Source of the DNA: Gemmatimonadales bacterium
Lineage (GTDB): Bacteria > Gemmatimonadota > Gemmatimonadetes > Gemmatimonadales > GWC2-71-9
Length of the DNA: 64,000 nt
NCBI GenBank assembly: GCA_037189525.1
Contig: JBBCJC010000002.1
Coordinates: 194,286-258,285 of the forward strand
Reading direction: 5' to 3'
Shown: positions 1 to 64,000 of the stretch, piece after piece
Position numbering within the stretch: the stretch's first letter is position 1
Layout of the letters: every line of letters starts with the position of its first letter
The notes under the pieces: generated by a model
The model's input: the letters and a program-made list of their open reading frames with translations, nothing else
Database searches by the model: none
Told to the model about the DNA's origin: nothing
Position numbers and translations under genes: made by a program

Positions 1-765
1 TGCGGCATCCCGTCCACTTGGACGGCTCGGCCCACGACACTCGAGTCCCCGCCGAAGCGCTGGGTCCAGAGTCCGTGGCCGAGCAGCACCACGCGCTCCG
101 CGCCGGAGCGTTCCTCGTCCGCCGTGAAGGTGCGGCCGAGTATCGGACGCGCGCCGAGCAACGGGAAGAGATTGGCGGTGACCGCCGCGGCGTCGACTCG
201 CTCCGCATCGCCGGCGCCGTCGGTGAACGCGAGCGTCCACCAGGTGTACATCCCCAGCGATGCGAAGGTGCGGTTGTGATCCCGCCAGTCGGCGTACGAG
301 ATGTTCGAGGCGCGGATACCGCGCTCAGGCGCTTTGGAGTACACTGCGACCAGCTCTTCCGGCCGGTCGTACGGCAGCGGGCGGACGAGGATGGCGTGGG
401 CGACGCTCAGGATCGTCGCGGTAACGCCGATCCCGAGCCCCATGCAGGCGACGGCGAGCAGCGTGAAGCCCAGGCTACTACGCAGCAGTCGGGCGGCGAA
501 ACGCAGGTCGGCCAGGAAGTCGCCGACCCGTTCCCGACGACGGCGGCGCTGGCGCTGGGCGCCGTCGATCACGAGGCAGTCCTGCCGAACCTCCCACCGA
601 TCCGAATCGGCGGAGCGCTTCCGCCCGTGCTTGTTCGGCCGGCATCCCTCTGGCCTCCAACTCCCGCGCGAGTTCCTCGACGTGGAACTGCAGCTCGGTA
701 TCGACTTCCGCGGGAAGGTCAGGCCGCAGAATACGCCGCACCCGGCGCCAGCCGCCGTCGGTCAT
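1..765 (-). pseudogene. FtsX/MacB-like (ADOP-type) ABC permease, N-terminal part running off the left edge, with an apparent 1-nt frameshift near 593-597
   Basis: ATG at 765 overlaps the PadR stop (ATGA). That frame reads MTDGGWRRVRRILRPDLPAEVDTELQFHVEELARELEARGMPAEQARAEALRRFGSV, then turns Pro/Arg-rich and stops at 478. The adjacent frame (my own translation) continues EVRQDCLVIDGAQRQRRRRRERVGDFLADLRFAARLLRSSLGFTLLAVACMGLGIGVTATILSVAHAILVRPLPYDRPEELVAVY... to position 1. It is absent from the ORF track because it has no in-window stop. Confidence 0.6.
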
Positions 766-1121
766 GAGGCCGGCTGCTGGTTGGCCTTGAGCACCTTGCC
801 CACCGCGTTCACAAATCCCGACCACTCGGCAGACTCCTCGCGCAGCGCCTTGCGACCCCGAACCGTGAGCCGGTAAAAGCGCGCTTTGCGATTGCGCTCC
901 GAGACCCGCCACTCGGACGCAATCGCGCCGCGGGCCTCGAGCCGGTGCAAAGCCGGATAGAGCGAGCCTTCACCGACGGTGAGGGCCTGGTCGGTGAGTT
1001 GCTCGATCCAGCGGGCAATGGCATAGCCGTGGGCGGGACCCCAGCTGAGGGCCTTGAGGATCAGGAGATCGAGCGTACCCTGAAGAAGGTCGAGAGGCAT
1101 GGGCGGGCGACCGGACGACAA
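762..1121 (-). CDS. PadR family transcriptional regulator
   Basis: 119 aa. LDLLQGTLDLLILKALSWGPAHGYAIARWI...GSLYPALHRLEARG...RKARFYRLT is the PadR winged-helix signature. The stop overlaps the downstream permease start. Confidence 0.9.
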   Translation of the reverse strand: MSSGRPPMPLDLLQGTLDLLILKALSWGPAHGYAIARWIEQLTDQALTVGEGSLYPALHRLEARGAIASEWRVSERNRKARFYRLTVRGRKALREESAEWSGFVNAVGKVLKANQQPAS

Positions 1122-1175
1122 GGGTTACGGATGACAGCGGAGGCAACGACAAACACCCCACTTATACAATGAACA

Positions 1176-1187
1176 TCGATGCATCGA
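1176..1187. promoter_or_regulatory. Perfect 12-bp palindrome, candidate PadR operator
   Basis: TCGATGCATCGA lies in the AT-richer gap about 55 nt upstream of the PadR start, flanked by TGAACAT (1170..1176) and AATGTCA arms. The operator role is inference. Confidence 0.3.
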
Positions 1188-1441
1188 ATGTCAATGAGAA
1201 TGATTTCCTCCACCGCCGTCGCCGTCGTTGTCGATCCATCACTCCAGACCTTCCAGTCGCCTGCGCCATCCTGAACCCGCTTCATGCTCCGACCCAACAC
1301 CTCTCCACGGGCAGCACCCCGCAATCCATCACGCCTCGACCGCCGTTCGAAGTCGAGTTAGCATTCTGATGTCCGACCTGCTGACGAGGCAGCACGGCAG
1401 GGGTTTACCACAGCCAACACGCCGACTTAACCGGAGGCAGT

Positions 1442-1831
1442 ATGACGGACGACACGGCGAAACATGTCGGGCCCGGCGGGACCTCGGGCGGCTTGGGCGA
1501 ATTCTTCATCGGCCTGGCTCTGGTCATCGGCGGCGGCTACCTGGTCCTGAACCAGGTCACCGTCCATACCGGTGTCTGGCAGATCTGGGGCTACAGCGGC
1601 TTTGGTCTGTCGCTGATCCCGCTCCTCATCGGGATCGGAATGCTCTTTTTCAACGGCCGTTCGCCCTGGGGCTGGTTGCTGACCGCCGCCGGCGGGTTGA
1701 TCATCCTGCTCGGCATCATCGTCAACCTGCGGATCTTCTTCCAACCCACGTCCCTCTTCAACACGCTCCTGATGCTCGGAGCACTCGCAGCGGGTATCGG
1801 GCTGATTGCCCGCTCGCTGCGGAGTCACTGA
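1442..1831 (+). CDS. Small integral membrane protein, family unknown
   Basis: 129 aa with GGAGG about 5 nt upstream of the ATG. Four hydrophobic segments: FFIGLALVIGGGYLVL, FGLSLIPLLIGIGMLFF, WLLTAAGGLIILLGIIV, LLMLGALAAGIGLIA. Confidence 0.6.
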   Translation: MTDDTAKHVGPGGTSGGLGEFFIGLALVIGGGYLVLNQVTVHTGVWQIWGYSGFGLSLIPLLIGIGMLFFNGRSPWGWLLTAAGGLIILLGIIVNLRIFFQPTSLFNTLLMLGALAAGIGLIARSLRSH

Positions 1832-1843
1832 CCGCCGCCGATC

Positions 1844-2320
1844 ATGCGCGCCGTCCACCAGGTGGTGAGCCGCGCGCCCGATATTCGGCGAGGGACGCCC
1901 GTCTTTGCGGGCACGAAGATCCCCGTTCAGCAGCTGATTGACCACCTCGACCGGGGCGGGACACTCGAAACCTTCCATGAACGCCATCGCCAGCTGCCGC
2001 TCGATCAGTTGACGGCCGCCTGCGCCCTGGGCCTCGAACTGCTGGTCGGCACCGTGCCGATCGAGCCGGTGGCGCCGCAGGGATCATTACTCCCACGCGC
2101 CGACGCGAACGGCATCATCCTCAACGCCGAAGAACTGCGCGCCGACCAGGTGGTCGGCCGGCAAGTGCGCTGTCCGGCCTGCCGCGAACTCGTCTTCAAG
2201 TCGTGGCCGGAAGGATGGGACGGCCATGCCGCCACCCGGTGCCGCGGTCTCGCCGGACGCCAGCCGGGCACGCGTAAAGCGGAGTTCAAGCGCCGATTCG
2301 ACCACCTGTTCCGATCCTGA
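1844..2320 (+). CDS. DUF433-like protein with extra Cys/His C-terminal domain
   Basis: 158 aa. The N-terminal PDIRRGTPVFAGTKIPVQQLIDHLDRGGTLETFHERH fits the DUF433 pattern. The C-terminal region carries VRCPACRELVFKSWPEGWDGHAATRCRGL. Confidence 0.6.
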   Translation: MRAVHQVVSRAPDIRRGTPVFAGTKIPVQQLIDHLDRGGTLETFHERHRQLPLDQLTAACALGLELLVGTVPIEPVAPQGSLLPRADANGIILNAEELRADQVVGRQVRCPACRELVFKSWPEGWDGHAATRCRGLAGRQPGTRKAEFKRRFDHLFRS

Positions 2321-2359
2321 TACCGGGCTCGGAACGACGCACCTGAGGGAGGAGCGCGG

Positions 2360-4030
2360 GTGGGGCTCACCTGGATTGCCGCCCTGTTACTGCTGCAGGA
2401 GCCGATCGACCTTCGCCGGCTGGTGGAGCCGGGTGACACGCCGGCCGAGCGGCGGGGCGTAGCTGCGCAAGCCTCCTTCGAGCGGGACCGACGATTTCGC
2501 CTGCCGGCGACCGGGGGCGGCGGCGGACGCTGCGACGAGCGAATCGGCCGCTTCTGTTACTGGTACGACGACCGGGATACCACACTTCCCTCGGAATCGC
2601 TCTCGCTGCTCGAACGGCGGATGCGGTTGCTGAGCACGCTCCGCGAGACGACCGCCGAGCAGCCGGAAAGCATCTGGTTGTCGGGCCAGCTGGTCCGGTA
2701 TCTGGTCGAGCATGGCGAACGGGATTCCGCGCTGGCCGCTGCTGCCAGATGCGGCGCCAGCGCCTGGTGGTGCGAGGCCATCCGCGGCTTCGCGCTGCAC
2801 GTGTTCGAACGTGACGAGGACGCCGACGCCGCCTTCCGCCGGGCAATTGGCGCCATGCCCGGCACACTCCGCTGCGACTGGACCGACTGGACCAAGGTGT
2901 TGGAACCGGCCTTGGCAGCCCGTTTCGAAGCGCTCGACTGCGATGCCCGCCTGGCGCTGGGCGATACCGTCCTCTGGCTGGCCAAGCCGTTGCTGAGCCG
3001 TCCGGGAAACGTGATCCGGTCCGAGCTCCTGTCGCGACGGGTGGTCGCGGCGTTAGGCGGTGTGAGCCGGTCGCCCTACGCGATTGCCTGGGGACGGGAC
3101 ATGGAGGAACTGGTGCTCCGCTACGGCTGGTCGCGCCGGTTCTCGATCGTGGACCATCGCTTCCGATCGCCCGAAGGGCCATCGGTCGTCGGCCATCAGC
3201 GCGCGCCGGCCTATCCGTTTCTTCCGGATCTCGCCCGCGAGGACGACGACCCTCCCTGGATCGATGTGCTGGAGGCGGACCGCCCGCGTTCCCGCTTCAG
3301 TCCCGGTTACATCGACCGGTTCGAATCGACCGATGCGTTCCAGCTGGCCCGGTTTCCCCGCGGCGATTCCTCGATCGTAGTCGGATCCATCGACCCCGGG
3401 ACCAAGTTCGGTCGAAGTGGCCCGTTCGACATCGCCCTGGCCGTCGGAGCGGGGCCCGATGACGTCGCAGTCGATCGGCGAGACTCGACCACGAGTCTGT
3501 CCGGCCTCCGGGTCGCCATCGCGGGAGAGGTCCTGGCCGCCAGCATCGAACTCGCCGGCCTGGGCGGACGCCAGTATCTCCGGGGCCGAGCGTATCTTGC
3601 TCCCATCGACCGCAGCGCCCCGATCATCCTGTCCGACCTGTTACTCTTTGCCCCCGGCGATGAGCTGCCGACGACCCTCGAGGCGGCGGCGACCACTGCC
3701 TTGCCCAGCAACCAGGTGTCGCGCCGGACTCCGGTCGGGATCTACTGGGAAACCACCAGCGCCGCCAGCGACTCGGTCATCGTGGCTGTCTCCGTCTCTC
3801 CGGTCCGCCGCGGTTTGCTGGGGCGACTGGGCCAGGGCCTCAGCGTGGTACGAAAGGACGCTCCGATCACGCTCGAATGGACCGGCTCGCCGTCGGCCGG
3901 CGCCACCGTGGGACGGGCCTTCGAACTCGACCTCGAGCGACTGGGGCCGGGCCGCTACCTGATCGTCCTCGAAATTCGGAGCGGCGCCGAGTCCGCCACG
4001 ACACACCGGGCCGTCCGGCTGACCCACTGA
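2360..4030 (+). CDS. Hypothetical protein (556 aa)
   Basis: GGGAGGAG lies 5 nt upstream of GTG 2360. Amino-acid composition is realistic compared with the Arg/Pro-rich antisense ORFs. There is only a weak WGRD..RYGW resemblance to GWxTD-type domains, so no family is assigned. Confidence 0.55.
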   Translation: MGLTWIAALLLLQEPIDLRRLVEPGDTPAERRGVAAQASFERDRRFRLPATGGGGGRCDERIGRFCYWYDDRDTTLPSESLSLLERRMRLLSTLRETTAEQPESIWLSGQLVRYLVEHGERDSALAAAARCGASAWWCEAIRGFALHVFERDEDADAAFRRAIGAMPGTLRCDWTDWTKVLEPALAARFEALDCDARLALGDTVLWLAKPLLSRPGNVIRSELLSRRVVAALGGVSRSPYAIAWGRDMEELVLRYGWSRRFSIVDHRFRSPEGPSVVGHQRAPAYPFLPDLAREDDDPPWIDVLEADRPRSRFSPGYIDRFESTDAFQLARFPRGDSSIVVGSIDPGTKFGRSGPFDIALAVGAGPDDVAVDRRDSTTSLSGLRVAIAGEVLAASIELAGLGGRQYLRGRAYLAPIDRSAPIILSDLLLFAPGDELPTTLEAAATTALPSNQVSRRTPVGIYWETTSAASDSVIVAVSVSPVRRGLLGRLGQGLSVVRKDAPITLEWTGSPSAGATVGRAFELDLERLGPGRYLIVLEIRSGAESATTHRAVRLTH

Positions 4031-4158
4031 CGCGTTCGGCGCCAGCGCGTCCGGCCGCGACCCTAACGCCCGCCGGCCGGGATGATATCTTGAATCAGCA
4101 CGTGCCGGATCGTGTCCCGGAGTCTGCCTCAACCCAAGCCCGTCGTCCCGGAGTCATC

Positions 4159-5580
4159 GTGTTCTCGAAACCGATTGCGGTTGCCGCCGCACTGTTGTTG
4201 ACCATTGCTCGCCCCTCCCTGGCCCAGTTGCCGTCCGATACGGCCGCGCAGGTCGATCGGATCTTTGCCGCCATGAATCGGACCGACACGCCGGGGTGCG
4301 TGCTCGGTGTCGACCGCAACGGCAACGAGCTCTATCGCAAGGGGTACGGCATGGCGAGCATCGAGCTCGGCGCGCCGCTCACCCCGTTCTCGGTGCTCGA
4401 ATCCGGTTCGGTCGCGAAGCAGTTCACCGCCGGTGTCATCAACAAGCTTGCACTCGAGGGCAAGCTCGACCTGGACGCCCCGGTCCGGACATATATCCCC
4501 GAGCTGCCCGACTACGGCGCGCCGGTCACGGTCCGGATGCTGATTCACCATACCAGCGGGATCCGTGACATGTGGACCCTGTTCAATCTCTCGGGTGAAA
4601 CCGTCGGCGAGAATCTCTTCACGATGGATCGGTCCCTGGCGATGATCTATCGCCAGCGTGAACTGAACTTTCCGCCGAACTCCCAGTTTCTCTACAGTAA
4701 TTCCGGCTACCTGCTGCTGGCCGACCTGGTCCAGCGGGTGACCGGACGGACGCTGGATGAGTATTCGTCCACGGAAATCTTCCAGCCGCTGGGCATGACC
4801 CGCACCCGCTGGCGCAGCGACTGGAACCGGGTCGTGGCCGGCCGCGCCGGCGCGTACGAACCGGTCGACGGCGGCTTTGCCATTGCCGCGCCGTTCATGC
4901 ACGTCTACGGAGCCGGCGGCCTCCTGACCACCGTCGGCGACCTGCTGATCTGGAACCGTGAAATGGATCGAGGCAGCGTGGCGGGTCCGCGGTGGATCGA
5001 AGCGATGCACGCCAAGCAGAAGCTGACCACCGGCACGGAAATCGACTACTCCTCGGGGTTGATGATCGGCACCCATCGCGGTCAGCGCGAAGTCCAGCAC
5101 AGCGGAGCAACCGGCGGGTACCGGACCTTCCTGGCGCGCTATCCCGATGCGAACCTGTCGATCGCGGTCCTCTGCAACGTGGCCAACGCCAATCCGGTCG
5201 CGCTCGGTCGGCAGGTTGCCGGCGTGCTGCTCCGGCTTCCGGAGCAGGCGGCCCAGGCGCAGCAGGGCGGCGGCCCCGGACAAGGCCGGCCGGCCGCCGC
5301 AGGCGAGGGCAGGATCACGACCGCGCTCGCGACCTTTGCCGGTTCCTATTACAGCGACGAACTCGACGCGACCTATCTGGTCACCGTTCAGGACACTGCC
5401 CTTGCCATTCAGGTGCGGGGCGGACCGAAGATGACACTGACACGGTCGGCCGACGACACCTTCGTTCGGCGCGGCGCCGGTTCACTCCGCTTTACCAAAG
5501 GGCGCAACGGCCGGATCGACGGATTCGTGATGTCGGCCGGACGGGTACAGAACCTCAAATTCATCAAGAGGACGTCATGA
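4159..5580 (+). CDS. Serine hydrolase, beta-lactamase/PBP (class C-like) family, exported
   Basis: The track start at 3877 is over-extended. In-frame GTG 4159 gives the signal-like N-terminus VFSKPIAVAAALLLTIARPSLAQ. SxxK (SGSVAKQ) and YxN (YSNSGY) motifs are present. Confidence 0.85.
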   Translation: MFSKPIAVAAALLLTIARPSLAQLPSDTAAQVDRIFAAMNRTDTPGCVLGVDRNGNELYRKGYGMASIELGAPLTPFSVLESGSVAKQFTAGVINKLALEGKLDLDAPVRTYIPELPDYGAPVTVRMLIHHTSGIRDMWTLFNLSGETVGENLFTMDRSLAMIYRQRELNFPPNSQFLYSNSGYLLLADLVQRVTGRTLDEYSSTEIFQPLGMTRTRWRSDWNRVVAGRAGAYEPVDGGFAIAAPFMHVYGAGGLLTTVGDLLIWNREMDRGSVAGPRWIEAMHAKQKLTTGTEIDYSSGLMIGTHRGQREVQHSGATGGYRTFLARYPDANLSIAVLCNVANANPVALGRQVAGVLLRLPEQAAQAQQGGGPGQGRPAAAGEGRITTALATFAGSYYSDELDATYLVTVQDTALAIQVRGGPKMTLTRSADDTFVRRGAGSLRFTKGRNGRIDGFVMSAGRVQNLKFIKRTS

Positions 5581-6113
5581 CCGCTCCGCGTTACGATCGC
5601 CCGGAGGCAGACGAGTACGCGCCGTTCTACGAGCGCTATGTCGCCCAGGTCGGCAGCGGCGACCTGGCCTTCCTCCTGGGCGGTCAGATGACGGAGGTCA
5701 ATGCCCTGCTGCAAGACGTTTCGGAGGAGCGGGCCGCCACCGCCTACGCACCTGGCAAGTGGACCATCAAGGAAGTGCTCGGTCACCTGATCGACGCCGA
5801 GCGAGTGTTCAGCTATCGGGCGCTCAGTTTCGCCCGGCTCGACCCGAACCCGTTGCCCAGCTTCGACGAAAATGCCTGGGTACCTGCCGGCCACTTCAAT
5901 GCACGGCTCTTCGTGACGCTGGTCGACGAGTGGCTCACGGTGCGAAACGCGACCACGACCCTGTTCACCGGACTGCCTGACGACGCGCCCACCCGCCGCG
6001 GCACGGCGAGCGGGCACGAGATCTCCGTCCGCGCCCTGGGCTACATCATCTATGGGCATGTCGCCCACCACCTCGACATCCTCAGAACCCGCTATTTGAG
6101 CCCGTCCGCCTGA
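5577..6113 (+). CDS. DinB-family (DinB_2-like) protein
   Basis: 178 aa. ATG 5577 overlaps the upstream stop (ATGA). The gene is hidden inside over-long track ORF 4992..6113. HLIDAERVF and GHVAHHLDIL fit the DinB-like helical bundle. Confidence 0.75.
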   Translation: MTAPRYDRPEADEYAPFYERYVAQVGSGDLAFLLGGQMTEVNALLQDVSEERAATAYAPGKWTIKEVLGHLIDAERVFSYRALSFARLDPNPLPSFDENAWVPAGHFNARLFVTLVDEWLTVRNATTTLFTGLPDDAPTRRGTASGHEISVRALGYIIYGHVAHHLDILRTRYLSPSA

Positions 6114-6131
6114 CCCTGCGGCGAATGGGGA

Positions 6132-6167
6132 GCGGGCCGGTCACGGTTATGTGACCGGCCCGCTTTT
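6132..6167 (+). terminator. Rho-independent terminator after the DinB-like gene
   Basis: Perfect 13-bp stem GCGGGCCGGTCAC / GTGACCGGCCCGC with loop GGTTAT, followed by TTTT. Confidence 0.75.
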
Positions 6168-6223
6168 GGTTCCGATTTCGGCCTTCGTGGCCTATCATTG
6201 AGGGGTCTCCTTCCCTGGATGTC

Positions 6224-7816
6224 ATGCAGCGTCTGCGCCGGATCAGTCGTCTGGCCCTCTCGATAGTTGCCGGTACCGCCCTTCAGGCCTGTACCCCTTC
6301 TCAGTCGGTTCCCGCACCGGCGGTACGACCCAGCCTGGTCGTGTTCATCACCGTCGATCAGATGCAGCCCTCGTACTTTACCCGCTACGCATCGCAATTG
6401 CAGGGCGGATTTACGCGGCTGCTCGAGGGCGGAGCCGTCTTTACCAATGCCCATCACGATCACGGTATCACCGAGACGGCGCCGGGACATGCCAGCCTGA
6501 TGTCGGGGCGCTTTCCGCGCAGTACGGGGATTACCCGAAACCTCCGCGGCGTCAACGATACCAGTGTTCGTCTGATCGGGGCCCGCGATCTGGCCGCGTC
6601 GCCGTTCCGCTTCCGCGGCACGACCCTGACCGACTGGATCACGGCCGTCGAGCCCGACATGCGCGTCCTGTCCGTCTCGGCCAAAGATCGTGGTGCGATT
6701 CTCCCGATCGGGCGCTCGCGGCAGAACGTGTACTGGTTTGCCAACAACGGCATCTTCACGACCAGTACCTGGTATCGCGACACACTGCCGTCCTGGGTGC
6801 GCGCCTTCAATGCCCGCCGGATTCCGCAGAGCTACCTGGGCAAGGCGTGGATGCCGCTACTCGATCGCTCGGCGTATCCGGAGCCGGACACCGTGATGTT
6901 CGAGTTCCCCACCACCAAGGAATTCGCGTTCCCGCACTGGATTCCTGCGCACGACACGGTGGTGGCGATGAACCTCTACCGTTATTCGCCACTGATGGAC
7001 GAGATCACCGCGGCCTTTGCGCTCGAAGGCCTCCGGAACCTCGACATCGGCCGCGGACCGACAACCGATATCCTGGCGGTTTCGTTCTCGGCAACCGACT
7101 ATGTCGGCCACCGGTACGGTCCGGAATCGGTGGAACAGCGAGATCAGATCATTCGTCTCGATCGAGTCCTGGGCGCGTTCATCGACACGCTGTACCAACT
7201 CCGCGATTCGAGCCGCATCATCTTTGCACTGAGCGCAGATCACGGCGGCAGTCCGATTCCCGAACTGCACGGCCGTGTGCGCGTCCGTATTCGGCCCGCC
7301 ATGGCCGCGGCCCGAGCGGTGGTGGCCCAGGCCGGGGGCGACACGACGGCCCTCGATGTCGAAAGCGGCGCGTTCTTCGTCGATTCGGTGAAACTCGGCA
7401 CCAACGCCATTTCGGTGGATTCGATCGTGGCCGCCTTCATGGCCGCCGCCATCAAGATTCCGGGTGTCGAACGGGTCGATCGGTTCCGTGATCTGCGGCA
7501 GCGCAATCTCGAGCGCGATTACGTAGCCCGCAGATGGCTCCAGATGTTCCCCGCCGATATGGAACCCGCGGCCGTCGTCACCCTCGGCCGAGGAAACATG
7601 TATGACTACGGCGTGGCCGCTACGCACGGATCGCCGCACATGCAGGATTCCCACGTTCCGATGATCTTCTACGGGCCGCCCTTCGTGCCTGGGCGGTACA
7701 ACCAGTTCGTCCGGACCGTCGACATCGGTCCGACCCTGGCGCGCGCGCTCGGCGTGACACCGACCGAGCCGCTGGACGGTCGCCCGCTCACCGACGCACT
7801 GCGACGGGCGCGATAG
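6224..7816 (+). CDS. Alkaline-phosphatase-superfamily phosphodiesterase/nucleotide pyrophosphatase-like lipoprotein
   Basis: 530 aa with a lipobox-like signal (GTALQAC). VVFITVDQM, ETAPGHASLMSGRFP and SADHGG are typical of type I phosphodiesterase/AP-superfamily enzymes. Confidence 0.8.
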   Translation: MQRLRRISRLALSIVAGTALQACTPSQSVPAPAVRPSLVVFITVDQMQPSYFTRYASQLQGGFTRLLEGGAVFTNAHHDHGITETAPGHASLMSGRFPRSTGITRNLRGVNDTSVRLIGARDLAASPFRFRGTTLTDWITAVEPDMRVLSVSAKDRGAILPIGRSRQNVYWFANNGIFTTSTWYRDTLPSWVRAFNARRIPQSYLGKAWMPLLDRSAYPEPDTVMFEFPTTKEFAFPHWIPAHDTVVAMNLYRYSPLMDEITAAFALEGLRNLDIGRGPTTDILAVSFSATDYVGHRYGPESVEQRDQIIRLDRVLGAFIDTLYQLRDSSRIIFALSADHGGSPIPELHGRVRVRIRPAMAAARAVVAQAGGDTTALDVESGAFFVDSVKLGTNAISVDSIVAAFMAAAIKIPGVERVDRFRDLRQRNLERDYVARRWLQMFPADMEPAAVVTLGRGNMYDYGVAATHGSPHMQDSHVPMIFYGPPFVPGRYNQFVRTVDIGPTLARALGVTPTEPLDGRPLTDALRRAR

Positions 7817-7842
7817 CCTCCCACTCTTCACCTCCGCGATCC

Positions 7843-9357
7843 ATGAACCGTCTCTGCGTACTGCTGGCCCTTCTGGTTCCTTCTCTCGCCGCTGCCCAGG
7901 CGCGTGCTCCCGAGCATGGAGCGCGTCCCGCTGGACGTCTGGCCATTCGAAATGCGCTGGTGGTCCAGGGTAACGGCACGCCGGCGGAAGGTCCGTACGA
8001 CATCGTGGTCGAGGGTAGCCGGATCGTCGACATGGTACCGCTCGATCCGGTGGCCTTGAGCCGCGGGTCTGCCCGGCGGCCAGCTGCGGATCGGGAAATC
8101 GACGCGACGGGCAAATATGTGTTGCCCGGGCTCATCAACCTGCACGGCCATCTGCAGGACGAGCGGGGCGGAATTCCGCAACCGTTCGCCTATCAGCTCA
8201 AGCTCTGGCTCGCATCCGGCGTCACCACGGTGCGCGACGTCAGCTCGGGCGGGAATCTGGCCCAGTTCCGTACGCTCAAGGAACAGAGCGCCGCCGGCCA
8301 ACTCGAGGCCCCGCGTCTCGTCCTCTACTCGGGCTACACCCGCGGCCCGGCGATTCGGACGGTCGAGCAGGCGCGCGCCCGGGTGCGCGAGGTCAAGGCG
8401 GGCGGCGCGGACGGGATCAAGATCGGCGGGATGGAGCGCGATCTGATGGCGGCCATGCAGGAGGAGGCCCGCAAGGTGGGCTTGCCGATTGCGCATCACG
8501 TCGGCGTCGAAGAAACCACCGCGTGGGACGACATCAACATGGGCACCCGCAGCATCGAGCACTGGTATGGCGTGCCGGATGCGGCATTTGCGGACGGGGT
8601 CCAGCATTTCCCGTCGAGCTACAACTACAACGACGAAGTCGACCGGTTCCGCTACGCCGGCCGGATCTGGCGCGAAGCGGATCAGACCAAGCTGGGCCAG
8701 GTGCTCCAGGCCATGGTCGACAGCAACGTGGCGTGGAACCCCACGCTCGTCATCTACGAAGCAAGCAGAGATCTCCAGCGGGCGCAGACCCAACCCTGGT
8801 TCAAGGACTACCTCCACCCCACGCTGGATGAGTACTTCCGCCCCAACCCAGCCAATCACGGCTCCTACTTCATCGGCTGGTCGTCGACCGACGAGGCGTA
8901 TTGGAAGGAGAACTATCGGATCTGGATGCAGGCCCTCCGCGACTTCGGCCGGCGCGGCGGTCTGATCGGGGTGGGCGAGGACGCCGGCTTCATCTACCAG
9001 ATGTACGGCTTCGGCGTGATCCGCGAAATGGAGCTGCACCAGGAAGCGGGCTTCCATCCGCTCAAAGTGATTCAGCACGCCACCGCCAACAATGCCAAGA
9101 TCATGGGCCGGGAGTCGGAACTCGGCCGAGTGCGCGTCGGGTATCTCGCCGACCTGATCGTGGTCAACGGCAACCCGCTCGAAGATCTGAAGGTGCTCTA
9201 TCCCACCGGCACGACGGCCATCATCGACGGCAAGGAAGTGCCAGCCGGCGGCATCGAGTGGACCGTCAAAGACGGCATTCCATACCACGGGCCGCGCCTG
9301 ATGCGCGAGGTGAAGGAGCTGGTGGCCCAGGCACGAGCGGCTACGACCAAGCGATAA
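7843..9357 (+). CDS. Amidohydrolase family protein, exported
   Basis: 504 aa with signal peptide MNRLCVLLALLVPSLAAAQA. It carries the HxH metal motif LPGLINLHGHL and a C-terminal ADLIVVNGNPLEDL typical of the amidohydrolase superfamily. Confidence 0.85.
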   Translation: MNRLCVLLALLVPSLAAAQARAPEHGARPAGRLAIRNALVVQGNGTPAEGPYDIVVEGSRIVDMVPLDPVALSRGSARRPAADREIDATGKYVLPGLINLHGHLQDERGGIPQPFAYQLKLWLASGVTTVRDVSSGGNLAQFRTLKEQSAAGQLEAPRLVLYSGYTRGPAIRTVEQARARVREVKAGGADGIKIGGMERDLMAAMQEEARKVGLPIAHHVGVEETTAWDDINMGTRSIEHWYGVPDAAFADGVQHFPSSYNYNDEVDRFRYAGRIWREADQTKLGQVLQAMVDSNVAWNPTLVIYEASRDLQRAQTQPWFKDYLHPTLDEYFRPNPANHGSYFIGWSSTDEAYWKENYRIWMQALRDFGRRGGLIGVGEDAGFIYQMYGFGVIREMELHQEAGFHPLKVIQHATANNAKIMGRESELGRVRVGYLADLIVVNGNPLEDLKVLYPTGTTAIIDGKEVPAGGIEWTVKDGIPYHGPRLMREVKELVAQARAATTKR

Positions 9358-9368
9358 CCCCGCCTGCA

Positions 9369-9399
9369 CCGCGATCCGGAGCCCTACTCCGGATCGCGG
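9369..9399. terminator. Hairpin between convergent genes (possible bidirectional terminator)
   Basis: Perfect 13-bp stem CCGCGATCCGGAG / CTCCGGATCGCGG with loop CCCTA. It abuts the stop of the minus-strand gene and has no U-tract. Confidence 0.5.
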
Positions 9400-10281
9400 C
9401 TACTTGAGGAACGCGAGCAGTTCGGCGGCGGTTGCCCCCGGCAGTTCCTCGGCCAGATAGTGGCCGCACTCCAGCGCCCGCCCGGTTACCGACGTTGCGT
9501 GTTCCCGCCAGTCATCGAGTGGTTCGAAGCAGGTTTCCACCACGCCATGCTTGCCCCAGAGCACCAACAGTGGTGCGCGAATCCGCCGACCGAGATCGGC
9601 TTCATCGTGTTCGAGATCGATGGTAGCAGCGGCGCGATAATCTTCGCAGCTGGCGTATATCGTGGCCGGGTTCCGAAACGCGCGGAGATACTGGGACAGG
9701 GCTTCGGGGTCGAAGGCCGCCAATCCGCCGTGCCGGCTCCCGAGATGGCGGGTCAGGAAGAAATCCGGATCGGCGCCGATCAGCCGCTCCGGCAGCGGCG
9801 CCGGCTGAATCAGGAAAAACCAGTGGTAATAGGCCTCGGCAAAGCGCCGATCGGTGCTGCGGTACATCGTCAGCGTGGGCACCACATCAAGCACCGACCA
9901 GCGGCGAATCCGGCTTTCATGGTCGAGCAGCATCCGGTGCGCCACCCGGGCACCGCGATCGTGTCCCACCACGTCGAACTTCTCGTAGCCGAGCGATCCC
10001 ATGACCCGGACCTGGTCGGCGGCCATTTCCCGCTTGGAATAGGCCCAGTGCGGCGGCGACACCCCGCCATCCGGCTTGCCGCTGGCCCCGTATCCACGCA
10101 GGTCGGTCGCGACGACGGTAAAGTGCTCCGCGAGCTGCGGCGCCACCTTGTGCCACATCGCATGGGTCTGCGGATATCCGTGCAGCAGGAGCAGCGGCGG
10201 CCCGGAGCCCCCGACCACTCCATGAATCACCACGTCACCGACGTCGAACCAGCGCGGTTCGAATCCGGGGAAAAGCATCAT
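9400..10281 (-). CDS. Alpha/beta hydrolase, haloacetate dehalogenase/epoxide hydrolase-like
   Basis: 293 aa. LLLLHGYPQTHAMW and VVGHDRGARVAHRM (Asp nucleophile elbow) are characteristic of this subgroup. Confidence 0.85.
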   Translation of the reverse strand: MMLFPGFEPRWFDVGDVVIHGVVGGSGPPLLLLHGYPQTHAMWHKVAPQLAEHFTVVATDLRGYGASGKPDGGVSPPHWAYSKREMAADQVRVMGSLGYEKFDVVGHDRGARVAHRMLLDHESRIRRWSVLDVVPTLTMYRSTDRRFAEAYYHWFFLIQPAPLPERLIGADPDFFLTRHLGSRHGGLAAFDPEALSQYLRAFRNPATIYASCEDYRAAATIDLEHDEADLGRRIRAPLLVLWGKHGVVETCFEPLDDWREHATSVTGRALECGHYLAEELPGATAAELLAFLK

Positions 10282-10468
10282 GTCGACAGTCCTCGATCGA
10301 CCCTATTCCGCCGATCCGCCCCTGCGGATCGCGGCCCGACAGCCAGCCTAACGACATTGCGCCGCGCCCGCCAGGTGTAACACGGGGGCAGTGGCAGCCC
10401 CAGAGCCACCCTGCCCCCGCAAGAATGTCGCCGCGCCCAGGCCTCGGGCGCGACGCCATTGGTCCAGC

Positions 10469-13084
10469 CTAACGCCGCGGATCGAAGATCTGTTCGATCT
10501 GCGCCAAGGCATCCTCCAGGTGCGCCCGGGTCGCCCGATCGGCCGTCCGCGGTAAAGCGCGGCGGATGGCGCCCTCGAGCGTCCGAAGCTCGGCGCCGAA
10601 CGCGGACCGGATGTCGCTGGTTGCGCGCGCGGGCGCAAACTGCTGAGCAAAGACCGCCGGCAGCCCGGCCGGAAGCTGTACCGGCTGCGGATGGATCTTG
10701 TTGCGCGCCTGCGTCAGGTAACTCCGCTGCAGCTCGCGGCGGAAGGCGTCGATCGACACCGACCCGGAGGACAGTTCGCTCCAGACCCCGCCCCGTACGT
10801 CGGCCAGCATCTCGGTCAGCGCATAGGCGTCACGCGGCGACGAGGCCAGGGCTTCGAACTCGACCACCCGCTCCAGACGCCGATCGTTGAACAGCGCAGC
10901 GAGCACGCCGGCCTGCGCCGCATTGATACGCCGGAGCGCGCCCTCGACCTCGATGTTGCGGAGCACATCGTCGACCAGGAAGAAGGTCGGCGTGGCAAAG
11001 GCATTGGCATTGAGGAACTGTACCGCTTCCCGCTGCCGGGATCGCGACCAGGGCTTATAGCGATGATCGGCGTTCTGGCCGCCATAGGCCTCCTGCGCAT
11101 CGGCGCCGCCAACCATGATGGCCACGTGCCGCAACTCGGTGGCCCACTGCCCAATCAGACGATCGTAGAGCAAGCGCAGGTCATCGTAGTCCTGTCCGGG
11201 CCGTACCGCGGCCGGAATCAGCAGCGGGACGATCTGCTTGATGCTCTTGATGCCCCACCCGGTCGCCTTGACGGGATCGGCATCACCGACGGCCTCGCTG
11301 TGGTCGCCCGGATCGGCGCCGCGCGAATCCGACATATTGAACCGGTACCACGGAATCGAATCCTGCTCCCGCGACCAGCGATCCAGCGTCGGCCACTCAT
11401 CATCCGGCGTCCTGGCCGACGCGATCGGCGTGTAGCCCCAGCGCGTGATGTAGAGATCCCACGGGCCGATCTTCGGCACCAGATCCTCGAGCGGGATCTT
11501 GTCCTCCGGCTGCGCCACATAATTGAACCGGGAGTAATCCATGATCGACGGCGAGTGTCCCATCCGCCGGATCCAGCTCGCGCTGCGCAGCGAGTCGACC
11601 GGATAGGTGGAGCTGCCCTTCTGATCGTGCTGGTAGCCCAGCGTATGCCCCACCTCGTGCGCCACCACGAACTCCACCAGACGACCCATCAGCGAGTCCG
11701 GATACGGCCACATCCGCGCCCGCGGGTCGAGATGCGCAACCTGCGAGAAGTACCAGGTCCGCTGCAGCGTCATGATGTTGTGATACATGTAAATGTCGGA
11801 CTCGAGAATTTCACCGGTCCGCGGGTCGTGTACGTTGGGACCCTGGGCATTCTCGATCGTCGACGGCAGCCAGCGCACCACCGAGTAACGCGCATCCTCC
11901 GGCGCCCAATCCGGATCTTCCGCGGGCGTCGGCGCGTCCTTGGCGACGATGGCGCGCCGGAACCCGGCCGCCTCGAACGCCACCTGCCACTGCTCCACTC
12001 CACGCCGGACGTACGGCTTGAGCCAGTCGGGGGTCGCGGGATCGATGTAGTACGTGATCGGCTTGACCGGTTCCGACATCGCCGCGTTAGGATCTTTCTT
12101 CTCGAGCCGCCAGCGCACCAGGTACTCGCGCGTCTGCGACCGCTGCTCCGGACGACCGTAGTCGATCTGCTGCAGGGTAAAGAAACCGATCCGCTTATCG
12201 GCGAGCCGAGGCATCATCGGGTTCTCGGGCAGCTTGACCATGCTCCAGTACATGCTCACCGACGCCGTTCCGGTGGCGGCCGGCGCAAACGGATTGGCCG
12301 GCGCCGCGCCCGGCAGCTGCGGAGGCGGCGGAAAGGTGATGGTCGCCTGGACGTCGACGTTGGTCGGGAAGGCCAGCACCCGTTCGATGAACGAGCGATT
12401 CGGATCGGGCGTGCCGCGATACTGAGGCGCCCCCGGCCCGAACTCCGGCGGCGGCGCGGTGTACAGCCGCGAGACATCGACCACCGGCGCGCTGTCCGGA
12501 CCGAACGCTTCGATGTTGAACGCGGCGACCACGACGTCGTTGTTGGAGTTGCGCACCGCCTGGTACATCGGATTCAGCGAATCGGCGACCGTCGCATACG
12601 ACACCGAACGGAGCAGGACGCGATTGTCCCGCTGCTCCCAGCGCAGCACATAGGATCGGCCGAGTTGCTGGCCGCCGTAGCCGACGTTGAGGGGCGTCCG
12701 GGCCGCGCGGCTCACCAGCAACAGCTCCTGGCCCAGCTCACGGCGCGGAATCTCGAAGTAGAGCCGGCTCCCGACCCGGTGAGTCTTGAAGAGACCATCA
12801 CGGGTGGTGGCCTGCGGGGTAATGACGGAGCGGTACGGCCGAGGAGCCGGATCGCCACCGGGCGGCTGCGGAGCGGCCCGCCGGGTCGTGTCCTGCCCCG
12901 GGGCTGGAGCGGCAGCAGCCTGATTCGGACGCCCTGCCTGCTGGTTCGGTGTCGGGACCGCCGCCGGCGCGGCGGGACGACACGCGGCCCCCAGCACGAC
13001 CGTCGCCACCAGGGCCATCATGGCCCCCGGGACGGATGGCAGGGACCGAGCTTTGGGACGATCGACGTCGGTTGGTACAATCAT
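10469..13084 (-). CDS. Secreted zinc metalloprotease (HExxH)
   Basis: The track ORF (to 13585) is over-extended. ATG 13084 has a GAGG SD and gives MIVPTDV...MMALVATVVLGAAC. It carries the zinc motif VVAHEVGHTLGYQHD. The large flanking regions resemble DUF5117/DUF4953-type metalloproteases; those family names are from memory. Confidence 0.85.
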   Translation of the reverse strand: MIVPTDVDRPKARSLPSVPGAMMALVATVVLGAACRPAAPAAVPTPNQQAGRPNQAAAAPAPGQDTTRRAAPQPPGGDPAPRPYRSVITPQATTRDGLFKTHRVGSRLYFEIPRRELGQELLLVSRAARTPLNVGYGGQQLGRSYVLRWEQRDNRVLLRSVSYATVADSLNPMYQAVRNSNNDVVVAAFNIEAFGPDSAPVVDVSRLYTAPPPEFGPGAPQYRGTPDPNRSFIERVLAFPTNVDVQATITFPPPPQLPGAAPANPFAPAATGTASVSMYWSMVKLPENPMMPRLADKRIGFFTLQQIDYGRPEQRSQTREYLVRWRLEKKDPNAAMSEPVKPITYYIDPATPDWLKPYVRRGVEQWQVAFEAAGFRRAIVAKDAPTPAEDPDWAPEDARYSVVRWLPSTIENAQGPNVHDPRTGEILESDIYMYHNIMTLQRTWYFSQVAHLDPRARMWPYPDSLMGRLVEFVVAHEVGHTLGYQHDQKGSSTYPVDSLRSASWIRRMGHSPSIMDYSRFNYVAQPEDKIPLEDLVPKIGPWDLYITRWGYTPIASARTPDDEWPTLDRWSREQDSIPWYRFNMSDSRGADPGDHSEAVGDADPVKATGWGIKSIKQIVPLLIPAAVRPGQDYDDLRLLYDRLIGQWATELRHVAIMVGGADAQEAYGGQNADHRYKPWSRSRQREAVQFLNANAFATPTFFLVDDVLRNIEVEGALRRINAAQAGVLAALFNDRRLERVVEFEALASSPRDAYALTEMLADVRGGVWSELSSGSVSIDAFRRELQRSYLTQARNKIHPQPVQLPAGLPAVFAQQFAPARATSDIRSAFGAELRTLEGAIRRALPRTADRATRAHLEDALAQIEQIFDPRR

Positions 13085-13268
13085 GGAGATACCTCGGCGG
13101 CAAACCCGCGAAAACGAGCAAATTGTGACGGAGATCCCGGTCGGGATGGATTGAGACCGGACCATCTGAATTATACGCTTCGGTGTGCAGAAATGTTGAG
13201 CCACCCGGCGCCAACGCCGCTCGAGGCGGTATCTTGCCCCGTAACGACCGCCAGGACAGTCTCCTGCC

Positions 13269-16200
13269 ATGAAGCTCAGCCCTGACGGCAATCTCGTCTT
13301 CTCACCGAGCGACTTGATCGTCTTTCTCGAGGGAGACTTTGCCTCATGGATGGACCGGGCCCGTCTCGAGGCGGGACGGGGTGTCGCCATCCCGGCGCAC
13401 ATTGCGGCGGCCGCCGCGGATGAGCCATCGGACGAGACCGCGCTCTTTGCGCGCCTGGGCGATGCCCACGAACGCGCGGTGCTCGAACGGCTGCATGGCG
13501 TCGATGGCCCGATCGTCACGATCGATCGCGACAACCAGTCTCGCGAACGAACGCTCGAAGCCCTGACCCTGGCCCAAGCAACCATCTTTCAGGGTCACCT
13601 TGCCGACCCGCCATTCGAAGGCTACGCCGACTTCCTGCGCCGCGTTACCCATGAGAACGGGACCGCATTCGAGCCGTGGGACAGCAAGCTGGCACGATCG
13701 ACCCGGCCGTATTTCCTGGTTCAGCTCTGTTGCTACGCAGCCATGCTGGCCCGTGTCCAGGGTCACTTGCCGGCACGGCTCGGCGTGATTCTGGGCACCG
13801 GTGATGAGCTGACCTATCCGACGACGGATTTCATCCACTACTATCGCCACCTGCGGCGGCGTTTTCTCGCCTTTCAGGATCGCTTCGACCCGTCGGTCAT
13901 GCCCGACCCCGCCCTCGAGCGTGGCTTGGGCAGCTGGAGTGATTTCGCCCGGCAGGAGTTGATCCGGCGTGACGACCTTCGCCTCCTGGCCGGGGTGACC
14001 AGAAGCCAGATTGCCCGGCTCCGTGAATGCGGTATCCAAACCCTGGCCGCGCTGGCCACCGGCACGCGTCCGCCGGACCTCCGCATCAAGCAGGGCATCT
14101 TCGACCGTTTACAGGAACAGGCCCGTCTCCAGATCACCTCGCGGGGCCAGGAACGGCCTGTTTGGATCGTGGTGCCGCCGCCGGAGGAACGGCCCGGTCG
14201 CGGTCTGGGCGGCTTGCCACCGGCCACGCCCTATGACGTCTATCTCGATTTCGAGGGCTACCCGCTGCTCGGCAAGGACGGGTTGGAATACTTGGTAGGC
14301 GCCGTCACGATCGAGAGCGGATCGCCCGAGTTTCACGATTGGTGGGCTCACGATTCGCTGAGCGAGCGGCGCGCCTTCGAAGCGGTGGTCGACTGGCTCT
14401 GGTCGCGCTGGCGAGCCCAACCGGCGCTGCACATCTATCACTACGCGCCCTACGAAAAGACCGCGCTCCGGCGGCTGGCCGCCAAGTACGCAACCCGCGA
14501 AGACGAGCTCGACGACCTGCTGCGCAACGAGGTGCTGGTCGATCTCTACCCCATCGTTCGGCAAGGTATGGTGGTGGGGACGGAGAGTTACTCGCTCAAG
14601 GACATCGAGCGGCTCTATCGAGGACGTCGCGAAGGCACGGTCACGGCCGCCGGCGGATCGATGGTGGCCTATCAGAACTGGATCGACAGCGGCGAGCCCG
14701 GCGATTGGCGCGCATCACCCAGGCTGGCCGCGATTCGGGATTACAATCGCGACGACTGCGTCTCCACCTGGGAACTCGCCGAGTGGCTCCGCAAGAGGCA
14801 GACCGAGGCTGGCATCCCGTGGGCGCCGATCAAAGCCGCCGACGCCCAGAAGCCGCCGAGCGACAAGGAGCTCGAACGCCGGGCCAGGGTAGAGCCGCTG
14901 GAGCAGGAACTGCTGCGCCGCGCCGAGACTGCTACCGACCCGGAGTCCGGGCGGGTGACCGTCTTGCTTGCTCACCTGCTGCAATTTCATCGGCGTGAAG
15001 CGCGGCCGGTCTGGTGGGAGCTGTTCGATCGCGCTGCCAGGCCGGACGACGAGCTCGTCCATGACCATCGCTGCCTGGTCGGCATGGAGCGGACCTCGCG
15101 CCCGCCCTTTTCGATCAAGCGTTCATTCGGATACGAGTATCGGTTCGATACCGAACAGGATTTTCATATCCATGCCGGCGACACCGGCCGCCTGCCACAC
15201 GACCTCGACATCAAAGCATCGATCGAGAGCATCGACCCCGACGCCGGACTCGTCGTCATCAAGACGACCGCCGGGAAGTTGCCCAAGACCGCGACATTCA
15301 TCGAGCATCGGTTCTTTTCGGCGGATGCGATTGCCGACAGCATCTTTCGTTTCGTGACCCGCTGGTCTCAGCGTACGCTCTCCGACCGCAATGCCGTGAT
15401 CGACGTACTGCATCGGCGCGCGCCGCGACGAAAGTCCACTGCATCCGGCCCGCTCATTCCCGGCGACACGACCGATTTCCTCGCCGACCTGATTCGCGTC
15501 GTGGCCGACCTCGACGACAGCTCGCTCTGCATCCAGGGTCCGCCCGGTACCGGGAAGACCTGGAGCACCGCCCAGGTCATCCTGGCGCTGGTCAACGCCG
15601 GCCATCGCGTCGGTGTCGCGTCCAACAGTCACTCGGCCATCCGGAATTTGATGGTGACGGTGGCTGAGCACGCCGCACGTCGCGGGACACCGGTTCGTCT
15701 GGTCAAAGCCGGTCAGGATGACGACGGGCTCGAGGCGCTCGCGGCTCACGGAATCACGCAGATCGAGTCGGGGGATGCCGCCGGCGCCTGCGAAGCTGGC
15801 CCGCTCGTGCTGGGTGGGACAGCGTGGGTCTTCTCGCGGGAGGATATGCAGGAACCGACGCCGCGACTCGACTATCTCTTCGTCGATGAAGCCGGGCAGG
15901 TCTCACTCGCCAATCTGGTCGGTATGGGCAGCGCCGCGCGCAATCTCGTCCTGATCGGCGACCAGATGCAGTTGGCGCAACCGGTCAAAGGCAGCCATCC
16001 CGACGAGAGTGGCGACTCCTGCCTGGAGTACGCGCTACAGGGTCACGCCACCGTTCCACCCGATCGCGGCGTCTTCCTGCCGACGACCTGGCGGATGCAT
16101 CCGGACATCTGCGAGTTCGTTTCGGCGGCGGTCTACGAGCACCGCCTGCACGGCGCACCGATTACCCGAACCCATCGGCTGGAGCTGTCGAAGCCGGGGC

Positions 16201-16700
16201 CGATCGATCGCGGGACCGGTATCGTACTGATTGATGTCGACCACGACGGGAACACTCAGGACAGCGAAGAGGAAGTCGCAGCCATCGGCGCGATCGTCGA
16301 CCAGCTCGAGGGTGGAACCGTCGAAATCGAGGGGACCCAACGGCCGTTCGATCGGACCCGTGATATCCTGATCGTGGCTCCGTACAACCTGCAGGTCCAT
16401 CGCCTGCGTCAGGCCCTTCCGGATCTCCAGATCGGGACGGTCGACAAATTCCAGGGGCTCGAAGCGCCGGTGGTCATCGTCTCGATGTGCGCCTCTTCGC
16501 TGGAGGATGCCCCGCGCGGCGCTGCATTCCTGCTCAACCCGAATCGCCTCAATGTCGCGATTTCGCGGGCGCAGTGCCTTGCCGTGGTGGTCGGATCGCC
16601 CGACCTGACGATGACGCGCTGCACCAGCGTCGCGGAGATGAAGCTGGTCAACCTCTACTGTCACCTCCGCGACTACGCGACTGGAGCGTTAGCGGAGTAA
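13269..16700 (+). CDS. RecB-like (TM0106-type) PD-(D/E)xK nuclease fused to an Upf1/DNA2-like SF1 helicase
   Basis: 1143 aa. N-terminal part: [37 protein letters not shown] (D...E.D.K nuclease pattern), then [12 protein letters not shown]-terminal part: Walker A GPPGTGKT, Walker [33 protein letters not shown]. Confidence 0.85.
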
Positions 16701-17537
16701 CTCCTCCAGTTTGACGGAGGCATCGGTCTTCTCGTCACGGTATTTGACGATGACCGGCGCGTAGAGCGCAATGCCCAGCGCAGCACCCACTCCATACTTG
16801 ACCGGCCGCGACCCGGGTACCACGACGGCGCCAGCCGGGATCTCGAGCGGACGATCGCCGTCTCGGCGCAGCAAGCGGTCGTGCACCAGATCGACCACGA
16901 CGGTCCCGCCCGTCAGGATCGTCCCTGGCGCCAACACCGCACGCTCCCGAACGATGGTACCCTCGTAGATGCCGGTGTTACCACCCACCAGGACATCGTC
17001 TTCGACTACCACTGGCAACGCCCCGGCCGGCTCCAAGACGCCCCCGATTTGCGCACCTGCCGAAATGTGGACCCGCTTCCCGATCTGGGCGCACGATCCG
17101 ACCAGCGCATGCGAATCGATCATGGTACCATCGTCGACGTAGGCGCCGGCATTGACGTACATCGGCGGCATGCAGACCACGCCCCGGCCGAGATAGGCGC
17201 CTTCGCGCACCGAAGAACCACCCGGTACGACGCGAACGCCATCGTCTGCTCCGAAGCGGCGGATGCCGTAGGTGTCCTTATCCGCGAACGGGAGGTTGCC
17301 CGGGCCTGCAAGCTCGACCACGACACCCAGTCGGAAGCCAAGCAGGATCCCGCTCTTGACCCAGGTATTGGCCTGCCAGGTACCGTCTGCCGCGCGTGTT
17401 GCTGCGCGCACCGTCCCCGCCTGCAGCGCCAGTTTGAGATCGCCGAATGCCTGCCGCGCCTCCGCTTCGGCGCCTGCCGGCACGCCCGCAGCAAAGCGCT
17501 CGATCCGCTCCTGCAACCCTGCTCCACCTGCCGTCAT
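16689..17537 (-). CDS. dapD: 2,3,4,5-tetrahydropyridine-2,6-dicarboxylate N-succinyltransferase
   Basis: 282 aa. It has hexapeptide-repeat body sequence and a DapD-like C-terminus ([17 protein letters not shown]). The start overlaps the dapA stop by 4 nt. Confidence 0.8.
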
Positions 17538-18424
17538 GCCACTGCCTCCACCGCGAAATCGCGAAGTACATTCTCGAGCACAGCCCGAGAGCTTGCCGAT
17601 ACCGGCACCAATGGTAATCGCAGCACGTTGGAAATCTTACCCATCATGGCCAGCGCACACTTGGCCGGCGCGGGATTGGTTTCGATGAAGTTGGCGTCGA
17701 TCAGCGGCAGGAGACGATAGTGCAACTCGCGGGCTTCGACCAACCGGCCATCGAGGGACAACCGGGCCAAGCGTGCCATCAGCCCGGGTACCTCGTTCGA
17801 GATGACGGAGATGATCCCGTCGCCGCCGATCGCAATCAGCGGGAGTGTCATGCCGTCATCCCCAGACAGCACCAGGAACCCGTCGGGACGATCCTTGATG
17901 ATTCGCATCATCTGATTGAGGTCGCCGCTGGCTTCCTTGACAGCCACGATCCGTGGATGCGCGGCCAGTTCGAGAATGGTGGCCGGCGCCATGTTGACCG
18001 CGGTCCGGCCCGGCACGTTGTAGAGGATCACCGGCCGAGTGCTGGCCTCCGCCACTGCCTCGAAATGCCGGAGCATTCCGGTTTGGGTCGGCTTGTTGTA
18101 GTACGGCGCCGCGCTCAGAATGCCGTCGACGCCAGCTTCGCACATGGCGCGCGTCTCGGCCACGGCCCGCGCCGTATCGTTGCTGGTGGCTCCTGCCACC
18201 ACGGGGACCCGTCCGCGGGCGGCTTCGACCACGGTACGCGCCACGGTGAGCCGTTCGTCGTCGCTCAGCGTCTGGGCTTCACCGGTCGAGCCACACGCCA
18301 CCAGGAAGTCGATCCCATCGGCGATCTGCCAGTCGACCAATCGGCGGAGTGCCGCCAGGTCGAGGGAACCGTCCGACTCGAATGGGGTTACCAGCGCGGT
18401 ACCACAACCGCGAAATGCGCTCAT
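17534..18424 (-). CDS. dapA: 4-hydroxy-tetrahydrodipicolinate synthase
   Basis: The track ORF (to 18877) is over-extended. ATG 18424 overlaps the dapB stop (ATGA). [53 protein letters not shown] is a canonical DapA N-terminus. Confidence 0.9.
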
Positions 18425-19119
18425 CGTTCGTCTCCAAAGAGGACTTGTTCGAATCGATAGATTCCGATATGACCCGGCAGCCACTCGGCCGCCGTGACCG
18501 CGCCGACCGCAAACACGGCGCGATTGCGCGCACTGTGGGTCAGCGTGATGGTTTCGTGTTCGCCGTCGATTTCCAACCGATGCAGCCCGGGAATCGAGCC
18601 CAACCGTTCTGACGTGATCGGATACGGACGTCCGGGATCGCCGGCCCGAGCCGCGGCCTGCAGCGCAAGCCCGGTCCCCGACGGCGCATCCAGCTTGTGG
18701 CGATGATGCTGCTCGAAGATCGCCGCATCGAACTCGGGCCGGCCGGCCAGCGCCCGCCCCAGTTCGCGCGCGGCCCGGAACATCAGATGCGCACCGATCG
18801 AGAAGTTCGCGGCGTGGAGGAGCGCACCGCGCCGCGCCGCGACCAGCGCTTCCAGCGCAGGCAACTCTTCGCGCCACCCGGTGGTCCCGGTCACCACCGG
18901 CACGCCCAACTCGATCAACCGATGCAGGTTGGCCACCGCGGCCGCCGGCTGGGTGAACTCGACCGCCACCTCGGCGCCGTGCAGCGTCGCCGCCGACAGG
19001 CCTGCTCCGTCGACATTGTCGGCCTCGCCGATCCGCGCCACCACCTGATGCCCTCGACGCTCGGCTTCGGCAATGACGGCCTGTCCCATGCGCCCGAGAC
19101 CGATCACGGCAATCCTCAT
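18421..19119 (-). CDS. dapB: 4-hydroxy-tetrahydrodipicolinate reductase
   Basis: 232 aa. MRIAVIGLGRMG is a Rossmann start, and EQHHRHKLDAPSGTG is the DapB signature. Confidence 0.85.
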   Translation of the reverse strand: MRIAVIGLGRMGQAVIAEAERRGHQVVARIGEADNVDGAGLSAATLHGAEVAVEFTQPAAAVANLHRLIELGVPVVTGTTGWREELPALEALVAARRGALLHAANFSIGAHLMFRAARELGRALAGRPEFDAAIFEQHHRHKLDAPSGTGLALQAAARAGDPGRPYPITSERLGSIPGLHRLEIDGEHETITLTHSARNRAVFAVGAVTAAEWLPGHIGIYRFEQVLFGDER

Positions 19120-20477
19120 GCGGCCACCTCCGGAAAGAACTCGCGATGGAGCAGTTGAACCGCGCCGACGGCCTGATCCTCGCGAATCACGAAGGTCATG
19201 TTGATGGCCGAGGCACCCTGCGAGATGACTTCGATGTTGATGGGATTGACAGCGGAGAAGATGCGGCCGGCGATACCGGGTTCGGTCCGAAGCCCGATAC
19301 CTACGACGGCCACGATGGCTCGGCCCCCAGCCGTGGTCACGTCGCCTAACGTCCCGAGATCGCGACAGAGCATCTCGAGGCGGGCCGGATCGTCGATGGT
19401 GAGCGAGACGCTGACCTCGCTCGTCGCCACCACGTCGACGGAGATCCCGTGCCGTTCGACCACTTCGAACAGTTTGCGCAGGAATCCGACGGCATCGAGC
19501 ATCCCGGTCGCACGCACGTTGATCAGCGTGATCCCCTTCTTCCAGGCAATCGACCGGACCGGCGACCCCTCGATCGGCTGAACCGAGGCCCCGGCCAGGA
19601 TGGTCGTTCCCGGCCGCCCCGGGGCAAAGGAGTTGAGGATGACACAGGGAATGCGAGCGTGGATCAGCGGAGCGTACGTGGAGGGGTGAAGCACCTTGGC
19701 GCCGAAGGTCGCGAGCTCGGCAGCTTCGTGGTGGCTCGCGACCTCGATCAATCTGGCGTCCGGTACCACGCGCGGGTCGGCGGTCATCAGTCCGTCGACA
19801 TCGGTCCAGATCTCGACCCGTTCAGCACCGAGCGCGGCGCCCAGCAGCGACGCCGAGTAATCCGAGCCCCCTCGACCCAACGTCGTCGGGCGGCTATCGG
19901 CGGTCGCGCCAAGAAATCCCTGGGTGACGGGAACGATCCCGGCATCGAGGATCGGGCCGAACACCGCGGGGGCCGCCTGATCCAGTACCTGCCGGTCGAC
20001 GACGGCCCGCCCGAAACGCGCATCGGTACGCATCACCGTCCGGACATCGACCCACCGGGAGGCAATATCGGCCACCGCCGTCAGCGCCGCCGCCACCAGA
20101 TGGGAACTCCAGAGCTCGCCGAACGAGACGACCGCATCGCGCACCGCCTCGGGTGCTCCACCGTCCCGCAGGCTGTCGAGCCGCGCCTCGATCAGAGCGA
20201 CATCGGCCGCGAGAACCTCGTCGAGCGCGCCGGAGACGCCCAGCTCTTCCGCCGTTGCCCGATGGCGAGCCACGATCTCGCCCAACCGCACACGGGCGCC
20301 ATCCCTATCGCCGGCCTCGGTCTGATCGACCAGGCCAAGCAGGGCATTGGTCACCCCCGACATCGCCGACACGACGACCAGTGGGCGGCTGGTCAGTCTC
20401 CCTTTGACGATCCCGGCGAGTCGTTCGATCGCTGCGCAATCACCCACGGACGTCCCGCCGAACTTACAAACGATCAT
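19116..20477 (-). CDS. lysC: Aspartate kinase
   Basis: ATG 20477 gives MIVCKFGGTSVGD, a canonical aspartokinase N-terminus; track start 20498 lies inside the upstream hairpin. The protein has C-terminal ACT-like repeats, and its stop overlaps the dapB start. Confidence 0.9.
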   Translation of the reverse strand: MIVCKFGGTSVGDCAAIERLAGIVKGRLTSRPLVVVSAMSGVTNALLGLVDQTEAGDRDGARVRLGEIVARHRATAEELGVSGALDEVLAADVALIEARLDSLRDGGAPEAVRDAVVSFGELWSSHLVAAALTAVADIASRWVDVRTVMRTDARFGRAVVDRQVLDQAAPAVFGPILDAGIVPVTQGFLGATADSRPTTLGRGGSDYSASLLGAALGAERVEIWTDVDGLMTADPRVVPDARLIEVASHHEAAELATFGAKVLHPSTYAPLIHARIPCVILNSFAPGRPGTTILAGASVQPIEGSPVRSIAWKKGITLINVRATGMLDAVGFLRKLFEVVERHGISVDVVATSEVSVSLTIDDPARLEMLCRDLGTLGDVTTAGGRAIVAVVGIGLRTEPGIAGRIFSAVNPINIEVISQGASAINMTFVIREDQAVGAVQLLHREFFPEVAA

Positions 20478-20515
20478 AAAACAAAAAACCCGCCACACGA
20501 TATCGTGCGGCGGGG
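20478..20515 (-). terminator. Intrinsic-terminator-like hairpin plus U-tract immediately upstream of the lysC ATG (candidate attenuator)
   Basis: The minus strand reads CCCCGCCGCACGATATCGTGTGGCGGG TTTTTTGTTTT ATG. The stem is about 10-11 bp (one G-U pair) around the GATATC centre, and the U-run ends 0-4 nt before the start codon. Confidence 0.55.
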
Positions 20516-20540
20516 CTCCGGTGGTCAGAACTACGTTTGA

Positions 20541-20654
20541 CTACGCCGAATGCCCTCCGCACGGGCTGCACTTGAGCCCGCGCTTCTTCGCCCCGGCCTT
20601 AGTGGCCGACGTGAGAGCAGCGATGCGGTGCGCCTTAGCGGAAAGCGAGGTCAT
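20541..20654 (-). CDS. Candidate 37-aa leader peptide upstream of lysC
   Basis: My own translation (below the track length cutoff): MTSLSAKAHRIAALTSATKAGAKKRGLKCSPCGGHSA. An in-frame TAA lies 12 nt upstream of the ATG. It has 5 Lys and 3 Thr in 37 aa in a Lys-poor genome. Its 3' end overlaps a segment complementary to the terminator 5' arm. Confidence 0.3.
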   Translation of the reverse strand: MTSLSAKAHRIAALTSATKAGAKKRGLKCSPCGGHSA

Positions 20655-20660
20655 GTTTGA

Positions 20661-20689
20661 AGCTTAGTGGGCTGATTTCTACAACACAA
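20661..20689 (-). promoter_or_regulatory. Candidate sigma-70-type promoter giving a leaderless transcript for the leader ORF
   Basis: The minus strand reads TTGTGT-17 nt-TAAGCT-6 nt-ATG. The TTG of the -35 and the TAnnnT of the -10 are conserved, and the geometry would place +1 on the A of the ATG. The hexamers are weak. Confidence 0.25.
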
Positions 20690-20966
20690 GCGGTTGAGAC
20701 CTTGGAAGCAAATCATGCACTCGGCAGCGTACAACGCCGGGTTGATTCCCTGCGAGCCGCCAATGGCCGGCTGCACACGTCGGTTGGTGTCCTCGACGCA
20801 CCAGGATCACGCCCAACTCGTCACCCGGCAAGTTGTTTGGGTTCCTCCCTCGCCCTTACTGCGGCATTGACGGCGGAATTGCCCTATCAGCGGACGAACT
20901 AACTGGTACATGTGGCCGTGATCAGCATCACGGACAAATGGAGAGAACGCGGAATACCTTAGCCGG

Positions 20967-21512
20967 ATGCGATACCTTTCCGTGGTGGGGACCCTCGTTC
21001 TCCTCGCTGGCGCGCCTCCTCTCGCGCTTCACGCCCAGGAGCGCGGTCACGCCGCGTCTGCTGCGCTCCGGGTCGGGGGCGCGCCGGATAACGGCGGCAC
21101 AGCCTCACTCGGCTTCGAGTTCCGCAGCCCGGCTGCCGGGCGAATCGCGCTCAGTGCAGGCGTCGACCGCTGGTTTCGGGCGGTTGGTTGCGACGCCGCC
21201 ATCGGGGCACCAAGTGATGGTGGCGCGTGGGCTGCGGAAGCCGGTCTGATACTCCATTTGGCCCCAGCGACACGGGCTATGATTCCCTACGCTGCAGCGA
21301 GGCTCGGTCGCCTGTTTCCAGACAACTCCGCTGAGGAGCCTGGGTGGAATCCAAGCCTCAGCGTCGGCTTCGCTGCTCGCGCACAGTCGACCGTGGGATT
21401 CGTCTTTGAGGTCAAGTACAGTGCACTGATCGGTGAGGAGCCTATACCCTCGAAATATGCAGATCGGAGCGATCGGGTTTTCGTTCAGGGGGGAGTCAGG
21501 CTTTCCTTCTAG
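20967..21512 (+). CDS. Small exported protein, probable outer-membrane beta-barrel
   Basis: 181 aa with signal peptide MRYLSVVGTLVLLAGAPPLALHAQ. It has alternating hydrophobic beta-strand patterning and a C-terminal aromatic residue (VRLSF). Confidence 0.5.
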   Translation: MRYLSVVGTLVLLAGAPPLALHAQERGHAASAALRVGGAPDNGGTASLGFEFRSPAAGRIALSAGVDRWFRAVGCDAAIGAPSDGGAWAAEAGLILHLAPATRAMIPYAAARLGRLFPDNSAEEPGWNPSLSVGFAARAQSTVGFVFEVKYSALIGEEPIPSKYADRSDRVFVQGGVRLSF

Positions 21513-21752
21513 TGACTGGCTAACGCCTAAGCCCTGTGAATTCGGCCGCTGGCTTCATGACCTGCCAACGGCCGGTTCAGTTTCACCTGGTATCCTCACC
21601 TCACATTGAGGTACCGATACAGTTGGTTGGGTCTGGCAGTGGCTGCAGTCACGCGACGCATTGCCCTGCTTAACGTACTCCTGCTCGCGTTCTCAAAAGC
21701 ATGAGCTTCACTGCACTAACCCGCGACCTCCCCATCGTGGCGCACCCCTTGG

Positions 21753-21881
21753 GGGGCATTGGGGGCGGGTTCGGGGCGGCGCCGCCAGCGCGTCAGTCGG
21801 CGCCCCCGCCATGCCACCATCTCAACATCATCCGCGCGACTGCAGCGCCAGGCACCGCCCCGAACCCGCCCCCAATGCCCC
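21753..21881. repeat. 31-bp inverted repeat (30/31 match) with a 67-nt spacer; each arm is a G-quadruplex-type G-run motif
   Basis: Left arm 21753..21783 is GGGGCATTGGGGGCGGGTTCGGGGCGGCGCC. Right arm 21851..21881 is GGCACCGCCCCGAACCCGCCCCCAATGCCCC. The right arm starts 10 nt after the stop of the minus-strand M14 gene. Confidence 0.6.
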
Positions 21882-21891
21882 GACCCGGATC

Positions 21892-24780
21892 CTAACGAAC
21901 CACGTCGTTCCAGTTGAGCAATGTGTTGAAGACCATGCCAAACTCCCCGTGGTTCTGCCAGCGATAGATCGGGTTGTTCGAGAAGAGAACGACGCGGCCG
22001 TTGCCGTACCGTGCGCGCGGAATGTCGACGACGAACGGGCGTCCCTTGAGCGAATCGGCGCCGATCATCAGACCGGACAAGACCGAGGCGTCGCCGCCGA
22101 CGTAGCGCGCGACCACATTGTCCTCGTGCGCGACGCCGACCCGGAACGGCTGACCGCCCACGTACTTGACCGGGATGGTCTTGCCGGCATAGCCATAAAA
22201 GATCGGGTGATCGGTGCGCACGATCTCGCCCTGGATCAGCGGGCGGCGCGTCGTAAGGCCAGGCACGGTCACTCGCTCGACCGTACCGGCCCAGCCGAAT
22301 TCGATCGGGAGGCGTGCCGCATCGCCGATGGCAATCAGCGTCCCGCCCGCTTCGAGAAAGGCCGCGAAGGCATCGACGCCGGCCTGGCCGAAGCCGCCGG
22401 TGATATCGGGAGACTCACCGTACATGCCGAGGAACTGGTACTTGTCGCTCTTCTGGTAGGGAACCGGCTTTTCGTTCGGGAGCCGCATCACCGCCGTCCG
22501 GCTGAGATCCTGTTCCGCCGTGAAGATGACGTCGTACTTGGCGCGCAGGTTCCCCTGGACCACTTGCTCCTTGTAGATCAGATCGAAGGGAATCTCGAAA
22601 TTGTCGAACGTCAGCCGGTACCAGCCGAGATTCTGAGTTCCGGTCCACTGCGAGTAGACCGCGATCCGCGGCAAATCCGCCTCATGCGTCGGCACGTCCG
22701 GCATGCTCGACAGAGCTGCTGCCGTGAGGCCGAGCGATTCGACCGCCGTCCGCACCGCCGCGGCATGCGTGGCCCCGGTCACCAGGAACGACCCCGCTGG
22801 AAACTCGACACCGTCCACCTTGAAGGCGCGCTGCGCCACCTTCATCGGGACGTCGCGAAGACGATAGCGGAGGGTGACCATGTGGTTGGAACCCAAGTGC
22901 GCGATCGCGATGCCTGCCGAGCCGCTGCCGGTTACCGTTCCTTTGAGCGTGACGGTCGTGACCAGCGTGGTCGATACTTTGAGAATCGACGCATCGGCCA
23001 CTTCGACGACGTCGAGACCCATGGCATAGCCCATGGTCCAGCCGCTGTCGTCATAGGTGTTGAGCCGGGCATCGGGGAACTGCTGCTTTTCGAGCAGGTT
23101 CTTGGCCAGCCGGCCGTAGGGCTGATCCCGCTTGATCACGTACGACCCGGCCGGATAACTCACCGAATCGATCTTGAAGGCCTGCCGCGCAACCCCGACC
23201 TCGATTCGCTGGCTCCGCAGGATGTTGACGAGTTCCGCCGCGCGGGTCATGTCCCGCTGGACCGGAATCACATAGCCGAAGGGCGCCTTGGTCTTCCCTT
23301 CCTCGATCGAGTTCTTCGTCTTGACGTAGAAGTTCTCGAGGATGGTGGCCGGGAACATGGCGGCGAGCTGCAGCGCGGAGAGCACCCCCGTCTGCATATA
23401 GTTGGCATTGGCGCGGCGGGTGAAGTTGGCCGAATCCTCCGGACCAATCGGAATGCCGCGGTACCATTCGCGATCCTGCGCCCCGCCCCGACCGGTCGGG
23501 ATTCCTCCCGGTCCGGCACCGGTCGCCGGCCGTGCCGCACCCGCACGGCCGCGGGCCGAGTCAGCCTTCGTGGAATCGGGACGCGGCGCGACGCGCTCGA
23601 CATTATCGAGGTCGCGACCTGACTGCGTCTCGTACATCTTCATCAGGCCGTTGTGATTGTAGGCCACCGACCCCAAATACCCGGGCGACCACCCGTCCAT
23701 GAACGCATGAGTGTAGACGCCAGGCATGCCGTACTTGGTCATCTGGGCCATTTCCCAGTTGGCAAACCACGGCAGCTCCGCAAACAGGAGCGGATCGAGA
23801 TTCGGATTCTGCGGCGCGGCACCGCTGTAGCTGTACAGGAGCGGCAAAGATTCGTGCAGGTCGTGCATGATCGGCGGATAGGCGGTGAAGTACCAGTCCA
23901 CCAGGGAACGCATCTGGATCAGTGACAGGTTGATGTCACGATTGTTGTCGTGATAAGCATAACGCCCCCAGTACGGCACGTTGGGAGTGATCCGCCGCGC
24001 CAGCTGACGCACACTATCCCGTACGGCTTCGCTGGCCCGCGTCGTATCAGGCGGCGGCGGCCGGAGCGGATTGTTCAATCCGGCTTCGAGGTTGCGATGG
24101 AACCAGTCGACGTTACGATCTCGGCCATCCGCATCAGCCGCCGGCGTGATGGAGACGATCAGATTCTCGCGGATCTGCGAGATGATCGGCGAGGTTTCCG
24201 TCGCGAGCCGGTAGACCAGCTCCATCAGCATCTCGGACGGACCCGTTTCACCGCTGTGCAATCCGCCCATCAGGTGATAGTGCGGCTTGGTCTGCTTGAT
24301 CAACGCGGCGATGTCGGCGTCGGTTTTGCCGCGCGGGTCGGCAATGGTCGCCAGGTTGCGCTTGTTGGCGTCCAGCGTCTTCATATTCTCTTCCGACGTG
24401 ACCCAGACGACCACCAGCTCGCGCCCCTCGTCCGACCGGCCGATCGTCTCGATTCGGACCCGCGGCGTTGCCGCAGCCAGCGCGCGGTAGTAACGAAGCT
24501 GGTCCGCATAGTACGTCAGCCGCTTCGGAATCCCGATGTGGTACCCCAGGATGTCACGGGGCGTCGGAATCCCGGCAACCAGCGGAAGGTGGTCGACCAG
24601 CGGGCTACCGAGCCGCGGATTGGGCAGCCATTCCCGATAGCTCTTTTCGAACGTCGGATCCTGCTTCTGATTGGGATCACGAGTCGCGGTAGAGGTCTGC
24701 TGGGCGGCGAGAGACGACGCGAGGAGCGTACAGGCAAAAGCCGCCGCTCCGGCAGTCGCGCGGACCGATCGGAGGTTCAT
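21892..24780 (-). CDS. Large exported M14-family zinc carboxypeptidase-like protein
   Basis: 962 aa with signal MNLRSVRATAGAAAFACTLLASSLAAQ. It carries the HxxE zinc-ligand motif in GGLHSGETGPSEMLMELVYRLA. Confidence 0.8.
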   Translation of the reverse strand: MNLRSVRATAGAAAFACTLLASSLAAQQTSTATRDPNQKQDPTFEKSYREWLPNPRLGSPLVDHLPLVAGIPTPRDILGYHIGIPKRLTYYADQLRYYRALAAATPRVRIETIGRSDEGRELVVVWVTSEENMKTLDANKRNLATIADPRGKTDADIAALIKQTKPHYHLMGGLHSGETGPSEMLMELVYRLATETSPIISQIRENLIVSITPAADADGRDRNVDWFHRNLEAGLNNPLRPPPPDTTRASEAVRDSVRQLARRITPNVPYWGRYAYHDNNRDINLSLIQMRSLVDWYFTAYPPIMHDLHESLPLLYSYSGAAPQNPNLDPLLFAELPWFANWEMAQMTKYGMPGVYTHAFMDGWSPGYLGSVAYNHNGLMKMYETQSGRDLDNVERVAPRPDSTKADSARGRAGAARPATGAGPGGIPTGRGGAQDREWYRGIPIGPEDSANFTRRANANYMQTGVLSALQLAAMFPATILENFYVKTKNSIEEGKTKAPFGYVIPVQRDMTRAAELVNILRSQRIEVGVARQAFKIDSVSYPAGSYVIKRDQPYGRLAKNLLEKQQFPDARLNTYDDSGWTMGYAMGLDVVEVADASILKVSTTLVTTVTLKGTVTGSGSAGIAIAHLGSNHMVTLRYRLRDVPMKVAQRAFKVDGVEFPAGSFLVTGATHAAAVRTAVESLGLTAAALSSMPDVPTHEADLPRIAVYSQWTGTQNLGWYRLTFDNFEIPFDLIYKEQVVQGNLRAKYDVIFTAEQDLSRTAVMRLPNEKPVPYQKSDKYQFLGMYGESPDITGGFGQAGVDAFAAFLEAGGTLIAIGDAARLPIEFGWAGTVERVTVPGLTTRRPLIQGEIVRTDHPIFYGYAGKTIPVKYVGGQPFRVGVAHEDNVVARYVGGDASVLSGLMIGADSLKGRPFVVDIPRARYGNGRVVLFSNNPIYRWQNHGEFGMVFNTLLNWNDVVR

Positions 24781-24867
24781 GGGTGTATTCCCGGAGGATG
24801 TGACGTCGACGAACTACTGAATAATACGCGCGACCGCACAGGGATGCTGACAAATCCGCGGATTGTC

Positions 24868-26124
24868 TCAGCGCGCGCCGCCGGTCGCGATGACGCGGCC
24901 GTCGACCGCATCTATATAGAGGTCCGCGGTGCCGGCCGCATCGGCAAACCCGACGCGCCAGGCCAGCCGATGAGCAGGATCGGCCAGCTCGGTCGGGCGA
25001 ACATAGCAGAGCGCCGGAGTACCGGGCATCATCTCGGAGTCGAGCTCCCGCTCGGTCCGAGCAGCGAGCGCCAGCCGCAGCGCCTCCTCCGCATCCAATT
25101 CCGCCCCGGTGCGCGGCAGCAACGACTGTGCCCATCGCGTCCTCACGCCGACCAAACGCCCCGACTCGGCGTGGACCTCCACCTGATGGAAGTCGCCTGC
25201 GACCGGGATATCATTGGACAGGTGGAGCCATGTCACCCGCCAGGTCCGCACTGGATCACTCCGACCGACCCGGCCGGCCGTGGGATTGCTGGCGCCTTCG
25301 GGAGGCGGTGCGGTACGGGTCGCTGCCGCGATGAGCGCCGCCACCGGCAGCGAACGCCGCGCCGGCGGATCGGCCAGGCGGGCTAGCGACCATCCGGCCA
25401 CGGGACCACCCGGACCGTCGACCTCGACCGTCGCCGCCGACCAGTGACGCCAGGTTGCCAAGCGCACCTGACGTCCACCGCCGTAGCCTTCGACGTTCTC
25501 GAGCGCAAGCACGACATACCGATGCGCCGGTTTCGGCCGAATTCCCGCGCGACGGAGGCGGGCTTCGAACAAATCGAGCATCGCCAGGCGCGCACGATAC
25601 TCGATGGCGCCGTCCGAGACGTCGAATGCCCGGCCGCTCAGCACCTGAATCGCCCGATGGGTTGCGGGGTCGGCCCAGACCCGTACCGCGCCAACCTGGC
25701 CTCGGATCGAGGTTCGAATCCGGACCTCGTAGGTCCAGCCGAGCGGATCGAGAAAGACCGCTCGCTGCTCGCGCACCTCCGCACCAACCAGGGCGAGCTC
25801 CGCCACGACCGCCTGCCCGACCTCTGGACCAGGCGCCGGCGGCCGAACCGCGGCGCCGAGCCGGCCGTCGTCCCGCCAACCGACCAGGCCGTCTTCCCGA
25901 TCGAAGAAAACCACCACATCGGGACCCGCTGCCAGCACCGACAGGTCGACCCGCCGAACCGGCGCCAGCGAGGGATGCAGGCTCGACTCCTCCGTCTCGT
26001 ACGCGAGGATTCGCCGACCGGTCGGCCGGCCCTCGGGTAGCCGCTCTTCGATCAGCCGCTCGGCCCGAGCCCAGTCGGGATCCGGACCGGCACGCGAACC
26101 GCTGGACGGAGGCGGTTCAGCCAA
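24868..26124 (-). CDS. Four-repeat PepSY-like protein (candidate inhibitor/immunity partner)
   Basis: 418 aa. TTG start overlaps the upstream stop by 8 nt. There are four modules of about 90-100 aa, each ending in a PepSY-like turn: FFDREDGLVGW, WADPATHRAIQV, VHAESGRLVGV, IDAVDGRVIAT. The last module begins LDAEEALRLALAA. Confidence 0.5.
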   Translation of the reverse strand: MAEPPPSSGSRAGPDPDWARAERLIEERLPEGRPTGRRILAYETEESSLHPSLAPVRRVDLSVLAAGPDVVVFFDREDGLVGWRDDGRLGAAVRPPAPGPEVGQAVVAELALVGAEVREQRAVFLDPLGWTYEVRIRTSIRGQVGAVRVWADPATHRAIQVLSGRAFDVSDGAIEYRARLAMLDLFEARLRRAGIRPKPAHRYVVLALENVEGYGGGRQVRLATWRHWSAATVEVDGPGGPVAGWSLARLADPPARRSLPVAALIAAATRTAPPPEGASNPTAGRVGRSDPVRTWRVTWLHLSNDIPVAGDFHQVEVHAESGRLVGVRTRWAQSLLPRTGAELDAEEALRLALAARTERELDSEMMPGTPALCYVRPTELADPAHRLAWRVGFADAAGTADLYIDAVDGRVIATGGAR

Positions 26125-27994
26125 GAGCGGCCTCGCCGTGATCGGGCGGTAACGGATCGAACCCCATGCGTTCGTCTATCGACCGGAGCCGAGGTTCGTA
26201 ATACACCGGGTCGCCGGTCCGTGCCAGCTCCGCATATACCTCGACGAACCGGTAGGGGTCCCACTCATCCTGACCCATGTCGACCCCGGTTTCCTTGATC
26301 CAGCGTCGAAAGAGCCGGCTCGCAAAGGATGCGTTGACCTGGCCGTCGACCGAATACACCCAACCATGGGTGTAACAGGTTCCGTTCGTTGCGTACCAGC
26401 CGATCAGCCCGTCGCTCACTGCGGTTCGGCAACCGCCCACGTAATGCAGGAACCGCGGCACCGCGTCCGCCTCGATACTGAGGGCGCCTTCCGCCAGCTG
26501 TCGATTCGCGCCACGAGTACCGACCTGGACGTAGTCGTCGTCAGTCGCCTGGCGATTGTGACGATTCATCAGCATCACACCGCTTCCCACCATCGGAATG
26601 GTCCGATACGGACCCGGGTTGCCACAGCCGAGTTGAATCGGCCAGGCATACTCGGCGTGATGCTCGACCGCCTCCGCTTCTGCTTCGGGACTTAGGTATC
26701 GATCGGGGCAGACCAGCCCGTCAGGCGGAAAACCCGAATGGGGGTGATCGATCGGCTGATTGTTGCGAGTCGGGTGATCGGCATGCCAGCAATCGCCGTA
26801 TGCATGACCGATATGTACCACGATGTACCGGTTGCGCGTCTGGCGATGATACTCCGCCGGCGTCGTCATCGGGCTCGTCAGGACCGTGGCGTGAAAGTAC
26901 TTTGAGTGCCGGTTCATGACCTCGCCGATTTCCCGAATCGCCGGCACCCGATAAGGGTTGTCTCGCGAGGCCGCATACAACAGGCACATGAAGCGCATGT
27001 GGAGAGCATCGCGCTCGTGGGCGAGGTAATCCCGTTCAGTCACCGGTATCCAACGGTCGCTCTGGCCGACCTGAATCCAGAGGGCGTAGAAGTTGTTCCC
27101 GGGATACTTCCAGTGCTCGGCATGATTGCCGAAGATCACCTTCGGGTTGCGTCCGCTCACCTTGACGTTGCCGCCACGCACGGTGCCCGGCTCGATCCCT
27201 GGCTGCGCAGATGCGTCCCGGCCGGAAAAGTCGTAGAGGCGGTCGTGCGCCGGGGCCTCGATCTCGACGATGCGCGTCACGGCGAATCGGATCGGTGTAT
27301 CGTCCGGGACGTTCTTGAGCCTCAGGTCGATTTCCGTGTCACCGCGCGCCGGCTCGTCTGGATCGCCGGCAGGCAACACCGACCGACTGGCCCAGCGCGC
27401 CCGCACTACGATGTCGATCGGCACCATGACCGCATCGTGGGACACCGTACCTTCGTCGTCGGGCCCCGGCGGTTCGTCGGCATCCCGATTCCAGACCTCG
27501 AGCCGCACCCAGACCGGCGCATCCAGCGCGGAGATCCGTCCGCCGCCCGCCAGATCTCCCGACCAGCGCCGCTCCTCAACCAGCGTGTGCGCACCGTGGA
27601 TCAATTCGTCGGACTGCAGGGCAATGGTGTGTAGTGCGGTGGGTTCGGGGTCGCCGTCGGGGAGGGCCAGCTGCTCGCCGATCTCCGCGCCGATTGCCGG
27701 CCCCGTATCGGCCGACTCGGTGGTGTCGTCGCCACCCGAATCGTCCGCTGTATCGGCATCGTCACGCGTTTCTTCTCGAGGGGGAGACCGATAGAAACTC
27801 AAACGCCCGCGCCGGATCTGGGCATTGGGATCGAATACCCGATAACTGAGCAACAGACGATCGGTCGAAGGATCCCAGCGCGGCGGTCCGCTCAGTTCGG
27901 CAACCGAAAAGCCGGCGACGCGAATTTCGGTTTCACGGCCGGTTCGGACGTCATCGGTCAAGACTGGTGCAGCTTCGTCGGAGGGCTCTGTCAT
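26117..27994 (-). CDS. 625-aa hypothetical protein, candidate DUF4123-dependent effector
   Basis: ATG overlaps the upstream stop (ATGA). It has an acidic low-complexity linker (REETRDDADTADDSGGDDTTESADTG) and a His/Cys-rich C-terminal domain (YIVVHIGHAYGDCWHADHP...HPHSG...FLHYVGGCRTA). No family is recognised. Confidence 0.6.
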   Translation of the reverse strand: MTEPSDEAAPVLTDDVRTGRETEIRVAGFSVAELSGPPRWDPSTDRLLLSYRVFDPNAQIRRGRLSFYRSPPREETRDDADTADDSGGDDTTESADTGPAIGAEIGEQLALPDGDPEPTALHTIALQSDELIHGAHTLVEERRWSGDLAGGGRISALDAPVWVRLEVWNRDADEPPGPDDEGTVSHDAVMVPIDIVVRARWASRSVLPAGDPDEPARGDTEIDLRLKNVPDDTPIRFAVTRIVEIEAPAHDRLYDFSGRDASAQPGIEPGTVRGGNVKVSGRNPKVIFGNHAEHWKYPGNNFYALWIQVGQSDRWIPVTERDYLAHERDALHMRFMCLLYAASRDNPYRVPAIREIGEVMNRHSKYFHATVLTSPMTTPAEYHRQTRNRYIVVHIGHAYGDCWHADHPTRNNQPIDHPHSGFPPDGLVCPDRYLSPEAEAEAVEHHAEYAWPIQLGCGNPGPYRTIPMVGSGVMLMNRHNRQATDDDYVQVGTRGANRQLAEGALSIEADAVPRFLHYVGGCRTAVSDGLIGWYATNGTCYTHGWVYSVDGQVNASFASRLFRRWIKETGVDMGQDEWDPYRFVEVYAELARTGDPVYYEPRLRSIDERMGFDPLPPDHGEAALG

Positions 27995-28317
27995 CGCCGA
28001 GCTCGATCGGGAATGGCGGTGAATCGGGCCATGCCACCGCTGCGCGCCAAGCCCTCGAAACGAACCCGACCCTCACGGTCGGTGCGCCCTTCCAGCGTTT
28101 CACCGGTATCCAGTTCGATCCGCACATCCTGGTCGGGCACCGGGTCGCCCGCGTCGTCCCGGAGAACGACGCCAAGCCAGGTGTCCTGCGGATCATCCGG
28201 GAGGACCGGCCCCGGTTCGGTTGCCGGACGCGGCCCGGTACGGCACGGTGCGCAGGCCGATCCGCCGCCGGGCGGAGCAAGCGCGTCCGCCTGCGCCTGG
28301 GAAACTCGAAGCGTCAT
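27991..28317 (-). CDS. 108-aa small beta-rich protein (transthyretin/CarboxypepD_reg-like pattern)
   Basis: Coupled by ATGA overlaps on both sides. VVLRDDAGDPVPDQDVRIELDTGETLEGRTDREGRVRFEGL resembles small beta-sandwich adaptor domains. The assignment is weak. Confidence 0.5.
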   Translation of the reverse strand: MTLRVSQAQADALAPPGGGSACAPCRTGPRPATEPGPVLPDDPQDTWLGVVLRDDAGDPVPDQDVRIELDTGETLEGRTDREGRVRFEGLARSGGMARFTAIPDRARR

Positions 28318-28892
28318 CGGATGGCCCCGCCGAGTGAAGCGTGCTGCTCGCCGATGCGCCGCCAGAGGAGTTCACAGGAACCATCCGGACGACCAACAGC
28401 GAATGCGTCGACCGGGCCGAAGAAATCGGGCAGGTCGACATCCGGCGCGGTGAGATAGCGGGACAACACTCGGGGATCGTAATAGCGGAAGTACCACGAT
28501 TCGCCCGCCGGACTCTCGACGATGAGGAACTGCCGGAAGTGGCGATACAGCGCTTCGAAACCGGCGCCGGACAGCACCAGCACACCCCACGGCTCGTGCC
28601 ACACCGTGTCCCGCAGCCACGCGAGCGTGTCGGCATCGACCCGAAACAGATACGGCGCAATGGCCCAGAGTTCTTCCTCGGCGCGCCCGCGATAGAGCGA
28701 CCGCGCGCGGCCGGGATTAGAGGCTCGGCACCGGACCGGAACCGCGGGCTGATCGCAGGCATCGACGAGCGCATAGAGGCGGCCGGCATCGGACCATCGG
28801 GTGATGGTTGCCGGGGCAACATCGGTGCGTTGAAGCGAGGTCACCCGGAAAATATGGGTCAGCGGCGGCCGGAGCGGCAACGTCGCATTCAA
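28314..28892 (-). CDS. DUF4123 domain protein (T6SS effector adaptor/chaperone family, Tap/Tec-like)
   Basis: 192 aa. TTG 28892 has GGAG 5 nt upstream. LYALVDACDQP...LYRGRAEEELWAIAPYLFRV...WL...WGVLVLSGAGFEALYRHFRQFLIVESPAGESWYFRYYDPRVLSRYL matches the DUF4123 consensus as I recall it. Confidence 0.8.
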   Translation of the reverse strand: MNATLPLRPPLTHIFRVTSLQRTDVAPATITRWSDAGRLYALVDACDQPAVPVRCRASNPGRARSLYRGRAEEELWAIAPYLFRVDADTLAWLRDTVWHEPWGVLVLSGAGFEALYRHFRQFLIVESPAGESWYFRYYDPRVLSRYLTAPDVDLPDFFGPVDAFAVGRPDGSCELLWRRIGEQHASLGGAIR

Positions 28893-28940
28893 TCAGGCTC
28901 CGTTGCGATTGGGAAATCGGTCCGGTACCTTCCGTCCTAT

Positions 28941-28961
28941 TGAACATCTATAGGTGAACAT
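28941..28961. promoter_or_regulatory. Direct TGAACAT repeats in the PadR / DUF4123-operon divergent gap
   Basis: TGAACAT occurs at 28941..28947 and 28955..28961, separated by CTATAGG (contains the CTATAG palindrome). The same heptamer flanks the palindrome upstream of the other PadR gene (1170..1176). The second copy overlaps the PadR start region. Confidence 0.25.
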
Positions 28962-29292
28962 GGCCGCAGACAAACTCGACCTGCTGCAAGGCACTCTGGA
29001 TCTCATCGTGCTCAAATTATTGCAGGGCGGTCCGGCCAATGGCTGGCAGCTGACGCAGACGATTCAGGTCGTGTCGCGCGGTATCCTCGACGTCAATTAC
29101 GGCTCGCTCTATCCGGCGCTGCGCCGACTCGAGGCCAAGGGTATGGTGAGCGCCGAATGGGGGCCGTCAGAAAACAACCGCCGAGCCCGATTCTACAAAC
29201 TGACGACCGTCGGCCGCAAACAACTGACCAAAGAGCGCGCCGACTGGGAGCGCTTCACCAGCGCACTCGGCCTGATCCTCGCCACCGAATAG
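28954..29292 (+). CDS. PadR family transcriptional regulator (no adjacent permease)
   Basis: 112 aa. LDLLQGTLDLIVLKLLQGGPANGWQL...GSLYPALRRLEAKG...RRARFYKLT fits PadR. The start may be GTG 28954 or ATG 28960. Confidence 0.9.
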   Translation: MNMAADKLDLLQGTLDLIVLKLLQGGPANGWQLTQTIQVVSRGILDVNYGSLYPALRRLEAKGMVSAEWGPSENNRRARFYKLTTVGRKQLTKERADWERFTSALGLILATE

Positions 29293-29303
29293 TCGGCAGC
29301 CGG

Positions 29304-30155
29304 TCAGACCACACCGAACAAGGCGCTGAGCTTCTCGACGTCCTCCGGATCGAAGAGACGCCAACCCTGCGCCGAGAATCGCAGCAGCTCGTCTTCGGTG
29401 GGATAACTGAAGTATGCGCCGGAGCCGGCATCCTGCGGTTCGGTGGCGATCTCCTCTGCCCGCTCGATCCGCAGGACGGCGTCCTCGATCAACCGTATCC
29501 CCAAAGGATAGAGTGACAGGATGTGCCACAGGAGCGATCGGCTGCGATCGACCGGCTGGCGCGCCGTCGCGATGATTCCGCCGCGATCGATTGCCGGGCT
29601 GTCGATCCAATGGAGGGTACAGCCCACATGCGTATCGCCCGCCACCAATGCACGGAAGCTCGCGAGAATTCCTCGGTAGGCAGGCAAGAGGCCCGAGTGC
29701 AGATTGAGCACCCCGCGTGGCGGGATGGCAATCGCGTCGTCGCCCAGGATGTGGCCAAACCGGATCGACACGAAGAGATCAGCACCTGCAGCCCGCAGCG
29801 CCTCGAGCCCTTCGGGGCTCCGTGCAGACTGGAGACTCTGCACCGGGAGCGAAAACCGTCGCGCGAACTCCGCGAAGCCGACCAGGCGATCGTCGGTGGT
29901 ACTGCGACTGTCCGCGAGGGGAAACACCAGACGGTTGAACAGAGTTTGCTCGACGAAACTCAACTGGCTGAGTGCCCGGGCGCGTCCCACAGCGGTCGAC
30001 CCGACCCGTTCTGACAGGAACACGGCAACGAGGCGGTCACCCAGCAGCGGGCGGAGCAGGTTGAGCGCGAGGCAGCTTTCGATGTCGCGATTGAGCAGCA
30101 GCGCAATGCGTAGCTGTCGGCCAGGTGGCTCGACCGACATGGATTCGGTTGCCAT
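29304..30155 (-). CDS. Formyltransferase-family protein
   Basis: LNLHSGLLPAYRG and HWIDSPAIDRGGII are typical of Fmt/PurN-like formyltransferases. The start is uncertain: ATG 30155 avoids overlap with the upstream gene, while track GTG 30194 overlaps it by 34 nt. Confidence 0.7.
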   Translation of the reverse strand: MATESMSVEPPGRQLRIALLLNRDIESCLALNLLRPLLGDRLVAVFLSERVGSTAVGRARALSQLSFVEQTLFNRLVFPLADSRSTTDDRLVGFAEFARRFSLPVQSLQSARSPEGLEALRAAGADLFVSIRFGHILGDDAIAIPPRGVLNLHSGLLPAYRGILASFRALVAGDTHVGCTLHWIDSPAIDRGGIIATARQPVDRSRSLLWHILSLYPLGIRLIEDAVLRIERAEEIATEPQDAGSGAYFSYPTEDELLRFSAQGWRLFDPEDVEKLSALFGVV

Positions 30156-30160
30156 GGAAC

Positions 30161-30988
30161 TCACGTCTTGGGCAGCCGGGGCTCGATCCACCACTTGAGG
30201 TCCGCCATCACGACGTCGCGTCCGAAATCGTTGAGCAGGTCGTGTGCGTGCCCCTCGTAGAGCTTGAGCGTTTTGTCACTCGACCCTGCCGTATCGAAGA
30301 AGAACTGGCTGCCGCTGGGTTTCGTCACCTTATCGGCCGTGCCGTGCAGAATCAGGATCGGAAGCGTGATCTGGGGAAACTCGTCTTTGAGGCGTTCATC
30401 CGCGCGCACCATCTCTGCCACGGTTTGCGTCGGCTGAACTTCCTCCTCGATCAGCGGGTCCGTGTTCATCAGATCGACGAATGCCTGATCCCGCGAGAAG
30501 TCCTCGTTCTTGAGACGAAGGACATGAAGGTGGGGCGTGACATGACTCAGGCCCTTGAGCAACGCCAGCGCCACATCGGGGGCCGGCACCTGATGTGCGA
30601 AGCTTTCGCAGATGAGTCCTGCCACCTCGCCCGGGTGATCCAGGGTGTAGACACAGGCAACGACGCCCCCCGCGCTGTGGCCCAGCAAAAACAGGGGCAG
30701 GCCGGGATGGCGGGTCTTCGCGGCCTGCACCGCGGCGTCGACATCACTGACGTAATCGGAAAAGCGCTCGACGTAGAATCGCTCGCCGTCTGAATGCCCT
30801 CGGCCCCGGAGGTCCACGGCATAGACAGCCAGATGTGCCAAGGCCAGCTGCTCGCCGGCCCACAGATAATGCCCGCTATGGGAATTGAACCCCGGCACGA
30901 TCACCACGACCCCGCGCGCGGTCCCCTCGGTGGGCCACGATCGGAGATGGAGCTGACCGCCCGTTCCCTGAATTTTTTCTTCCCGCAT
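30161..30988 (-). CDS. Alpha/beta hydrolase, lysophospholipase/monoacylglycerol lipase-like
   Basis: The track start at 31156 is over-extended. ATG 30988 has a strong GGAGGTGA SD. It carries the GxSxG elbow LLGHSAGGVVA and a C-terminal HGTADKVT...GHAHDLL. Confidence 0.85.
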   Translation of the reverse strand: MREEKIQGTGGQLHLRSWPTEGTARGVVVIVPGFNSHSGHYLWAGEQLALAHLAVYAVDLRGRGHSDGERFYVERFSDYVSDVDAAVQAAKTRHPGLPLFLLGHSAGGVVACVYTLDHPGEVAGLICESFAHQVPAPDVALALLKGLSHVTPHLHVLRLKNEDFSRDQAFVDLMNTDPLIEEEVQPTQTVAEMVRADERLKDEFPQITLPILILHGTADKVTKPSGSQFFFDTAGSSDKTLKLYEGHAHDLLNDFGRDVVMADLKWWIEPRLPKT

Positions 30989-31216
30989 GAGCTCACCTCC
31001 AGCGATAGGGGTGGCGGAGATGGAGCCACGACCGAGAGGCCAGCCAGATTTGGCAATATGAAGGGGAAATCCGACCGCGGAAAGGGAGGTTCGTCGGATC
31101 GGCCAGCCCGTCAAAGCTTCCGGATTCGTGACGGCGGTCACGGCGCTGCCGACCAAACGGCGTTACCGTTAGGGACGGGCCGTGAGATCTCTCCAGGCCG
31201 TCTTAGGGAAGATACT

Positions 31217-33325
31217 ATGACCAGTCAGCGGTTCCGACATCTTGTAGCCGTCATGGCAGCAGCCATGGCGTCATCTGCTTGCGGGGGCGGATCCGGGCCG
31301 GATCCCATCGATCGGCCCGATCCTCCGGACCCGCTTCGGATCGAAGCCATCTCCCCGACCTACGCCACCTCGCCACCGCGCAGTCGTGTCCTGCCAATAC
31401 CCGTGGTACGAGTGCGCAACTCCAAGGGACCACGCGAACATGTTCCGGTAGCATTCCATTACAGTTCCGGCGCAACGGACTCGGTCCGCACCAACACTGC
31501 GGGTGAAGCGCGGATCGAACAGTGGATTGCTCCGGACGCTGGTCAACACCGGCTCGTGGCCAAAGTAAGCGCCACTGATTCTGTCGTTTTCATTGCCGAT
31601 GTCGTGCCAGCCGTACCTGCCCACATCCTGTTCGAGGAAGCTCCGGGGCCTACCCCTGTCGGCACCGTGACATCGGATGTCGTGGTATGGATCGTCGACA
31701 CCGAGATGCGACCGGCCGCAGGCCTCGAGGTTCACTTTACGGTCGAAAGTGGCGGCGGTACCCTGACGGGCGCGGTCGCGACCACCAACATCCTCGGTCG
31801 CGCCCGTTTGGGTTCGTGGACGCTCGGCCCGAGCGCCGCACTACAACAGCTGCGCGCCTCGGCCGCGGGCCTCACCAACGTGTTCGACGTGTACGGCGCT
31901 CCTGCCCGATTCGAAGCCGCCTCGGATACCGTGCAACGAGGTCATACCGGGAAGCCGGCGCCAGTCGCGCCGGCCGTACGGGCAATCGATGCACTGGGGC
32001 AGCCGATGCCCGACGTGCCCGTCGCATTCGTCCAACCTCCCACTGTTTCGGGGCATCCCTCGTTCCGCACCGGTGCCGATGGCATCGTGCGCTTCACCGA
32101 TTGGGTTGCCGCGTTCGAACCCGGCGACAATCTGGTAGCCGCGGAAACCTTCGGATGGCCGTCGAGAATCGAGTTTCGATTGATCGGTGTCGTGCCAGGT
32201 CCGGCGCGGGTCGAAATCCTGAGCGGCGGGAACCAGCGCGGCTACGTCGGTAACTTCCTGGGACCGCGACCGGCGGTACGCTTCTTCGATTCGACCGATG
32301 TTCCGATTCGGCTTCTGCCCACGACATGGACTACGACGGGGGGCACCACGCTTCAGCATCAGTCCGTCGCCACCGACTACGCCGGAATCAGCGCCGCCGA
32401 AGGCTGGCGCCTAGGCCCGACACCCGGGCCGGTATCCGTGACCGTGTCTGCCGACGGCATCGCACCCGTCACCTGGACCGCCGAGGCTGAGCCCCTCCCG
32501 GCGGGTCGTTTCGACATCGACATTCGGATTATCGACACCCCCGGCCTGACCGCCGAAGACAGCGCGGAAGTCCTGACAAGCTCCGCCCGGTGGACGAAAG
32601 TTCTGCGCACCGACCTGCCTCCCGTCACGATTACCGAAACGGACTCCGTCGTATGCGGCGACCGCATCACAGGCACGATCGACGATTTGCTGATCAATGT
32701 CATCATCCAGCATATCGACGGCCCCGGGAACATCATCGGGAGCGCTGCCCCCTGCGTCATCCGAGCCGCATCGATGCTGCCCGCGGTGGGATTGGTCACT
32801 CTCGATGCCGCAGACTTCGTCGGCATCAGACCCGGGCTGCTCGGCGATGCCATGGCACACCAGATTGGGCACATTCTAGGCATCGGAACACTTTGGACGG
32901 CGAAGGGCCTCATCAACGGCGTATACACCGGGCCTTTTGCCCGTACGGCGTACCACGGTCTCGCCCCGTCCGGCGAAACATTCTTTTCGCACCCGAGCAT
33001 CCCCATCAGCGGCGGCGACGTTCCCGGCAACGGTCCGTTCTCGAGAACCGTCGGCCATTGGGTCGGAGTCGGCGCAGAAATGATGGGCATGTCCGTTGAA
33101 CGCGGCATTGCACTGAGCGCCATTTCCATTGCCGGTCTCCGCGATCTCGGCTATACGGCAAGCGACGCCGAAGCCGAGCCGCTCAACTTTCCGTCGTTGT
33201 TGCGAAGTCTGATGGGCAGCCCGACCGTAGCGGGGTACGAAGTCATGCCGAACTCCGGGCTGTGGGTCGTCGATCAGAGCAGCCGACTGTGGCGCGTACC
33301 CTCGACCGGAGGGGTATCGCGATAA
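31217..33325 (+). CDS. Lipoprotein-like protein with Ig-like repeats and a degenerate metzincin-like HQxxHxxG motif
   Basis: The track start at 30794 is over-extended. ATG 31217 gives MTSQRFRHLVAVMAAAMASSACGGG. The protein has repeated beta-rich segments, and AMAHQIGHILGIGTLW sits at 32858..32872 where HExxH would be expected. Confidence 0.65.
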   Translation: MTSQRFRHLVAVMAAAMASSACGGGSGPDPIDRPDPPDPLRIEAISPTYATSPPRSRVLPIPVVRVRNSKGPREHVPVAFHYSSGATDSVRTNTAGEARIEQWIAPDAGQHRLVAKVSATDSVVFIADVVPAVPAHILFEEAPGPTPVGTVTSDVVVWIVDTEMRPAAGLEVHFTVESGGGTLTGAVATTNILGRARLGSWTLGPSAALQQLRASAAGLTNVFDVYGAPARFEAASDTVQRGHTGKPAPVAPAVRAIDALGQPMPDVPVAFVQPPTVSGHPSFRTGADGIVRFTDWVAAFEPGDNLVAAETFGWPSRIEFRLIGVVPGPARVEILSGGNQRGYVGNFLGPRPAVRFFDSTDVPIRLLPTTWTTTGGTTLQHQSVATDYAGISAAEGWRLGPTPGPVSVTVSADGIAPVTWTAEAEPLPAGRFDIDIRIIDTPGLTAEDSAEVLTSSARWTKVLRTDLPPVTITETDSVVCGDRITGTIDDLLINVIIQHIDGPGNIIGSAAPCVIRAASMLPAVGLVTLDAADFVGIRPGLLGDAMAHQIGHILGIGTLWTAKGLINGVYTGPFARTAYHGLAPSGETFFSHPSIPISGGDVPGNGPFSRTVGHWVGVGAEMMGMSVERGIALSAISIAGLRDLGYTASDAEAEPLNFPSLLRSLMGSPTVAGYEVMPNSGLWVVDQSSRLWRVPSTGGVSR

Positions 33326-33406
33326 GACGGCGGACCGGAACCGGAACTCCCGGATCCGGTCCGCGGCACTACCTTTCCGCACCATCTCCCACACCGGAGC
33401 CGTGTG

Positions 33407-36400
33407 ATGTCACCCTTTCTCCCCCGCCGGGGATACCTCGGCGCGTCCCTGATCGCGTTGATTGCCGTCATGGGATCGCATCCGCTTGGCGCGCAAACCA
33501 AGCCGGACAGCGCCTGGTCGATCGAAACGATTCACGGTCCCGGCGTTCCATTTGCCGTGACCCTCGACGAGGGCACCTGGATGTCCCTCGATCTGTCCCC
33601 CGACGGACGAACCATCGTCTTCGACCTCCTGGGCGACCTCTACACCATGCCCGTTACCGGCGGCACGGCGACCCGGATCACGCAGGGCCCGGCCTTCGAT
33701 CAGCAGCCGCGCTTTTCCCCCGACGGCAAGCGGATCGTCTTCGTGTCCGATCGCTCCGGCTCCTCCAATCTCTGGTTCGTGAATCCCGACGGCTCGAATC
33801 CCAAGGCCCTGACGACCGATCGCGCCTGGGGGTTCACGTCACCGGTGTTCACACCGGACGGCGACTACGTCATCACCCGCCGCTCGTCGCTCAATGAACA
33901 GGGCTCCGGTATCACGCTGTTCATGTATCACGTGGACGGCGACGGCAGCGGGGTCGAACTGGTCAAAGGGGAGAATGCGCCGGCAGGACCATCGCTCTCA
34001 CGTGACGGCCGCTGGCTCTATTTCTCCACCCGGCAGCCCTTCGATCGGGGCGGCGCCATCATCAAGCGCTTCGACCGGCACACCGGACGTATCCTGCCCC
34101 TCACGGCGGGGTACGGCGGCGCGGTCCGTCCAGCGGTGAGCCCCGACGGCAAGACGCTCGCCTTCGGGCGCCGCATCGATGCGCAACAGGTGCTCGTGCT
34201 GCGCGACCTCGAAACTGGCGCTGAACGAGTCGTCTATCGCGGCTTGGACCGAGACGAGCAGGAAACCACCGGCTCCGCCGATCTGCTGCCGGGCTATGCC
34301 TTCACGCCCGACGGCTCGCAGATCATCGTCTCCGCTCGCGGCAAGTTCCGCCGTATCACTCTCACCACCGGCGCCGAGCAGATCATCCCCTTCTCGGCGC
34401 GCTTCGAACAGACGCTGACCGAGCGGGTGACCGTCTCGTCGCGACTCGATGACGGGCCGGTTTCCCTCAAACTGCTCCGCTGGCACCACGCCTCTCCCGA
34501 CGGACGACGGATTGCCTTCAGCGCGGCAGGACAGAACTTCCTCTATGACGTTGCCAGCAAACAGACCCGCCAGCTCGGCAGCGGACCGGGGCATCAGTTC
34601 TCACCGGCTATCTCGCCGGACGGCCGCTGGGTAGCCTGGGTCGACTGGCGCGACTCGACCGGTGGACATGTCTACAAGGCGCCGATCGACGGCGGCGCAC
34701 CCGTGCGCCTGACCCAGCGCGCGGCTCACTACGTCAATCCCGCCTGGTCCGCAGACGGGCGCAAACTGGTGGTCCTGCAGGGATCGGGCGGCGAGTTCCG
34801 CGGCGACCGCGCCACCGAAACCCTTTACTACGAAGTCCGGTGGCTCGATGCGACCACCGCGGGTCCGGCTCATCTGGTCACCGCCTTTCCCATGCGCGGC
34901 ATCCGGCGCCAGATCGTGCGCCCCAAGTTCGATCCCACCGGCAGCCGGATCTACTTCTCCGAGAGCGAGGGCGGCTCGAGCCTGATTCCCCGATCGACCG
35001 ACCTGGTCTCGGTGGCGCTCGACGGCACCGACCGGCGGATCCATCTGCGTTTCCGCTTTGCCGACGACCTGATTCCCTCGCCCGATGGCAAGTGGGTCGC
35101 CTTTACCGAACAGCACAACGTCTACGTCGTCCCGCTACCGGTTGCGGGCGCCACACCGGTCGAGGTCCGGCTCGATGGCAGCGTCCTGCCGGTACGCCGC
35201 CTGAGCCAGGAGGGCGGCGCCTGGGTCGACTGGGCCGCCGACGGCAACAGCGTCACCTGGGGCTGGGGACCGAACTTCTATCGCGTCCCGCTCGAACGTG
35301 CGCGCCAAGCCAAAGGCCCCACTCCAGCCGATACGGTTCATATCGCCCTCACGGCGCCGCGGGTCTTCCCCAACGGGCAGGTCGTGCTCCGCAACGCGCG
35401 CATCATCACCATGGGCGCGGCAGGCATCATCGAACGCGGCGACATCGTCGTCGACGGAGGCCGGATCCGCGCCATCGGCGCCGCCGGTTCGGTTGCCATT
35501 CCGACCGGTGCCACCGTCCTCGACATGAGCGGCAAAACCATCATGCCGGGCATGATCGACCTCCATGCGCACTACTACGACGAGGATACAGAGCTCCTGC
35601 CCGAACGGGACTGGGCCCTGGCCATCCAGCTGGCGTATGGCGTCACCACCATCCGCGACGTCTCGGTCCGCAGCCAGACCATCTTTACTCTGGGTGAGAT
35701 GGTCGAAACCGGACGGATGATCGGGCCGAGAATCTTCAGCACCGGCGACATCATCTGGGGATGGAACGCGCCCTTCGCGAGCCCGGTCGCCAATCTGGAG
35801 GATGCCCGCCGCCAGGTGCGCCGACTCAAGGCGTTAGGCGCCACGCTGATCAAGCAGTACATGCAGCAGCGGCGCGACCAGCGGCAGTGGGTCGTGCAAG
35901 CGGCGCGAGAGGAAGGACTGATCGTCACGCCCGAAGGCGGCGGCCAGACCTTTTTCGATCTCACCATGGTCATGGACGGACACAGCGGCCTCGAGCACGC
36001 CATACCCACGGCGCCGCTCTATCGCGACGTAATCTCGCTCTTTGCCGCCGCGAAGACGGACTATGTGCCGACTCTGATCGTGGCCTACGGCGGCCCGACC
36101 GCGGAGACCTACTTCCATCAGAAGTACGATGTTCACGACGACGTCAAGCTGCGCCGCTTCACGCCGCACCTCTTTCTCGATGAAAAGGCCCGGCGCCGAG
36201 CCCTGCTGCCGGAGGAGGATTACCATTTCCTCGAGGTGGCCAAGGCGGCCGCGCAGATCCTCAAGGCCGGAGGCAACATCGGCCTCGGTGCGCACGGCAA
36301 CCGGCAGGGACTCGGCACTCACTGGGAGCTCTGGGGCCTGGCACTCGGCGGGCTGACGCCGCTCGAAGCGCTGCGCACCGCCACCACCATTCCCGCCGCG

Positions 36401-36625
36401 GCCATGGGCCTCGAACGCGATCTGGGTTCGCTCGAAGCCGGCAAGATGGCCGATCTCGTCGTTCTGGACGCCAATCCGATCGACGACATCCGGAACACCG
36501 AAAAGATCAGTCATGTCATGAAGGCGGGAGTGCTGCGCGACGGCAATACGCTGGATGAAGTCTGGCCGGCACGCCGGCCGTTCGGGACGTTTTACTGGCA
36601 GGGATACGGCGTCCCGTTGCGCTGA
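33407..36625 (+). CDS. TolB-like beta-propeller + amidohydrolase fusion protein, exported
   Basis: About 1072 aa with a signal-like N-terminus. It has repeated SPDG(K/R)xIAF/VF PD40-type blades (LSPDGRTIVF, FSPDGKRIVF, VSPDGKTLAF, ISPDGRWVAW, PSPDGKWVAF). The C-terminal amidohydrolase part has MPGMIDLHAHY. Confidence 0.85.
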   Translation: MSPFLPRRGYLGASLIALIAVMGSHPLGAQTKPDSAWSIETIHGPGVPFAVTLDEGTWMSLDLSPDGRTIVFDLLGDLYTMPVTGGTATRITQGPAFDQQPRFSPDGKRIVFVSDRSGSSNLWFVNPDGSNPKALTTDRAWGFTSPVFTPDGDYVITRRSSLNEQGSGITLFMYHVDGDGSGVELVKGENAPAGPSLSRDGRWLYFSTRQPFDRGGAIIKRFDRHTGRILPLTAGYGGAVRPAVSPDGKTLAFGRRIDAQQVLVLRDLETGAERVVYRGLDRDEQETTGSADLLPGYAFTPDGSQIIVSARGKFRRITLTTGAEQIIPFSARFEQTLTERVTVSSRLDDGPVSLKLLRWHHASPDGRRIAFSAAGQNFLYDVASKQTRQLGSGPGHQFSPAISPDGRWVAWVDWRDSTGGHVYKAPIDGGAPVRLTQRAAHYVNPAWSADGRKLVVLQGSGGEFRGDRATETLYYEVRWLDATTAGPAHLVTAFPMRGIRRQIVRPKFDPTGSRIYFSESEGGSSLIPRSTDLVSVALDGTDRRIHLRFRFADDLIPSPDGKWVAFTEQHNVYVVPLPVAGATPVEVRLDGSVLPVRRLSQEGGAWVDWAADGNSVTWGWGPNFYRVPLERARQAKGPTPADTVHIALTAPRVFPNGQVVLRNARIITMGAAGIIERGDIVVDGGRIRAIGAAGSVAIPTGATVLDMSGKTIMPGMIDLHAHYYDEDTELLPERDWALAIQLAYGVTTIRDVSVRSQTIFTLGEMVETGRMIGPRIFSTGDIIWGWNAPFASPVANLEDARRQVRRLKALGATLIKQYMQQRRDQRQWVVQAAREEGLIVTPEGGGQTFFDLTMVMDGHSGLEHAIPTAPLYRDVISLFAAAKTDYVPTLIVAYGGPTAETYFHQKYDVHDDVKLRRFTPHLFLDEKARRRALLPEEDYHFLEVAKAAAQILKAGGNIGLGAHGNRQGLGTHWELWGLALGGLTPLEALRTATTIPAAAMGLERDLGSLEAGKMADLVVLDANPIDDIRNTEKISHVMKAGVLRDGNTLDEVWPARRPFGTFYWQGYGVPLR

Positions 36626-36635
36626 GGAATCACAG

Positions 36636-36664
36636 GGGGCGGCTGCACTGGTGGCAGCCGCCCC
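36636..36664. terminator. Hairpin between convergent genes
   Basis: 11-bp perfect stem GGGGCGGCTGC / GCAGCCGCCCC with loop ACTGGTG. It lies between a plus-strand stop (36625) and a minus-strand stop (36667). Confidence 0.5.
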
Positions 36665-36666
36665 GC

Positions 36667-37443
36667 TCAGTCGGGCTCGGTGACGTAGCAGGGATAGGCA
36701 GTCTTCTGTCGCCGGGCGGCGTCTGCGTCCAACTCCACCACAACGAGCGGCTGTTCCGACGTCGTCTCCGCGAGAAGGGAGCCGTCTGGCGCAAAGGCAA
36801 ACCCCTTGCCTCCGAACTCCACCCCGCCCTCACCCGAGCCGACCCGATTCGAACTCACCACATAAGCGCCGGACACGATCGCGGCCATCGCGCCCGCCGT
36901 GAGCCATTTGGCGTGTGAGGTGCCCGCCGCCCGCGGCACCGCAATCAGGTCCGCGCCCGAACGGCCATACCAGCGGGCCTGTTCGTTGAACATCAGGTCG
37001 GTACACAAGAGCACACCGACCGTGAGTCCGCCGACCCGACGAACCGGTGACTGGGTCCGACCCGACTCGAACCAGGTCGCCTCGTACCAACCCGGCTCCT
37101 CCGGGAAGGAACGCTTGCGGTGGAGCGGCCGCATCTCTCCCGCTTCGAGGGCAAACGCCTCATTGGCCAGACGCGCGCCGGCACGAACCGGTCGCGACGA
37201 AATGATGGCGGGCACCTCGAGCGAGGCGAGCGCATCGAGGCCACGCTCGTGCCGTTCCACCGCCCCGAGCGCGATCTCGGCGTCGACCCGGGCTTCGGCC
37301 GCCATCCAGGCACCGAACGGCATTTCGTTCGTGATCAGCAAATCGGGCTCTGCCGTCTCGACCGCTCGGCGGATCGTTTCCCATGCAGAGCCACCCGGCT
37401 CCAGCCCGTCGGGCCACTCCACCAGCGCACACCGCACACGCAT
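36667..37443 (-). CDS. Carbon-nitrogen hydrolase (nitrilase superfamily)
   Basis: 258 aa. The Glu-Lys-Cys triad contexts are LLITNEMPF, LHRKRSFPEE and GVLLCTDLMF. Confidence 0.85.
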   Translation of the reverse strand: MRVRCALVEWPDGLEPGGSAWETIRRAVETAEPDLLITNEMPFGAWMAAEARVDAEIALGAVERHERGLDALASLEVPAIISSRPVRAGARLANEAFALEAGEMRPLHRKRSFPEEPGWYEATWFESGRTQSPVRRVGGLTVGVLLCTDLMFNEQARWYGRSGADLIAVPRAAGTSHAKWLTAGAMAAIVSGAYVVSSNRVGSGEGGVEFGGKGFAFAPDGSLLAETTSEQPLVVVELDADAARRQKTAYPCYVTEPD

Positions 37444-37546
37444 GTAACCTCCCTATGAACCGGGCAAACACCGGCACCCGCACTGTTGCCGCCAGCGAGT
37501 ATATTCCGGTTTCGCGTCCGATCCCAGCCCCACTGAACGGCAGACC

Positions 37547-38689
37547 ATGTTCCGACTCCGGATCGTTCCCCATGACGTGGCGCGATGGCTTGGCGCCTGC
37601 TGCCTGTCAGGACTGGTAGTTTCGACTACCTCTGCACAGCAAACGACCGGCCCCACCGGTTTAACCCGCGAGGCAGTCGTCGCGGGCATCGCAGACCTGC
37701 GCAAGATCACGACGCCGAACGGCATCGAGACACTGGAAGAACTGGAGATCGACGGTACCCGCCAGTGGATCTCGATCCGCGGCCGCGACCGCGCCAATCC
37801 GGTGCTCCTGATGATCCACGGCGGTCCCGGCAGCCCCACGATGCCCGTCAGCTGGGCATTCCAGGGTCCCTGGGAAGACTACTTCACCGTGGTGCAGTGG
37901 GATCAGCGCGGCGTCGGCAAGAACGCGCGTACCGCCGACCATGCCGCCCTCACGCCGACCCTCACCGTCGAACGCTCAGTCACGGACGCCGAGGCGGTCG
38001 TGGCGCACCTGCGCCGGCGGTTGGGTCAGGACCGGGTGGTGGTGATGGGTTATTCCTGGGGCTCGATCGTCGGGATCCTGCTGGCCCAGAAGCGGCCGGA
38101 ATGGCTGCACGCCTATGTCGGGCTCGGCCAGGCCAGTCCCAAAGGCGATGACTATCTCTACACTCGGCTGATCGAACTGGCCACCGCGTCCGACAACCGC
38201 GAGGCCCTGGCGGAGCTGCGAGCCATCGCGCCGTATCCGAATGGCGTGCCACCTGCGCAGAGCGTGATCACCTCGCGGAAATGGGCCCGACACTTCGGCG
38301 GCGCCTGGTATGGTCGCACCGACTTCGGACCCTATATGGCGAGCACGGCGTGGGCGCCGGAGTACAGCGAAGCCGAGCTCGAAGCGATGGATAAGGCCTC
38401 GGGATGGGCCACGCTGACGCTGCTCGCCCCGATGTTCAGCCAGCGGCTCGACACGCTTCCCGCCTTCAAGGTGCCAGTCGTGTTCCTGATGGGACGCCAC
38501 GACCTCCACACCCCGTATCCGCCGGCCCGTGCGCTGTTCGACCGGATTGCTGTGCCCCGCAAGCGGTTCGTCACGTTCGAGAATTCGGCGCACGTACCGA
38601 TGATGGAGGAGCCGGGTCGCTTCCTTGCGGCATTGATCGACGAGGTACTGCCCCTGACCGGGAGGGCGGCTCGTAAGCCCGATCGCTGA
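37547..38689 (+). CDS. Alpha/beta hydrolase, proline iminopeptidase-like, exported
   Basis: 380 aa with a signal-like N-terminus. It has LLMIHGGPGSP and the GxSxG elbow VVMGYSWGS. Confidence 0.8.
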   Translation: MFRLRIVPHDVARWLGACCLSGLVVSTTSAQQTTGPTGLTREAVVAGIADLRKITTPNGIETLEELEIDGTRQWISIRGRDRANPVLLMIHGGPGSPTMPVSWAFQGPWEDYFTVVQWDQRGVGKNARTADHAALTPTLTVERSVTDAEAVVAHLRRRLGQDRVVVMGYSWGSIVGILLAQKRPEWLHAYVGLGQASPKGDDYLYTRLIELATASDNREALAELRAIAPYPNGVPPAQSVITSRKWARHFGGAWYGRTDFGPYMASTAWAPEYSEAELEAMDKASGWATLTLLAPMFSQRLDTLPAFKVPVVFLMGRHDLHTPYPPARALFDRIAVPRKRFVTFENSAHVPMMEEPGRFLAALIDEVLPLTGRAARKPDR

Positions 38690-38812
38690 TTGCGATCACA
38701 CCTCTGATTTGGGAGTTTCGCCGGCTTCAACCGGTGGGGGCGGGGGCGGTGTCGGCCCCGCACCGCCCGAACACCCCGCACCAACCAGCAACGATAGAAC
38801 GAACGGACCGAG

Positions 38813-39148
38813 TTAGGTGTTGTCCTTGATCGTGGTAGACGTGCCGTTGGTCTTGACCGAACTGATTCCGCCTTCACACGAATCGGCGGAGGCATACATC
38901 TGACTGGTACCGATCACCTGGGAATTGGCAGCCTTCAAGTTGAAGTAAAACTTGCCGTTGGAGGCCGTGTTGCGCTCGTAACGCTCATCGGCGCCACAGT
39001 TGGACTGCACCGACGCAATCCCGTTTTGCGCCGACGCCTTGGCCTTGTACAGCTCGCTGTTGAGGATGACCTCGCCGTTTCCGGCCTTCAAGACGAACTT
39101 GAATTGTCCATCGGCACTCGTTGCCAATTCATACCATCCAGCCATCAT
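38813..39148 (-). CDS. YegP/DUF1508 tandem-domain protein
   Basis: 111 aa. It has two repeats of the F.F.LKA.NG.VI..S..Y.....A..GI.SV pattern: QFKFVLKAGNGEVILNSELY...AQNGIASVQSN and KFYFNLKAANSQVIGTSQMY...CEGGISSVKTN. Confidence 0.85.
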   Translation of the reverse strand: MMAGWYELATSADGQFKFVLKAGNGEVILNSELYKAKASAQNGIASVQSNCGADERYERNTASNGKFYFNLKAANSQVIGTSQMYASADSCEGGISSVKTNGTSTTIKDNT

Positions 39149-39321
39149 TTGCCTCCTCTGGGTCGATTAGCACCTGCTGTAGATATCGGCACATCATGGC
39201 TCACGCCAGGCAAGCCGGTACCGATGTGATAGGATAGCCCCCAATCATAGTCACCTCGAAGCCGCCGAGCCTGTATCTTACGAGCCCCGCGACTTCACTC
39301 GAGCCCAATCCAGGTCAGAAG

Positions 39322-41391
39322 ATGCCCATCTTCCCTTTGCTCATTGCCCTGTCTGCCACACTCGGCGCAGGAACGCCGCCGTCAGCCCCGATGGTTCCCG
39401 TCTCCGTCGGCTGGCACGATCCGGCAGTCTCCCCTGATGGAACCCGGATTGCCGCAGCGCTGTCGGGCCGGATCTGGATGGTCCCGATCGCAGGCGGCAA
39501 GGCCGAGCCGGTCACGAGCGGATCGGGCTGGGATCAGCATCCGGCCTGGTCGCCGGACGGACGGTTCCTCGCCTATGCGCACCAGCGTCCCGGCCGCGCC
39601 GAGTTGATCGTGCGGACCCTGGAAACGGGAGCGGAACGGACTGTCTACTCGACCGAGAACGGCCGCATCGTGGGCCAGATCGCCTGGCGCGGCGTCGACG
39701 GCGAACTGGTCTTCGTCCTCGAAACCCACCAATTCATGGCCCACCTCTGGTCGATCTCGCTGCGCGCCGACAGCAAGCCCAAGCAGATCACCCACGGCAC
39801 CGGGCAGGCCGAGTGGTCGTTTGCGTTGTCGCCGGACGGGAAAGAAGCGGTGGTGGAGTGGGTGCAGTACGGACCAACCGACCTCTTCAAGGTCACCCTC
39901 GACAGCGCCCGATCGACCCGGATTACCGAAACGACGGGTGAAGAGTTCACGCCCACCTGGACCCGTGACGGCCGGCAGCTCGTCTACATCCGGCGCGATG
40001 ACGGCGTCGACAAAGTCATCATGCGCGACGTGGCCGACGGCACCGAGCGGATCGTGTTCGAGAGCCCCTTCGACGGCAAACAGCTCTCGCTCCTCCCCGA
40101 CGGCCGCTCGGCCGTGATGGTAGCGGGGCGACGGTTGCATCGCCTCGATCTGACCACCGGCAAAGCAACACCGATCGCCGCCGACGCATCGCTGCCGGCC
40201 GCGCCGACGCCGGGTGACCTGCTGCTCACCAACGTCAGGCTGTGGGACGGCACCGGCGCCCCGGTGCGCAACGACGCCTGGGTGCAAGTCACAGCAGGGC
40301 GCATCACCGCGGTAGGATCGGGACCTGCGCCAGCTGCGGACGGCGTACCTTCGATCGACGGCGGCGGCAAGTTCCTGATGCCCGGACTCGTCGACAACCA
40401 TTTCCACTATTGGCGTCACTGGCTCTTCGACGGCGCCCGCCGGCTGGCCCAGGGCATCACCACCGCGCGCGACCCGGGTACCGAGCTGTCGGAGGCGCTC
40501 AACATTCGTGATGCGATCCGGCAGGGCGTGCTGGTCGGGCCCGACATGTTCACCACCGGTCCGTTGATCGACGGACTCTGCGGTTTTCACCCGATGGTCG
40601 ACGTGCTGATCGACAGCCCCGCGGCAGGACCGGCATTGGTCCGGGCCCTCAAGGCCGCGGGCGTCGATGCCATCAAGGTGTATCACTGCCTCTCGCCCGA
40701 GGTGCTCGAGCCGATCGTCAAGGAAGCCCGCCGGCTGGGCCTGCCCGTCACCGGCGATCTCGGCAATCGGACCCACTGGAACACGGCCATCGCCGCCGGT
40801 GTCACCGGACTCAACCACGCCTACACCTATCGTGGCGCGTATCTCGACCCGCGCTATCAGGTCTTCCAGACGGGTGACCTCTCGCAGATCATGTTCGCCC
40901 GCTTCCGTCTGCAGGGGAACATTCCGATCGATCCCGATCGGCCCGAGGTCGATTCGGTCCTGGCCACCATGGTCCGCAACGGCGTCGCCTTCGATCCCAC
41001 CATCAATGTCTTTGCCGTCAGCGACTCGGCGCGGCGCGCGCTTGGTGTGGAGGAAGGGATCCGCGCCGATCAGCGCTGGCAGAACATGGCGCGGTTCGTC
41101 AAGAAAGCGGTCGATGCGGGAGTGATGCTGATGGCCGGGACGGATGCGAACTCGCTCAGCGCCGAGCTGGAACACTACGAGAAGATCGGAGTGCCACGCA
41201 CCATCATCTTGCAGTCGGCGACGGTCAATGGCGCCAAGTGGCTGGGCAAGGAAGCGGATTTCGGGACCATCGCACCCGGGCGTAAGGCGCACCTCCTCCT
41301 CGTCGACGGCGATCCGCTCACGGCCATCAAAGCAATCCGCGATGTCGAGTTGGTGGTGAAAGACGGCCGGGTGGCCTTCCGACGCCAGTAG
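39322..41391 (+). CDS. TolB-like beta-propeller + amidohydrolase fusion protein (paralog of 33407..36625)
   Basis: 689 aa. It has VSPDGTRIAA, WSPDGRFLAY, LSPDGKEAVV blades, then MPGLVDNHFHY and a C-terminal ...AHLLLVDGDPL. Confidence 0.85.
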   Translation: MPIFPLLIALSATLGAGTPPSAPMVPVSVGWHDPAVSPDGTRIAAALSGRIWMVPIAGGKAEPVTSGSGWDQHPAWSPDGRFLAYAHQRPGRAELIVRTLETGAERTVYSTENGRIVGQIAWRGVDGELVFVLETHQFMAHLWSISLRADSKPKQITHGTGQAEWSFALSPDGKEAVVEWVQYGPTDLFKVTLDSARSTRITETTGEEFTPTWTRDGRQLVYIRRDDGVDKVIMRDVADGTERIVFESPFDGKQLSLLPDGRSAVMVAGRRLHRLDLTTGKATPIAADASLPAAPTPGDLLLTNVRLWDGTGAPVRNDAWVQVTAGRITAVGSGPAPAADGVPSIDGGGKFLMPGLVDNHFHYWRHWLFDGARRLAQGITTARDPGTELSEALNIRDAIRQGVLVGPDMFTTGPLIDGLCGFHPMVDVLIDSPAAGPALVRALKAAGVDAIKVYHCLSPEVLEPIVKEARRLGLPVTGDLGNRTHWNTAIAAGVTGLNHAYTYRGAYLDPRYQVFQTGDLSQIMFARFRLQGNIPIDPDRPEVDSVLATMVRNGVAFDPTINVFAVSDSARRALGVEEGIRADQRWQNMARFVKKAVDAGVMLMAGTDANSLSAELEHYEKIGVPRTIILQSATVNGAKWLGKEADFGTIAPGRKAHLLLVDGDPLTAIKAIRDVELVVKDGRVAFRRQ

Positions 41392-41402
41392 GTTCGATAC
41401 AA

Positions 41403-41443
41403 TACCGGGAAAATACCGCACGGCAAGCGGAATTTTCCCGGTA
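41403..41443. terminator. Long hairpin between convergent genes
   Basis: TACCGGGAAAAT (41403..41414) pairs perfectly with ATTTTCCCGGTA (41432..41443). The inner CCGC/GCGG extends the stem to about 16 bp with one A-A mismatch. Loop is ACGGCAA. Confidence 0.55.
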
Positions 41444-41505
41444 CTCTGTTGTGCCAACCGACTGCCACCGCTGGATTTCCCGCCACCCTTACCGACGCGG
41501 ACGGC

Positions 41506-42324
41506 TCAGGCCAAGCAGGACATTTCGCGTCGATAGCGCGCCGGCGTCACGCCGAGGGCGGCGCGAAAGTGTCGGCTCAGGTGGCTCTGATCGACGAAGC
41601 CGACCAGGTAGGCCGTGGCCGAGGGTGTTCGTCCCTCAGCAAGCAGCGCCTTGGCCCGCTCGATGCGGAGATGCGTCTGGTACGCATGAGGCGGCAGTCC
41701 CACCGAGCGGCGGAACGTGCGATTGAGATAGGCGGGGTGGAGGTCGACCAGCGCGGCAAGCGCTTCGAGTGAGACGTTCTCGCGCAGGTGCGACTCCAGG
41801 TACGCCTTGGCCCTTTGCACGGCGCGCGGCTCCCGTCCGGTGCCGCCATCGCTACCGAAGCACAGATGGCGTCCCTCCAGGAGCTCGAGCAACGTGAGCA
41901 CGGCCTGCTCTCGTTCGAGCCGGGATGCGGCGCTCTCGATGCCGTCACAGATGCATTGCACCGCCCGGACCGCCTCGGCGTCCGATGCGACGTGGCGGAT
42001 CAGACGGAGCCTGCTCAGGTCGGCGCCATAGACCGCCGCGATGAGACGCGCTTCGAGATACAGCATTCGATATCGCACCGCTGTGCCCGAGGCGAGGTAT
42101 CCGGTGTGCGCCTGTCCCGGCCCGATCAGGGTGAGCGAGCCCGGTCCCGCAAAGTGGATTGCTCCTTGGCACCAAAAGGCGCCATCCCCCTGATCCACGA
42201 TACCGATCGACAGCGAATCGTGGGCGTGGCGGCCATAGACGTGGGACACCAGCACGGCGTCCATCATCTCGAGATGCTCAACGTCGGGTACCCGCCGGAT
42301 GGTGAACTGCTCGCGAATCGTCAC
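41506..42324 (-). CDS. AraC family transcriptional regulator (cupin sensor + HTH)
   Basis: 272 aa. The C-terminal part has LEALAALVDLHPAYLNRTFRRSVGLPPHAYQTHLRIERAKALL...VGFVDQSHLSRHFRAALGVTPARYR. Confidence 0.85.
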   Translation of the reverse strand: MTIREQFTIRRVPDVEHLEMMDAVLVSHVYGRHAHDSLSIGIVDQGDGAFWCQGAIHFAGPGSLTLIGPGQAHTGYLASGTAVRYRMLYLEARLIAAVYGADLSRLRLIRHVASDAEAVRAVQCICDGIESAASRLEREQAVLTLLELLEGRHLCFGSDGGTGREPRAVQRAKAYLESHLRENVSLEALAALVDLHPAYLNRTFRRSVGLPPHAYQTHLRIERAKALLAEGRTPSATAYLVGFVDQSHLSRHFRAALGVTPARYRREMSCLA

Positions 42325-42383
42325 GGAGGTAGGATAGCACGCGCCGCCGTCGTTCCGCCATTGCCGGCGGCGGCGCGGAGATG

Positions 42384-44135
42384 CTACGGAGCCCCGAGTT
42401 CGATGACGGGAAAGATGATGCGCGATAGGCGCCGCCGGTCGTGATAGATCGTCTGCTCGGCAACGCGCCAGACGGTGTCCGTGGCAATCGGATTGCCGGT
42501 ATTCTGATTCGGATTGAAGAACGGCGCGGCGCTGCTCGTCACCTCCAGTCGGATTCGGTGACCCGGCTCGAACGCGTGCGCGAGATCGGAAATCTCGATC
42601 CGATAGCGTTCCACCTGGTTCGGGGTGAGCAGCACCTCACGATCGAGGCCGTTCCGATAGCGGGCGCGAATGATGGCGACGGGATTGACACCCAGCTTGA
42701 GCGCTCGGCCATCCGGCTGAACGTCGAGCAGTTTCACCACGAAATCGGTATCACGGCCGTCGCTCGCGGCAAAGAGTTCCACCGCAACGGTTCCCGCGAT
42801 CGCCACCCGCTCGGTGAGCACCTCGCTGCTGTAGACGAGCACGTCGTGCCGATACTGCCCCGGTCGGTGGTCGCCGGTGCGAAGTAGCAAGGTGTCGGGG
42901 AAGTCGAGACGGACGGGATTCCGCGGATCGTAGCGGAAGCGGTCCGGGCGCTCGTCGGCAGGCCGATCCCACGACAGCACGCCGTCACCCTCCACCGTAT
43001 TCGCGCGCCCGCCGCTCCGCAGGTAGAGCGATCGTTCGCGCGATTCGACCGGCGGATAGGCGCCGAAGGTCTGCCATCGATTGGCGCCCATCACGTAGGT
43101 ACGCGCGCGTGGCCAGTCGGGCGCCGGCGCCGTCCCCTTGAGGCACCAATCGAAGAAGGTCCGATGAATGGCCTTGTTGTCGATCCTCGAATCCGCGGTG
43201 AACTCGAAGCCCGCCTCCCGGAGTGCGCCCCCGGAGAAGGTTTGGCTGTGATTCCACGGCCCGGCAATCAGGAAGTGATGATCGGGGCGAGGATTGTGTG
43301 CCTGGATGCCGCGCCAATAGAAAAGCGCGCCGGCCTGATCACCGTCGAACCATCCCGTCGTTGTGAGAGTCGGAATCGTGATGCCGGCGAAGTCGGCCGG
43401 AGTAAAGAGGATTCGCTGCCAGTAGGCGTCGCGTGTCGGGTGGTTGAGAAACTCACGAAAGAGTCGAATCGGGCGGCCCGTGAGCACCGAGTCCATGGTC
43501 AGAAGCGGACGATGGGAGAACACGGTTTCCCAATCGACTCCCGCGAGATTGCCCTGCTCCTGCCGCAGCGAGCGGCCATAGAGCCAATTCAACGCCCATT
43601 GCAGACCGAAGGCGCCGCCCACGGCGGGGAGTTCGTCGAGATACCGGCCGGCCGGCGCGGTCGGCGCGATGCAGCGGAGGTGCGGCGGATGCGCCCGGGC
43701 GGCGAGCCACTGGACCGTGCCCATGTAGGAAACGCCCATCATGCCGATCCGTCCGTCGGACCAGGACTGCTGCGCCAGCCACTCGATGCTGTCGTAGCCG
43801 TCGTGTTCTTCCTGGAAAAAGAAGTCGAAATCGCCGTCGGAGTCTCCTCTGCCACGGACATCCTGGATCGCAAAGGCGTAACCGGCGGCGGTGAAGTACG
43901 CCGCAAGCTGGGTGGTCATCTCGTTCAGGTTGGCCCGGCCGTAGGGCGTCCGAATCAGGATCAGCGGGTGCTGCCCGCGGTCAGCCGGCAGCCAGACGTC
44001 GGAGACGAGGGTAACCCCGTCGCGCATCGGCGTTCGGAGACCCAGCAGGCGGCTCGTCTGGGCCGCCCCGGTCGAGGTCACGGTCAGGCAGAGCAGAAGA
44101 AAGCAGGCCCATAGAGCGCGAGGGTGAATCCGCAT
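42384..44135 (-). CDS. CocE/NonD family hydrolase (X-Pro dipeptidyl-peptidase S15-like), exported
   Basis: ATG 44135 gives a signal peptide, MRIHPRALWACFLLLCLTVTSTGAAQ; track start 44162 is a TTG. Motifs are RTPYGR, QDVRGRGDSDG and GMMGVSYMG. Confidence 0.85.
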   Translation of the reverse strand: MRIHPRALWACFLLLCLTVTSTGAAQTSRLLGLRTPMRDGVTLVSDVWLPADRGQHPLILIRTPYGRANLNEMTTQLAAYFTAAGYAFAIQDVRGRGDSDGDFDFFFQEEHDGYDSIEWLAQQSWSDGRIGMMGVSYMGTVQWLAARAHPPHLRCIAPTAPAGRYLDELPAVGGAFGLQWALNWLYGRSLRQEQGNLAGVDWETVFSHRPLLTMDSVLTGRPIRLFREFLNHPTRDAYWQRILFTPADFAGITIPTLTTTGWFDGDQAGALFYWRGIQAHNPRPDHHFLIAGPWNHSQTFSGGALREAGFEFTADSRIDNKAIHRTFFDWCLKGTAPAPDWPRARTYVMGANRWQTFGAYPPVESRERSLYLRSGGRANTVEGDGVLSWDRPADERPDRFRYDPRNPVRLDFPDTLLLRTGDHRPGQYRHDVLVYSSEVLTERVAIAGTVAVELFAASDGRDTDFVVKLLDVQPDGRALKLGVNPVAIIRARYRNGLDREVLLTPNQVERYRIEISDLAHAFEPGHRIRLEVTSSAAPFFNPNQNTGNPIATDTVWRVAEQTIYHDRRRLSRIIFPVIELGAP

Positions 44136-44254
44136 CGGTCCAACATCCCGGCTCGGGGCCAAGGGCGTCTAGGATGTTCTTGACCTTCCCCTCCGGGATG
44201 GCGCGATACAGCTACTTTTCGTTCTCACTGCTCCCGATTGCGCTCTCTGATGCG

Positions 44255-46627
44255 ATGAGCCCTCTCGACCGCGTTCCCGCCTCCCTCGCCGAAGCGGACG
44301 GCTCGCTGCTCGGTCACCGGGTCGGCGCCTATCGCATCGTCCGCGAGATCGGCTCCGGCGGAATGGGGTCAGTCTACGAAGGCATCCGCGACGACGACCA
44401 GTTTCAGCACCGTGTCGCCATCAAGGTGATCCGCCGCGGAATGGATACCGGTCGCACCCTGCAGCGCTTCCGCCAGGAACGCCAGATTCTCGCCAGACTG
44501 CAGCACCCGAACATCGCGGCGTTACTGGACGGCGGTGTCACCGACGACAGACGCCCCTACTTCGTGATCGAGTACGTCGAAGGCGCGCCGTTGCTCGAGT
44601 ATTGCGATCAGCGCCGGCTCGGCATTCGTGAGCGAATCGGCCTGCTCCGCCAGTTGGCGTCAGCCGTGCAGAGCGCGCATCAGAATCTGGTCGTTCATCG
44701 CGACCTCAAACCCGGCAACATCCTGGTGACCGCCGCGGGCGATGTCAAACTGCTCGACTTCGGCATTGCCAGGCTGCTGGGTGACTCGACCGAGAGCGGA
44801 ACGCAGACAGATCTCGGCTCGCGCGTCTACACGCCGGAATACGCCAGCCCCGAGCTGATCCGCGGCGAACCGGTCAGCGTCGCAGTCGACGTCTATGCCA
44901 TGGGAGTGCTCAGCTACGAGCTGCTGACGGGAACCCGCCCCTTCCTGCGTGGCGAGCGTGGTCTGGCCGCGCTCGAGCGAGCCATTCTGGAGGACGAGCC
45001 TCGCCGGCCTAGTACTGCCGTCGATGCGCCGGCCGCGGCCGCGCGCGGCGAATCGCTCGCGAGCCTGCGCCGCCGTCTAACCGGTGAACTCGACAACCTG
45101 GTGCTGATGGCGCTCCGGAAGGACCCGTCCCGGCGCTATCCGTCCGTCGCCGCGCTGAGCGACGACCTGCGGCGGTATCTCGACGGCCTTCCCGTCGCTG
45201 CGCAGCCGGATCGCCTGGGCTACCGTGTCCGGAAGTTCATCGGGCGACACCGCACTGTGGTCGGACTGTCGGCGGTCGTCGTCCTGGCACTGATCGGCGC
45301 CATCGTTGTCACCACCGACCAGGCCCGCCGCGCCGATGCCGCGGCACAAACCGCTGAACGGGAGCGTACCCGCACCGCCGCCGTGAATCGGTTCGTGGTC
45401 GAGATGCTGGCCGAGGCGGACCCGGGAACAGCCCGGAGCGCAGTGACGGTAACCGAGGTACTCGATCGCGCCGCGCACGACGCCGGACGGCAGCTGGCCG
45501 CGGAGCCCGAACTGGAGCGCGCCGTCCGCGCCACCTTGGGACAAACCTATCTCAGCCTGGGCCGGTACGACGAAGCCAAGCGGGAGTTTACCCGCGCGCT
45601 CGAACTGGCCACCGCTCGCGACGCGGCAACCGGCGCTCCGATCAGCGACGACGCGGTTGTCGCCCGCAACAACATCGGGACGGTGTTGCAGCAAGCGGGC
45701 GATTGGCGTGGCGCCGACAGCGTTTGGCAGGAGGTCGTCCACGAACTGCAACGGCAGGATCGGCGCGACAGTCTCTATGCTTCCGTGCTCGGCAACCTGG
45801 GCACCGCCCGCAGTCAGCTGGGTCGCGTCGCCGAGGGCGAATCGCTGCAACGTGACGGCGTGGCCATCTGGCGTTCCCTGTCTGGCCGGCACACCGATGA
45901 GCTGGTCACCGCGCTCAACAATCTCGGCGTGAGTCTCGGCCGCCAGCAGCGCTGGACCGCGGCGGAGTCGCTGCACCGGGAGGCGTACGACATTGCCCGG
46001 ACCCGATTGGGTCGCCGCCATGTGCTGACCGCGGCTGCGCTGAATGGGATGGCCGGAGCGCTCGACCTCCAGGACCGTCTGGCCGAGGCCGATACCGCCT
46101 ACCGGGAGGTCCTGGCTATCCGCCGCGAGCTGCTCGGTGTGGATCACCCCGAGTATCTCTTCACCCTGTTCAATTTCGCGGCCTTTCTGACGGTGCAGAA
46201 TCGCTGCGCCGAAGCCATCGTCGTTGCCCGCGACGTGCTGGGCAACCGGGGGAAATCGCTCGCCGAAAGTCATCCGGCGGTTGCCGGCAGCTTGCAGACC
46301 GTCGGGCGCTGTCTCGATCGTCTGCCGGACGGGAATCGAGCCGAGGCCGGGCGGGCGCTGCTCGAAAGCCTCGAACTCCGACGACGCCATCTCCCCGAAG
46401 GTCATTGGCTCATTCGCGTCTCGGAGAGCGTCTACGCCGAGCACCTCGGACTGGTGGGCCGTTTTCGCGAAGGGGAACCGCTCATCGTCGCTGCGTACCA
46501 GGCGCTCCTCGATCAGCTGGGCGCCGAGTCGCCCCGCACGATCGATGCACGGGCCCGCGTCGTCACGTTTTACCAGCGGGCCGGACGCCCGGATCGAGCG
46601 CGCTCCTTCCGAGGACCGCTGCAGTAA
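44255..46627 (+). CDS. Ser/Thr protein kinase with transmembrane segment and C-terminal TPR repeats
   Basis: ATG 44255. Motifs are GSGGMGSVYEG, AIKV, HRDLKPGNILV, DFGIAR and YASPE. A TM helix (VVGLSAVVVLALIGAIVV) is followed by TPR_12-like repeats (LNNLG..., ALNGMA...). Confidence 0.9.
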   Translation: MSPLDRVPASLAEADGSLLGHRVGAYRIVREIGSGGMGSVYEGIRDDDQFQHRVAIKVIRRGMDTGRTLQRFRQERQILARLQHPNIAALLDGGVTDDRRPYFVIEYVEGAPLLEYCDQRRLGIRERIGLLRQLASAVQSAHQNLVVHRDLKPGNILVTAAGDVKLLDFGIARLLGDSTESGTQTDLGSRVYTPEYASPELIRGEPVSVAVDVYAMGVLSYELLTGTRPFLRGERGLAALERAILEDEPRRPSTAVDAPAAAARGESLASLRRRLTGELDNLVLMALRKDPSRRYPSVAALSDDLRRYLDGLPVAAQPDRLGYRVRKFIGRHRTVVGLSAVVVLALIGAIVVTTDQARRADAAAQTAERERTRTAAVNRFVVEMLAEADPGTARSAVTVTEVLDRAAHDAGRQLAAEPELERAVRATLGQTYLSLGRYDEAKREFTRALELATARDAATGAPISDDAVVARNNIGTVLQQAGDWRGADSVWQEVVHELQRQDRRDSLYASVLGNLGTARSQLGRVAEGESLQRDGVAIWRSLSGRHTDELVTALNNLGVSLGRQQRWTAAESLHREAYDIARTRLGRRHVLTAAALNGMAGALDLQDRLAEADTAYREVLAIRRELLGVDHPEYLFTLFNFAAFLTVQNRCAEAIVVARDVLGNRGKSLAESHPAVAGSLQTVGRCLDRLPDGNRAEAGRALLESLELRRRHLPEGHWLIRVSESVYAEHLGLVGRFREGEPLIVAAYQALLDQLGAESPRTIDARARVVTFYQRAGRPDRARSFRGPLQ

Positions 46628-46640
46628 GATTTCGGCGGTG

Positions 46641-48494
46641 CTAGCCTTCCGTTCGACCACCCGATGCGTCGGCTCGGTGCGTGGTATCGAAAACGAGCCG
46701 GCTCGCACCCTCACCGTCACTCACCCGTTTGCAGCGGCCGAGCCAGAGGAGCGACCGGCCGCCAAGCCATCGGGTGTGCTGGAACGCCCGCTCCACCAAC
46801 ACGCCGTCCCGCGGCACTTCCCCGTCTTCGATCCGAAGCGGCGGCTCGCGGGTCACGTCGCCCGCCGGATCACTGCGTAGCAACTGGCCACGCGGATGGA
46901 TCAATTCGGGATCGTCCTGGCCTTCGACGAAGCGGAGGAGCGCGCGCCGCTCCAGTTGCACCGCTCCCGAGCCCGCCGTGCCGCCGGCCGGTACCGCCAC
47001 GAACGGGATCCAGTGGCGCGGCACCGGTGACGCCAGTCGATAGCTGAGCAATGCCTCGGCCGGCGCATCCGGCATGACCTGGCGGAGCGGGTCCTGATTC
47101 GGCTCCCGATAGCGATCGAGCCTATCACCCGAGACACCCTGGACCACGCGCTCCACTCCCCAGACGACGTTGGCCATCTCGTCACGAAAGAGCGCCACCG
47201 CTTCGACCGGTGCGCCCATCTCGACCCGGGGTAAAGCCGGTGGCAGGAACAGCAGATCGCGCAGATAGGCCGGCGCCCCGGGTTCGGTGGCCAGTTCGAA
47301 CATGGACCAGCGCGACCCGTCCGGATTGCGGGACGGCCCGACCGTGATGATCTCGCCGAAGGTGTCGCGTACCGTACAGGAGCGGACCCGCGTGACCGTA
47401 CCGACCGGCAGATCGACGGGGACGAGAAACCAGTCATCGCCGTAGGCCAGGCCAAACTCCACCAGCAGGAGCCGCGTGAGATCGGTGCGGCTGGCCTCGA
47501 GCTGCGCCAGGTTGACGCGGGTATCCTCGAACTCCCAGAACCGGCTGGCCGGCATGCCCGGGTAGCGCACGGCCGACGGCAGCATGGCCGGCTGGGGAGG
47601 CCGCGTCGATTCCGGCGGTGTCGCCGCGCGCCCCAGATCGGGCCCGGCCGCGGCGCGGAAACTGTACCAGTCGAGGCGACCATCGGTGTATTCGTCCGCC
47701 ACGAGGGTGACCGGCCCCGCCTCCATATGCGCACCGAGCGCCAGGCCGTACTCCAGCCGCGCAGGGTTCCAGGCGCCGGTATCCTCGGCGGGATCGGTCA
47801 ATCCACCGTCGTACCACGCCAGCCACCGCATCGCGGCCCGGATCACGGCCGCCCGCCGCGCCGCCGGGATGGCCGGGGCAGCGGGCAAGGTCCCGATGGT
47901 GCCGTCCGCCCGAACCCGCGATCGGAACGACCGGGCCAACGCCGCCCCGTCGAGCACACCGGCGCCGGTCAGTTCGGCCAGCGCCGCACCCTCGGGGTCG
48001 GCCGCCGCATCGGCAGGCCGCTCGATCCGCATCAGGAAGGGTTCGTGCTCCAAATAGCGCGCCGCCATCGCTCCAGCTTGCTCGGCATCGAGGCAGGACA
48101 GAAAATGGAGTCCTGCCTCGACCCGCAGACGCGGGTGGCTCCGCCGCACCGGCTCCTGTTCGATCATGACCTCGAGCGGCAGGTCGAGCGTCGCGTAGTC
48201 GACGGCCGCGGCCGCGGCATCGCGGGCGGGCGGCACACCCGCGTGATAGCGCTCGATCGGCGCCGCCTCGACATCCACCCGGACGTCGATCGGACTCCCG
48301 CCGTCTTCACCGGCCAACTCGAGCATCTGCCACTGTCGCCCGATCAACCAAAGCGGGTCCGCCAGCTGCGCCTGAAGACCGGGACCGAGATCGGGCGTGG
48401 CCGGCACTACCTCGAGCCGCGACCAGGTGGTGATCGAAGGCCGTCCTTGCAGCAGCTCCGCAGCGAGGGTCGCGCCCCGGACGACGAAACTCAT
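46641..48494 (-). CDS. Hypothetical 617-aa protein, fifth gene of the giant-protein operon
   Basis: ATG overlaps the upstream stop (ATGA). It has no signal peptide. Landmarks are DPLWLIGRQWQMLELAGEDGGSPI, RFWEFEDTRVNLAQLEASRTDLTRLLLVEFGLAYGDDWFLVPV and a C-terminal GRCKRVSDGEGASRLVFD. I count one Lys in 617 aa. Confidence 0.8.
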   Translation of the reverse strand: MSFVVRGATLAAELLQGRPSITTWSRLEVVPATPDLGPGLQAQLADPLWLIGRQWQMLELAGEDGGSPIDVRVDVEAAPIERYHAGVPPARDAAAAAVDYATLDLPLEVMIEQEPVRRSHPRLRVEAGLHFLSCLDAEQAGAMAARYLEHEPFLMRIERPADAAADPEGAALAELTGAGVLDGAALARSFRSRVRADGTIGTLPAAPAIPAARRAAVIRAAMRWLAWYDGGLTDPAEDTGAWNPARLEYGLALGAHMEAGPVTLVADEYTDGRLDWYSFRAAAGPDLGRAATPPESTRPPQPAMLPSAVRYPGMPASRFWEFEDTRVNLAQLEASRTDLTRLLLVEFGLAYGDDWFLVPVDLPVGTVTRVRSCTVRDTFGEIITVGPSRNPDGSRWSMFELATEPGAPAYLRDLLFLPPALPRVEMGAPVEAVALFRDEMANVVWGVERVVQGVSGDRLDRYREPNQDPLRQVMPDAPAEALLSYRLASPVPRHWIPFVAVPAGGTAGSGAVQLERRALLRFVEGQDDPELIHPRGQLLRSDPAGDVTREPPLRIEDGEVPRDGVLVERAFQHTRWLGGRSLLWLGRCKRVSDGEGASRLVFDTTHRADASGGRTEG

Positions 48495-51400
48495 GTGATC
48501 CCCTTCCCCATGACCGCAGTGGCGGGGAGCGCCTGCGTCAGTCCGGCAACGAGGTCCCGGAAATCGAACGAGGGCACGTCACGCTGGAAGTTGTGGGACA
48601 GGTACGTCATCGGGAGGAACTGACCGAGTCCCTGGAGATCGGCAGGACCGACCATGCGCAGCTGGGCGAGAGTCCCCGCTTCGCGCACCACCTCGATCAG
48701 CTCGTCGGTCGACCAAGCCGGCGCCGCCCCATTGCCTGGTACCGCGAGGAGGACCGCCTGGGAGGCGCGGCTCCCCGGCGCGTCGTAGTGGAACGCCAGA
48801 CCGGTGGTCTCGGTTGCCCCAGGAATCGTTTCGACCCACTCATCAGCCACGATACCCGCCAGGTCCGCATCGAGATCGGCGCCGGCGGGCGCATACGCCA
48901 CAATAGCCAGCCGCGCCTCACGCGGTTTCGAACCTCCGTCCGGCAGCCCCATCCAGGGCGTACCGTCCCGATGCGGGAGCTGCCAGGCCCGGAACCGCGC
49001 TGCCGGCACCACGCCGCGAACCAGCTCCTGCCCGGTGAGCAGCCGCTGCACCGGCTCGACGCCGGGTCGAACCATGCCCATCCGCTGAATCCATTCCCGA
49101 ATGACGAGCCCATCGCCCACCAGCGCGGCGCGATCGTCGTCGCTGGCCGAGAGCTCGCTCGAACCGGTTCGGAAGGCGGGCAATACGGGGAAGGCTTCGC
49201 CCAGCACAGTCCGGATCCGGGCGACATGATCCGGTTCGCCCTCGGTATCCTCCAGCTGATCCAGCGCCGCGACCGCGGGTCCCAGCACCGCGAGGGCAGC
49301 GACAGCAATCGGACGTAGCTCCGCCGCTGCACTGGGAAGAGGCGGCGGATCGAATCCGGCAGCCTTGGCCTTGGTGATGGCGCGCCGGAGCGCGGCGGCC
49401 GTGGGATTACGCGCGGCAACCACGTCCTCGAGCGCCTCGAACGCGGCGCGCGCCGCGGCCGCGATCCGATCGGCGCGGGTTCGCAGTTCGGCCACCCGAA
49501 TGCCCTCCTCGGCCGGTTGCTCTGGCAACGCGAGGTCCGTCGCCGTTGCCGTCCGGCGGCCTTGGAGTAATGCGGCCGCCCGTTGCAGCAACAGTTCGGT
49601 CGAACGGAATCCCAAGGTGCCGGCTGCTGCCCCCGTCGGCGGCCCGGCCAGCACCTCCAGCGTGGCGCCCTCACCCGCCTCGGCGAGATGTCCGGCCCAA
49701 TGCTCCCGCAACGCCGTCTCGAGCCCGCTCTGCCCGCCGGCACCCGGACTGCTCGCAGTAACCAGAAGCGAGATCGGCGACCGCTCGAGATCGGTTACAA
49801 CCGCCGAGAGTTTGGTAAGCTCCGCACCGGCCCGAACGATGCGACCGGCAAAGCGGATCTTTGCCGGCGCGCCCAGCAGCCCCGCAACCCACGCATTGAC
49901 GCGTGGCTCCGCCTGCGCCCGGGCATCCCGGAGCGCGCGCCAGCCGGCACCTTCGTCGGTCGCGGAGAGGAGGAGCAGCAGGCGGTACTGGCAATCCGAT
50001 CCGCTCCGAGTGGTCCGCGCCACAGCCAGATCGACCGCGCGCTCCTGCCGATCGAGTATCGCCAGAGCCGCCCGCGCTCCCGCTGGGCGGCCCAACACCA
50101 TCTGATGCACCGATTCCGCCACGACCAGGTCACTCACGGCATCGAAGCCGTCGTCGATGGCTGTCAGCTCCGCAGTGAGCCCGTTCCGGTCGGCCGGGGT
50201 GCTCGCGCCGAGCTTGGTCAGGACGGCCGCGGGATTGCGCCGCCACTGCTCGAGCAGGGCGACGCCATCCACCACGTCGCGCGCTGCACTCTGTTCGACC
50301 GGTCCGGTCGGCGGCGGCTCGCCGGGACTGCGAAACGGCGCCAGCTGCCGGAGCGGATAGATGAAACGCGCCAGGCGGGCATCGCGATCGCGCAACCCGC
50401 GTTCCAGCCGGTAACCGAGCAACGCCGCAAGCGATTGCCCGCGCGCAACCCCTTCGAGCAGCGTCAGACCGCGCCGAACCCGGGTCGAGGTCAGATCGAT
50501 GTTGAGGAGTTCCCGCTTCCCGTCCTCGTCATGCCGGTGCGCCAGATGGCCGCTCCGCAGGATGGCGAGCGTTTTGGCCTGCTCCAGCGACGGCGCATGG
50601 AGGTACCCCAGACTTTCCGGCTCTCGGTCGGGCCGGACATCGAAGACCCATCCGTACCCGCCGAGGTGAACCCCATCAGCCCGCTCCTTCCGCAACTCCT
50701 TGAGCCGCAGCGTGGCAAGCGACGTCACCCAGGCATCGAGACGGGTGGAAAATCCGTCCAGCACACCCCGGAACGCCCACTCCACCTCGGCTGCGGGGCG
50801 CGTCGCGAGCGCTTCCAGTGCCGATACGAACCCTGCCAGCTGGGCAACGTCCGGGTCCGCGCGCCGGCCCCGCTCGTTCAGACGGTGCGCCACATGTTCG
50901 GCGACAGTGCGCTGCCCGGTCGTTGCGGGGATGACGAGATTGGCCAGTTGATGTGGCGTCGAGACCGTGACGGCATCCCCCTGCCCGGCCGGCGCGGCGG
51001 TGAGAAACATCATCTCACCGGCACGGAGGGCGGCCCGGGTCGGCGCGGCCGTGCCTCGACGCGCCTGGTCCGCAGCAACCACGCGCGCCGCCGCCCGATC
51101 GATTTCCAGCACGGCGGCGTGAGCAACCAGCGCTTCCAGCAGGGTCGGCGCGTTCTGCCGATTCGATAGCTGCGCTCTGCCATCGGGCGCCCGAACCAGC
51201 GCCGCGATCTCGGCCAGATAGGCGAGCGGCGCGTCGTCAGGATGATCGGCCGGACGGGTCCACGGCACCGCGAGTGGGAACGACCGGGGATCGGTGGTAA
51301 AGTGCTGCAACCGCACCGGCGCCGAAAAGCCGCCCAACTGGCGTCCCACCATGCCGGCCAGCACCTGCTGCGCCGTCGCGTGAGCTTCGAGCCCGGTCAC

Positions 51401-53023
51401 GTTGGTCTGCATCTCGGGCCCGTAGACGTGCCGGAACCGCGCCCGGCTCGCCACCGGCGCCTGCTGGAGAATCCGCGCCAGCTCCGTATCGGGGTCGCGG
51501 TCGGGCCCGAGCCGAGGCACGGCGGGAAGCGCGGCATTCCAGGCAGCGCGGAGGCGCTGCAGGAGCTGATGCAGACCGCTTTCAAAAGGATCGCCGGTTT
51601 GCGAGACAAATTGACCTCGCGCCATAATGGGCAGCACCCCGTACGGTTGCGGCCCCGTCCGGAACGCCGGAATCGGCCCGCCGGGTCGCACATGCTGGAG
51701 CACGTGGCCGCGGGCCTGCGCGACCGTAGCGTCATCGAGCAGCGGGTCCATCAGCTGATCGAGATAGTAACCCGCGGTGGCCTCCCAGACCGCCGTGAGC
51801 ACGAGGCCGGCGGTGGCCTCTTCGCTCGATGACGCGCGTGTGGCGTGCTCGAGCCCGGCCTTACCTGCCGGCAATCCCAGAGCGGTTTCGAGCACCCGCG
51901 CTGCCGAGCTGGCGCCCAGCTTGGGCAAAGGCGCCGCCGGATCGAACGCAGCCGTCAGGTCGGCATCTTCCGGGGACCCGGCCCGCGCCGCTTCGGTCGA
52001 GTTGGTTGGCGTCCCGGCCGCCGGAAAACCGAACCCATCGGCATGTACGTGTCCGCGGAAGAGATCGGCCAGGTCGGTTGCAGCCTGCTCCGGTGTTTGC
52101 GTCCAGTCCACCCCGACCACCAGCAGCTGATCGAAACCGAGTTGCAGGGGTCGGCTGTCGAGCATATCAGCCGCTTCAATCGTGACGGCGAGCCCCTGCG
52201 CAACGGCAGCGGCGTAATCCACCATCCAGCGAGCCGCAGGATCGAGCGGCAGACCCTCGTCTGGAGTGACGGCCTCCTCGGTGTCGTCCGAGTCAGCCAC
52301 CGGATCGACAGCCAGACCGACAGCGACCGAATCGGGCACATGCTCGCCCCATTTCCGGGCCGCCACCTTGACGCCGCGTAGACCGACGATCAGCCATCGA
52401 TCCGGCAGCGCACGAGCATGGGCACCCTCGCGCCAGGCCGCGTCGCGCAGCGTCGGATCAGGAAACGCCGGCTCCGCAGACGTACCAGCCGCCTCCTGGT
52501 TCGTCGGCGCCGTCGCATCGGCGACCCAGCGCGCTCGCCGCGGACCGAGCATGCGGGCCAGTTCCTGCCACGCCGCCGTCGTTCGGTCCCTTTCGCCGGC
52601 CCAACGCTGAGTCCAGTACCATCGCCCCGCGTCCACTTCGGCCTGGGTCAGCGCGGGCTCATGCTGATCGACATGAATCTGATCAGGAAAGATCCGGACC
52701 CGGAGCGCCTTTCGGTCGGCGGTGAATCGGGTCTCCAGTCGCACCGGCAGGAGCGCGATCGGATAGCCGGCTGCGAGCCCCGCCACCAGTTCGTCGGCGC
52801 CGCGGTCGCCCTCCATTTCGTTACTGAGTTCGCGAATCCTGTCGCGGATCGCATCGAGCCGGCTCCGTCGGGTGACCACGTCGCGCGCGAGCGTCGCCAC
52901 TCGGGACGGGGCCGCCGAGCGCTCGGCCGCGCTCAGAAGCCGCGCCGCGCGGGCCAGCGCCGCTTCCGCGTCGGCCAGGTCGGCGCGGGCCCGCTCGAGT
53001 TTGGTGAGTCGCGAGTCGGGCAT
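48491..53023 (-). CDS. Hypothetical 1510-aa protein, fourth gene of the giant-protein operon
   Basis: ATG 53023 lies 2 nt after the upstream stop; the track start at 53212 would overlap the previous gene by 187 nt. It has an N-terminal coiled-coil-like stretch (LTKLERARADLADAEAALARAARLL...) followed by LLPVRLETRF...RIFPDQIHVDQHEPALT. No P-loop is seen. Confidence 0.8.
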   Translation of the reverse strand: MPDSRLTKLERARADLADAEAALARAARLLSAAERSAAPSRVATLARDVVTRRSRLDAIRDRIRELSNEMEGDRGADELVAGLAAGYPIALLPVRLETRFTADRKALRVRIFPDQIHVDQHEPALTQAEVDAGRWYWTQRWAGERDRTTAAWQELARMLGPRRARWVADATAPTNQEAAGTSAEPAFPDPTLRDAAWREGAHARALPDRWLIVGLRGVKVAARKWGEHVPDSVAVGLAVDPVADSDDTEEAVTPDEGLPLDPAARWMVDYAAAVAQGLAVTIEAADMLDSRPLQLGFDQLLVVGVDWTQTPEQAATDLADLFRGHVHADGFGFPAAGTPTNSTEAARAGSPEDADLTAAFDPAAPLPKLGASSAARVLETALGLPAGKAGLEHATRASSSEEATAGLVLTAVWEATAGYYLDQLMDPLLDDATVAQARGHVLQHVRPGGPIPAFRTGPQPYGVLPIMARGQFVSQTGDPFESGLHQLLQRLRAAWNAALPAVPRLGPDRDPDTELARILQQAPVASRARFRHVYGPEMQTNVTGLEAHATAQQVLAGMVGRQLGGFSAPVRLQHFTTDPRSFPLAVPWTRPADHPDDAPLAYLAEIAALVRAPDGRAQLSNRQNAPTLLEALVAHAAVLEIDRAAARVVAADQARRGTAAPTRAALRAGEMMFLTAAPAGQGDAVTVSTPHQLANLVIPATTGQRTVAEHVAHRLNERGRRADPDVAQLAGFVSALEALATRPAAEVEWAFRGVLDGFSTRLDAWVTSLATLRLKELRKERADGVHLGGYGWVFDVRPDREPESLGYLHAPSLEQAKTLAILRSGHLAHRHDEDGKRELLNIDLTSTRVRRGLTLLEGVARGQSLAALLGYRLERGLRDRDARLARFIYPLRQLAPFRSPGEPPPTGPVEQSAARDVVDGVALLEQWRRNPAAVLTKLGASTPADRNGLTAELTAIDDGFDAVSDLVVAESVHQMVLGRPAGARAALAILDRQERAVDLAVARTTRSGSDCQYRLLLLLSATDEGAGWRALRDARAQAEPRVNAWVAGLLGAPAKIRFAGRIVRAGAELTKLSAVVTDLERSPISLLVTASSPGAGGQSGLETALREHWAGHLAEAGEGATLEVLAGPPTGAAAGTLGFRSTELLLQRAAALLQGRRTATATDLALPEQPAEEGIRVAELRTRADRIAAAARAAFEALEDVVAARNPTAAALRRAITKAKAAGFDPPPLPSAAAELRPIAVAALAVLGPAVAALDQLEDTEGEPDHVARIRTVLGEAFPVLPAFRTGSSELSASDDDRAALVGDGLVIREWIQRMGMVRPGVEPVQRLLTGQELVRGVVPAARFRAWQLPHRDGTPWMGLPDGGSKPREARLAIVAYAPAGADLDADLAGIVADEWVETIPGATETTGLAFHYDAPGSRASQAVLLAVPGNGAAPAWSTDELIEVVREAGTLAQLRMVGPADLQGLGQFLPMTYLSHNFQRDVPSFDFRDLVAGLTQALPATAVMGKGIT

Positions 53024-53025
53024 CG

Positions 53026-56007
53026 TCAGCCGATCAGGTGTGAGGCGTGGATGGCCACCCGGGCCGGCTGCTGCAGCATCAGCGCCGCCTGGTGCGCAGC
53101 GTTCTGCCCGAACTGCGCCGTGCCCGCCGTATGACCCTGCAACGGGTTCTGGTCGAGCACCAGATAGCGACCGGGTCCGGTGCCGGCATCGAGCCACGTC
53201 GCGCCGCGCCATTCCGCGGGCAGCGCGGCAATCGCTCGGGGTCCCGGTTCATCGAATCCGAACCGCGGTTCGGTAGGCTGCTCCTGGATCACGAAGAAGA
53301 ACCCATCACCCGCCACCGCCTCTTCGTCCGTCAGGTCGAAGCCCGCAAACGCGAGATCGGGTTCCAGCCGGCCGGTGAAGACGGGAGCCCGCAGGTCGTC
53401 GCCCGTCGGGTTCCGCTTGAGCCGGCCCGCCGCGGCGCGCCAGGCGTAGAGCACGGCATTCGGATACCGCGACAGGAGCCGGCCGCGCACCAGCAGCACC
53501 AGCTGCCCGCCAACCGACACGCCGCTATGACTGCCTAACACAGAGTTGTCTCGCCAGCGATGGATCGGTTCGATATCGGGCCGGCCGTCGATGCGGTCCC
53601 AGAAGTACCGGAGCGCGGTAGCTCGGCCATCACTCGGGAAGCGGCGCCAGAGCAGCTCGCCATTGAGCTCGGTGTTTGCGCCGGCAAGGAATGCCTCGAT
53701 GAACCGCGGATTGGTTTCGAGCAGCGTGATGGCGTTCGGCGGAATCCCGTCCGCCCCCGGCAGGAACCGGTTCCGATCGGTCTCGGCCAACAGCCGATAG
53801 AGCGGCGTCTCGATCACCGGCGCGGCCATCACCCGGTCGAGCGTCTCCGGCACCCGGATGGCCTCCATCCCGGCAAGATCGAGTTGCCCGGCAACCGAGA
53901 CCATGGCCCGGATCCGCTTCGGCACCGTCACCGCGGGATCCGTCGCCGATCGGACATCCGCAGCCAGCGCTGAGAGCTCGAGCGGCACCAGCGGCGCCCG
54001 GGGCGTCGCGACATCGACATGGAGCACCTCGAACGTCTGCGCCCGCGCCGTCTCGAACCGCCGCACTGCGGCCGCAGCCTTCACCAGCCCCTCGACCGGA
54101 GCAGTGGTCCGACCGAGTCGTCCGCCACGCGCTACCCGGAACGGGCCACCGGAGGTCGTACCGGTCGTCCGCGTCAGGATCACGGTCCCATCGGTGCGGA
54201 GCGCGGCATCGAGCGCAGCCCGGGTAACCACACCCTCGGCGCCAAGATCGCTGCGTGCGGCCAGGACGGGATTCTGTGCCCGCGTACCGGTCAGCGCTCG
54301 CGCCGACGTGCGCAGCAAGGCAAGCTCGTCCCGGTCGACCTCCAACGCGAGCCCAAACGCGGCGAGCGACACCTTCGAGGTTCCCATCGGCTCCGGCACG
54401 GCGGCATTCAGCGCGACGCTGCCCAGGATACCATCGGGCACGAACCCCGCCGGATCGACACCGCTCCAGCCGGCGGCAAACATGGCAACCATCTTGGTCC
54501 GCGCCGGCGCTCGGCTGCCGGTGCGCCGAGCCAGGCGTTTCAGAATCGGACTCTGGCCGCTGGTGAGGCGCCGCATGGCCGCCCCGACCGCCGCATCGGG
54601 CACGCTGCTGCCCGCGATACGCCGTCGCGCAACCGCCCCCGCCGATCGCACCCGATCGAGCAGTGGCGCCGCAACCGTCGCGAGTCGATCCGGATCCAGC
54701 GGCGCCAAATGCCGTGTGTGCAGCTTGCGCAACCCTTCGAATGCCAGTCGTCCGCGGCTCAGGAGTTCGTTGGCCTTCAGGATATCGCCGACCTGATCCC
54801 AGCAGACCCGCATGAAGTCTTCCTGATACGTCCGCACCACCTGCGCACCGAGGCCCGCTGCCACCCGGGCCCGCGGATCGAGATTGAGTGCGCGGAACCA
54901 GGGCGGCGCGTCATCCGGCACCAGATAGCGCCGAGCATGCTCCGCCGCGTAGAGCGGGGGCGCCAGCGCTCGGGTACGCGCCTCGCCGTCATCGGCGGCG
55001 CGCAGCCGTTCCGGCGCCTCGACGATGTCCCGGAGCCAGGTCTGGAACGCTTCCGCAATCTCCTCCAGCGCCGGCGGCCGGCCGCTCGGCGCCCGCAGTA
55101 CGCCGTCGAGCGTGGTCATCGCGTCGGCCGGCGTCAGGGTGAGCCCCGGCACGTCCGGCGCCGCAGCGCCCAAATACATCGGCTCCGCACCAACCGTGGC
55201 GGGGTCAGATTGCATCGGCCGAAGTTCCCGCGCCAGCGACTCGAAGTCTCCGCCGGGACCGGTCGCAAACTCCCAGTGGTAGTACACCGGCAGCACCAGA
55301 TCGCTGGACTGGTTCGCGTCCCACGCCGGGGCCAACGTGGCGTTGGCATCGGGAGGATTACCCACGCCGCGCAGCCGTCCCACCTCGAACGCCGGAACCA
55401 GACACGCGGCATACCGCCGCCCGGCCACGAGTCGGCGCGGGCAGACCAGTCGCGACACGTTCCGCTCCGGCCGCTCGGCCAATTCGCCGGCGAGTGCCGC
55501 GGGCGCCGTCGCCTCGGTCAGCAGCTGCGCATGGGCCCAGGCCCAGCTTTCGGCCAGATCCGGCAGTTCCGTGGCGACCGCCTCGCGAGGCACGATCACG
55601 ATCGGGAGCGGCGCCCCCCGCGGCAACGTCGGCGCAGCGACCACCTCCAAATCGACCACGACCAGCACACACCAAGGCTTCAGTTGCTCCGAGCCGTCCG
55701 GTCGCGCCGGCGTGAACAACCAGGGAAAGTCCGGCGGATCGAACTCGATCGCCGCGCAGTAGTTGGGTTCGGCGTCCGTACTCCCCCGCGCCGGGTCGGT
55801 GCGCACGATGAGCCGGGGATCGACGCCCAGCACGTCACCGGGGCCGATGAGTTCCAGGTTGATCTGATGCTCGCCGAGATTGGAGACGGTGAGCGCTACC
55901 CCCACGCGAGCCCGGGCCGGCAGCGGCGTGGTACCGTCGTCGACAGCCTCGACCTCCGCGACCAGGCCGCGTCGGGTCCAGGGCAGAAATCGATAGGCAT
56001 CGGCCAT
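53026..56007 (-). CDS. Hypothetical 993-aa protein, third gene of the giant-protein operon
   Basis: ATG lies 2 nt after the upstream stop and is preceded by GGAGGAGG. Landmarks are MADAYRFLPWTRRGL, EPNYCAAIEFDPPDFPWLFTPA, LLETNPRFIEAFLAGANTELNGELLWRRFPSDGRATALRYFWD and FFFVIQEQPTEPRFGFDEP. Confidence 0.8.
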   Translation of the reverse strand: MADAYRFLPWTRRGLVAEVEAVDDGTTPLPARARVGVALTVSNLGEHQINLELIGPGDVLGVDPRLIVRTDPARGSTDAEPNYCAAIEFDPPDFPWLFTPARPDGSEQLKPWCVLVVVDLEVVAAPTLPRGAPLPIVIVPREAVATELPDLAESWAWAHAQLLTEATAPAALAGELAERPERNVSRLVCPRRLVAGRRYAACLVPAFEVGRLRGVGNPPDANATLAPAWDANQSSDLVLPVYYHWEFATGPGGDFESLARELRPMQSDPATVGAEPMYLGAAAPDVPGLTLTPADAMTTLDGVLRAPSGRPPALEEIAEAFQTWLRDIVEAPERLRAADDGEARTRALAPPLYAAEHARRYLVPDDAPPWFRALNLDPRARVAAGLGAQVVRTYQEDFMRVCWDQVGDILKANELLSRGRLAFEGLRKLHTRHLAPLDPDRLATVAAPLLDRVRSAGAVARRRIAGSSVPDAAVGAAMRRLTSGQSPILKRLARRTGSRAPARTKMVAMFAAGWSGVDPAGFVPDGILGSVALNAAVPEPMGTSKVSLAAFGLALEVDRDELALLRTSARALTGTRAQNPVLAARSDLGAEGVVTRAALDAALRTDGTVILTRTTGTTSGGPFRVARGGRLGRTTAPVEGLVKAAAAVRRFETARAQTFEVLHVDVATPRAPLVPLELSALAADVRSATDPAVTVPKRIRAMVSVAGQLDLAGMEAIRVPETLDRVMAAPVIETPLYRLLAETDRNRFLPGADGIPPNAITLLETNPRFIEAFLAGANTELNGELLWRRFPSDGRATALRYFWDRIDGRPDIEPIHRWRDNSVLGSHSGVSVGGQLVLLVRGRLLSRYPNAVLYAWRAAAGRLKRNPTGDDLRAPVFTGRLEPDLAFAGFDLTDEEAVAGDGFFFVIQEQPTEPRFGFDEPGPRAIAALPAEWRGATWLDAGTGPGRYLVLDQNPLQGHTAGTAQFGQNAAHQAALMLQQPARVAIHASHLIG

Positions 56008-56009
56008 GG

Positions 56010-59000
56010 TCAGGCCTCCTCCTGCTGCTCGACGACACGGAGCGCCGCCCGATCGGCCCGCGCACCGAGCGCAGCCTGCGCCAGGCTCACCGACCGGATC
56101 CCTGCATCGGACAGCACCACGGCCTCGGCCGGCGCATTGAGAGTCTCCGCCGACACCACCGCGAGCGCCGGTGCCGTCACCGCGAGGCGGGGGGCAACCG
56201 CCGGACCGCCGAGCTCGCTTCGGATCGGCGAACGCGCCACGGCGCCCGCTTTGGCCTGCCAGTTCACCGTCGCCGTCGACAAGGCGCCAAGCTCTGCCAG
56301 CTCCGCACGCAGCCAGGCCCTCGGCCGAGTCGGCTCCTGGACGCCGGAGAGATCGAGATAGAACGTTTCGTAGTCGAGGTCGCCCGACACGGCGGGACCG
56401 GCCGAGAATCCCGGGCTGCCCACCGCGACACCCGCCGGGAGCGGTTCGAACGACGGCAGAGACAATTGTTCCTCGGGCGAAACATCGAAGAAGTGGCTCC
56501 GCGCAAACGACTCGGTCACCACCGGCGGTTCCTGCAGCACTCGGCTCCCGATTCGCAACCCGGCCAGATCGAACCGATTGGCGCCCTGGACGGCAGTTTC
56601 GCCGAATCGCTGAAGCGTCAGGTTGAACGGCACCACGCGCTGGGTGAACGACAGCGCGGCAAGCGGATGCGCCGGCACGGCATCGGGCGTCGCCCCGCTC
56701 GCGAGCGTCGCCAGCTCATCGGCGCCCGCGGGAAGCGCGGCCCGCCAGTTTCCGGGATCCCGTAACGACTCGGCCAGCAGCCCAGCCACGTCCGTACTCC
56801 CGTCGAGCGCCGGGGGCGCCGCCTCGCCCCAGTCGATGTCGAACGATTTACTAATGTCCCACCAGAGGATCTCGAACGTCGCCGTGCCCCAGAGCCGCCA
56901 GTAGCCGGGGCCCTGCAGCGTAGCCGCGACGTCGACCCCGGCGAGTGAACGCCCTTTATAGGTGACCCGCGCCACGATCACGACCTTGAGCACGAACATG
57001 TCGCGGGTGAACAGACCATCGACCTCGAGCTTGCCCTCGAGTCCCACCGGACCAAGCTTGGCCTTGGCCGACCCCTTGAAACCGATCTGGAACGAGTTGG
57101 AGGTGACGGCCAGGTAACCCGAGATCTCGATCGTGAATCCGCCCCGCTTGATGGGCGAGATGCCGAGCCGGGCCAGCGACGACGGCATCCCGGGCGGGAG
57201 ATCCTTGAAGTCGGGATGGAAGCCGCCGAACGCGAGCAGGAACGCGCTCGTTTCGCCCCAGTCGATGCGCAGCAGGAAGGAGCCCTGGAGACTGAGCCCG
57301 CCGATCTTCGAGTCGCGCAACTGGGCCAGGAGCCCGAACTGCTTCGCCACCAGATCGAGGTGGCCGAGCACGTCGACCTTGAGCTGCAGGATCGGCTTGG
57401 CGGGCGGCTCCGGCTTCACCACACTCACCGTGCCGAAGAGGACGAGCCGCGCCAGTTTGATCTCCTGCTCACCTGGCAGAGCCCCGTCGATCTGCGCAAT
57501 GATGCCGAGCCGGGCCGTCACCAGCTTCTTCGAGAGATAGCGAATCTCCACGAACGGCCCGACCGTGAGGCTTTCCGCGCTCACCGGGAACGCCGTTCGG
57601 AGCCGCGGCAGGATCCGGGGCGCGTCGGCCACCGGATCTTTCGGGAAGAGAATGTCGTCCAGTACCCCGCTCTTGAGACCGGCCTGGAGCGCGGGAACGT
57701 CCGCGCCGTGATTCAGACCGATCATCCCGCCCACGCCGTTCAGCGTGAGCCCCCAGAAGAGGGGATATCCCTTATCCCACTGTACGAAGAGGAGAAACAG
57801 CACCGACCATGTAGTGCGCTCCTCACCAACCGGCGCCTTGGTCGAAATGATGACCAGCGCCTTGAGCTGCGGCTTGACGAACTTGATGTCGAGCACGCCC
57901 GCGTACTCGCCCGCTGCGGGATCCCACCAGAGGAAGCCGCCGCCCTTGATCGGTCCCTTGGTAATCGAGAGCCCAAGTCCTTTGGGCGACAGGAACCCGG
58001 CATCGTAGCCGAGCCCACCGATCCGATGCGCGGGCGTCTCGTCGTCCTCGTCGCCGATCAGCGCGAGGTCGAGGCGGAAGCCGGCCCGGTCCACCACCGC
58101 GGTGAACGGACCAAGCGGGAAGGCGATCCCCGCCGCCAGCGTCAGGGCCAGGCTCCTGGGCCCCTTTCCCTTTTCGAGGCCGAGTTCGAGATAATGGAGA
58201 CTGAACCGCCCCTTCGAGGTGGCGACCGGCAGCCGCACCACGAAGCGAGTTCCACCCTCCAGATGCACACCGGTCGACGAGTCCAGCACCAGCGCCGTCG
58301 AGAATGTGCTCCGCACTTCGGCGCCCGACAGGTTCTTGAGCAGGCCGTCACTCTCGCCGAAAGCCAGCACCAGGGTCGCTTCTTCCGCACCGAGGCGGAG
58401 GCGCGCACCGTCGGAACTGGCCTCACTGGCGACGCTGAGCCGGTTGATCTCGATCCGGCTCCCGGTCTTCGAACCGATCCGGAAAGCTTTGTCCCGTCCT
58501 TGGCTCCAACGAACGCGAAGCTGCGCCTGCGGATTGGTCCCGGCCCGAAAGCCGACTGGCGACACCAGCAGATTGAGGGCGTCGGCCAGCGCCGTCTGCA
58601 CCACGAACCGATGCTCGCCGGTGCCGACGTCGAACCCGACGCTCCCGCTCAGCGAAACGACCGCGCCTCCGCCATGACTGCCGGGAATGGGCACGATCGT
58701 GAGGCCGACGGCCAGTTCCGGATTGTCCAGGTCGTGCAGCACGAGGGTCCCGGCTCGGCCGGTGGCCAGATCCGCGAGTGGCGTGGGCGAGTCGGGCTCG
58801 GGATCCCACCCGTAGTGAACCCGGAGCCCCAGACCGAGCTTCTTGAGCGGCTCCTCGAACCGCGGCGCAAGCTTCCACAGCCCGATGCCCGTCAGGGCTG
58901 CCCACCAGTCGAGACGAGGGCTGTCGCTTTCCACATCCGTGAACGCGGTGAGCAGCCGGTTGAGCGCCAGCTGCTTTACGGCTTCGGGGTCTTCCGTCAG

Positions 59001-59372
59001 GACACCGAGCGCCCGCCCCGCCGCCGCAACGCGCGGGGCATGCAGCTCCAGCAGCTCCGCAGAGGAAGTTTCCGCGATGATGTGGAAGACATCCCAGCCG
59101 CTCAGGTTGCCGCGGGCCAAACCCCCGCACACGGCGACCAGCGTCTGCCCCACCATCAGCAGGTCGTCGAGCACCGCCTCGGTCTTTTCCCGGCTCCGCG
59201 CCAGCACCTGCCGCTGCTCGTCCGTCAGCTTCGCACCGGTCTTGAGGCCGAGCTCGGTTTGGACCCGAATCTGCTCGGGGGAGTCGCCCAGATACTGCTC
59301 CAGCCAGAGCCCCATCCGATCGACCAGGGTCTTGATCCACTCGAGCAGACCGGTGTCCTTGTCCTCAGCCAT
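56010..59372 (-). CDS. Hypothetical 1120-aa protein, second gene of the giant-protein operon
   Basis: The start overlaps the upstream gene by 8 nt (ATGGCTGA). It has a helical-looking N-terminal quarter and a long beta-strand-patterned body with LAFGGFHPDFKDLPPGMPSSLARLGISP and FEILWWDISKSFDIDWGE. It is comparatively Lys-rich. Confidence 0.8.
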   Translation of the reverse strand: MAEDKDTGLLEWIKTLVDRMGLWLEQYLGDSPEQIRVQTELGLKTGAKLTDEQRQVLARSREKTEAVLDDLLMVGQTLVAVCGGLARGNLSGWDVFHIIAETSSAELLELHAPRVAAAGRALGVLTEDPEAVKQLALNRLLTAFTDVESDSPRLDWWAALTGIGLWKLAPRFEEPLKKLGLGLRVHYGWDPEPDSPTPLADLATGRAGTLVLHDLDNPELAVGLTIVPIPGSHGGGAVVSLSGSVGFDVGTGEHRFVVQTALADALNLLVSPVGFRAGTNPQAQLRVRWSQGRDKAFRIGSKTGSRIEINRLSVASEASSDGARLRLGAEEATLVLAFGESDGLLKNLSGAEVRSTFSTALVLDSSTGVHLEGGTRFVVRLPVATSKGRFSLHYLELGLEKGKGPRSLALTLAAGIAFPLGPFTAVVDRAGFRLDLALIGDEDDETPAHRIGGLGYDAGFLSPKGLGLSITKGPIKGGGFLWWDPAAGEYAGVLDIKFVKPQLKALVIISTKAPVGEERTTWSVLFLLFVQWDKGYPLFWGLTLNGVGGMIGLNHGADVPALQAGLKSGVLDDILFPKDPVADAPRILPRLRTAFPVSAESLTVGPFVEIRYLSKKLVTARLGIIAQIDGALPGEQEIKLARLVLFGTVSVVKPEPPAKPILQLKVDVLGHLDLVAKQFGLLAQLRDSKIGGLSLQGSFLLRIDWGETSAFLLAFGGFHPDFKDLPPGMPSSLARLGISPIKRGGFTIEISGYLAVTSNSFQIGFKGSAKAKLGPVGLEGKLEVDGLFTRDMFVLKVVIVARVTYKGRSLAGVDVAATLQGPGYWRLWGTATFEILWWDISKSFDIDWGEAAPPALDGSTDVAGLLAESLRDPGNWRAALPAGADELATLASGATPDAVPAHPLAALSFTQRVVPFNLTLQRFGETAVQGANRFDLAGLRIGSRVLQEPPVVTESFARSHFFDVSPEEQLSLPSFEPLPAGVAVGSPGFSAGPAVSGDLDYETFYLDLSGVQEPTRPRAWLRAELAELGALSTATVNWQAKAGAVARSPIRSELGGPAVAPRLAVTAPALAVVSAETLNAPAEAVVLSDAGIRSVSLAQAALGARADRAALRVVEQQEEA

Positions 59373-62025
59373 GGGTCAGCTCCGGATGCTCCGGTGCGCG
59401 TGCGAGCGGAAGGACATGTACGGTGACGTCGATCGGCAGCGCGGAAGCCCGATCCTCCGCGGACTTGAGCGTATGGGTCACCACAATCTCGTCCGTCGCT
59501 CCGGTGAACCCGACGAGGCCGATGTTCGACTCGAAGATGATCATCCGGGTGTGCTCGATGAACGTGAGCGCGGTGGTGGAGTGCCGAGCCGCTACCCGCG
59601 CATATTCTTCGAGCAGCGGATCGGGGTCGGTGTCGCCCGCGGTAATCGTCAGCTCGCCGCCCACCAGTTTTGCCGGCTGGATCGAGAGGTCCAGATCTTC
59701 ACGCGGCCTGGGGTCCCGTGCCGGTGTGATCTGCCAGGCCCAATCCGGCTTTTTGTCTGCAGGAATCGAGGTGCCCGCCGGCCAGCCGTCGGCCGGCACG
59801 ATCGACGGCCGCTGCTTCATGCGCACCAGGCGACCGATCCCCGGAGCCGCGCCGCCGGGTACCACGATCGGCGACAGCCCTTCCCAGCCCAGCCTGACTC
59901 GGCTGGGTATGGGCAGCACGCCCTGCAGCAGCCCGTGGGTTCGCACGATCGGCAGAAAACTCTTGGCCGCGGGGTTATGGAGCGCGCTCGCCGTGAGCTG
60001 CACGATCCGTGATGCCGCTTCGTCCTTGCCGCCCTTCCAGTAGTCGAGTGACAGACTGGTCCCGTAGTGCACGTCGCCCGACAGGATCACCACTCGCGGG
60101 TGCGTGGCCACCCGCGCGATGAACTCTTCGAACGCCAGTTCATTGGCCGCCCACGACTCGACGTCGTTGACGAACCGGCCTTCGATCTGCCCCGTCGGGT
60201 TGCACTCGGAGTAGTCGAGTCTGGCGGCCGAGAGCTTCACGTCGTGGACCGCATCGGCCAGTGGCTGCGCAATCTGCTCGATGATGCTGGGGCCCAGCAC
60301 CGGTACCGGCGAGACGAGGAGCAGCAGTTCGCGCTCCGGCGGCGCCGAGGTGCCCGCCGGCAGCTGGGTCTTGAGACTCTCGCCCAGCAGACTGGCCGGC
60401 GTCGGCAGCGCGTTGGGAAAGCCGCGCCGAGTCCTGGTGTCGAGCACGACGGTATGGTGCTTGATGCCTGGTAACTGATAGTGCCACTTGATCTGCTTGG
60501 TGGCGTCGGGTTCCGCGCCCAGACCCAGGCACTGATCCAGCGCCGCGGTGTCGGCAGCGGGGACGTGGTGATTCGGCGCGAGGACCTTGGCGGCCTCGGT
60601 CAGGAATGCGGCATTGTCGCCGCTGGCTGCGAAGGTATCGGGATCGTTGCCCCAGCCCTGGAAAATCCCATACGCCAGGAGCCCGTTCCGCAGAATAGCA
60701 CGGCCGAACGCACTCCGGTTCACATTGGTGATCCAGTCGCGGCTGATGTTCCAGTCGTCGGTCACCTCGTGATCGTCGAAGATCATGTAGGTGGGCACGT
60801 TGGCGAGCGCCCGCGCCACCTTGGGCACCGTCGACCGGAAGTTCATCACCTCTTTCCACTGCCTGGCGAGTTTCGGCGCCTCGTCCCGGGTCCAGGCGAC
60901 CACGCTCGGATGATCGCTGCACAGCTCGGGCTGGGTCAGCACGTCGGGTCGTGCCGTATCGGGGCCGAGAGCGCCGAGCATCTCCGTCACGCCGAGCTTA
61001 CAGATCGGACCACTGCCGGGGCGCGCCGGTTTGGGACCGGGGCTCAGGCAAAGCTCCTCCGACCAGGGGCGGTCATCGGGTGACCAACCGCACTCACCGC
61101 ACAGGACCACCGGCAGCGGCCGCCAAACACGCGGGCTCCATACGGCCAGATACATCGCCGCGTACTCCCGAAACGTCAGGAGATGATTCTCCGCGTCGCT
61201 GGTCGTGAACTTCGCATCGGACTGCAGCACCTTCGCACGCCGCGCAACCGGGAAATTCGCGATGTGCGCATCGATATCCTGACCTGGCGATGTCGGGGTC
61301 CCACCGAGGGTCAGCCGCTCGTGCACGACCGCGGCGTCGACATCGGTGCCGTTTTGCAGATCCGTCCCCAGCCCGCTGAGCATTTGGAGCAGGGCGCCCG
61401 CCACGTCGTCCGCATAGATCTGGTCGCCGGTGAGGAAAAGCTGCTGCGGACGCGAGAGCGGATCGCCTCGCGTCCGGCCGATCTCATCGTCGAGCCAGGC
61501 CAGGGCGTCGGGGCCGTACGCATGCGGCTTCCGGCAGCTCCCGTGCACCAGCTTGAGGCCGGCGATCGTTTCCGCCGAGAGCACGAACGACGGCAGCTGG
61601 CCATCGTTGTCGTAGCCCAGGCGTTTGGTGAGCGGGGCCATCGGGTGGACCCCCGGTAGCCGACTGTCAGGTTTTTCGTCAGTGAGCAGACCGGCGGTCC
61701 GCAGATCGCTCGGGACCCCGTCGCCCTCGAACCCGAGCCCATAGGAGTAGATAACCCCGGCCCGAAGTGGCGCCGCTTCCGCCTTGGCCGTTACCACCGC
61801 CACATGCAGCGCGCGCCCGAAGGCGACGGTCTGGAGCGACCCGGTGGCGACCGGTTCCTCTCCGGACTCGACTGAATTGGCGGTGTCACCCGCCTGTTGT
61901 TGATTGAGCCAGACCTTGAGGGTGACGGTGGCCGGAACCGAGAGGGCAATCCACACCGACACCCGCCGGGGATCGACCCGTCGAAGGATGGGACCCGCCA
62001 GGACGAACGGAAGTTGCGCCGGCAT
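59365..62025 (-). CDS. PhoD-like metallophosphatase domain protein (886 aa), first gene of the giant-protein operon
   Basis: The N-terminus GPILRRVDPRRVSVWIAL resembles the PhoD N-domain. The metal-ligand blocks are HGSCRKP, LFLTGDQIYADDV, MIFDDHEVTDDWN and VVILSGDVHYG. No Tat or Sec signal is present. Confidence 0.75.
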   Translation of the reverse strand: MPAQLPFVLAGPILRRVDPRRVSVWIALSVPATVTLKVWLNQQQAGDTANSVESGEEPVATGSLQTVAFGRALHVAVVTAKAEAAPLRAGVIYSYGLGFEGDGVPSDLRTAGLLTDEKPDSRLPGVHPMAPLTKRLGYDNDGQLPSFVLSAETIAGLKLVHGSCRKPHAYGPDALAWLDDEIGRTRGDPLSRPQQLFLTGDQIYADDVAGALLQMLSGLGTDLQNGTDVDAAVVHERLTLGGTPTSPGQDIDAHIANFPVARRAKVLQSDAKFTTSDAENHLLTFREYAAMYLAVWSPRVWRPLPVVLCGECGWSPDDRPWSEELCLSPGPKPARPGSGPICKLGVTEMLGALGPDTARPDVLTQPELCSDHPSVVAWTRDEAPKLARQWKEVMNFRSTVPKVARALANVPTYMIFDDHEVTDDWNISRDWITNVNRSAFGRAILRNGLLAYGIFQGWGNDPDTFAASGDNAAFLTEAAKVLAPNHHVPAADTAALDQCLGLGAEPDATKQIKWHYQLPGIKHHTVVLDTRTRRGFPNALPTPASLLGESLKTQLPAGTSAPPERELLLLVSPVPVLGPSIIEQIAQPLADAVHDVKLSAARLDYSECNPTGQIEGRFVNDVESWAANELAFEEFIARVATHPRVVILSGDVHYGTSLSLDYWKGGKDEAASRIVQLTASALHNPAAKSFLPIVRTHGLLQGVLPIPSRVRLGWEGLSPIVVPGGAAPGIGRLVRMKQRPSIVPADGWPAGTSIPADKKPDWAWQITPARDPRPREDLDLSIQPAKLVGGELTITAGDTDPDPLLEEYARVAARHSTTALTFIEHTRMIIFESNIGLVGFTGATDEIVVTHTLKSAEDRASALPIDVTVHVLPLARAPEHPELTHG

Positions 62026-62199
62026 CTCTCCCGCACTGCTAAGCGAGCGTCAAGATTCTGACCAGCGAGATCAGGCTACTATGATCGCGCCGATGACGAA
62101 GAACCGCCAGATGGCGAAATTCGGTCGCGCCGCGTTGCGGCAGGTTTGGGGCGGCGCTAGGCTTCCGGCCGATTAACCCCAGCTGCGAGCCATCAGACC

Positions 62200-63489
62200 A
62201 TGACGTCCCCGACTCCATCGATCACGTCTGTTCCTTCCCAACCGCTCCGCGTGGCCATCCTGGGCTTCGGCACGGTGGGGTCATCGGTGGCCCGGATCCT
62301 GGTCGAGCGTCCCGACCTGGCCGATCGGCTCCAGCTCACCCACGTCTATAACCGCGGCATCGATCGCAAGCGGGTCGACTGGCTCCCGTCCGTTACCTGG
62401 ACCGACGACCTGGATGTGATCTTTGCGGCCAAGCCCGATGTCATCGTCGAAGTTGCTGGTGGTGTCGACCCGGCCGGTTCATGGGTCCGCCGCGCGCTCA
62501 GCCAGGGCGCGTCGGTGGTCACCGCCAACAAGCTCATGGTTGCTGCGCACGGACCGGAGTTGTTGCGCCTGGCGGTCGACCATCATGCCCAGCTGCGCTT
62601 CGAAGCGGCGGTAGGCGGCGGCATCCCGCTGATCCACGGCATCAAAGAGGGGCTCGCGGGCGATCGGCTCTCTCGGGTGACGGGGATTCTCAATGGCACC
62701 TGCAACTACATCCTGAGCCGGATGGCCGCGACCGGCGAACCGATGGACGCCGTGCTGGTCGATGCCCGCCGGCTGGGTTATGCCGAAGCGGATCCGAGTG
62801 CGGACCTGGACGGCCTCGACGCAGGGGCCAAGATCGTCGTGCTGGCGGGGATTGCCTTTCACCGGCACCTCCCGCTCGACGAGGTGCCGCGCCGGTCGAT
62901 CCGGCCGATCAGCAGCGACGACTTCCGCTATGCCGCGCGGCTGGGTTGCACCATTCGTCAGCTGGCATCGGTGGAAGCGGCTGGACCCGACACGTTCCAC
63001 GCCTTTGTCGGTCCGGCGCTGGTACCTGCGCATTCGAGTCTGGGGCGTAACGATGGCGCCGACAACTTCGTGACGGTGACCGGGCAGTTTCTGGGCGTGA
63101 GCAGTTTCAGCGGACCTGGCGCCGGCGGCTCGGCGACTGCGGTGGCAGTCGTGTCGGATCTTCTCTCGCTTGCCGCGCGGCCTGGTCGCGACGTCCGCGA
63201 GGAGTGGCAGCCGGCGGCGATCGTGCCGCCGCCGTTGCGGCCGTACTATGTGCGGTTCGTGGTGCGGGATCGACCTGGCATTATCACCACCATCGCGGCC
63301 GCGTTCGAGCGGCACGGGATCGACATCGATGCGGTGCTCCAGGAGCCGGGGTATCCCAAGGATGCGTTGCCGTTCGTGATCACGGTGGAGCCGTGCGAGC
63401 AAGCTGCTCTCGAGGCGGCGCTGGCAGACTTTGCGGGCGCGGATTTTCTGGCGGCGATGCCGGTGGTGCTTCCGATCGTCCTCACCTGA
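62200..63489 (+). CDS. hom: Homoserine dehydrogenase
   Basis: 429 aa. It has LRVAILGFGTVGSSVARIL (Rossmann), NKLMVA, GILNGTCNYILSRM and LGYAEADPSADLDGLDA, plus a C-terminal ACT-like domain. Confidence 0.9.
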   Translation: MTSPTPSITSVPSQPLRVAILGFGTVGSSVARILVERPDLADRLQLTHVYNRGIDRKRVDWLPSVTWTDDLDVIFAAKPDVIVEVAGGVDPAGSWVRRALSQGASVVTANKLMVAAHGPELLRLAVDHHAQLRFEAAVGGGIPLIHGIKEGLAGDRLSRVTGILNGTCNYILSRMAATGEPMDAVLVDARRLGYAEADPSADLDGLDAGAKIVVLAGIAFHRHLPLDEVPRRSIRPISSDDFRYAARLGCTIRQLASVEAAGPDTFHAFVGPALVPAHSSLGRNDGADNFVTVTGQFLGVSSFSGPGAGGSATAVAVVSDLLSLAARPGRDVREEWQPAAIVPPPLRPYYVRFVVRDRPGIITTIAAAFERHGIDIDAVLQEPGYPKDALPFVITVEPCEQAALEAALADFAGADFLAAMPVVLPIVLT

Positions 63490-63544
63490 GACAGTTCGCC
63501 AGGTTAGGCCCCCGGGGACTGCCGTTGCCTCGCGAGTATCGCCC

Positions 63545-64000
63545 CTCCTCATTGGTCACTACTATGTGATGCTAAGCTCGGTAGTCGACGCCAGGTGTGC
63601 CGTGCAGGACACATTCCTGAAGGCATGGCGGCACTGGGATTCCATCCACGCCAATCTTTGGAGCGCACCTGGCTTTATCGGATTGCCGCCAACGTCTGCC
63701 TTGGCATGCCGAACCGGGCGAATCGCCGCCGTCACCGCCCGGTCGACACCATAGCTAACCCAGCAACGGTGCGCGACGACAGGACCCTCGATCAATAACT
63801 GGCTGAGCACTGGGTCGAACCTATCTCGGACGCGCTGGTGCCCTAGGCGAGGATCCGGCGGATCCCGAAACGCCCGCCATCCCTAAAAGGGAATATTCGG
63901 ATCGCATTCGTGGCCGCGCTGCAGTACCTGCCACCCTGGCAGCGCGCTGTATCCCTCCACACCCCAGTCCCCAACTGGTGCACCGTCCCCGTGCTCAGCT
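63545..64000 (+). pseudogene. Decayed sigma-70 family (SigG/TIGR02960-like ECF-type) gene: N-terminally truncated, one frameshift, two in-frame stops; runs off the right edge
   Basis: Frame 1 reads LLIGHYYVMLSSVVDARCAVQDTFLKAWRHWDS (region 2.1-2.2 pattern). Homology then continues in another frame: SLERTWLYRIAANVCLGMPNRANRRRHRPVD...Q(TAA 63796)LAEHWVEPISDALVP(TAG 63844)...NIRIAFVAALQYLPPWQRAV (region 4 pattern). Confidence 0.7.

Follow-up and report, generated by a model that had tools for sequence, protein, structure and literature searches.

The window, the 64-kb stretch of Gemmatimonadales DNA analyzed here, contains four minus-strand open reading frames (ORFs), at 28892-24868, that overlap successively by 4, 4, and 8 nt (Table 1). 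The junction sequences are ATGA for both gene 1/2 and gene 2/3, and TTGGCTGA for gene 3/4. An earlier reading made from the sequence alone had reported this gene order, the overlaps, and the two flanking genes, a divergent PadR regulator and an M14 peptidase; all were recovered when the ORFs and junctions were read and the flanks were located by Pfam scan.

Table 1. Coordinates of the four-gene module, its domains and its flanks (positions are those of the window)
Feature	Position	Strand	Description
Gene 1	28314-28892	-	192 aa; DUF4123 (Tec/Tap-type) adaptor or chaperone
Gene 1, aa 39-149	28446-28778	-	DUF4123 domain
Gene 2	27991-28317	-	108 aa; linker-like N-terminus and free transthyretin-like (TTR) loading domain
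Gene 2, aa 38-108	27994-28206	-	TTR domain
Gene 3	26117-27994	-	625 aa; candidate T6SS cargo effector
Gene 3, aa 29-330	27005-27910	-	Tandem Ig-like beta-sandwich region; presumed loading part
Gene 3, aa 70-118	27641-27787	-	Acidic disordered loop; clade-specific; within beta-sandwich region
Gene 3, aa 331-604	26183-27004	-	Divergent CHAT/caspase-like alpha/beta domain
Gene 3, putative catalytic His397	26804-26806	-	
Gene 3, putative catalytic Cys522	26429-26431	-	
Gene 4	24868-26124	-	418 aa; candidate immunity protein, PepSY-like modules
Intergenic region, 61 bp, divergent	28893-28953		Between gene 1 and PadR gene
PadR-family regulator gene	28954-29292	+	Pfam PadR, E 1.5e-19
M14 peptidase gene	21892-24780	-	Other flank of module

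The DUF4123 assignment of gene 1, already made in the sequence-only reading, is borne out by a significant match to PF13503 (99.2 bits against a cutoff of 25.8, E 2.3e-28) that spans positions 1 to 111 of the 119-position profile. DUF4123 proteins of the Tec/Tap type mediate the loading of effectors onto VgrG (reviewed in PMC10433429). Identity with Tla1, the Tle1 chaperone, was rejected, since the match to the NCBIfam equivalog is weak (41.7 bits, under the cutoff of 200); gene 1 is a relative inside DUF4123. In L002, L010, L011, and L014-17, the module is likewise preceded by an orthologue of gene 1. Because these orthologues are 176 to 188 aa in length versus 192 aa here, the true start of gene 1 may be later than annotated.

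Under curated Pfam thresholds, gene 2 has only sub-threshold hits to beta-sandwich families, the best being CarboxypepD_reg at 22-23 bits (cutoff 32.3); this match suggests the fold class of the protein and assigns it to no Pfam family. By blastp, gene 2 matches the C-terminal extensions of PAAR proteins encoded at four related loci (L005, E 1.6e-16; L012, E 9e-15; L007, E 4e-14; L004, E 4e-12) and the C-terminus of the L007 VgrG (aa 741-784, E 2e-7). The similarity to the PAAR proteins begins within their post-PAAR linker, and the N-terminal 37 aa of gene 2, a conserved, linker-like stretch containing Gly, Pro, and Cys and only three Arg, resembles the linker of these PAAR-TTR proteins. Moreover, the gene 2 family profile (A5) matches the TTR region of Pseudomonas aeruginosa VgrG2b (6h56, E 3e-4) and the TTR of EAEC VgrG1 (6sjl aa 783-815, E 0.009), and the same TTR domain as in gene 2 is present on the VgrGs encoded upstream in L004 and L007. 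By these alignments, gene 2 is a free copy of the TTR loading domain borne by PAAR and VgrG C-termini. It is also the most conserved gene of the module, at 92% amino acid identity in comparison with the 80%-identity lineage.

No match to gene 3 was found in Pfam (E <= 1), NCBIfam, or PADLOC, nor in sequence searches against the PDB. The family is rare, with 6 matches among 5.8 billion clusters and 74 representatives in a profile search of 1.84 billion proteins. In an AF2 model built from 41 sequences (pLDDT 89.9, pTM 0.84), aa 29-330 are all-beta by DSSP, and the Foldseek matches in the PDB are tandem beta-sandwiches: factor XIII/transglutaminase barrels, complement MG domains, and RbmA. The acidic loop in this region is restricted to the five DUF4123-linked members among 41 family members. 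The C-terminal part of the model has the topology beta-alpha-beta-alpha-beta(His)...beta(Cys)-alpha, a caspase-like order of strands and helices. Further, a search of the 1.84 billion proteins with the A1 profile retrieves P0066-P0078 (E 1e-9 to 6e-4), and hhalign of the family (A2) with a distant group (A4) gives a probability of 99.8% (E 4e-29), with His397 and Cys522 aligned to the invariant H233 and C293 of that group. Within the distant group, P0077 scores above the Pfam CHAT threshold (36.2 bits, E 5.9e-9), and a further five members reach 13-24 bits across that region of the CHAT profile. Through these intermediates, aa 331-604 of gene 3 are linked, transitively, to the CHAT/caspase-like domains.

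This domain shares with CHAT and clan CD caspase-fold peptidases (PF12770) a remote, significant profile-profile similarity, an aligned His/Cys dyad ending consecutive core strands, and the alpha/beta sandwich order. It differs from them in falling under every Pfam threshold, in being preceded by beta-sandwich domains, and in having an insert of ~120 residues between His397 and Cys522. The insert carries Cys402, His407, Cys429, and Cys457, which together with the dyad are all present in 40 of the 41 family members, and its Cys/His cluster is a probable structural metal site. The candidate toxin family is a rare and undescribed one that looks like a caspase/CHAT-type protease. A full-text search for characterized T6SS effectors with a CHAT domain returned none, and an annotation remark for Bacteroides fragilis only (PMC11854122). 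The initial impression that the downstream proteins lacked any recognizable toxin family must be revised both for the 108-aa protein, with its TTR of the VgrG/PAAR type, and for the 625-aa protein, with its remote likeness to CHAT/caspase-like domains.

PepSY domains are usually extracytoplasmic. Gene 4 comprises three fused modules with PepSY-like endings (aa ~23-164, ~174-331, and ~343-413), the last of which is a bona fide PepSY domain (PF03413, aa 343-413; 33.3 bits against a cutoff of 24, E 6e-8). The N-termini of gene 4 and its homologues, when read, contained no hydrophobic signal sequence, and the protein is predicted to be a cytoplasmic PepSY-like array. Its terminal PepSY and several similar repeat endings recall the inhibitory propeptide-type modules of secreted M4 peptidases, and inhibition of a protease would suit a role in immunity; unlike those modules, however, gene 4 would be cytoplasmic, is multi-module, and has as its partner a Cys/His domain rather than a metallopeptidase. 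A homologue, at ~30% identity across lineages, is always encoded directly downstream of the effector, and for this reason gene 4 is probably the immunity protein. The homologue is fused (408-418 aa) in L002, L005, L010, and the P0009 contig, and split into two to three genes in L004, L007, and L008; one of the split products, the 170-aa protein of L007, matches DUF4901 (27.5 bits versus 27). A small PepSY-like protein is also encoded after the bona fide CHAT protein P0077. We found no precedent for a cytoplasmic PepSY-type T6SS immunity protein in the literature searched.

The four-gene module is not a chance arrangement, since the same order is found again at 95%, 80%, 54%, and 48% effector identity, and since dN/dS is 0.06-0.16 across all four genes when compared with the 80%-identity lineage (gene 1, 0.146; gene 2, 0.058; gene 4, 0.163). 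These values resemble those of neighboring housekeeping genes, and all four genes are under purifying selection. The DUF4123-TTR-effector order is kept in five lineages. The adjacent regulator is less constant: PadR and DUF4123 genes are arranged in this way in L001, L010, and L014-17, and L002 and L011 have instead sigma-70/YCII genes or a PAAR gene beside DUF4123, so that PadR may regulate the module in some lineages only. A search for a promoter of the sigma-70 consensus gave no match.

In other phyla and unrelated lineages, homologues of gene 3 lie directly after a PAAR or PAAR-TTR gene, as in L004, L005, L007, L012, and the P0009 contig. In L005 and the P0009 contig, the order is PAAR, effector, and a ~410-aa protein; in L004, it is the end of VgrG, PAAR-TTR, and effector. 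Two of these homologues reside in ClpV-VgrG-PAAR clusters: L007, from a Phycisphaerae metagenome-assembled genome (ClpV, VgrG, a 912-aa protein, PAAR-TTR, effector, and proteins of 165 and 170 aa), and L012 (ClpV, VgrG, TTR, PAAR-TTR, effector). Closer to the locus studied here, the Gemmatimonadales-type loci L011 and L002/L003 have the DUF4123-TTR-effector module with a PAAR-TTR gene adjoining; L002/L003 encode the full immunity homologue, and in L011 the contig ends within it. The genetic linkage to secreted spike proteins or adaptors that marks a cargo effector is found with PAAR upstream in relatives, with ClpV and VgrG in L007 and L012, and with DUF4123 here.

CHAT/caspase-like proteases function in bacterial defence systems, and the module could be read as an intracellular CHAT-type protease restrained by a PepSY-like inhibitor, for example a suicide or defence switch triggered by stress or phage, with DUF4123 acting as a folding chaperone only. 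The predicted cytoplasmic location of gene 4 would fit, as would the distant CHAT-like group (P0077, L009), which has PepSY-like partners and, on a short contig, no discernible spike gene. However, in all informative contexts that were examined the gene 3 family proper neighbors PAAR or VgrG, none of the four proteins has a PADLOC match, and the spike-type TTR domain of gene 2 has no place in such a scheme. A non-secretion role for DUF4123, one of the possibilities raised at the outset, accordingly finds no support, and we regard it as very unlikely.

No Pfam match to Phage_GPD, PAAR, Hcp, or sheath was found in the coding-like ORFs of at least about 100 aa in the window, a set that left out the 181-aa ORF at 20967-21512 and any ORF lying antisense to a larger gene. 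When two PAAR proteins and the C-terminal fragment of a VgrG, all from related loci, served as tblastn queries against the window, the one region matched was the TTR of gene 2; for Hcp and sheath genes, Pfam was the sole test. Within this scope, both approaches agree with the original observation that VgrG, PAAR, Hcp, and sheath genes are missing from the window. The search covered 64 kb of a 1.4-Mb contig, and since this stretch holds no core gene, VgrG, or PAAR, a T6SS in this organism is assumed. T6SS has been reported in Gemmatimonadetes (PMC9113992).

The same result raises the prospect that the module is stranded, the T6SS having been lost or never present and the genes persisting as a selfish toxin-antitoxin-like pair or decaying. 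Indeed, the PAAR neighbor seen in L011 and L002/L003 is absent not only here but also in L010 and L014-17. Against this, none of the four genes is disrupted, not even the two for loading, which would serve no purpose if there were no T6SS; at least two lineages, at 80% identity, retain the arrangement at the identical chromosomal site; and purifying selection close to that on housekeeping genes is observed in the PAAR-less lineage itself. Orphan effector islands are, moreover, common among T6SS-positive bacteria. We therefore consider a stranded module unlikely.

A further alternative is reuse of the DUF4123/TTR loading logic by a different delivery machine, whether an extracellular contractile injection system or the giant operon at 46641-62025, which the sequence-only reading had called a long shot. 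The five proteins of this operon (617, 1573, 993, 1120, and 886 aa) are almost wholly uncharacterized, with only DUF6603 and PhoD-like matches, which leaves room for such a function. Yet none has a sheath, tube, baseplate, spike, or ATPase domain, the operon is 18 kb away with unrelated metabolic and regulatory genes between, and no comparable operon lies beside the effector in the related loci examined (including L002, L007, and L012), where PAAR, VgrG, or ClpV genes recur instead. The suggestion gains nothing from these data and is the least credible of the readings, with very little in its favor.

Clearly favored is the remaining proposal of the sequence-only reading, in which the module is an orphan effector island for a T6SS encoded at a distance, on the grounds that homologues follow PAAR elsewhere, two of them in ClpV-VgrG-PAAR clusters, and that PAAR adjoins two Gemmatimonadales-type modules. 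We conclude that the locus is probably a type VI secretion cargo-effector module sited away from the T6SS core genes, the four genes most likely encoding a T6SS-fired toxin together with an antidote and the helpers that load it. The toxin would be gene 3, its N-terminal beta-sandwiches serving for loading and its CHAT/caspase-like domain, with the His397/Cys522 dyad, being the toxic part, most likely a cysteine protease acting on a cytoplasmic target in the attacked cell. Gene 4 would protect the producer and its kin by blocking this protease domain.

For secretion, we infer an order of contacts in which the free TTR of gene 2 would bind the N-terminal region of the effector, and gene 1 would stabilize the resulting complex and dock it on a VgrG from another locus. 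The model has parallels in two known systems. As in the Tec/Tap-1 modules of Proteobacteria (Vibrio cholerae Tap-1/TecL, TseL, VgrG1), a DUF4123 gene lies directly upstream of, and is translationally coupled to, a cargo effector and immunity gene, in a module that can stand apart from the main cluster; in contrast, this Gemmatimonadales module has an extra free TTR gene between adaptor and effector, a short DUF4123 protein (176-192 aa), and no adjoining vgrG. TTR-effector-immunity modules carried by PAAR, VgrG, or RIX have been described, with the TTR in contact with the N-terminal part of the effector (Kanarek et al. 2023, PMC10435454), and the EAEC VgrG1 TTR binds Tle1 (PMC10433429; structure, PDB 6SJL). 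Here too, TTR is encoded directly upstream of the cargo effector and immunity gene, and the same module is PAAR-fused in other bacteria, as seen in L004, L005, L007, and L012; unlike those modules, however, the TTR has no PAAR, VgrG, or recognized RIX carrier, and a DUF4123 gene is paired with it instead. RIX adaptors are marked by an arginine-rich N-terminal domain ahead of the TTR. In most relatives, the TTR is a C-terminal extension of the spike protein, PAAR (and VgrG), whose gene immediately precedes that of the effector. The module is thus a TTR-effector-immunity module paired with a DUF4123 adaptor rather than a PAAR fusion, in which gene 1 would substitute for the covalent PAAR tether of other lineages, in a predicted partnership of DUF4123 and free TTR acting jointly.

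The four overlapping minus-strand genes proposed from sequence alone were recovered at the same coordinates (see table), with the g1/g2, g2/g3 and g3/g4 junctions reading ATGA, ATGA and TTGGCTGA, for overlaps of 4, 4 and 8 nt. The product of g1 matches Pfam DUF4123, the adaptor family that includes Tec/Tap (E 2.3e-28; 99.2 bits against a cutoff of 25.8), and has a weak match, far under the model's cutoff, to the NCBIfam Tla1 chaperone model. At the other end of the module, residues 343-413 of g4 constitute a PepSY domain over the Pfam threshold. The prealbumin/Ig-like matches of g2 in the family scans were all sub-threshold, and for g3 neither Pfam, NCBIfam nor PADLOC gave a match. On the g1 side, 61 bp away, a PadR gene is transcribed divergently, and an M14 peptidase gene lies downstream of the module. 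A defense-system reading was rejected, there being no PADLOC matches. The GC3 of g1-g4 (0.70-0.76) is slightly under that of most of the window (0.78-0.85), which raised the question of a recent horizontal arrival; the site is, however, retained in a sister lineage at 80% identity.

Features of the window and of related loci from genomes and metagenomes (L-numbers). dN/dS is against the 80%-identity lineage (L010), where dS is 0.75-1.07, close to saturation.
Sequence	Feature	Coordinates	Strand	Size	dN/dS
Window	g1, DUF4123 adaptor	28314-28892	-	192 aa	0.146
Window	g2, TTR protein	27991-28317	-	108 aa	0.058
Window	g3, candidate effector	26117-27994	-	625 aa	0.112
Window	g3 acidic loop (aa 70-118)	27641-27787	-	49 aa	
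Window	g4, candidate immunity protein	24868-26124	-	418 aa	0.163
Window	PadR (flank)				0.052
Window	Formyltransferase (flank)				0.148
Window	Giant operon, five ORFs	46641-62025	-	617, 1573, 993, 1120, 886 aa	
Window	ORF outside Pfam scans	20967-21512		181 aa	
Window	Helicase ORF as listed	13269-16700	+	1143 aa	
Window	DUF4953 met-zincin	10469-13585	-		
Window	Second PadR, by MacB-like fragment	762-1121	-		
Window	DUF433 protein	1844-2320	+		
Window	Tandem DUF1508 protein	38813-39148	-		
L002	PAAR-TTR gene, then small protein	13080-14626	-		
L002	PAAR gene	13631-14626			
L002	Three proteins adjoining PAAR	14697-18247		196, 434, 531 aa	
L003	PAAR-TTR gene, then small protein	7010-8559	-		
L011	PAAR-TTR gene, then small protein	323-1721	-		
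L004	Split g4 modules, separate genes	3259-4410			
L007	Split g4 modules, separate genes	11788-13033			
L008	Split g4 modules, separate genes	2416-3679			
L007	Protein between VgrG and PAAR	6118-8856		912 aa	
L009	P0077, then two small proteins	316-2377			
L012	VgrG, then separate TTR ORF	4485-6956		660, 131 aa	
L012	Separate TTR ORF	6561-6956		131 aa	

No VgrG, PAAR, Hcp, sheath or baseplate domain came up in Pfam scans of the window, which covered coding-like ORFs from about 100 aa upward apart from those antisense to larger genes and one 181-aa ORF. What the scans did find was peptidases, amidohydrolases, lysine and threonine biosynthesis genes, a Ser/Thr kinase, regulators and a helicase. 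A hidden PAAR was rejected as well: when two PAAR proteins and the C-terminal part of a VgrG, all taken from related loci, served as tblastn queries, the only match was the beta domain of g2. Within the scope of these scans and of tblastn, the sequence-only reading was thus correct that the window holds no T6SS core. The window contains no tRNA genes, and the gap at 20.5-21.9 kb contains an ORF with a signal peptide that resembles an outer-membrane protein. The giant operon matches only DUF6603 (1120-aa protein) and, weakly, PhoD-like/DUF7800 (886-aa protein), Pfam matches being absent or marginal for four of its five proteins; its GC is about 0.70 versus 0.64-0.67 in the rest of the window. 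It was rejected as a delivery machine because Pfam detects no contractile-system or secretion domains in it. Elsewhere, the helicase ORF (RNase H-like plus AAA_11/AAA_12), as listed, shares ~300 nt with the start of the met-zincin gene, and the true helicase start is probably further downstream. The second PadR, DUF433 and tandem DUF1508 genes have no connection to the g1-g4 module.

Homologues of g3 are rare: a search of 5.8 billion protein clusters gave six, including one of a Gemmatimonadales MAG, and a g3-family profile search found 74 among 1.84 billion representatives. A search with one family profile (A1) gave two loci in genome contigs and two in metagenome contigs, and word-index-based searches with a second (A2) and with g2 returned close relatives only. 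The reading of g3 rests on the genomic contexts of these homologues. In a Phycisphaerae MAG (L007) the order is ClpV, VgrG (Phage_GPD, Gp5_trimer_C, Phage_base_V), a 912-aa PG-binding protein, a 296-aa PAAR protein with a C-terminal beta domain directly before the g3 homologue, and proteins of 165 and 170 aa (the latter DUF4901). Metagenome locus L012 has ClpV, VgrG, a 131-aa beta-domain ORF, a PAAR plus beta-domain gene and the g3 homologue; metagenome locus L004 has a VgrG C-terminus, PAAR plus beta domain, the g3 homologue and three small ORFs. Two Logan assemblies (L005 and the contig of P0009) have PAAR, a g3 homologue and a protein of about 410 aa, and in metagenome locus L008 the upstream ORF runs off the contig edge with a poly-Gly linker like that of related PAAR proteins. 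The four-gene module is conserved in the Gemmatimonadales-type clade, where a PAAR plus beta-domain gene is divergent from the DUF4123 gene in L011 (54% identity) and convergent, just downstream of the module, in L002 and L003 (48% identity; the L002 gene, missing from the gene list, was located by tblastn). In the window and in L001, L010 (80% identity) and L014-17, PadR lies on the g1 side and there is no PAAR. Judged by these genomic contexts, the g3 family is most likely T6SS cargo, and the window module a version of the cargo module without a nearby PAAR gene. The alternatives of another delivery machine or a non-secretion role, also raised from sequence alone, are unlikely, as the giant operon has no contractile domains and the homologues sit beside PAAR, VgrG and ClpV. 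It is very unlikely that this genome lacks a T6SS and that the module relies on some other route. T6SS has been reported in Gemmatimonadetes (PMC9113992).

Other genes adjoin these PAAR loci. The PAAR-TTR genes of L011, L003 and L002 are each followed by a 142-183-aa protein with no Pfam match and a similar N-terminus (IKxxLGDxVxVK), which may be separate small cargo of the adjoining PAAR-TTR. The 912-aa protein of L007 is apolipoprotein-like with PG_binding_1, and in L002 a 196-aa PG_binding_1, a 434-aa OmpA-like and a 531-aa protein adjoin PAAR.

Closer comparison points to g2 being a free TTR (transthyretin-like) loading domain. Its core (aa 38-108) is homologous to the C-terminal extensions of the related PAAR proteins (E 1e-16 to 4e-12) and to the extreme VgrG C-termini of L004 and L007 (E 2e-7). 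Because the similarity to PAAR proteins starts in the post-PAAR Gly/Pro linker, g2 has the appearance of a PAAR-TTR protein whose PAAR domain was lost. Against the PDB, the g2-domain profile retrieved prealbumin-like domains, including the TTR region of Pseudomonas aeruginosa VgrG2b (6h56, E 3e-4) and residues 783-815 of EAEC VgrG1 (6sjl, E 0.009). In EAEC, binding of the Tle1 cargo is mediated by the VgrG1 TTR (PMC10433429). The known carriers of TTR-effector-immunity modules are PAAR, VgrG and RIX domains, and contact between the TTR and the effector N-terminus is predicted (PMC10435454). No gene of the module is better conserved than g2 (92% identity to L010), and its N-terminal stretch with CxPC is likewise conserved. 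In L012 the TTR is a separate ORF after VgrG, the corresponding TTR being VgrG-fused in L004 and L007; a frameshift would explain this, or else it is a second natural free TTR.

AlphaFold2 modeling of g3 was poor with a 7-sequence alignment (pLDDT 52) and reached pLDDT 89.9 and pTM 0.84 with 41 sequences, 34 distant family members having been added. In this model, residues 29-330 form tandem beta-sandwiches, for which Foldseek returned factor XIII barrels, complement MG domains and RbmA, and strands and helices alternate over residues 331-604, with His397 after one core strand and Cys522 after a later one. This His-then-Cys order after successive core strands is that of caspase-fold peptidases. 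Sequence searches of the PDB with the g3-family (A1, A2), distant-group (A4) and immunity (A6) alignments and the DUF4123 protein gave nothing useful. The g3-family profile does reach a distant group (P0066-P0078; E 1e-9 to 6e-4), in which P0077 is over the Pfam CHAT threshold at 36.2 bits and five others score 13-24 bits on the same part of the CHAT model. By hhalign the two families align over 333 columns (probability 99.8%, E 4e-29), with His397 and Cys522 opposite the invariant His and Cys of the distant group. Each of these two residues, and likewise Cys402, His407, Cys429 and Cys457, is conserved in 40 of the 41 g3-family members, whose overall identity is 24-39% outside the close Gemmatimonadales relatives; the latter four are a putative structural metal site within a ~120-residue insert. 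As the direct match failed, g3 is not a CHAT family member by Pfam criteria; the homology is remote yet consistent, and we classify g3 as a remote CHAT homologue. An acidic disordered loop (16 of 49 residues Asp/Glu, pLDDT < 60) is confined to the five family members linked to DUF4123 and is absent in the other 36; it may be a binding handle for the g1 chaperone. One distant relative, P0068, has OmpA and PG_binding_1 domains fused to the CHAT-like domain.

In the loci examined, a g4 homologue always directly follows the effector. It is one fused protein of 408-418 aa in L005, the P0009 contig and the Gemmatimonadales clade; in L004, L007 and L008 it is divided among two or three genes, with the modules in different order (in L008, the N-module, an 80-aa PepSY-like module and the middle module). 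The fused protein comprises several repeats with PepSY-like ends, the last being the one over the Pfam threshold, and the split middle module matches DUF4901. It is the probable immunity protein. Reading of the sequences revealed no signal-peptide-like N-terminus in g4 or its homologues; therefore, g4 and the target of the g3 toxin are both probably cytoplasmic. In L009, two small proteins of 159 and 98 aa are encoded after P0077, the bona fide CHAT protein; the 98-aa one is homologous to the PepSY-like module (E 1e-11), which supports a protease-inhibitor relationship. Together with P0068, the P0077 locus is a hint that such proteases may be paired with inhibitors more widely, outside T6SS. 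A literature search found neither a PepSY-type T6SS immunity protein nor a characterized CHAT-domain T6SS effector.

By their dN/dS values (table), all four module genes are under purifying selection. The site itself is kept in the sister Gemmatimonadales genome, represented by L015 (ENA ERZ2606016 NODE_1, a near-complete single contig of 4,413,814 bp) and L014 (GCA_019637315.1), in the order PadR, module, M14 peptidase, aspartokinase (lysC), dapB, dapA, dapD. The module proteins there (DUF4123, 108, 625 and 417 aa) are arranged identically to those of the window.

Domain assignments, linkage, conservation and selection are what the analysis shows; for the interactions and activities of the module, we infer the following scheme. 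The g2 TTR would bind the beta-sandwich N-terminus of g3, and g1 would stabilize this complex and dock it on a VgrG encoded elsewhere. The spike would carry g3 into a neighboring cell, where its CHAT-like domain would cleave a cytoplasmic target, while g4 would protect the producer and its kin by blocking the active site. Taken as a whole, we put forward tentatively, at somewhat less than even chances, that the PAAR-TTR tether of most lineages has been swapped in Gemmatimonadales for a free 108-aa TTR plus a recruited DUF4123 chaperone, and that the cargo is the first T6SS-delivered CHAT/caspase-type protease toxin, neutralized by a cytoplasmic PepSY-array immunity protein. The free TTR with DUF4123 would be a two-piece adaptor without earlier description. 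The module would work like Tec/Tap-dependent cargo effectors and like the TTR-effector-immunity modules of PAAR, VgrG and RIX proteins; unlike both, it pairs a DUF4123 gene with a carrier-less TTR and has a CHAT-like toxin domain and a PepSY-array immunity candidate.

Current views are not overturned, and the module fits the known modular logic of T6SS loading. To our knowledge, T6SS biology is almost unstudied in Gemmatimonadota and Planctomycetota, the source phyla of the module. If this reading is correct, a caspase/CHAT-type protease and a matching PepSY-type inhibitor would join the T6SS effector repertoire, and the parts might be of use in engineering cargo-loading systems. Moreover, one effector-immunity pair, loaded by a covalent PAAR-TTR tether or by a free TTR and DUF4123 chaperone according to lineage, would constitute a natural loading experiment, in which the division of labor between TTR platforms and Tec/Tap adaptors would become directly testable.

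Follow-up and report, generated by a model that had tools for sequence, protein, structure and literature searches.

Five consecutive minus-strand genes at positions 46641-62025 of the window (the whole 64,000-nt stretch of DNA analyzed here) form one operon-like cassette of about 15.4 kb, encoding about 5,100 aa in total, and this cassette belongs to a family that is very large, moves horizontally and has not been described before. Four invariant proteins, all giant and soluble, make up its core: P2, which carries DUF6603, followed by P3, P4 and P5. They are encoded behind a single interchangeable hydrolase gene (P1 in the window). A first-pass annotation had proposed a multi-subunit assembly or giant-protein system without known function; the recurrence of the gene order across phyla supports that proposal.

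Organization and composition of the locus

The coordinates and junction sequences agreed with the five minus-strand ORFs first annotated (Table 1). P1 and P2 overlap by 8 nt (-8 nt, reading cccATGGCTGAgg) and P4 and P5 by 4 nt (-4 nt, reading cacATGAgt), while the junctions between P2 and P3 (caGGAGGAGGccTGAccATGg) and between P3 and P4 (ggcTGAcgATGc) are both +2 nt. The same products of 886, 1120, 993, 1510 and 617 aa were obtained by an independent gene caller on public contigs with identical sequence. The mechanical ORF of gene 4 is longer, reaching 53212 (1573 aa), and was dropped for the 1510-aa form; the start at 53023 is supported because the independent calls give 1510 aa. Long antisense ORFs within the cassette (e.g. 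54019-56361 and 57216-59426, plus strand) were taken as high-GC artefacts. Their translations were rich in Arg, Pro and Gly, and the independent calls placed no plus-strand genes inside the cassette.

The neighboring genes were also as first described. The hom gene (NAD_binding_3, Homoserine_dh and ACT domains) diverges from P1 across the intergenic gap, and a gene with Pkinase and TPR domains, a TPR Ser/Thr kinase, converges on P5, 13 nt from its stop. The operon promoter presumably lies in this P1-hom gap, where the sole sigma-70-like match was on the plus strand, on the hom side. An Rfam search of positions 46000-62600 returned no family. The cassette has a GC content of 0.689, the remainder of the window one of 0.655 (sd 0.015 per 2 kb); GC3 is similar in both. 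The cassette is thus slightly off the composition of the window rather than indistinguishable from it, and the earlier description of a flank-like GC and codon style held for GC3 but not for GC. Motif and hydropathy scans bore out the reported absence of signal peptides and P-loops: the Walker A motif was absent from all five proteins, and no convincing transmembrane or signal segment was observed in them (Kyte-Doolittle, 19-residue window), the highest value being 1.9, within an Ala-rich helix.

Table 1. Positions of the cassette genes and of the regions within and beside them, numbered along the window.
Feature	Position	Strand	Length	Description
P1 (gene 1, variable slot-1 gene)	59365-62025	minus	886 aa	divergent PhoD-type metallophosphodiesterase with N-terminal DUF7800 beta-sandwich, without signal peptide
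P2 (gene 2)	56010-59372	minus	1120 aa	DUF6603 protein
P2 N-terminal region	58233-59372	minus	~380 aa	exchanged together with the slot-1 enzyme; putative docking adaptor
P2 DUF6603 region	56472-58217	minus		residues 386-967 of 1120; beta-rich, conserved Gly/Pro/Phe
P3 (gene 3, core protein)	53026-56007	minus	993 aa	C-terminal domain (~730-990) well folded
P3 hypervariable segment	53908-54210	minus		residues ~600-700; length-polymorphic
P4 (gene 4, core protein)	48491-53023	minus	1510 aa	
P5 (gene 5, core protein)	46641-48494	minus	617 aa	conserved N-terminal peptide, helical domain, beta-rich body
P1-hom intergenic region	62026-62199		174 nt	divergent

An interchangeable hydrolase in the first position

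P1 scored 31.3 bits against PhoD (PF09423) in Pfam, above the gathering score of 27, and its metal-ligand motifs are conserved, as expected of a PhoD-like metallophosphatase; its match to DUF7800 was weak. Four blocks were invariant in 27 orthologues, one of them archaeal: S163-C164-R165, G200-D201-Q202-x-Y204-A205-D206, D417-D418-H419 and G650-x-V652-H653. The sole relative in the PDB was B. subtilis PhoD (2YEQ), through a weak profile match (E = 0.006) over the DDHE and GDVH motifs. Both proteins share the SC, GDxxYxD, DDHE and GDVH motifs. However, the two are very distant; P1 has extra regions, exceeds PhoD in length by about 350 aa and forms part of a cassette. B. subtilis PhoD is exported via a Tat signal peptide, whereas P1 has none: its N-terminus, MPAQLPFVLAGPILRRVDPRR, leads directly into the DUF7800 beta-sandwich with no hydrophobic h-region.

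The enzyme in this first position (slot 1) differed among loci. PhoD-like proteins were observed at about 40 loci, PLD-like proteins at 7, S8 (subtilase) proteins at 6 and NAL1/trypsin-like proteins at 3. One PhoD-like slot-1 protein was found fused to PG_binding_1. Cassettes of the Rubrivivax group had no conserved upstream gene, and on one Nocardia plasmid an S8 gene was found downstream of the cassette instead. The unit is made up of four invariant genes plus one variable gene rather than five fixed ones.

The N-terminal region of P2 is exchanged along with the hydrolase class, and the core is not. BLASTP detected similarity between these regions in 1162 of 1521 PhoD-class pairs and in none of the PhoD-PLD or PhoD-S8 pairs. 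The DUF6603 region of P2 was conserved at every locus, and the similarity of P3, P4 and P5 was equal within and between slot-1 classes.

The four core proteins

P2 matched DUF6603 (PF20248) over model positions 4-501 of 502 (E = 5.4e-84, 283 bits versus a cut-off of 27), and its homologues are labeled 'DUF6603 domain-containing protein' in RefSeq. The first-pass annotation had found assignable motifs in gene 1 alone; its PhoD assignment stood, while 'alone' did not, given this DUF6603 match in gene 2. P2 had no relative in the PDB by sequence or profile. No mention of DUF6603, PF20248, DUF7800 or PF25077 was found in the literature, and a literature keyword search on toxin complexes found no paper.

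More than 1,247 homologues of P3 were found, all 'hypothetical' and without Pfam domains. In an alignment the N-terminal motif F-L-P-W-x-R-R-G-L was nearly invariant and the His159/Cys202 pair invariant. The AF2 model of P3 had a mean pLDDT of 74.8, with low values across the hypervariable segment, where column conservation fell to 0.25 and length ranged from 41 to 340 residues among 46 homologues. In the S. longwoodensis homologue, additional sequence separates the matching N- and C-terminal parts and includes an FG-GAP repeat.

The 1,098 homologues of P4 were likewise all hypothetical and without Pfam domains. An N-terminal coiled coil (approximately residues 5-90, nt 52754-53011) is followed in the alignment by a conserved block, L-P-V-R-L-E-T-R-F ... 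F-P-D-Q-x-H-x-D-x-H-E-P. Comparison of P4 with the PDB and a Pfam scan of 27 homologues gave coiled-coil noise and nothing else. Haloarchaeal homologues are larger (2322-3124 aa) and carry halo_surf_dom.

The P5 family by itself comprises 5,368 clusters at 50% identity. Its conserved N-terminal peptide (W-S-R-L-E ... D-P-L-W-L-x-x-R-Q-W-Q) was disordered in the monomer model, which had a pLDDT of 79.5 and a pTM of 0.77 (AF2). Members of the family were found fused to collagen repeats, three IPT/TIG domains, PASTA, Ig-like repeats or a beta-propeller, and archaeal P5 carries two LTD (lamin-tail) domains. Most family members lack a fused binding module, and the presence of such a module does not prove location.

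Recurrence, distribution and mobility

The order DUF6603 protein-P3-P4-P5 was colinear in essentially all of the 80 genome loci that had enough flanking sequence. Because dozens of unrelated genomes repeat it, the arrangement is not chance. The idea that the gene order recurs in other phyla was borne out; P2-P5 are invariant, and the first gene, PhoD-like here, is variable. Carriers were observed in at least ten phyla, including Actinomycetota, Gemmatimonadota, Chloroflexota, Cyanobacteria, Proteobacteria, Verrucomicrobiota, Acidobacteriota and Nitrospirota, and the core was also found in Halobacteria, on haloarchaeal plasmids. Given this range, from at least ten bacterial phyla to salt-loving archaea, the cassette looks like a widespread undescribed molecular machine. 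In Methyloterricola, Aggregatilinea, Streptomyces and JGI/ENA contigs the gaps between the genes did not exceed 85 nt. With two peptide patterns as the query, 108 cassette loci were found among 185,579 species-representative genomes. One tandem double cassette was seen.

Identity to homologues in different phyla was nearly equal (45-51%), the flanks were unrelated between cassette loci, and plasmid-borne or integrase-adjacent contexts were frequent. The locus had initially been taken as resident, but it is not simply that: the cassette is an accessory element that moves horizontally and is often found on plasmids or beside integrases.

Flanking ORFs within 6 kb of the cassette were clustered for a first set of loci, and no conserved neighbor emerged beyond the slot-1 classes; the cassette is therefore self-contained. 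The same clustering over 6 kb showed no conserved secretion, holin, lysis, immunity or regulator gene nearby. Contexts judged by eye were mixed, with a TIR_2 gene at one locus and housekeeping genes at most others. The TIR_2 gene adjoins the Methyloterricola cassette, and nucleotidyltransferase and pentapeptide genes adjoin the Rhizobium copy. PLD-like, DUF2235, PG-binding and Ig-like genes were seen as neighbors, the PLD-like and DUF2235 genes beside one Streptomyces copy. One PLD-class cassette has two Phage_T4_gp19 tube genes at a distance of 2.8 kb.

Searches against known families, folds and phages

Pfam, NCBIfam, PADLOC and PHROGs searches of the five proteins gave PhoD, DUF7800 and DUF6603 and nothing else, in agreement with the earlier statement that T6SS/eCIS, Tc/RHS and BREX/DISARM/Druantia-type signatures are missing. 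RHS, YD, SpvB and TcdB_toxin_mid gave no match at E <= 1 (Pfam, NCBIfam; five proteins), and TcA-type domains (VRP1, neuraminidase-like, TcA) had no match in Pfam, nor in PDB sequence and profile searches of P2-P5. Sheath, tube (gp19/Hcp), baseplate (gp25/gp6), spike (VgrG/PAAR) and AAA+ ATPase domains were absent from the five proteins in Pfam, NCBIfam and PHROGs, as were methyltransferase, helicase, PglZ and nuclease domains (BREX/DISARM/Druantia-type) in Pfam, NCBIfam and PADLOC. In PADLOC-DB v2.0.0, zero families were matched at E <= 1 by any of the five.

Searches of the PDB with P2, P3, P4 and P5 (phmmer and profiles) gave nothing below E = 0.03. Foldseek comparison of the AF2 models with the PDB gave a best E of 0.64 for P3 and 0.035 for P5, with TM-scores of <=0.08 against the query in both cases. 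Across the PDB profiles for the five proteins and the Foldseek searches with P3 and P5, no confident match to a characterized machine was thus obtained. Paralogy among P3, P4 and P5 was examined by hhalign over the three pairs and none was convincing, the best alignment being the P5 helical domain with P4 860-990 (probability 21%).

A phage origin was considered and rejected. There were no PHROG matches, IMG/VR contained no P3 homologue and INPHARED no P2 homologue, and the P5 model had no match in BFVD (viral folds; best E 0.014, TM 0.06). The one P5 homologue in INPHARED, the lone 'phage' record, is an UNVERIFIED metagenomic record of 75% GC in which the remaining core genes are present as well.

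Possible functions of the cassette

The cassette has an envelope-directed or extracellular flavor because of the P5 fusions, the archaeal LTD and halo_surf_dom domains, the FG-GAP repeat in P3, the PG_binding_1 domain on a slot-1 protein, the PLD-like, DUF2235, PG-binding and Ig-like neighbors and the relationship of P1 to B. subtilis PhoD, which is reported to be an endo-acting teichoicase (PMC7086022). Our preferred reading, plausible but held tentatively, is that the cassette encodes a particle that is released and attacks envelopes, with a hydrolase as its swappable warhead. As pictured from the genomic comparisons, the four core proteins would assemble into a large particle, to which the N-terminal domain of P2 would dock the hydrolase. 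The exposed, target-binding part would be made of P5 together with the variable P3 insert, these being the places where other members have added collagen-like, IPT/TIG, PASTA, lamin-tail, Ig-like, beta-propeller and FG-GAP modules. The particle would work outside its producer, on the cell envelope of a competitor or prey, and candidate substrates include teichoic acid or phospholipid phosphodiesters and envelope proteins. No ATPase would be needed because the work would consist of binding and hydrolysis rather than injection. Exit without a signal peptide could occur as for Tc toxins and tailocins, e.g. by lysis of a subpopulation. Several results count against a released particle: no signal peptide, sorting signal or PGF-CTERM was found in the cassette proteins or in the fused relatives inspected, no conserved secretion, holin or lysis gene was found within 6 kb, the binding-module fusions are the exception in the family, and no small immunity-like gene was found beside the hydrolase, where P1 and P2 overlap by 8 nt. 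A core protein, P2 or P4 above all, may also be remotely related to a known machine.

The lack of signal peptides in all the proteins, which would therefore be cytoplasmic by default, also fits the main rival, an intracellular anti-phage (abortive-infection) defence in which the core would sense infection and unleash the swappable degradative effector (phosphodiesterase, PLD or protease) inside the infected cell. We consider this unlikely, while recognizing that exchangeable hydrolase 'effectors' are typical of defence systems, that the cassette is scattered in its occurrence, moves horizontally and lies on plasmids or next to integrases, and that TIR_2 abuts the Methyloterricola cassette and nucleotidyltransferase and pentapeptide genes the Rhizobium copy. 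None of the five proteins matched PADLOC-DB v2, however, and the core of about 4,200 aa lacks an NTPase, nuclease, methylase or known sensor domain. Its collagen, PASTA, IPT/TIG, LTD, FG-GAP, PG_binding_1 and haloarchaeal surface modules fit surface or extracellular binding rather than cytoplasmic sensors, and the flanks, judged by eye, are mainly housekeeping genes rather than defence islands.

A cell-autonomous envelope or nutrient-scavenging apparatus, in which a scaffold would place the hydrolase for phosphate or organic-nutrient uptake or for remodeling of the cell's own wall or sheath, appears improbable. In its favor, PhoD enzymes are phosphodiesterases of phosphate starvation whose substrate is wall teichoic acid (PMC7086022), the window copy has housekeeping neighbors and a host-like GC3, and the producer's own wall might just as well be the target of the PG-binding, PASTA and surface domains. 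Such an apparatus sits poorly with the 108 loci alone in 185,579 genomes (two-pattern scan), scattered over phyla and often plasmid-borne, and with an enzyme chemistry that switches entirely, from phosphodiesterase to protease. Moreover, the same cassette occurs in diderms, monoderms and archaea, whose envelopes differ, and about 550 kDa of protein is costly and carries no export signal. Least probable is that divergence conceals homology to a known phage-tail-like or Tc-like injection machine (eCIS, tailocin, T6SS or ABC toxin), of which the cassette would be a distant relative or an accessory module: giant parts without signal peptides, receptor-binding-type appendages (collagen, Ig-like) as on tail fibres, the PLD-like and DUF2235 genes beside one Streptomyces copy (domain families of T6SS phospholipase effectors) and the gp19 tube genes near one PLD-class cassette would suit it, but the five proteins contain no sheath, tube, spike, baseplate, PAAR, ClpV, RHS or TcA domain, the P5 model had no BFVD match and the P3 and P5 models no PDB match, IMG/VR lacked P3 and INPHARED lacked P2 with one P5 in an UNVERIFIED record, and tail genes beside the cassette are not conserved.

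Taking the released particle further, it is possible, and we suggest it with some hesitation, that the cassette represents a new, non-phage-derived class of nanomachine common to bacteria and archaea. Four giant novel-fold proteins would carry an exchangeable warhead (phosphodiesterase, phospholipase D or protease) on an exchangeable adaptor, together with exchangeable receptor-binding modules, and would attack other cells at the envelope, needing neither ATP nor a secretion system nor any contractile or injection apparatus. Provided that the genomic inference holds, thousands of prokaryotic lineages, among them soil, freshwater, cyanobacterial and haloarchaeal ones, carry a machine of about 15 kb and 5,000 aa that no catalogue of secretion, toxin or defence systems lists. 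None of the four large families P2-P5 has a relative by sequence in the solved structures, and the AF2 models of P3 and P5 find no fold match either. Study of the system could reveal new folds and a novel way in which microbes antagonize each other or defend themselves, and could supply a programmable scaffold for enzyme delivery. With its clear logic of exchanging an enzyme along with its adaptor, it is directly testable because several cultured strains have it, among them Rubrivivax gelatinosus DSM 1709 (in a four-gene form), Sphingopyxis sp. H050, Streptomyces roseifaciens, Methyloterricola oryzae and Gemmatirosa kalamazoonensis. Whatever the function, the 4+1 architecture gives DUF6603 and three unnamed families a genomic context and partners.

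Comparison with known systems

Tc (ABC) toxins (TcA/TcB/TcC) have giant soluble subunits without signal peptide or ATPase, a payload varying between loci and a horizontal spread, and the cassette resembles them as a giant-subunit operon with each of these features, its variable payload being enzymatic. It differs in lacking RHS/YD, SpvB, VRP1 and TcA-type domains as well as any predicted translocation channel or hydrophobic segment. The Tc payload is a small C-terminal hypervariable region held in a cocoon, whereas that of the cassette is a separate, full-length hydrolase of 700-900 aa, and the cassette is carried by soil and freshwater bacteria and haloarchaea.

With tailocins, eCIS and T6SS the cassette shares structural proteins without signal peptides, fibre-like collagen and Ig-like modules on a distal subunit, and PLD-like and DUF2235 genes beside some copies. 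Its hydrolase is exchanged with a putative cognate adaptor, so that the P2 N-terminus would parallel effector adaptors. Unlike these systems, it has no sheath, tube, baseplate, spike, AAA+ ATPase or PHROG matches and no viral-fold match for the P5 model; IMG/VR held no P3 homologue, and verified phage records held no P2 or P5 homologue.

Defence systems of the CBASS, Avs and Lamassu type likewise show a sporadic mobile distribution and interchangeable phospholipase, protease and phosphodiesterase modules. However, the cassette has no NTPase, cyclase, SMC-type sensor or PADLOC match, and its relatives carry surface-type binding domains.

Umbrella (Umb) particles of Streptomyces are recently recognized multi-protein antagonistic particles of soil bacteria, with unusual large proteins, polymorphic toxic parts and binding modules. 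The cassette would resemble them in its large unusual proteins and binding modules, with the exchangeable hydrolase as the putative toxic part. It differs in that no sequence relationship is evident, the core being unmatched in Pfam beyond DUF6603, and in that the cassette is also present in Gram-negative bacteria and archaea.

The cassette and its flanks

The five consecutive minus-strand ORFs P1 to P5, numbered in transcription order and described in the first-pass annotation as a coupled operon of giant proteins, were reproduced in coordinates and amino acid lengths (see table), and independent gene calls agreed, as public contigs with identical sequence carry proteins of 886, 1120, 993, 1510 and 617 aa. 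The mechanical P4 ORF reaches 53212 upstream (1573 aa). The four junctions also read as described, with an 8-nt overlap between P1 and P2 (ATGGCTGA), TGAccATG between P2 and P3, preceded by GGAGGAGG, TGAcgATG between P3 and P4, and an ATGA overlap between P4 and P5. The claimed flanks were found as well, with a homoserine dehydrogenase gene (hom) divergent from P1 across a 174-nt gap and a Pkinase+TPR gene convergent with P5, ending 13 nt from its stop. The divergent region yielded neither an Rfam element nor a sigma-70-like promoter in the direction of the cassette, and the single promoter-like match points toward hom. Long antisense ORFs of up to 780 aa were rejected as genes, since their translations are rich in Arg, Pro and Gly and independent gene calls show none there; we treat them as the usual artefact of coding sequence with 70% GC.

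Features of the window and of cassette-bearing loci outside it
Sequence	Feature	Coordinates	Strand	Length
Window	P1	59365-62025	minus	886 aa
Window	P2	56010-59372	minus	1120 aa
Window	P3	53026-56007	minus	993 aa
Window	P4	48491-53023	minus	1510 aa
Window	P5	46641-48494	minus	617 aa
Window	Cys-rich insertion of P1	60800-61100
Window	Divergent P1/hom region	62026-62199		174 nt
Window	Antisense ORF	54019-56361	plus
Window	Antisense ORF	57216-59426	plus
Window	Antisense ORF	49583-51169	plus
Methyloterricola oryzae	TIR_2-domain gene	20703-21659	opposite to cassette
Contig k141_1303229 (Gemmatimonadaceae)	Tandem double cassette	1-19152
Salinigranum marinum plasmid NZ_CP100462.1	Haloarchaeal cassette	5829-25465
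Halalkalicoccus plasmid	Haloarchaeal cassette
Rhizobium plasmid	Pentapeptide-repeat protein	5970-6833
S. europaeiscabiei plasmid	Pentapeptide-repeat protein	20715-22673
ENA contig	Pentapeptide-repeat protein	22072-22911
Uncultured Actinomycetes chromosome OY970068.1	Genes downstream of P5	16346-20382
MT835531.1	P2(C-terminal)-P3-P4-P5 core	30109-39995

All five proteins are acidic, with a combined mass of ~548 kDa, and scanning all five revealed no Walker A motif, credible transmembrane segment or signal peptide, as had been claimed for P-loops and signal peptides; the cassette is without an ATPase and without membrane parts. The claim that its composition resembles the flanks was borne out for GC3, which is host-like, and not for GC, which is slightly higher (0.689 vs 0.655 elsewhere in the window, a difference of ~2-3 sd for 2-kb windows).

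Recurrence and mobility

Homologues of P3 (>1,247), P4 (1,098) and P5 (518 among the candidates scored) were all unnamed or annotated as hypothetical, and an exhaustive profile search placed 5,368 clusters at 50% identity in the P5 family, 2,148 of them with E <= 1e-30. The order PhoD-like, DUF6603, ~1,100 aa, ~1,550 aa and ~620 aa was found again in Methyloterricola oryzae (Gammaproteobacteria), Aggregatilinea lenta (Chloroflexota) and Streptomyces roseifaciens, where the genes are closely spaced and the surrounding genes unrelated. Scanning species-representative genomes gave 108 loci, and 80 of these were retained. When they were searched by tblastn with the five window proteins, essentially all retained loci with enough flank showed P2-P3-P4-P5 in the same order on a single strand, so that the order does recur in other phyla, a possibility raised in the first-pass annotation. 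Bacterial loci were observed in Actinomycetota, Gemmatimonadota, Chloroflexota, Cyanobacteria, Alpha-, Beta-, Gamma- and 'delta' proteobacteria, Verrucomicrobiota, Acidobacteriota and Nitrospirota. The five genes were also found in order on Halobacteria megaplasmids (Salinigranum and Halalkalicoccus; also Natrinema and Halobellus) and on plasmids of Streptomyces, Nocardia, Rhizobium, Paraburkholderia and Gemmatirosa, often adjoined by integrases or transposases. The whole cassette in Halobacteria implies inter-domain transfer. P3 proteins of Gemmatimonadota, Actinomycetota, Proteobacteria and Cyanobacteria all show about the same identity to the window copy (45-51%), which is consistent with horizontal transfer and not with vertical inheritance.

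When the ORFs lying up to 6 kb from the cassettes were clustered, for the loci included in this analysis, no other conserved neighbour emerged, and no conserved regulator, immunity, lysis or secretion gene. The cassette is operon-like, self-contained and mobile, and comprises four constant core genes (P2-P5) and one exchangeable hydrolase gene (4 + 1).

A tandem double cassette was observed on one Gemmatimonadaceae contig, where P4 and P5 of one copy are followed directly by a complete PhoD/DUF6603/P3/P4/P5 copy whose P4 is split into genes of 162 aa and 1,313 aa. The core also lies at one end of MT835531.1 (40 kb, 75% GC), deposited as phage ('UNVERIFIED: Bacteriophage sp.') from a human faecal sample; it is most likely bacterial sequence assigned in error, and no PDB relatives were found for two further large ORFs on it.

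An exchangeable enzyme with its P2 N-terminus

About half of the loci lack P1 itself. Classed by the same-strand gene that directly precedes the DUF6603 gene (slot-1), about 40 loci carry a PhoD-like enzyme, seven a PLD-like enzyme with an N-terminal CarboxypepD_reg-like sandwich, six an S8 subtilase (with two more from independent gene calls) and three a NAL1/trypsin-like protease, while 11 loci of the Rubrivivax, Sphaerotilus and Aquabacterium group have nothing conserved there. On a Nocardia plasmid an S8 peptidase (1,236 aa) follows P5 instead, and on a Streptomyces longwoodensis plasmid slot-1 encodes a PhoD-like and PG_binding_1 fusion. No signal peptides were found in any of these enzymes.

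The hydrolase is exchanged together with the P2 N-terminal domain. Among PhoD-class P2 N-termini (~380 residues) mutual recognition was observed in 1162 of 1521 pairs, as against zero pairs with the N-termini of the PLD or S8 classes, and these residues thus track enzyme class. For P3, P4 and P5, similarity between classes equals that within the PhoD class (median normalised scores for P3 and P5 of 0.28-0.32 between classes vs 0.29-0.31 within). Since the P2 N-terminus follows enzyme class and P3, P4 and P5 are class-independent, enzyme and P2 N-terminal domain have been swapped as one module on a constant core, which is how a cargo or effector and its cognate adaptor show up in genomes.

Protein matches, models and conserved residues

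The first protein is not alone in carrying assignable motifs, as had been thought, since P2 is a DUF6603 protein (Pfam, E = 5e-84). P1 exceeds the Pfam PhoD threshold (31.3 vs 27 bits) and has a weak DUF7800 beta-sandwich at its N-terminus; its sole PDB relative is B. subtilis PhoD (2YEQ, E = 0.006), aligned across the DDHE and GDVH motifs. Because the PhoD-type motifs S-C-R, GDQxYAD, DDH and GxVH are invariant in 27 P1 orthologues, P1 is probably an active metallophosphodiesterase. Its Cys-rich insertion (VVLCGECGWSPDDRPWSEELCLSPGPKPARPGSGPICKLG, residues ~310-400) falls in the block where the family is least conserved and varies in length (20-100 residues among orthologues).

P3, P4 and P5 had no Pfam match and no meaningful NCBIfam match, none of the five proteins matched PADLOC or PHROGs, and sequence and profile searches against all PDB chains gave no relative for P2-P5. 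AlphaFold2 models, each based on 46 aligned sequences, were of reasonable quality for P5 (pLDDT 79.5, pTM 0.77) and of moderate quality for P3 (pLDDT 74.8, pTM 0.59). Neither model had a significant Foldseek match in the PDB, and the P5 model had none among viral predicted structures. No paralogy was detectable among the components. Just two family assignments hold, DUF6603 for P2 and PhoD-like metallophosphatase, here lacking a Tat signal, for P1.

Among the most conserved peptides, from bacteria through archaea, are FLPWxRRGL at the extreme N-terminus of P3 and WSRLE...DPLWLxxRQWQ in P5. Both are disordered in the models, as would be expected of segments that fold only on a partner subunit. 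P3 has an invariant His159 (ESWAWAH) and, 43 residues away, its only invariant cysteine, Cys202 (YxACLVPAF), and P4 an invariant cluster, D114/H117/H121/E129 (FPDQxHxDxHEP, residues 114-129); these may be catalytic or metal sites in two proteins that otherwise offer no clue to function.

Appended modules and neighbouring genes

Extra modules were observed at a few permissive positions. Some P5 relatives carry three N-terminal IPT/TIG domains or C-terminal collagen triple-helix repeats with a globular domain after them, others PASTA, Ig-like repeats or a beta-propeller, and two lamin-tail domains form the end of haloarchaeal P5. The P4 of Haloarchaea is enlarged (2,322-3,124 aa) and contains a haloarchaeal surface domain, and P3 is hypervariable at residues ~600-700 (41-340 aa in length), with an FG-GAP repeat in the extra sequence of a Streptomyces homologue. 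Modules of these types are typical of proteins that bind at the cell surface or outside the cell, and of receptor-binding parts of phages or toxins. Such fusions, found in a minority of members, hint at a surface or extracellular site and do not prove location; it counts against such a site that the members inspected had no signal peptide, Tat motif or PGF-CTERM.

On one Streptomyces plasmid the cassette neighbours include PLD-like, DUF2235, PG-binding and Ig-like proteins. Pentapeptide-repeat proteins recur at three cassettes and are not universal, lying within a few kb upstream (Rhizobium), immediately after P5 (S. europaeiscabiei) and ~5.7 kb downstream of P5 (ENA contig). In the PLD-class Actinomycetes locus an M20 peptidase and a PG_binding_1 protein lie just downstream of P5, with two Phage_T4_gp19 tail-tube-like genes that may be a neighbouring contractile-injection remnant. 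In M. oryzae the gene that follows P5 is overlapped at its end by the TIR_2 gene, after which comes a ShlB/Omp85-type transporter gene; no other neighbour with a defence flavour was seen.

Discussion

The first-pass finding stands and is strengthened: the multi-protein system is real, widespread, mobile and uncharacterised, and its modular logic is clear. Pfam and PDB profile searches and Foldseek of the P3 and P5 models matched no known machine. We tentatively favour, as the most likely mechanism, a particle that attacks foreign cell envelopes with a docked hydrolase. P2-P5 would form one large putative particle, with the hydrolase docked by the P2 N-terminal domain and P5 and the P3 insert facing outward to bind the target. 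A PhoD-type enzyme could cleave teichoic-acid or phospholipid phosphodiesters, B. subtilis PhoD being an endo-acting teichoicase (PMC7086022); PLD would cleave phospholipids and the proteases envelope proteins. Release would occur without classical secretion, as for Tc toxins and tailocins; a weakness is that neither an immunity gene nor a function for export or lysis was found at the cassettes.

The sporadic, mobile distribution, the cytoplasm as default location and the single TIR neighbour would also suit an anti-phage defence system with swappable effectors, which we nevertheless think unlikely given the surface-type appendages and the lack of a PADLOC match and of any NTPase, nuclease or sensor domain. 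A self-directed envelope or nutrient-scavenging scaffold is less plausible still, as distribution is patchy, enzyme chemistry changes and carriers differ greatly in envelope type. A hidden relative of tail-like or Tc machines is very improbable, with no supporting match in any search and the two gp19 genes near one locus not conserved at others. The leftover probability goes to something not yet imagined.

We rate the system as categorically new, because its core has no Pfam family beyond one DUF (three of the four proteins have none), no solved relative by sequence, and no place in the literature, defence and phage catalogues searched; DUF6603, PF20248 and DUF7800 had no mention in the literature searched. 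Cultured carriers exist, making the system open to experiment. The nearest functional analogies to the foreign-envelope particle are Tc toxin complexes and tail-like particles with exchangeable effectors and adaptors, and for a defence role defence systems with swappable effectors, the defining domains of all three being absent from the cassette. Streptomyces umbrella toxin particles are a further near functional analogy.
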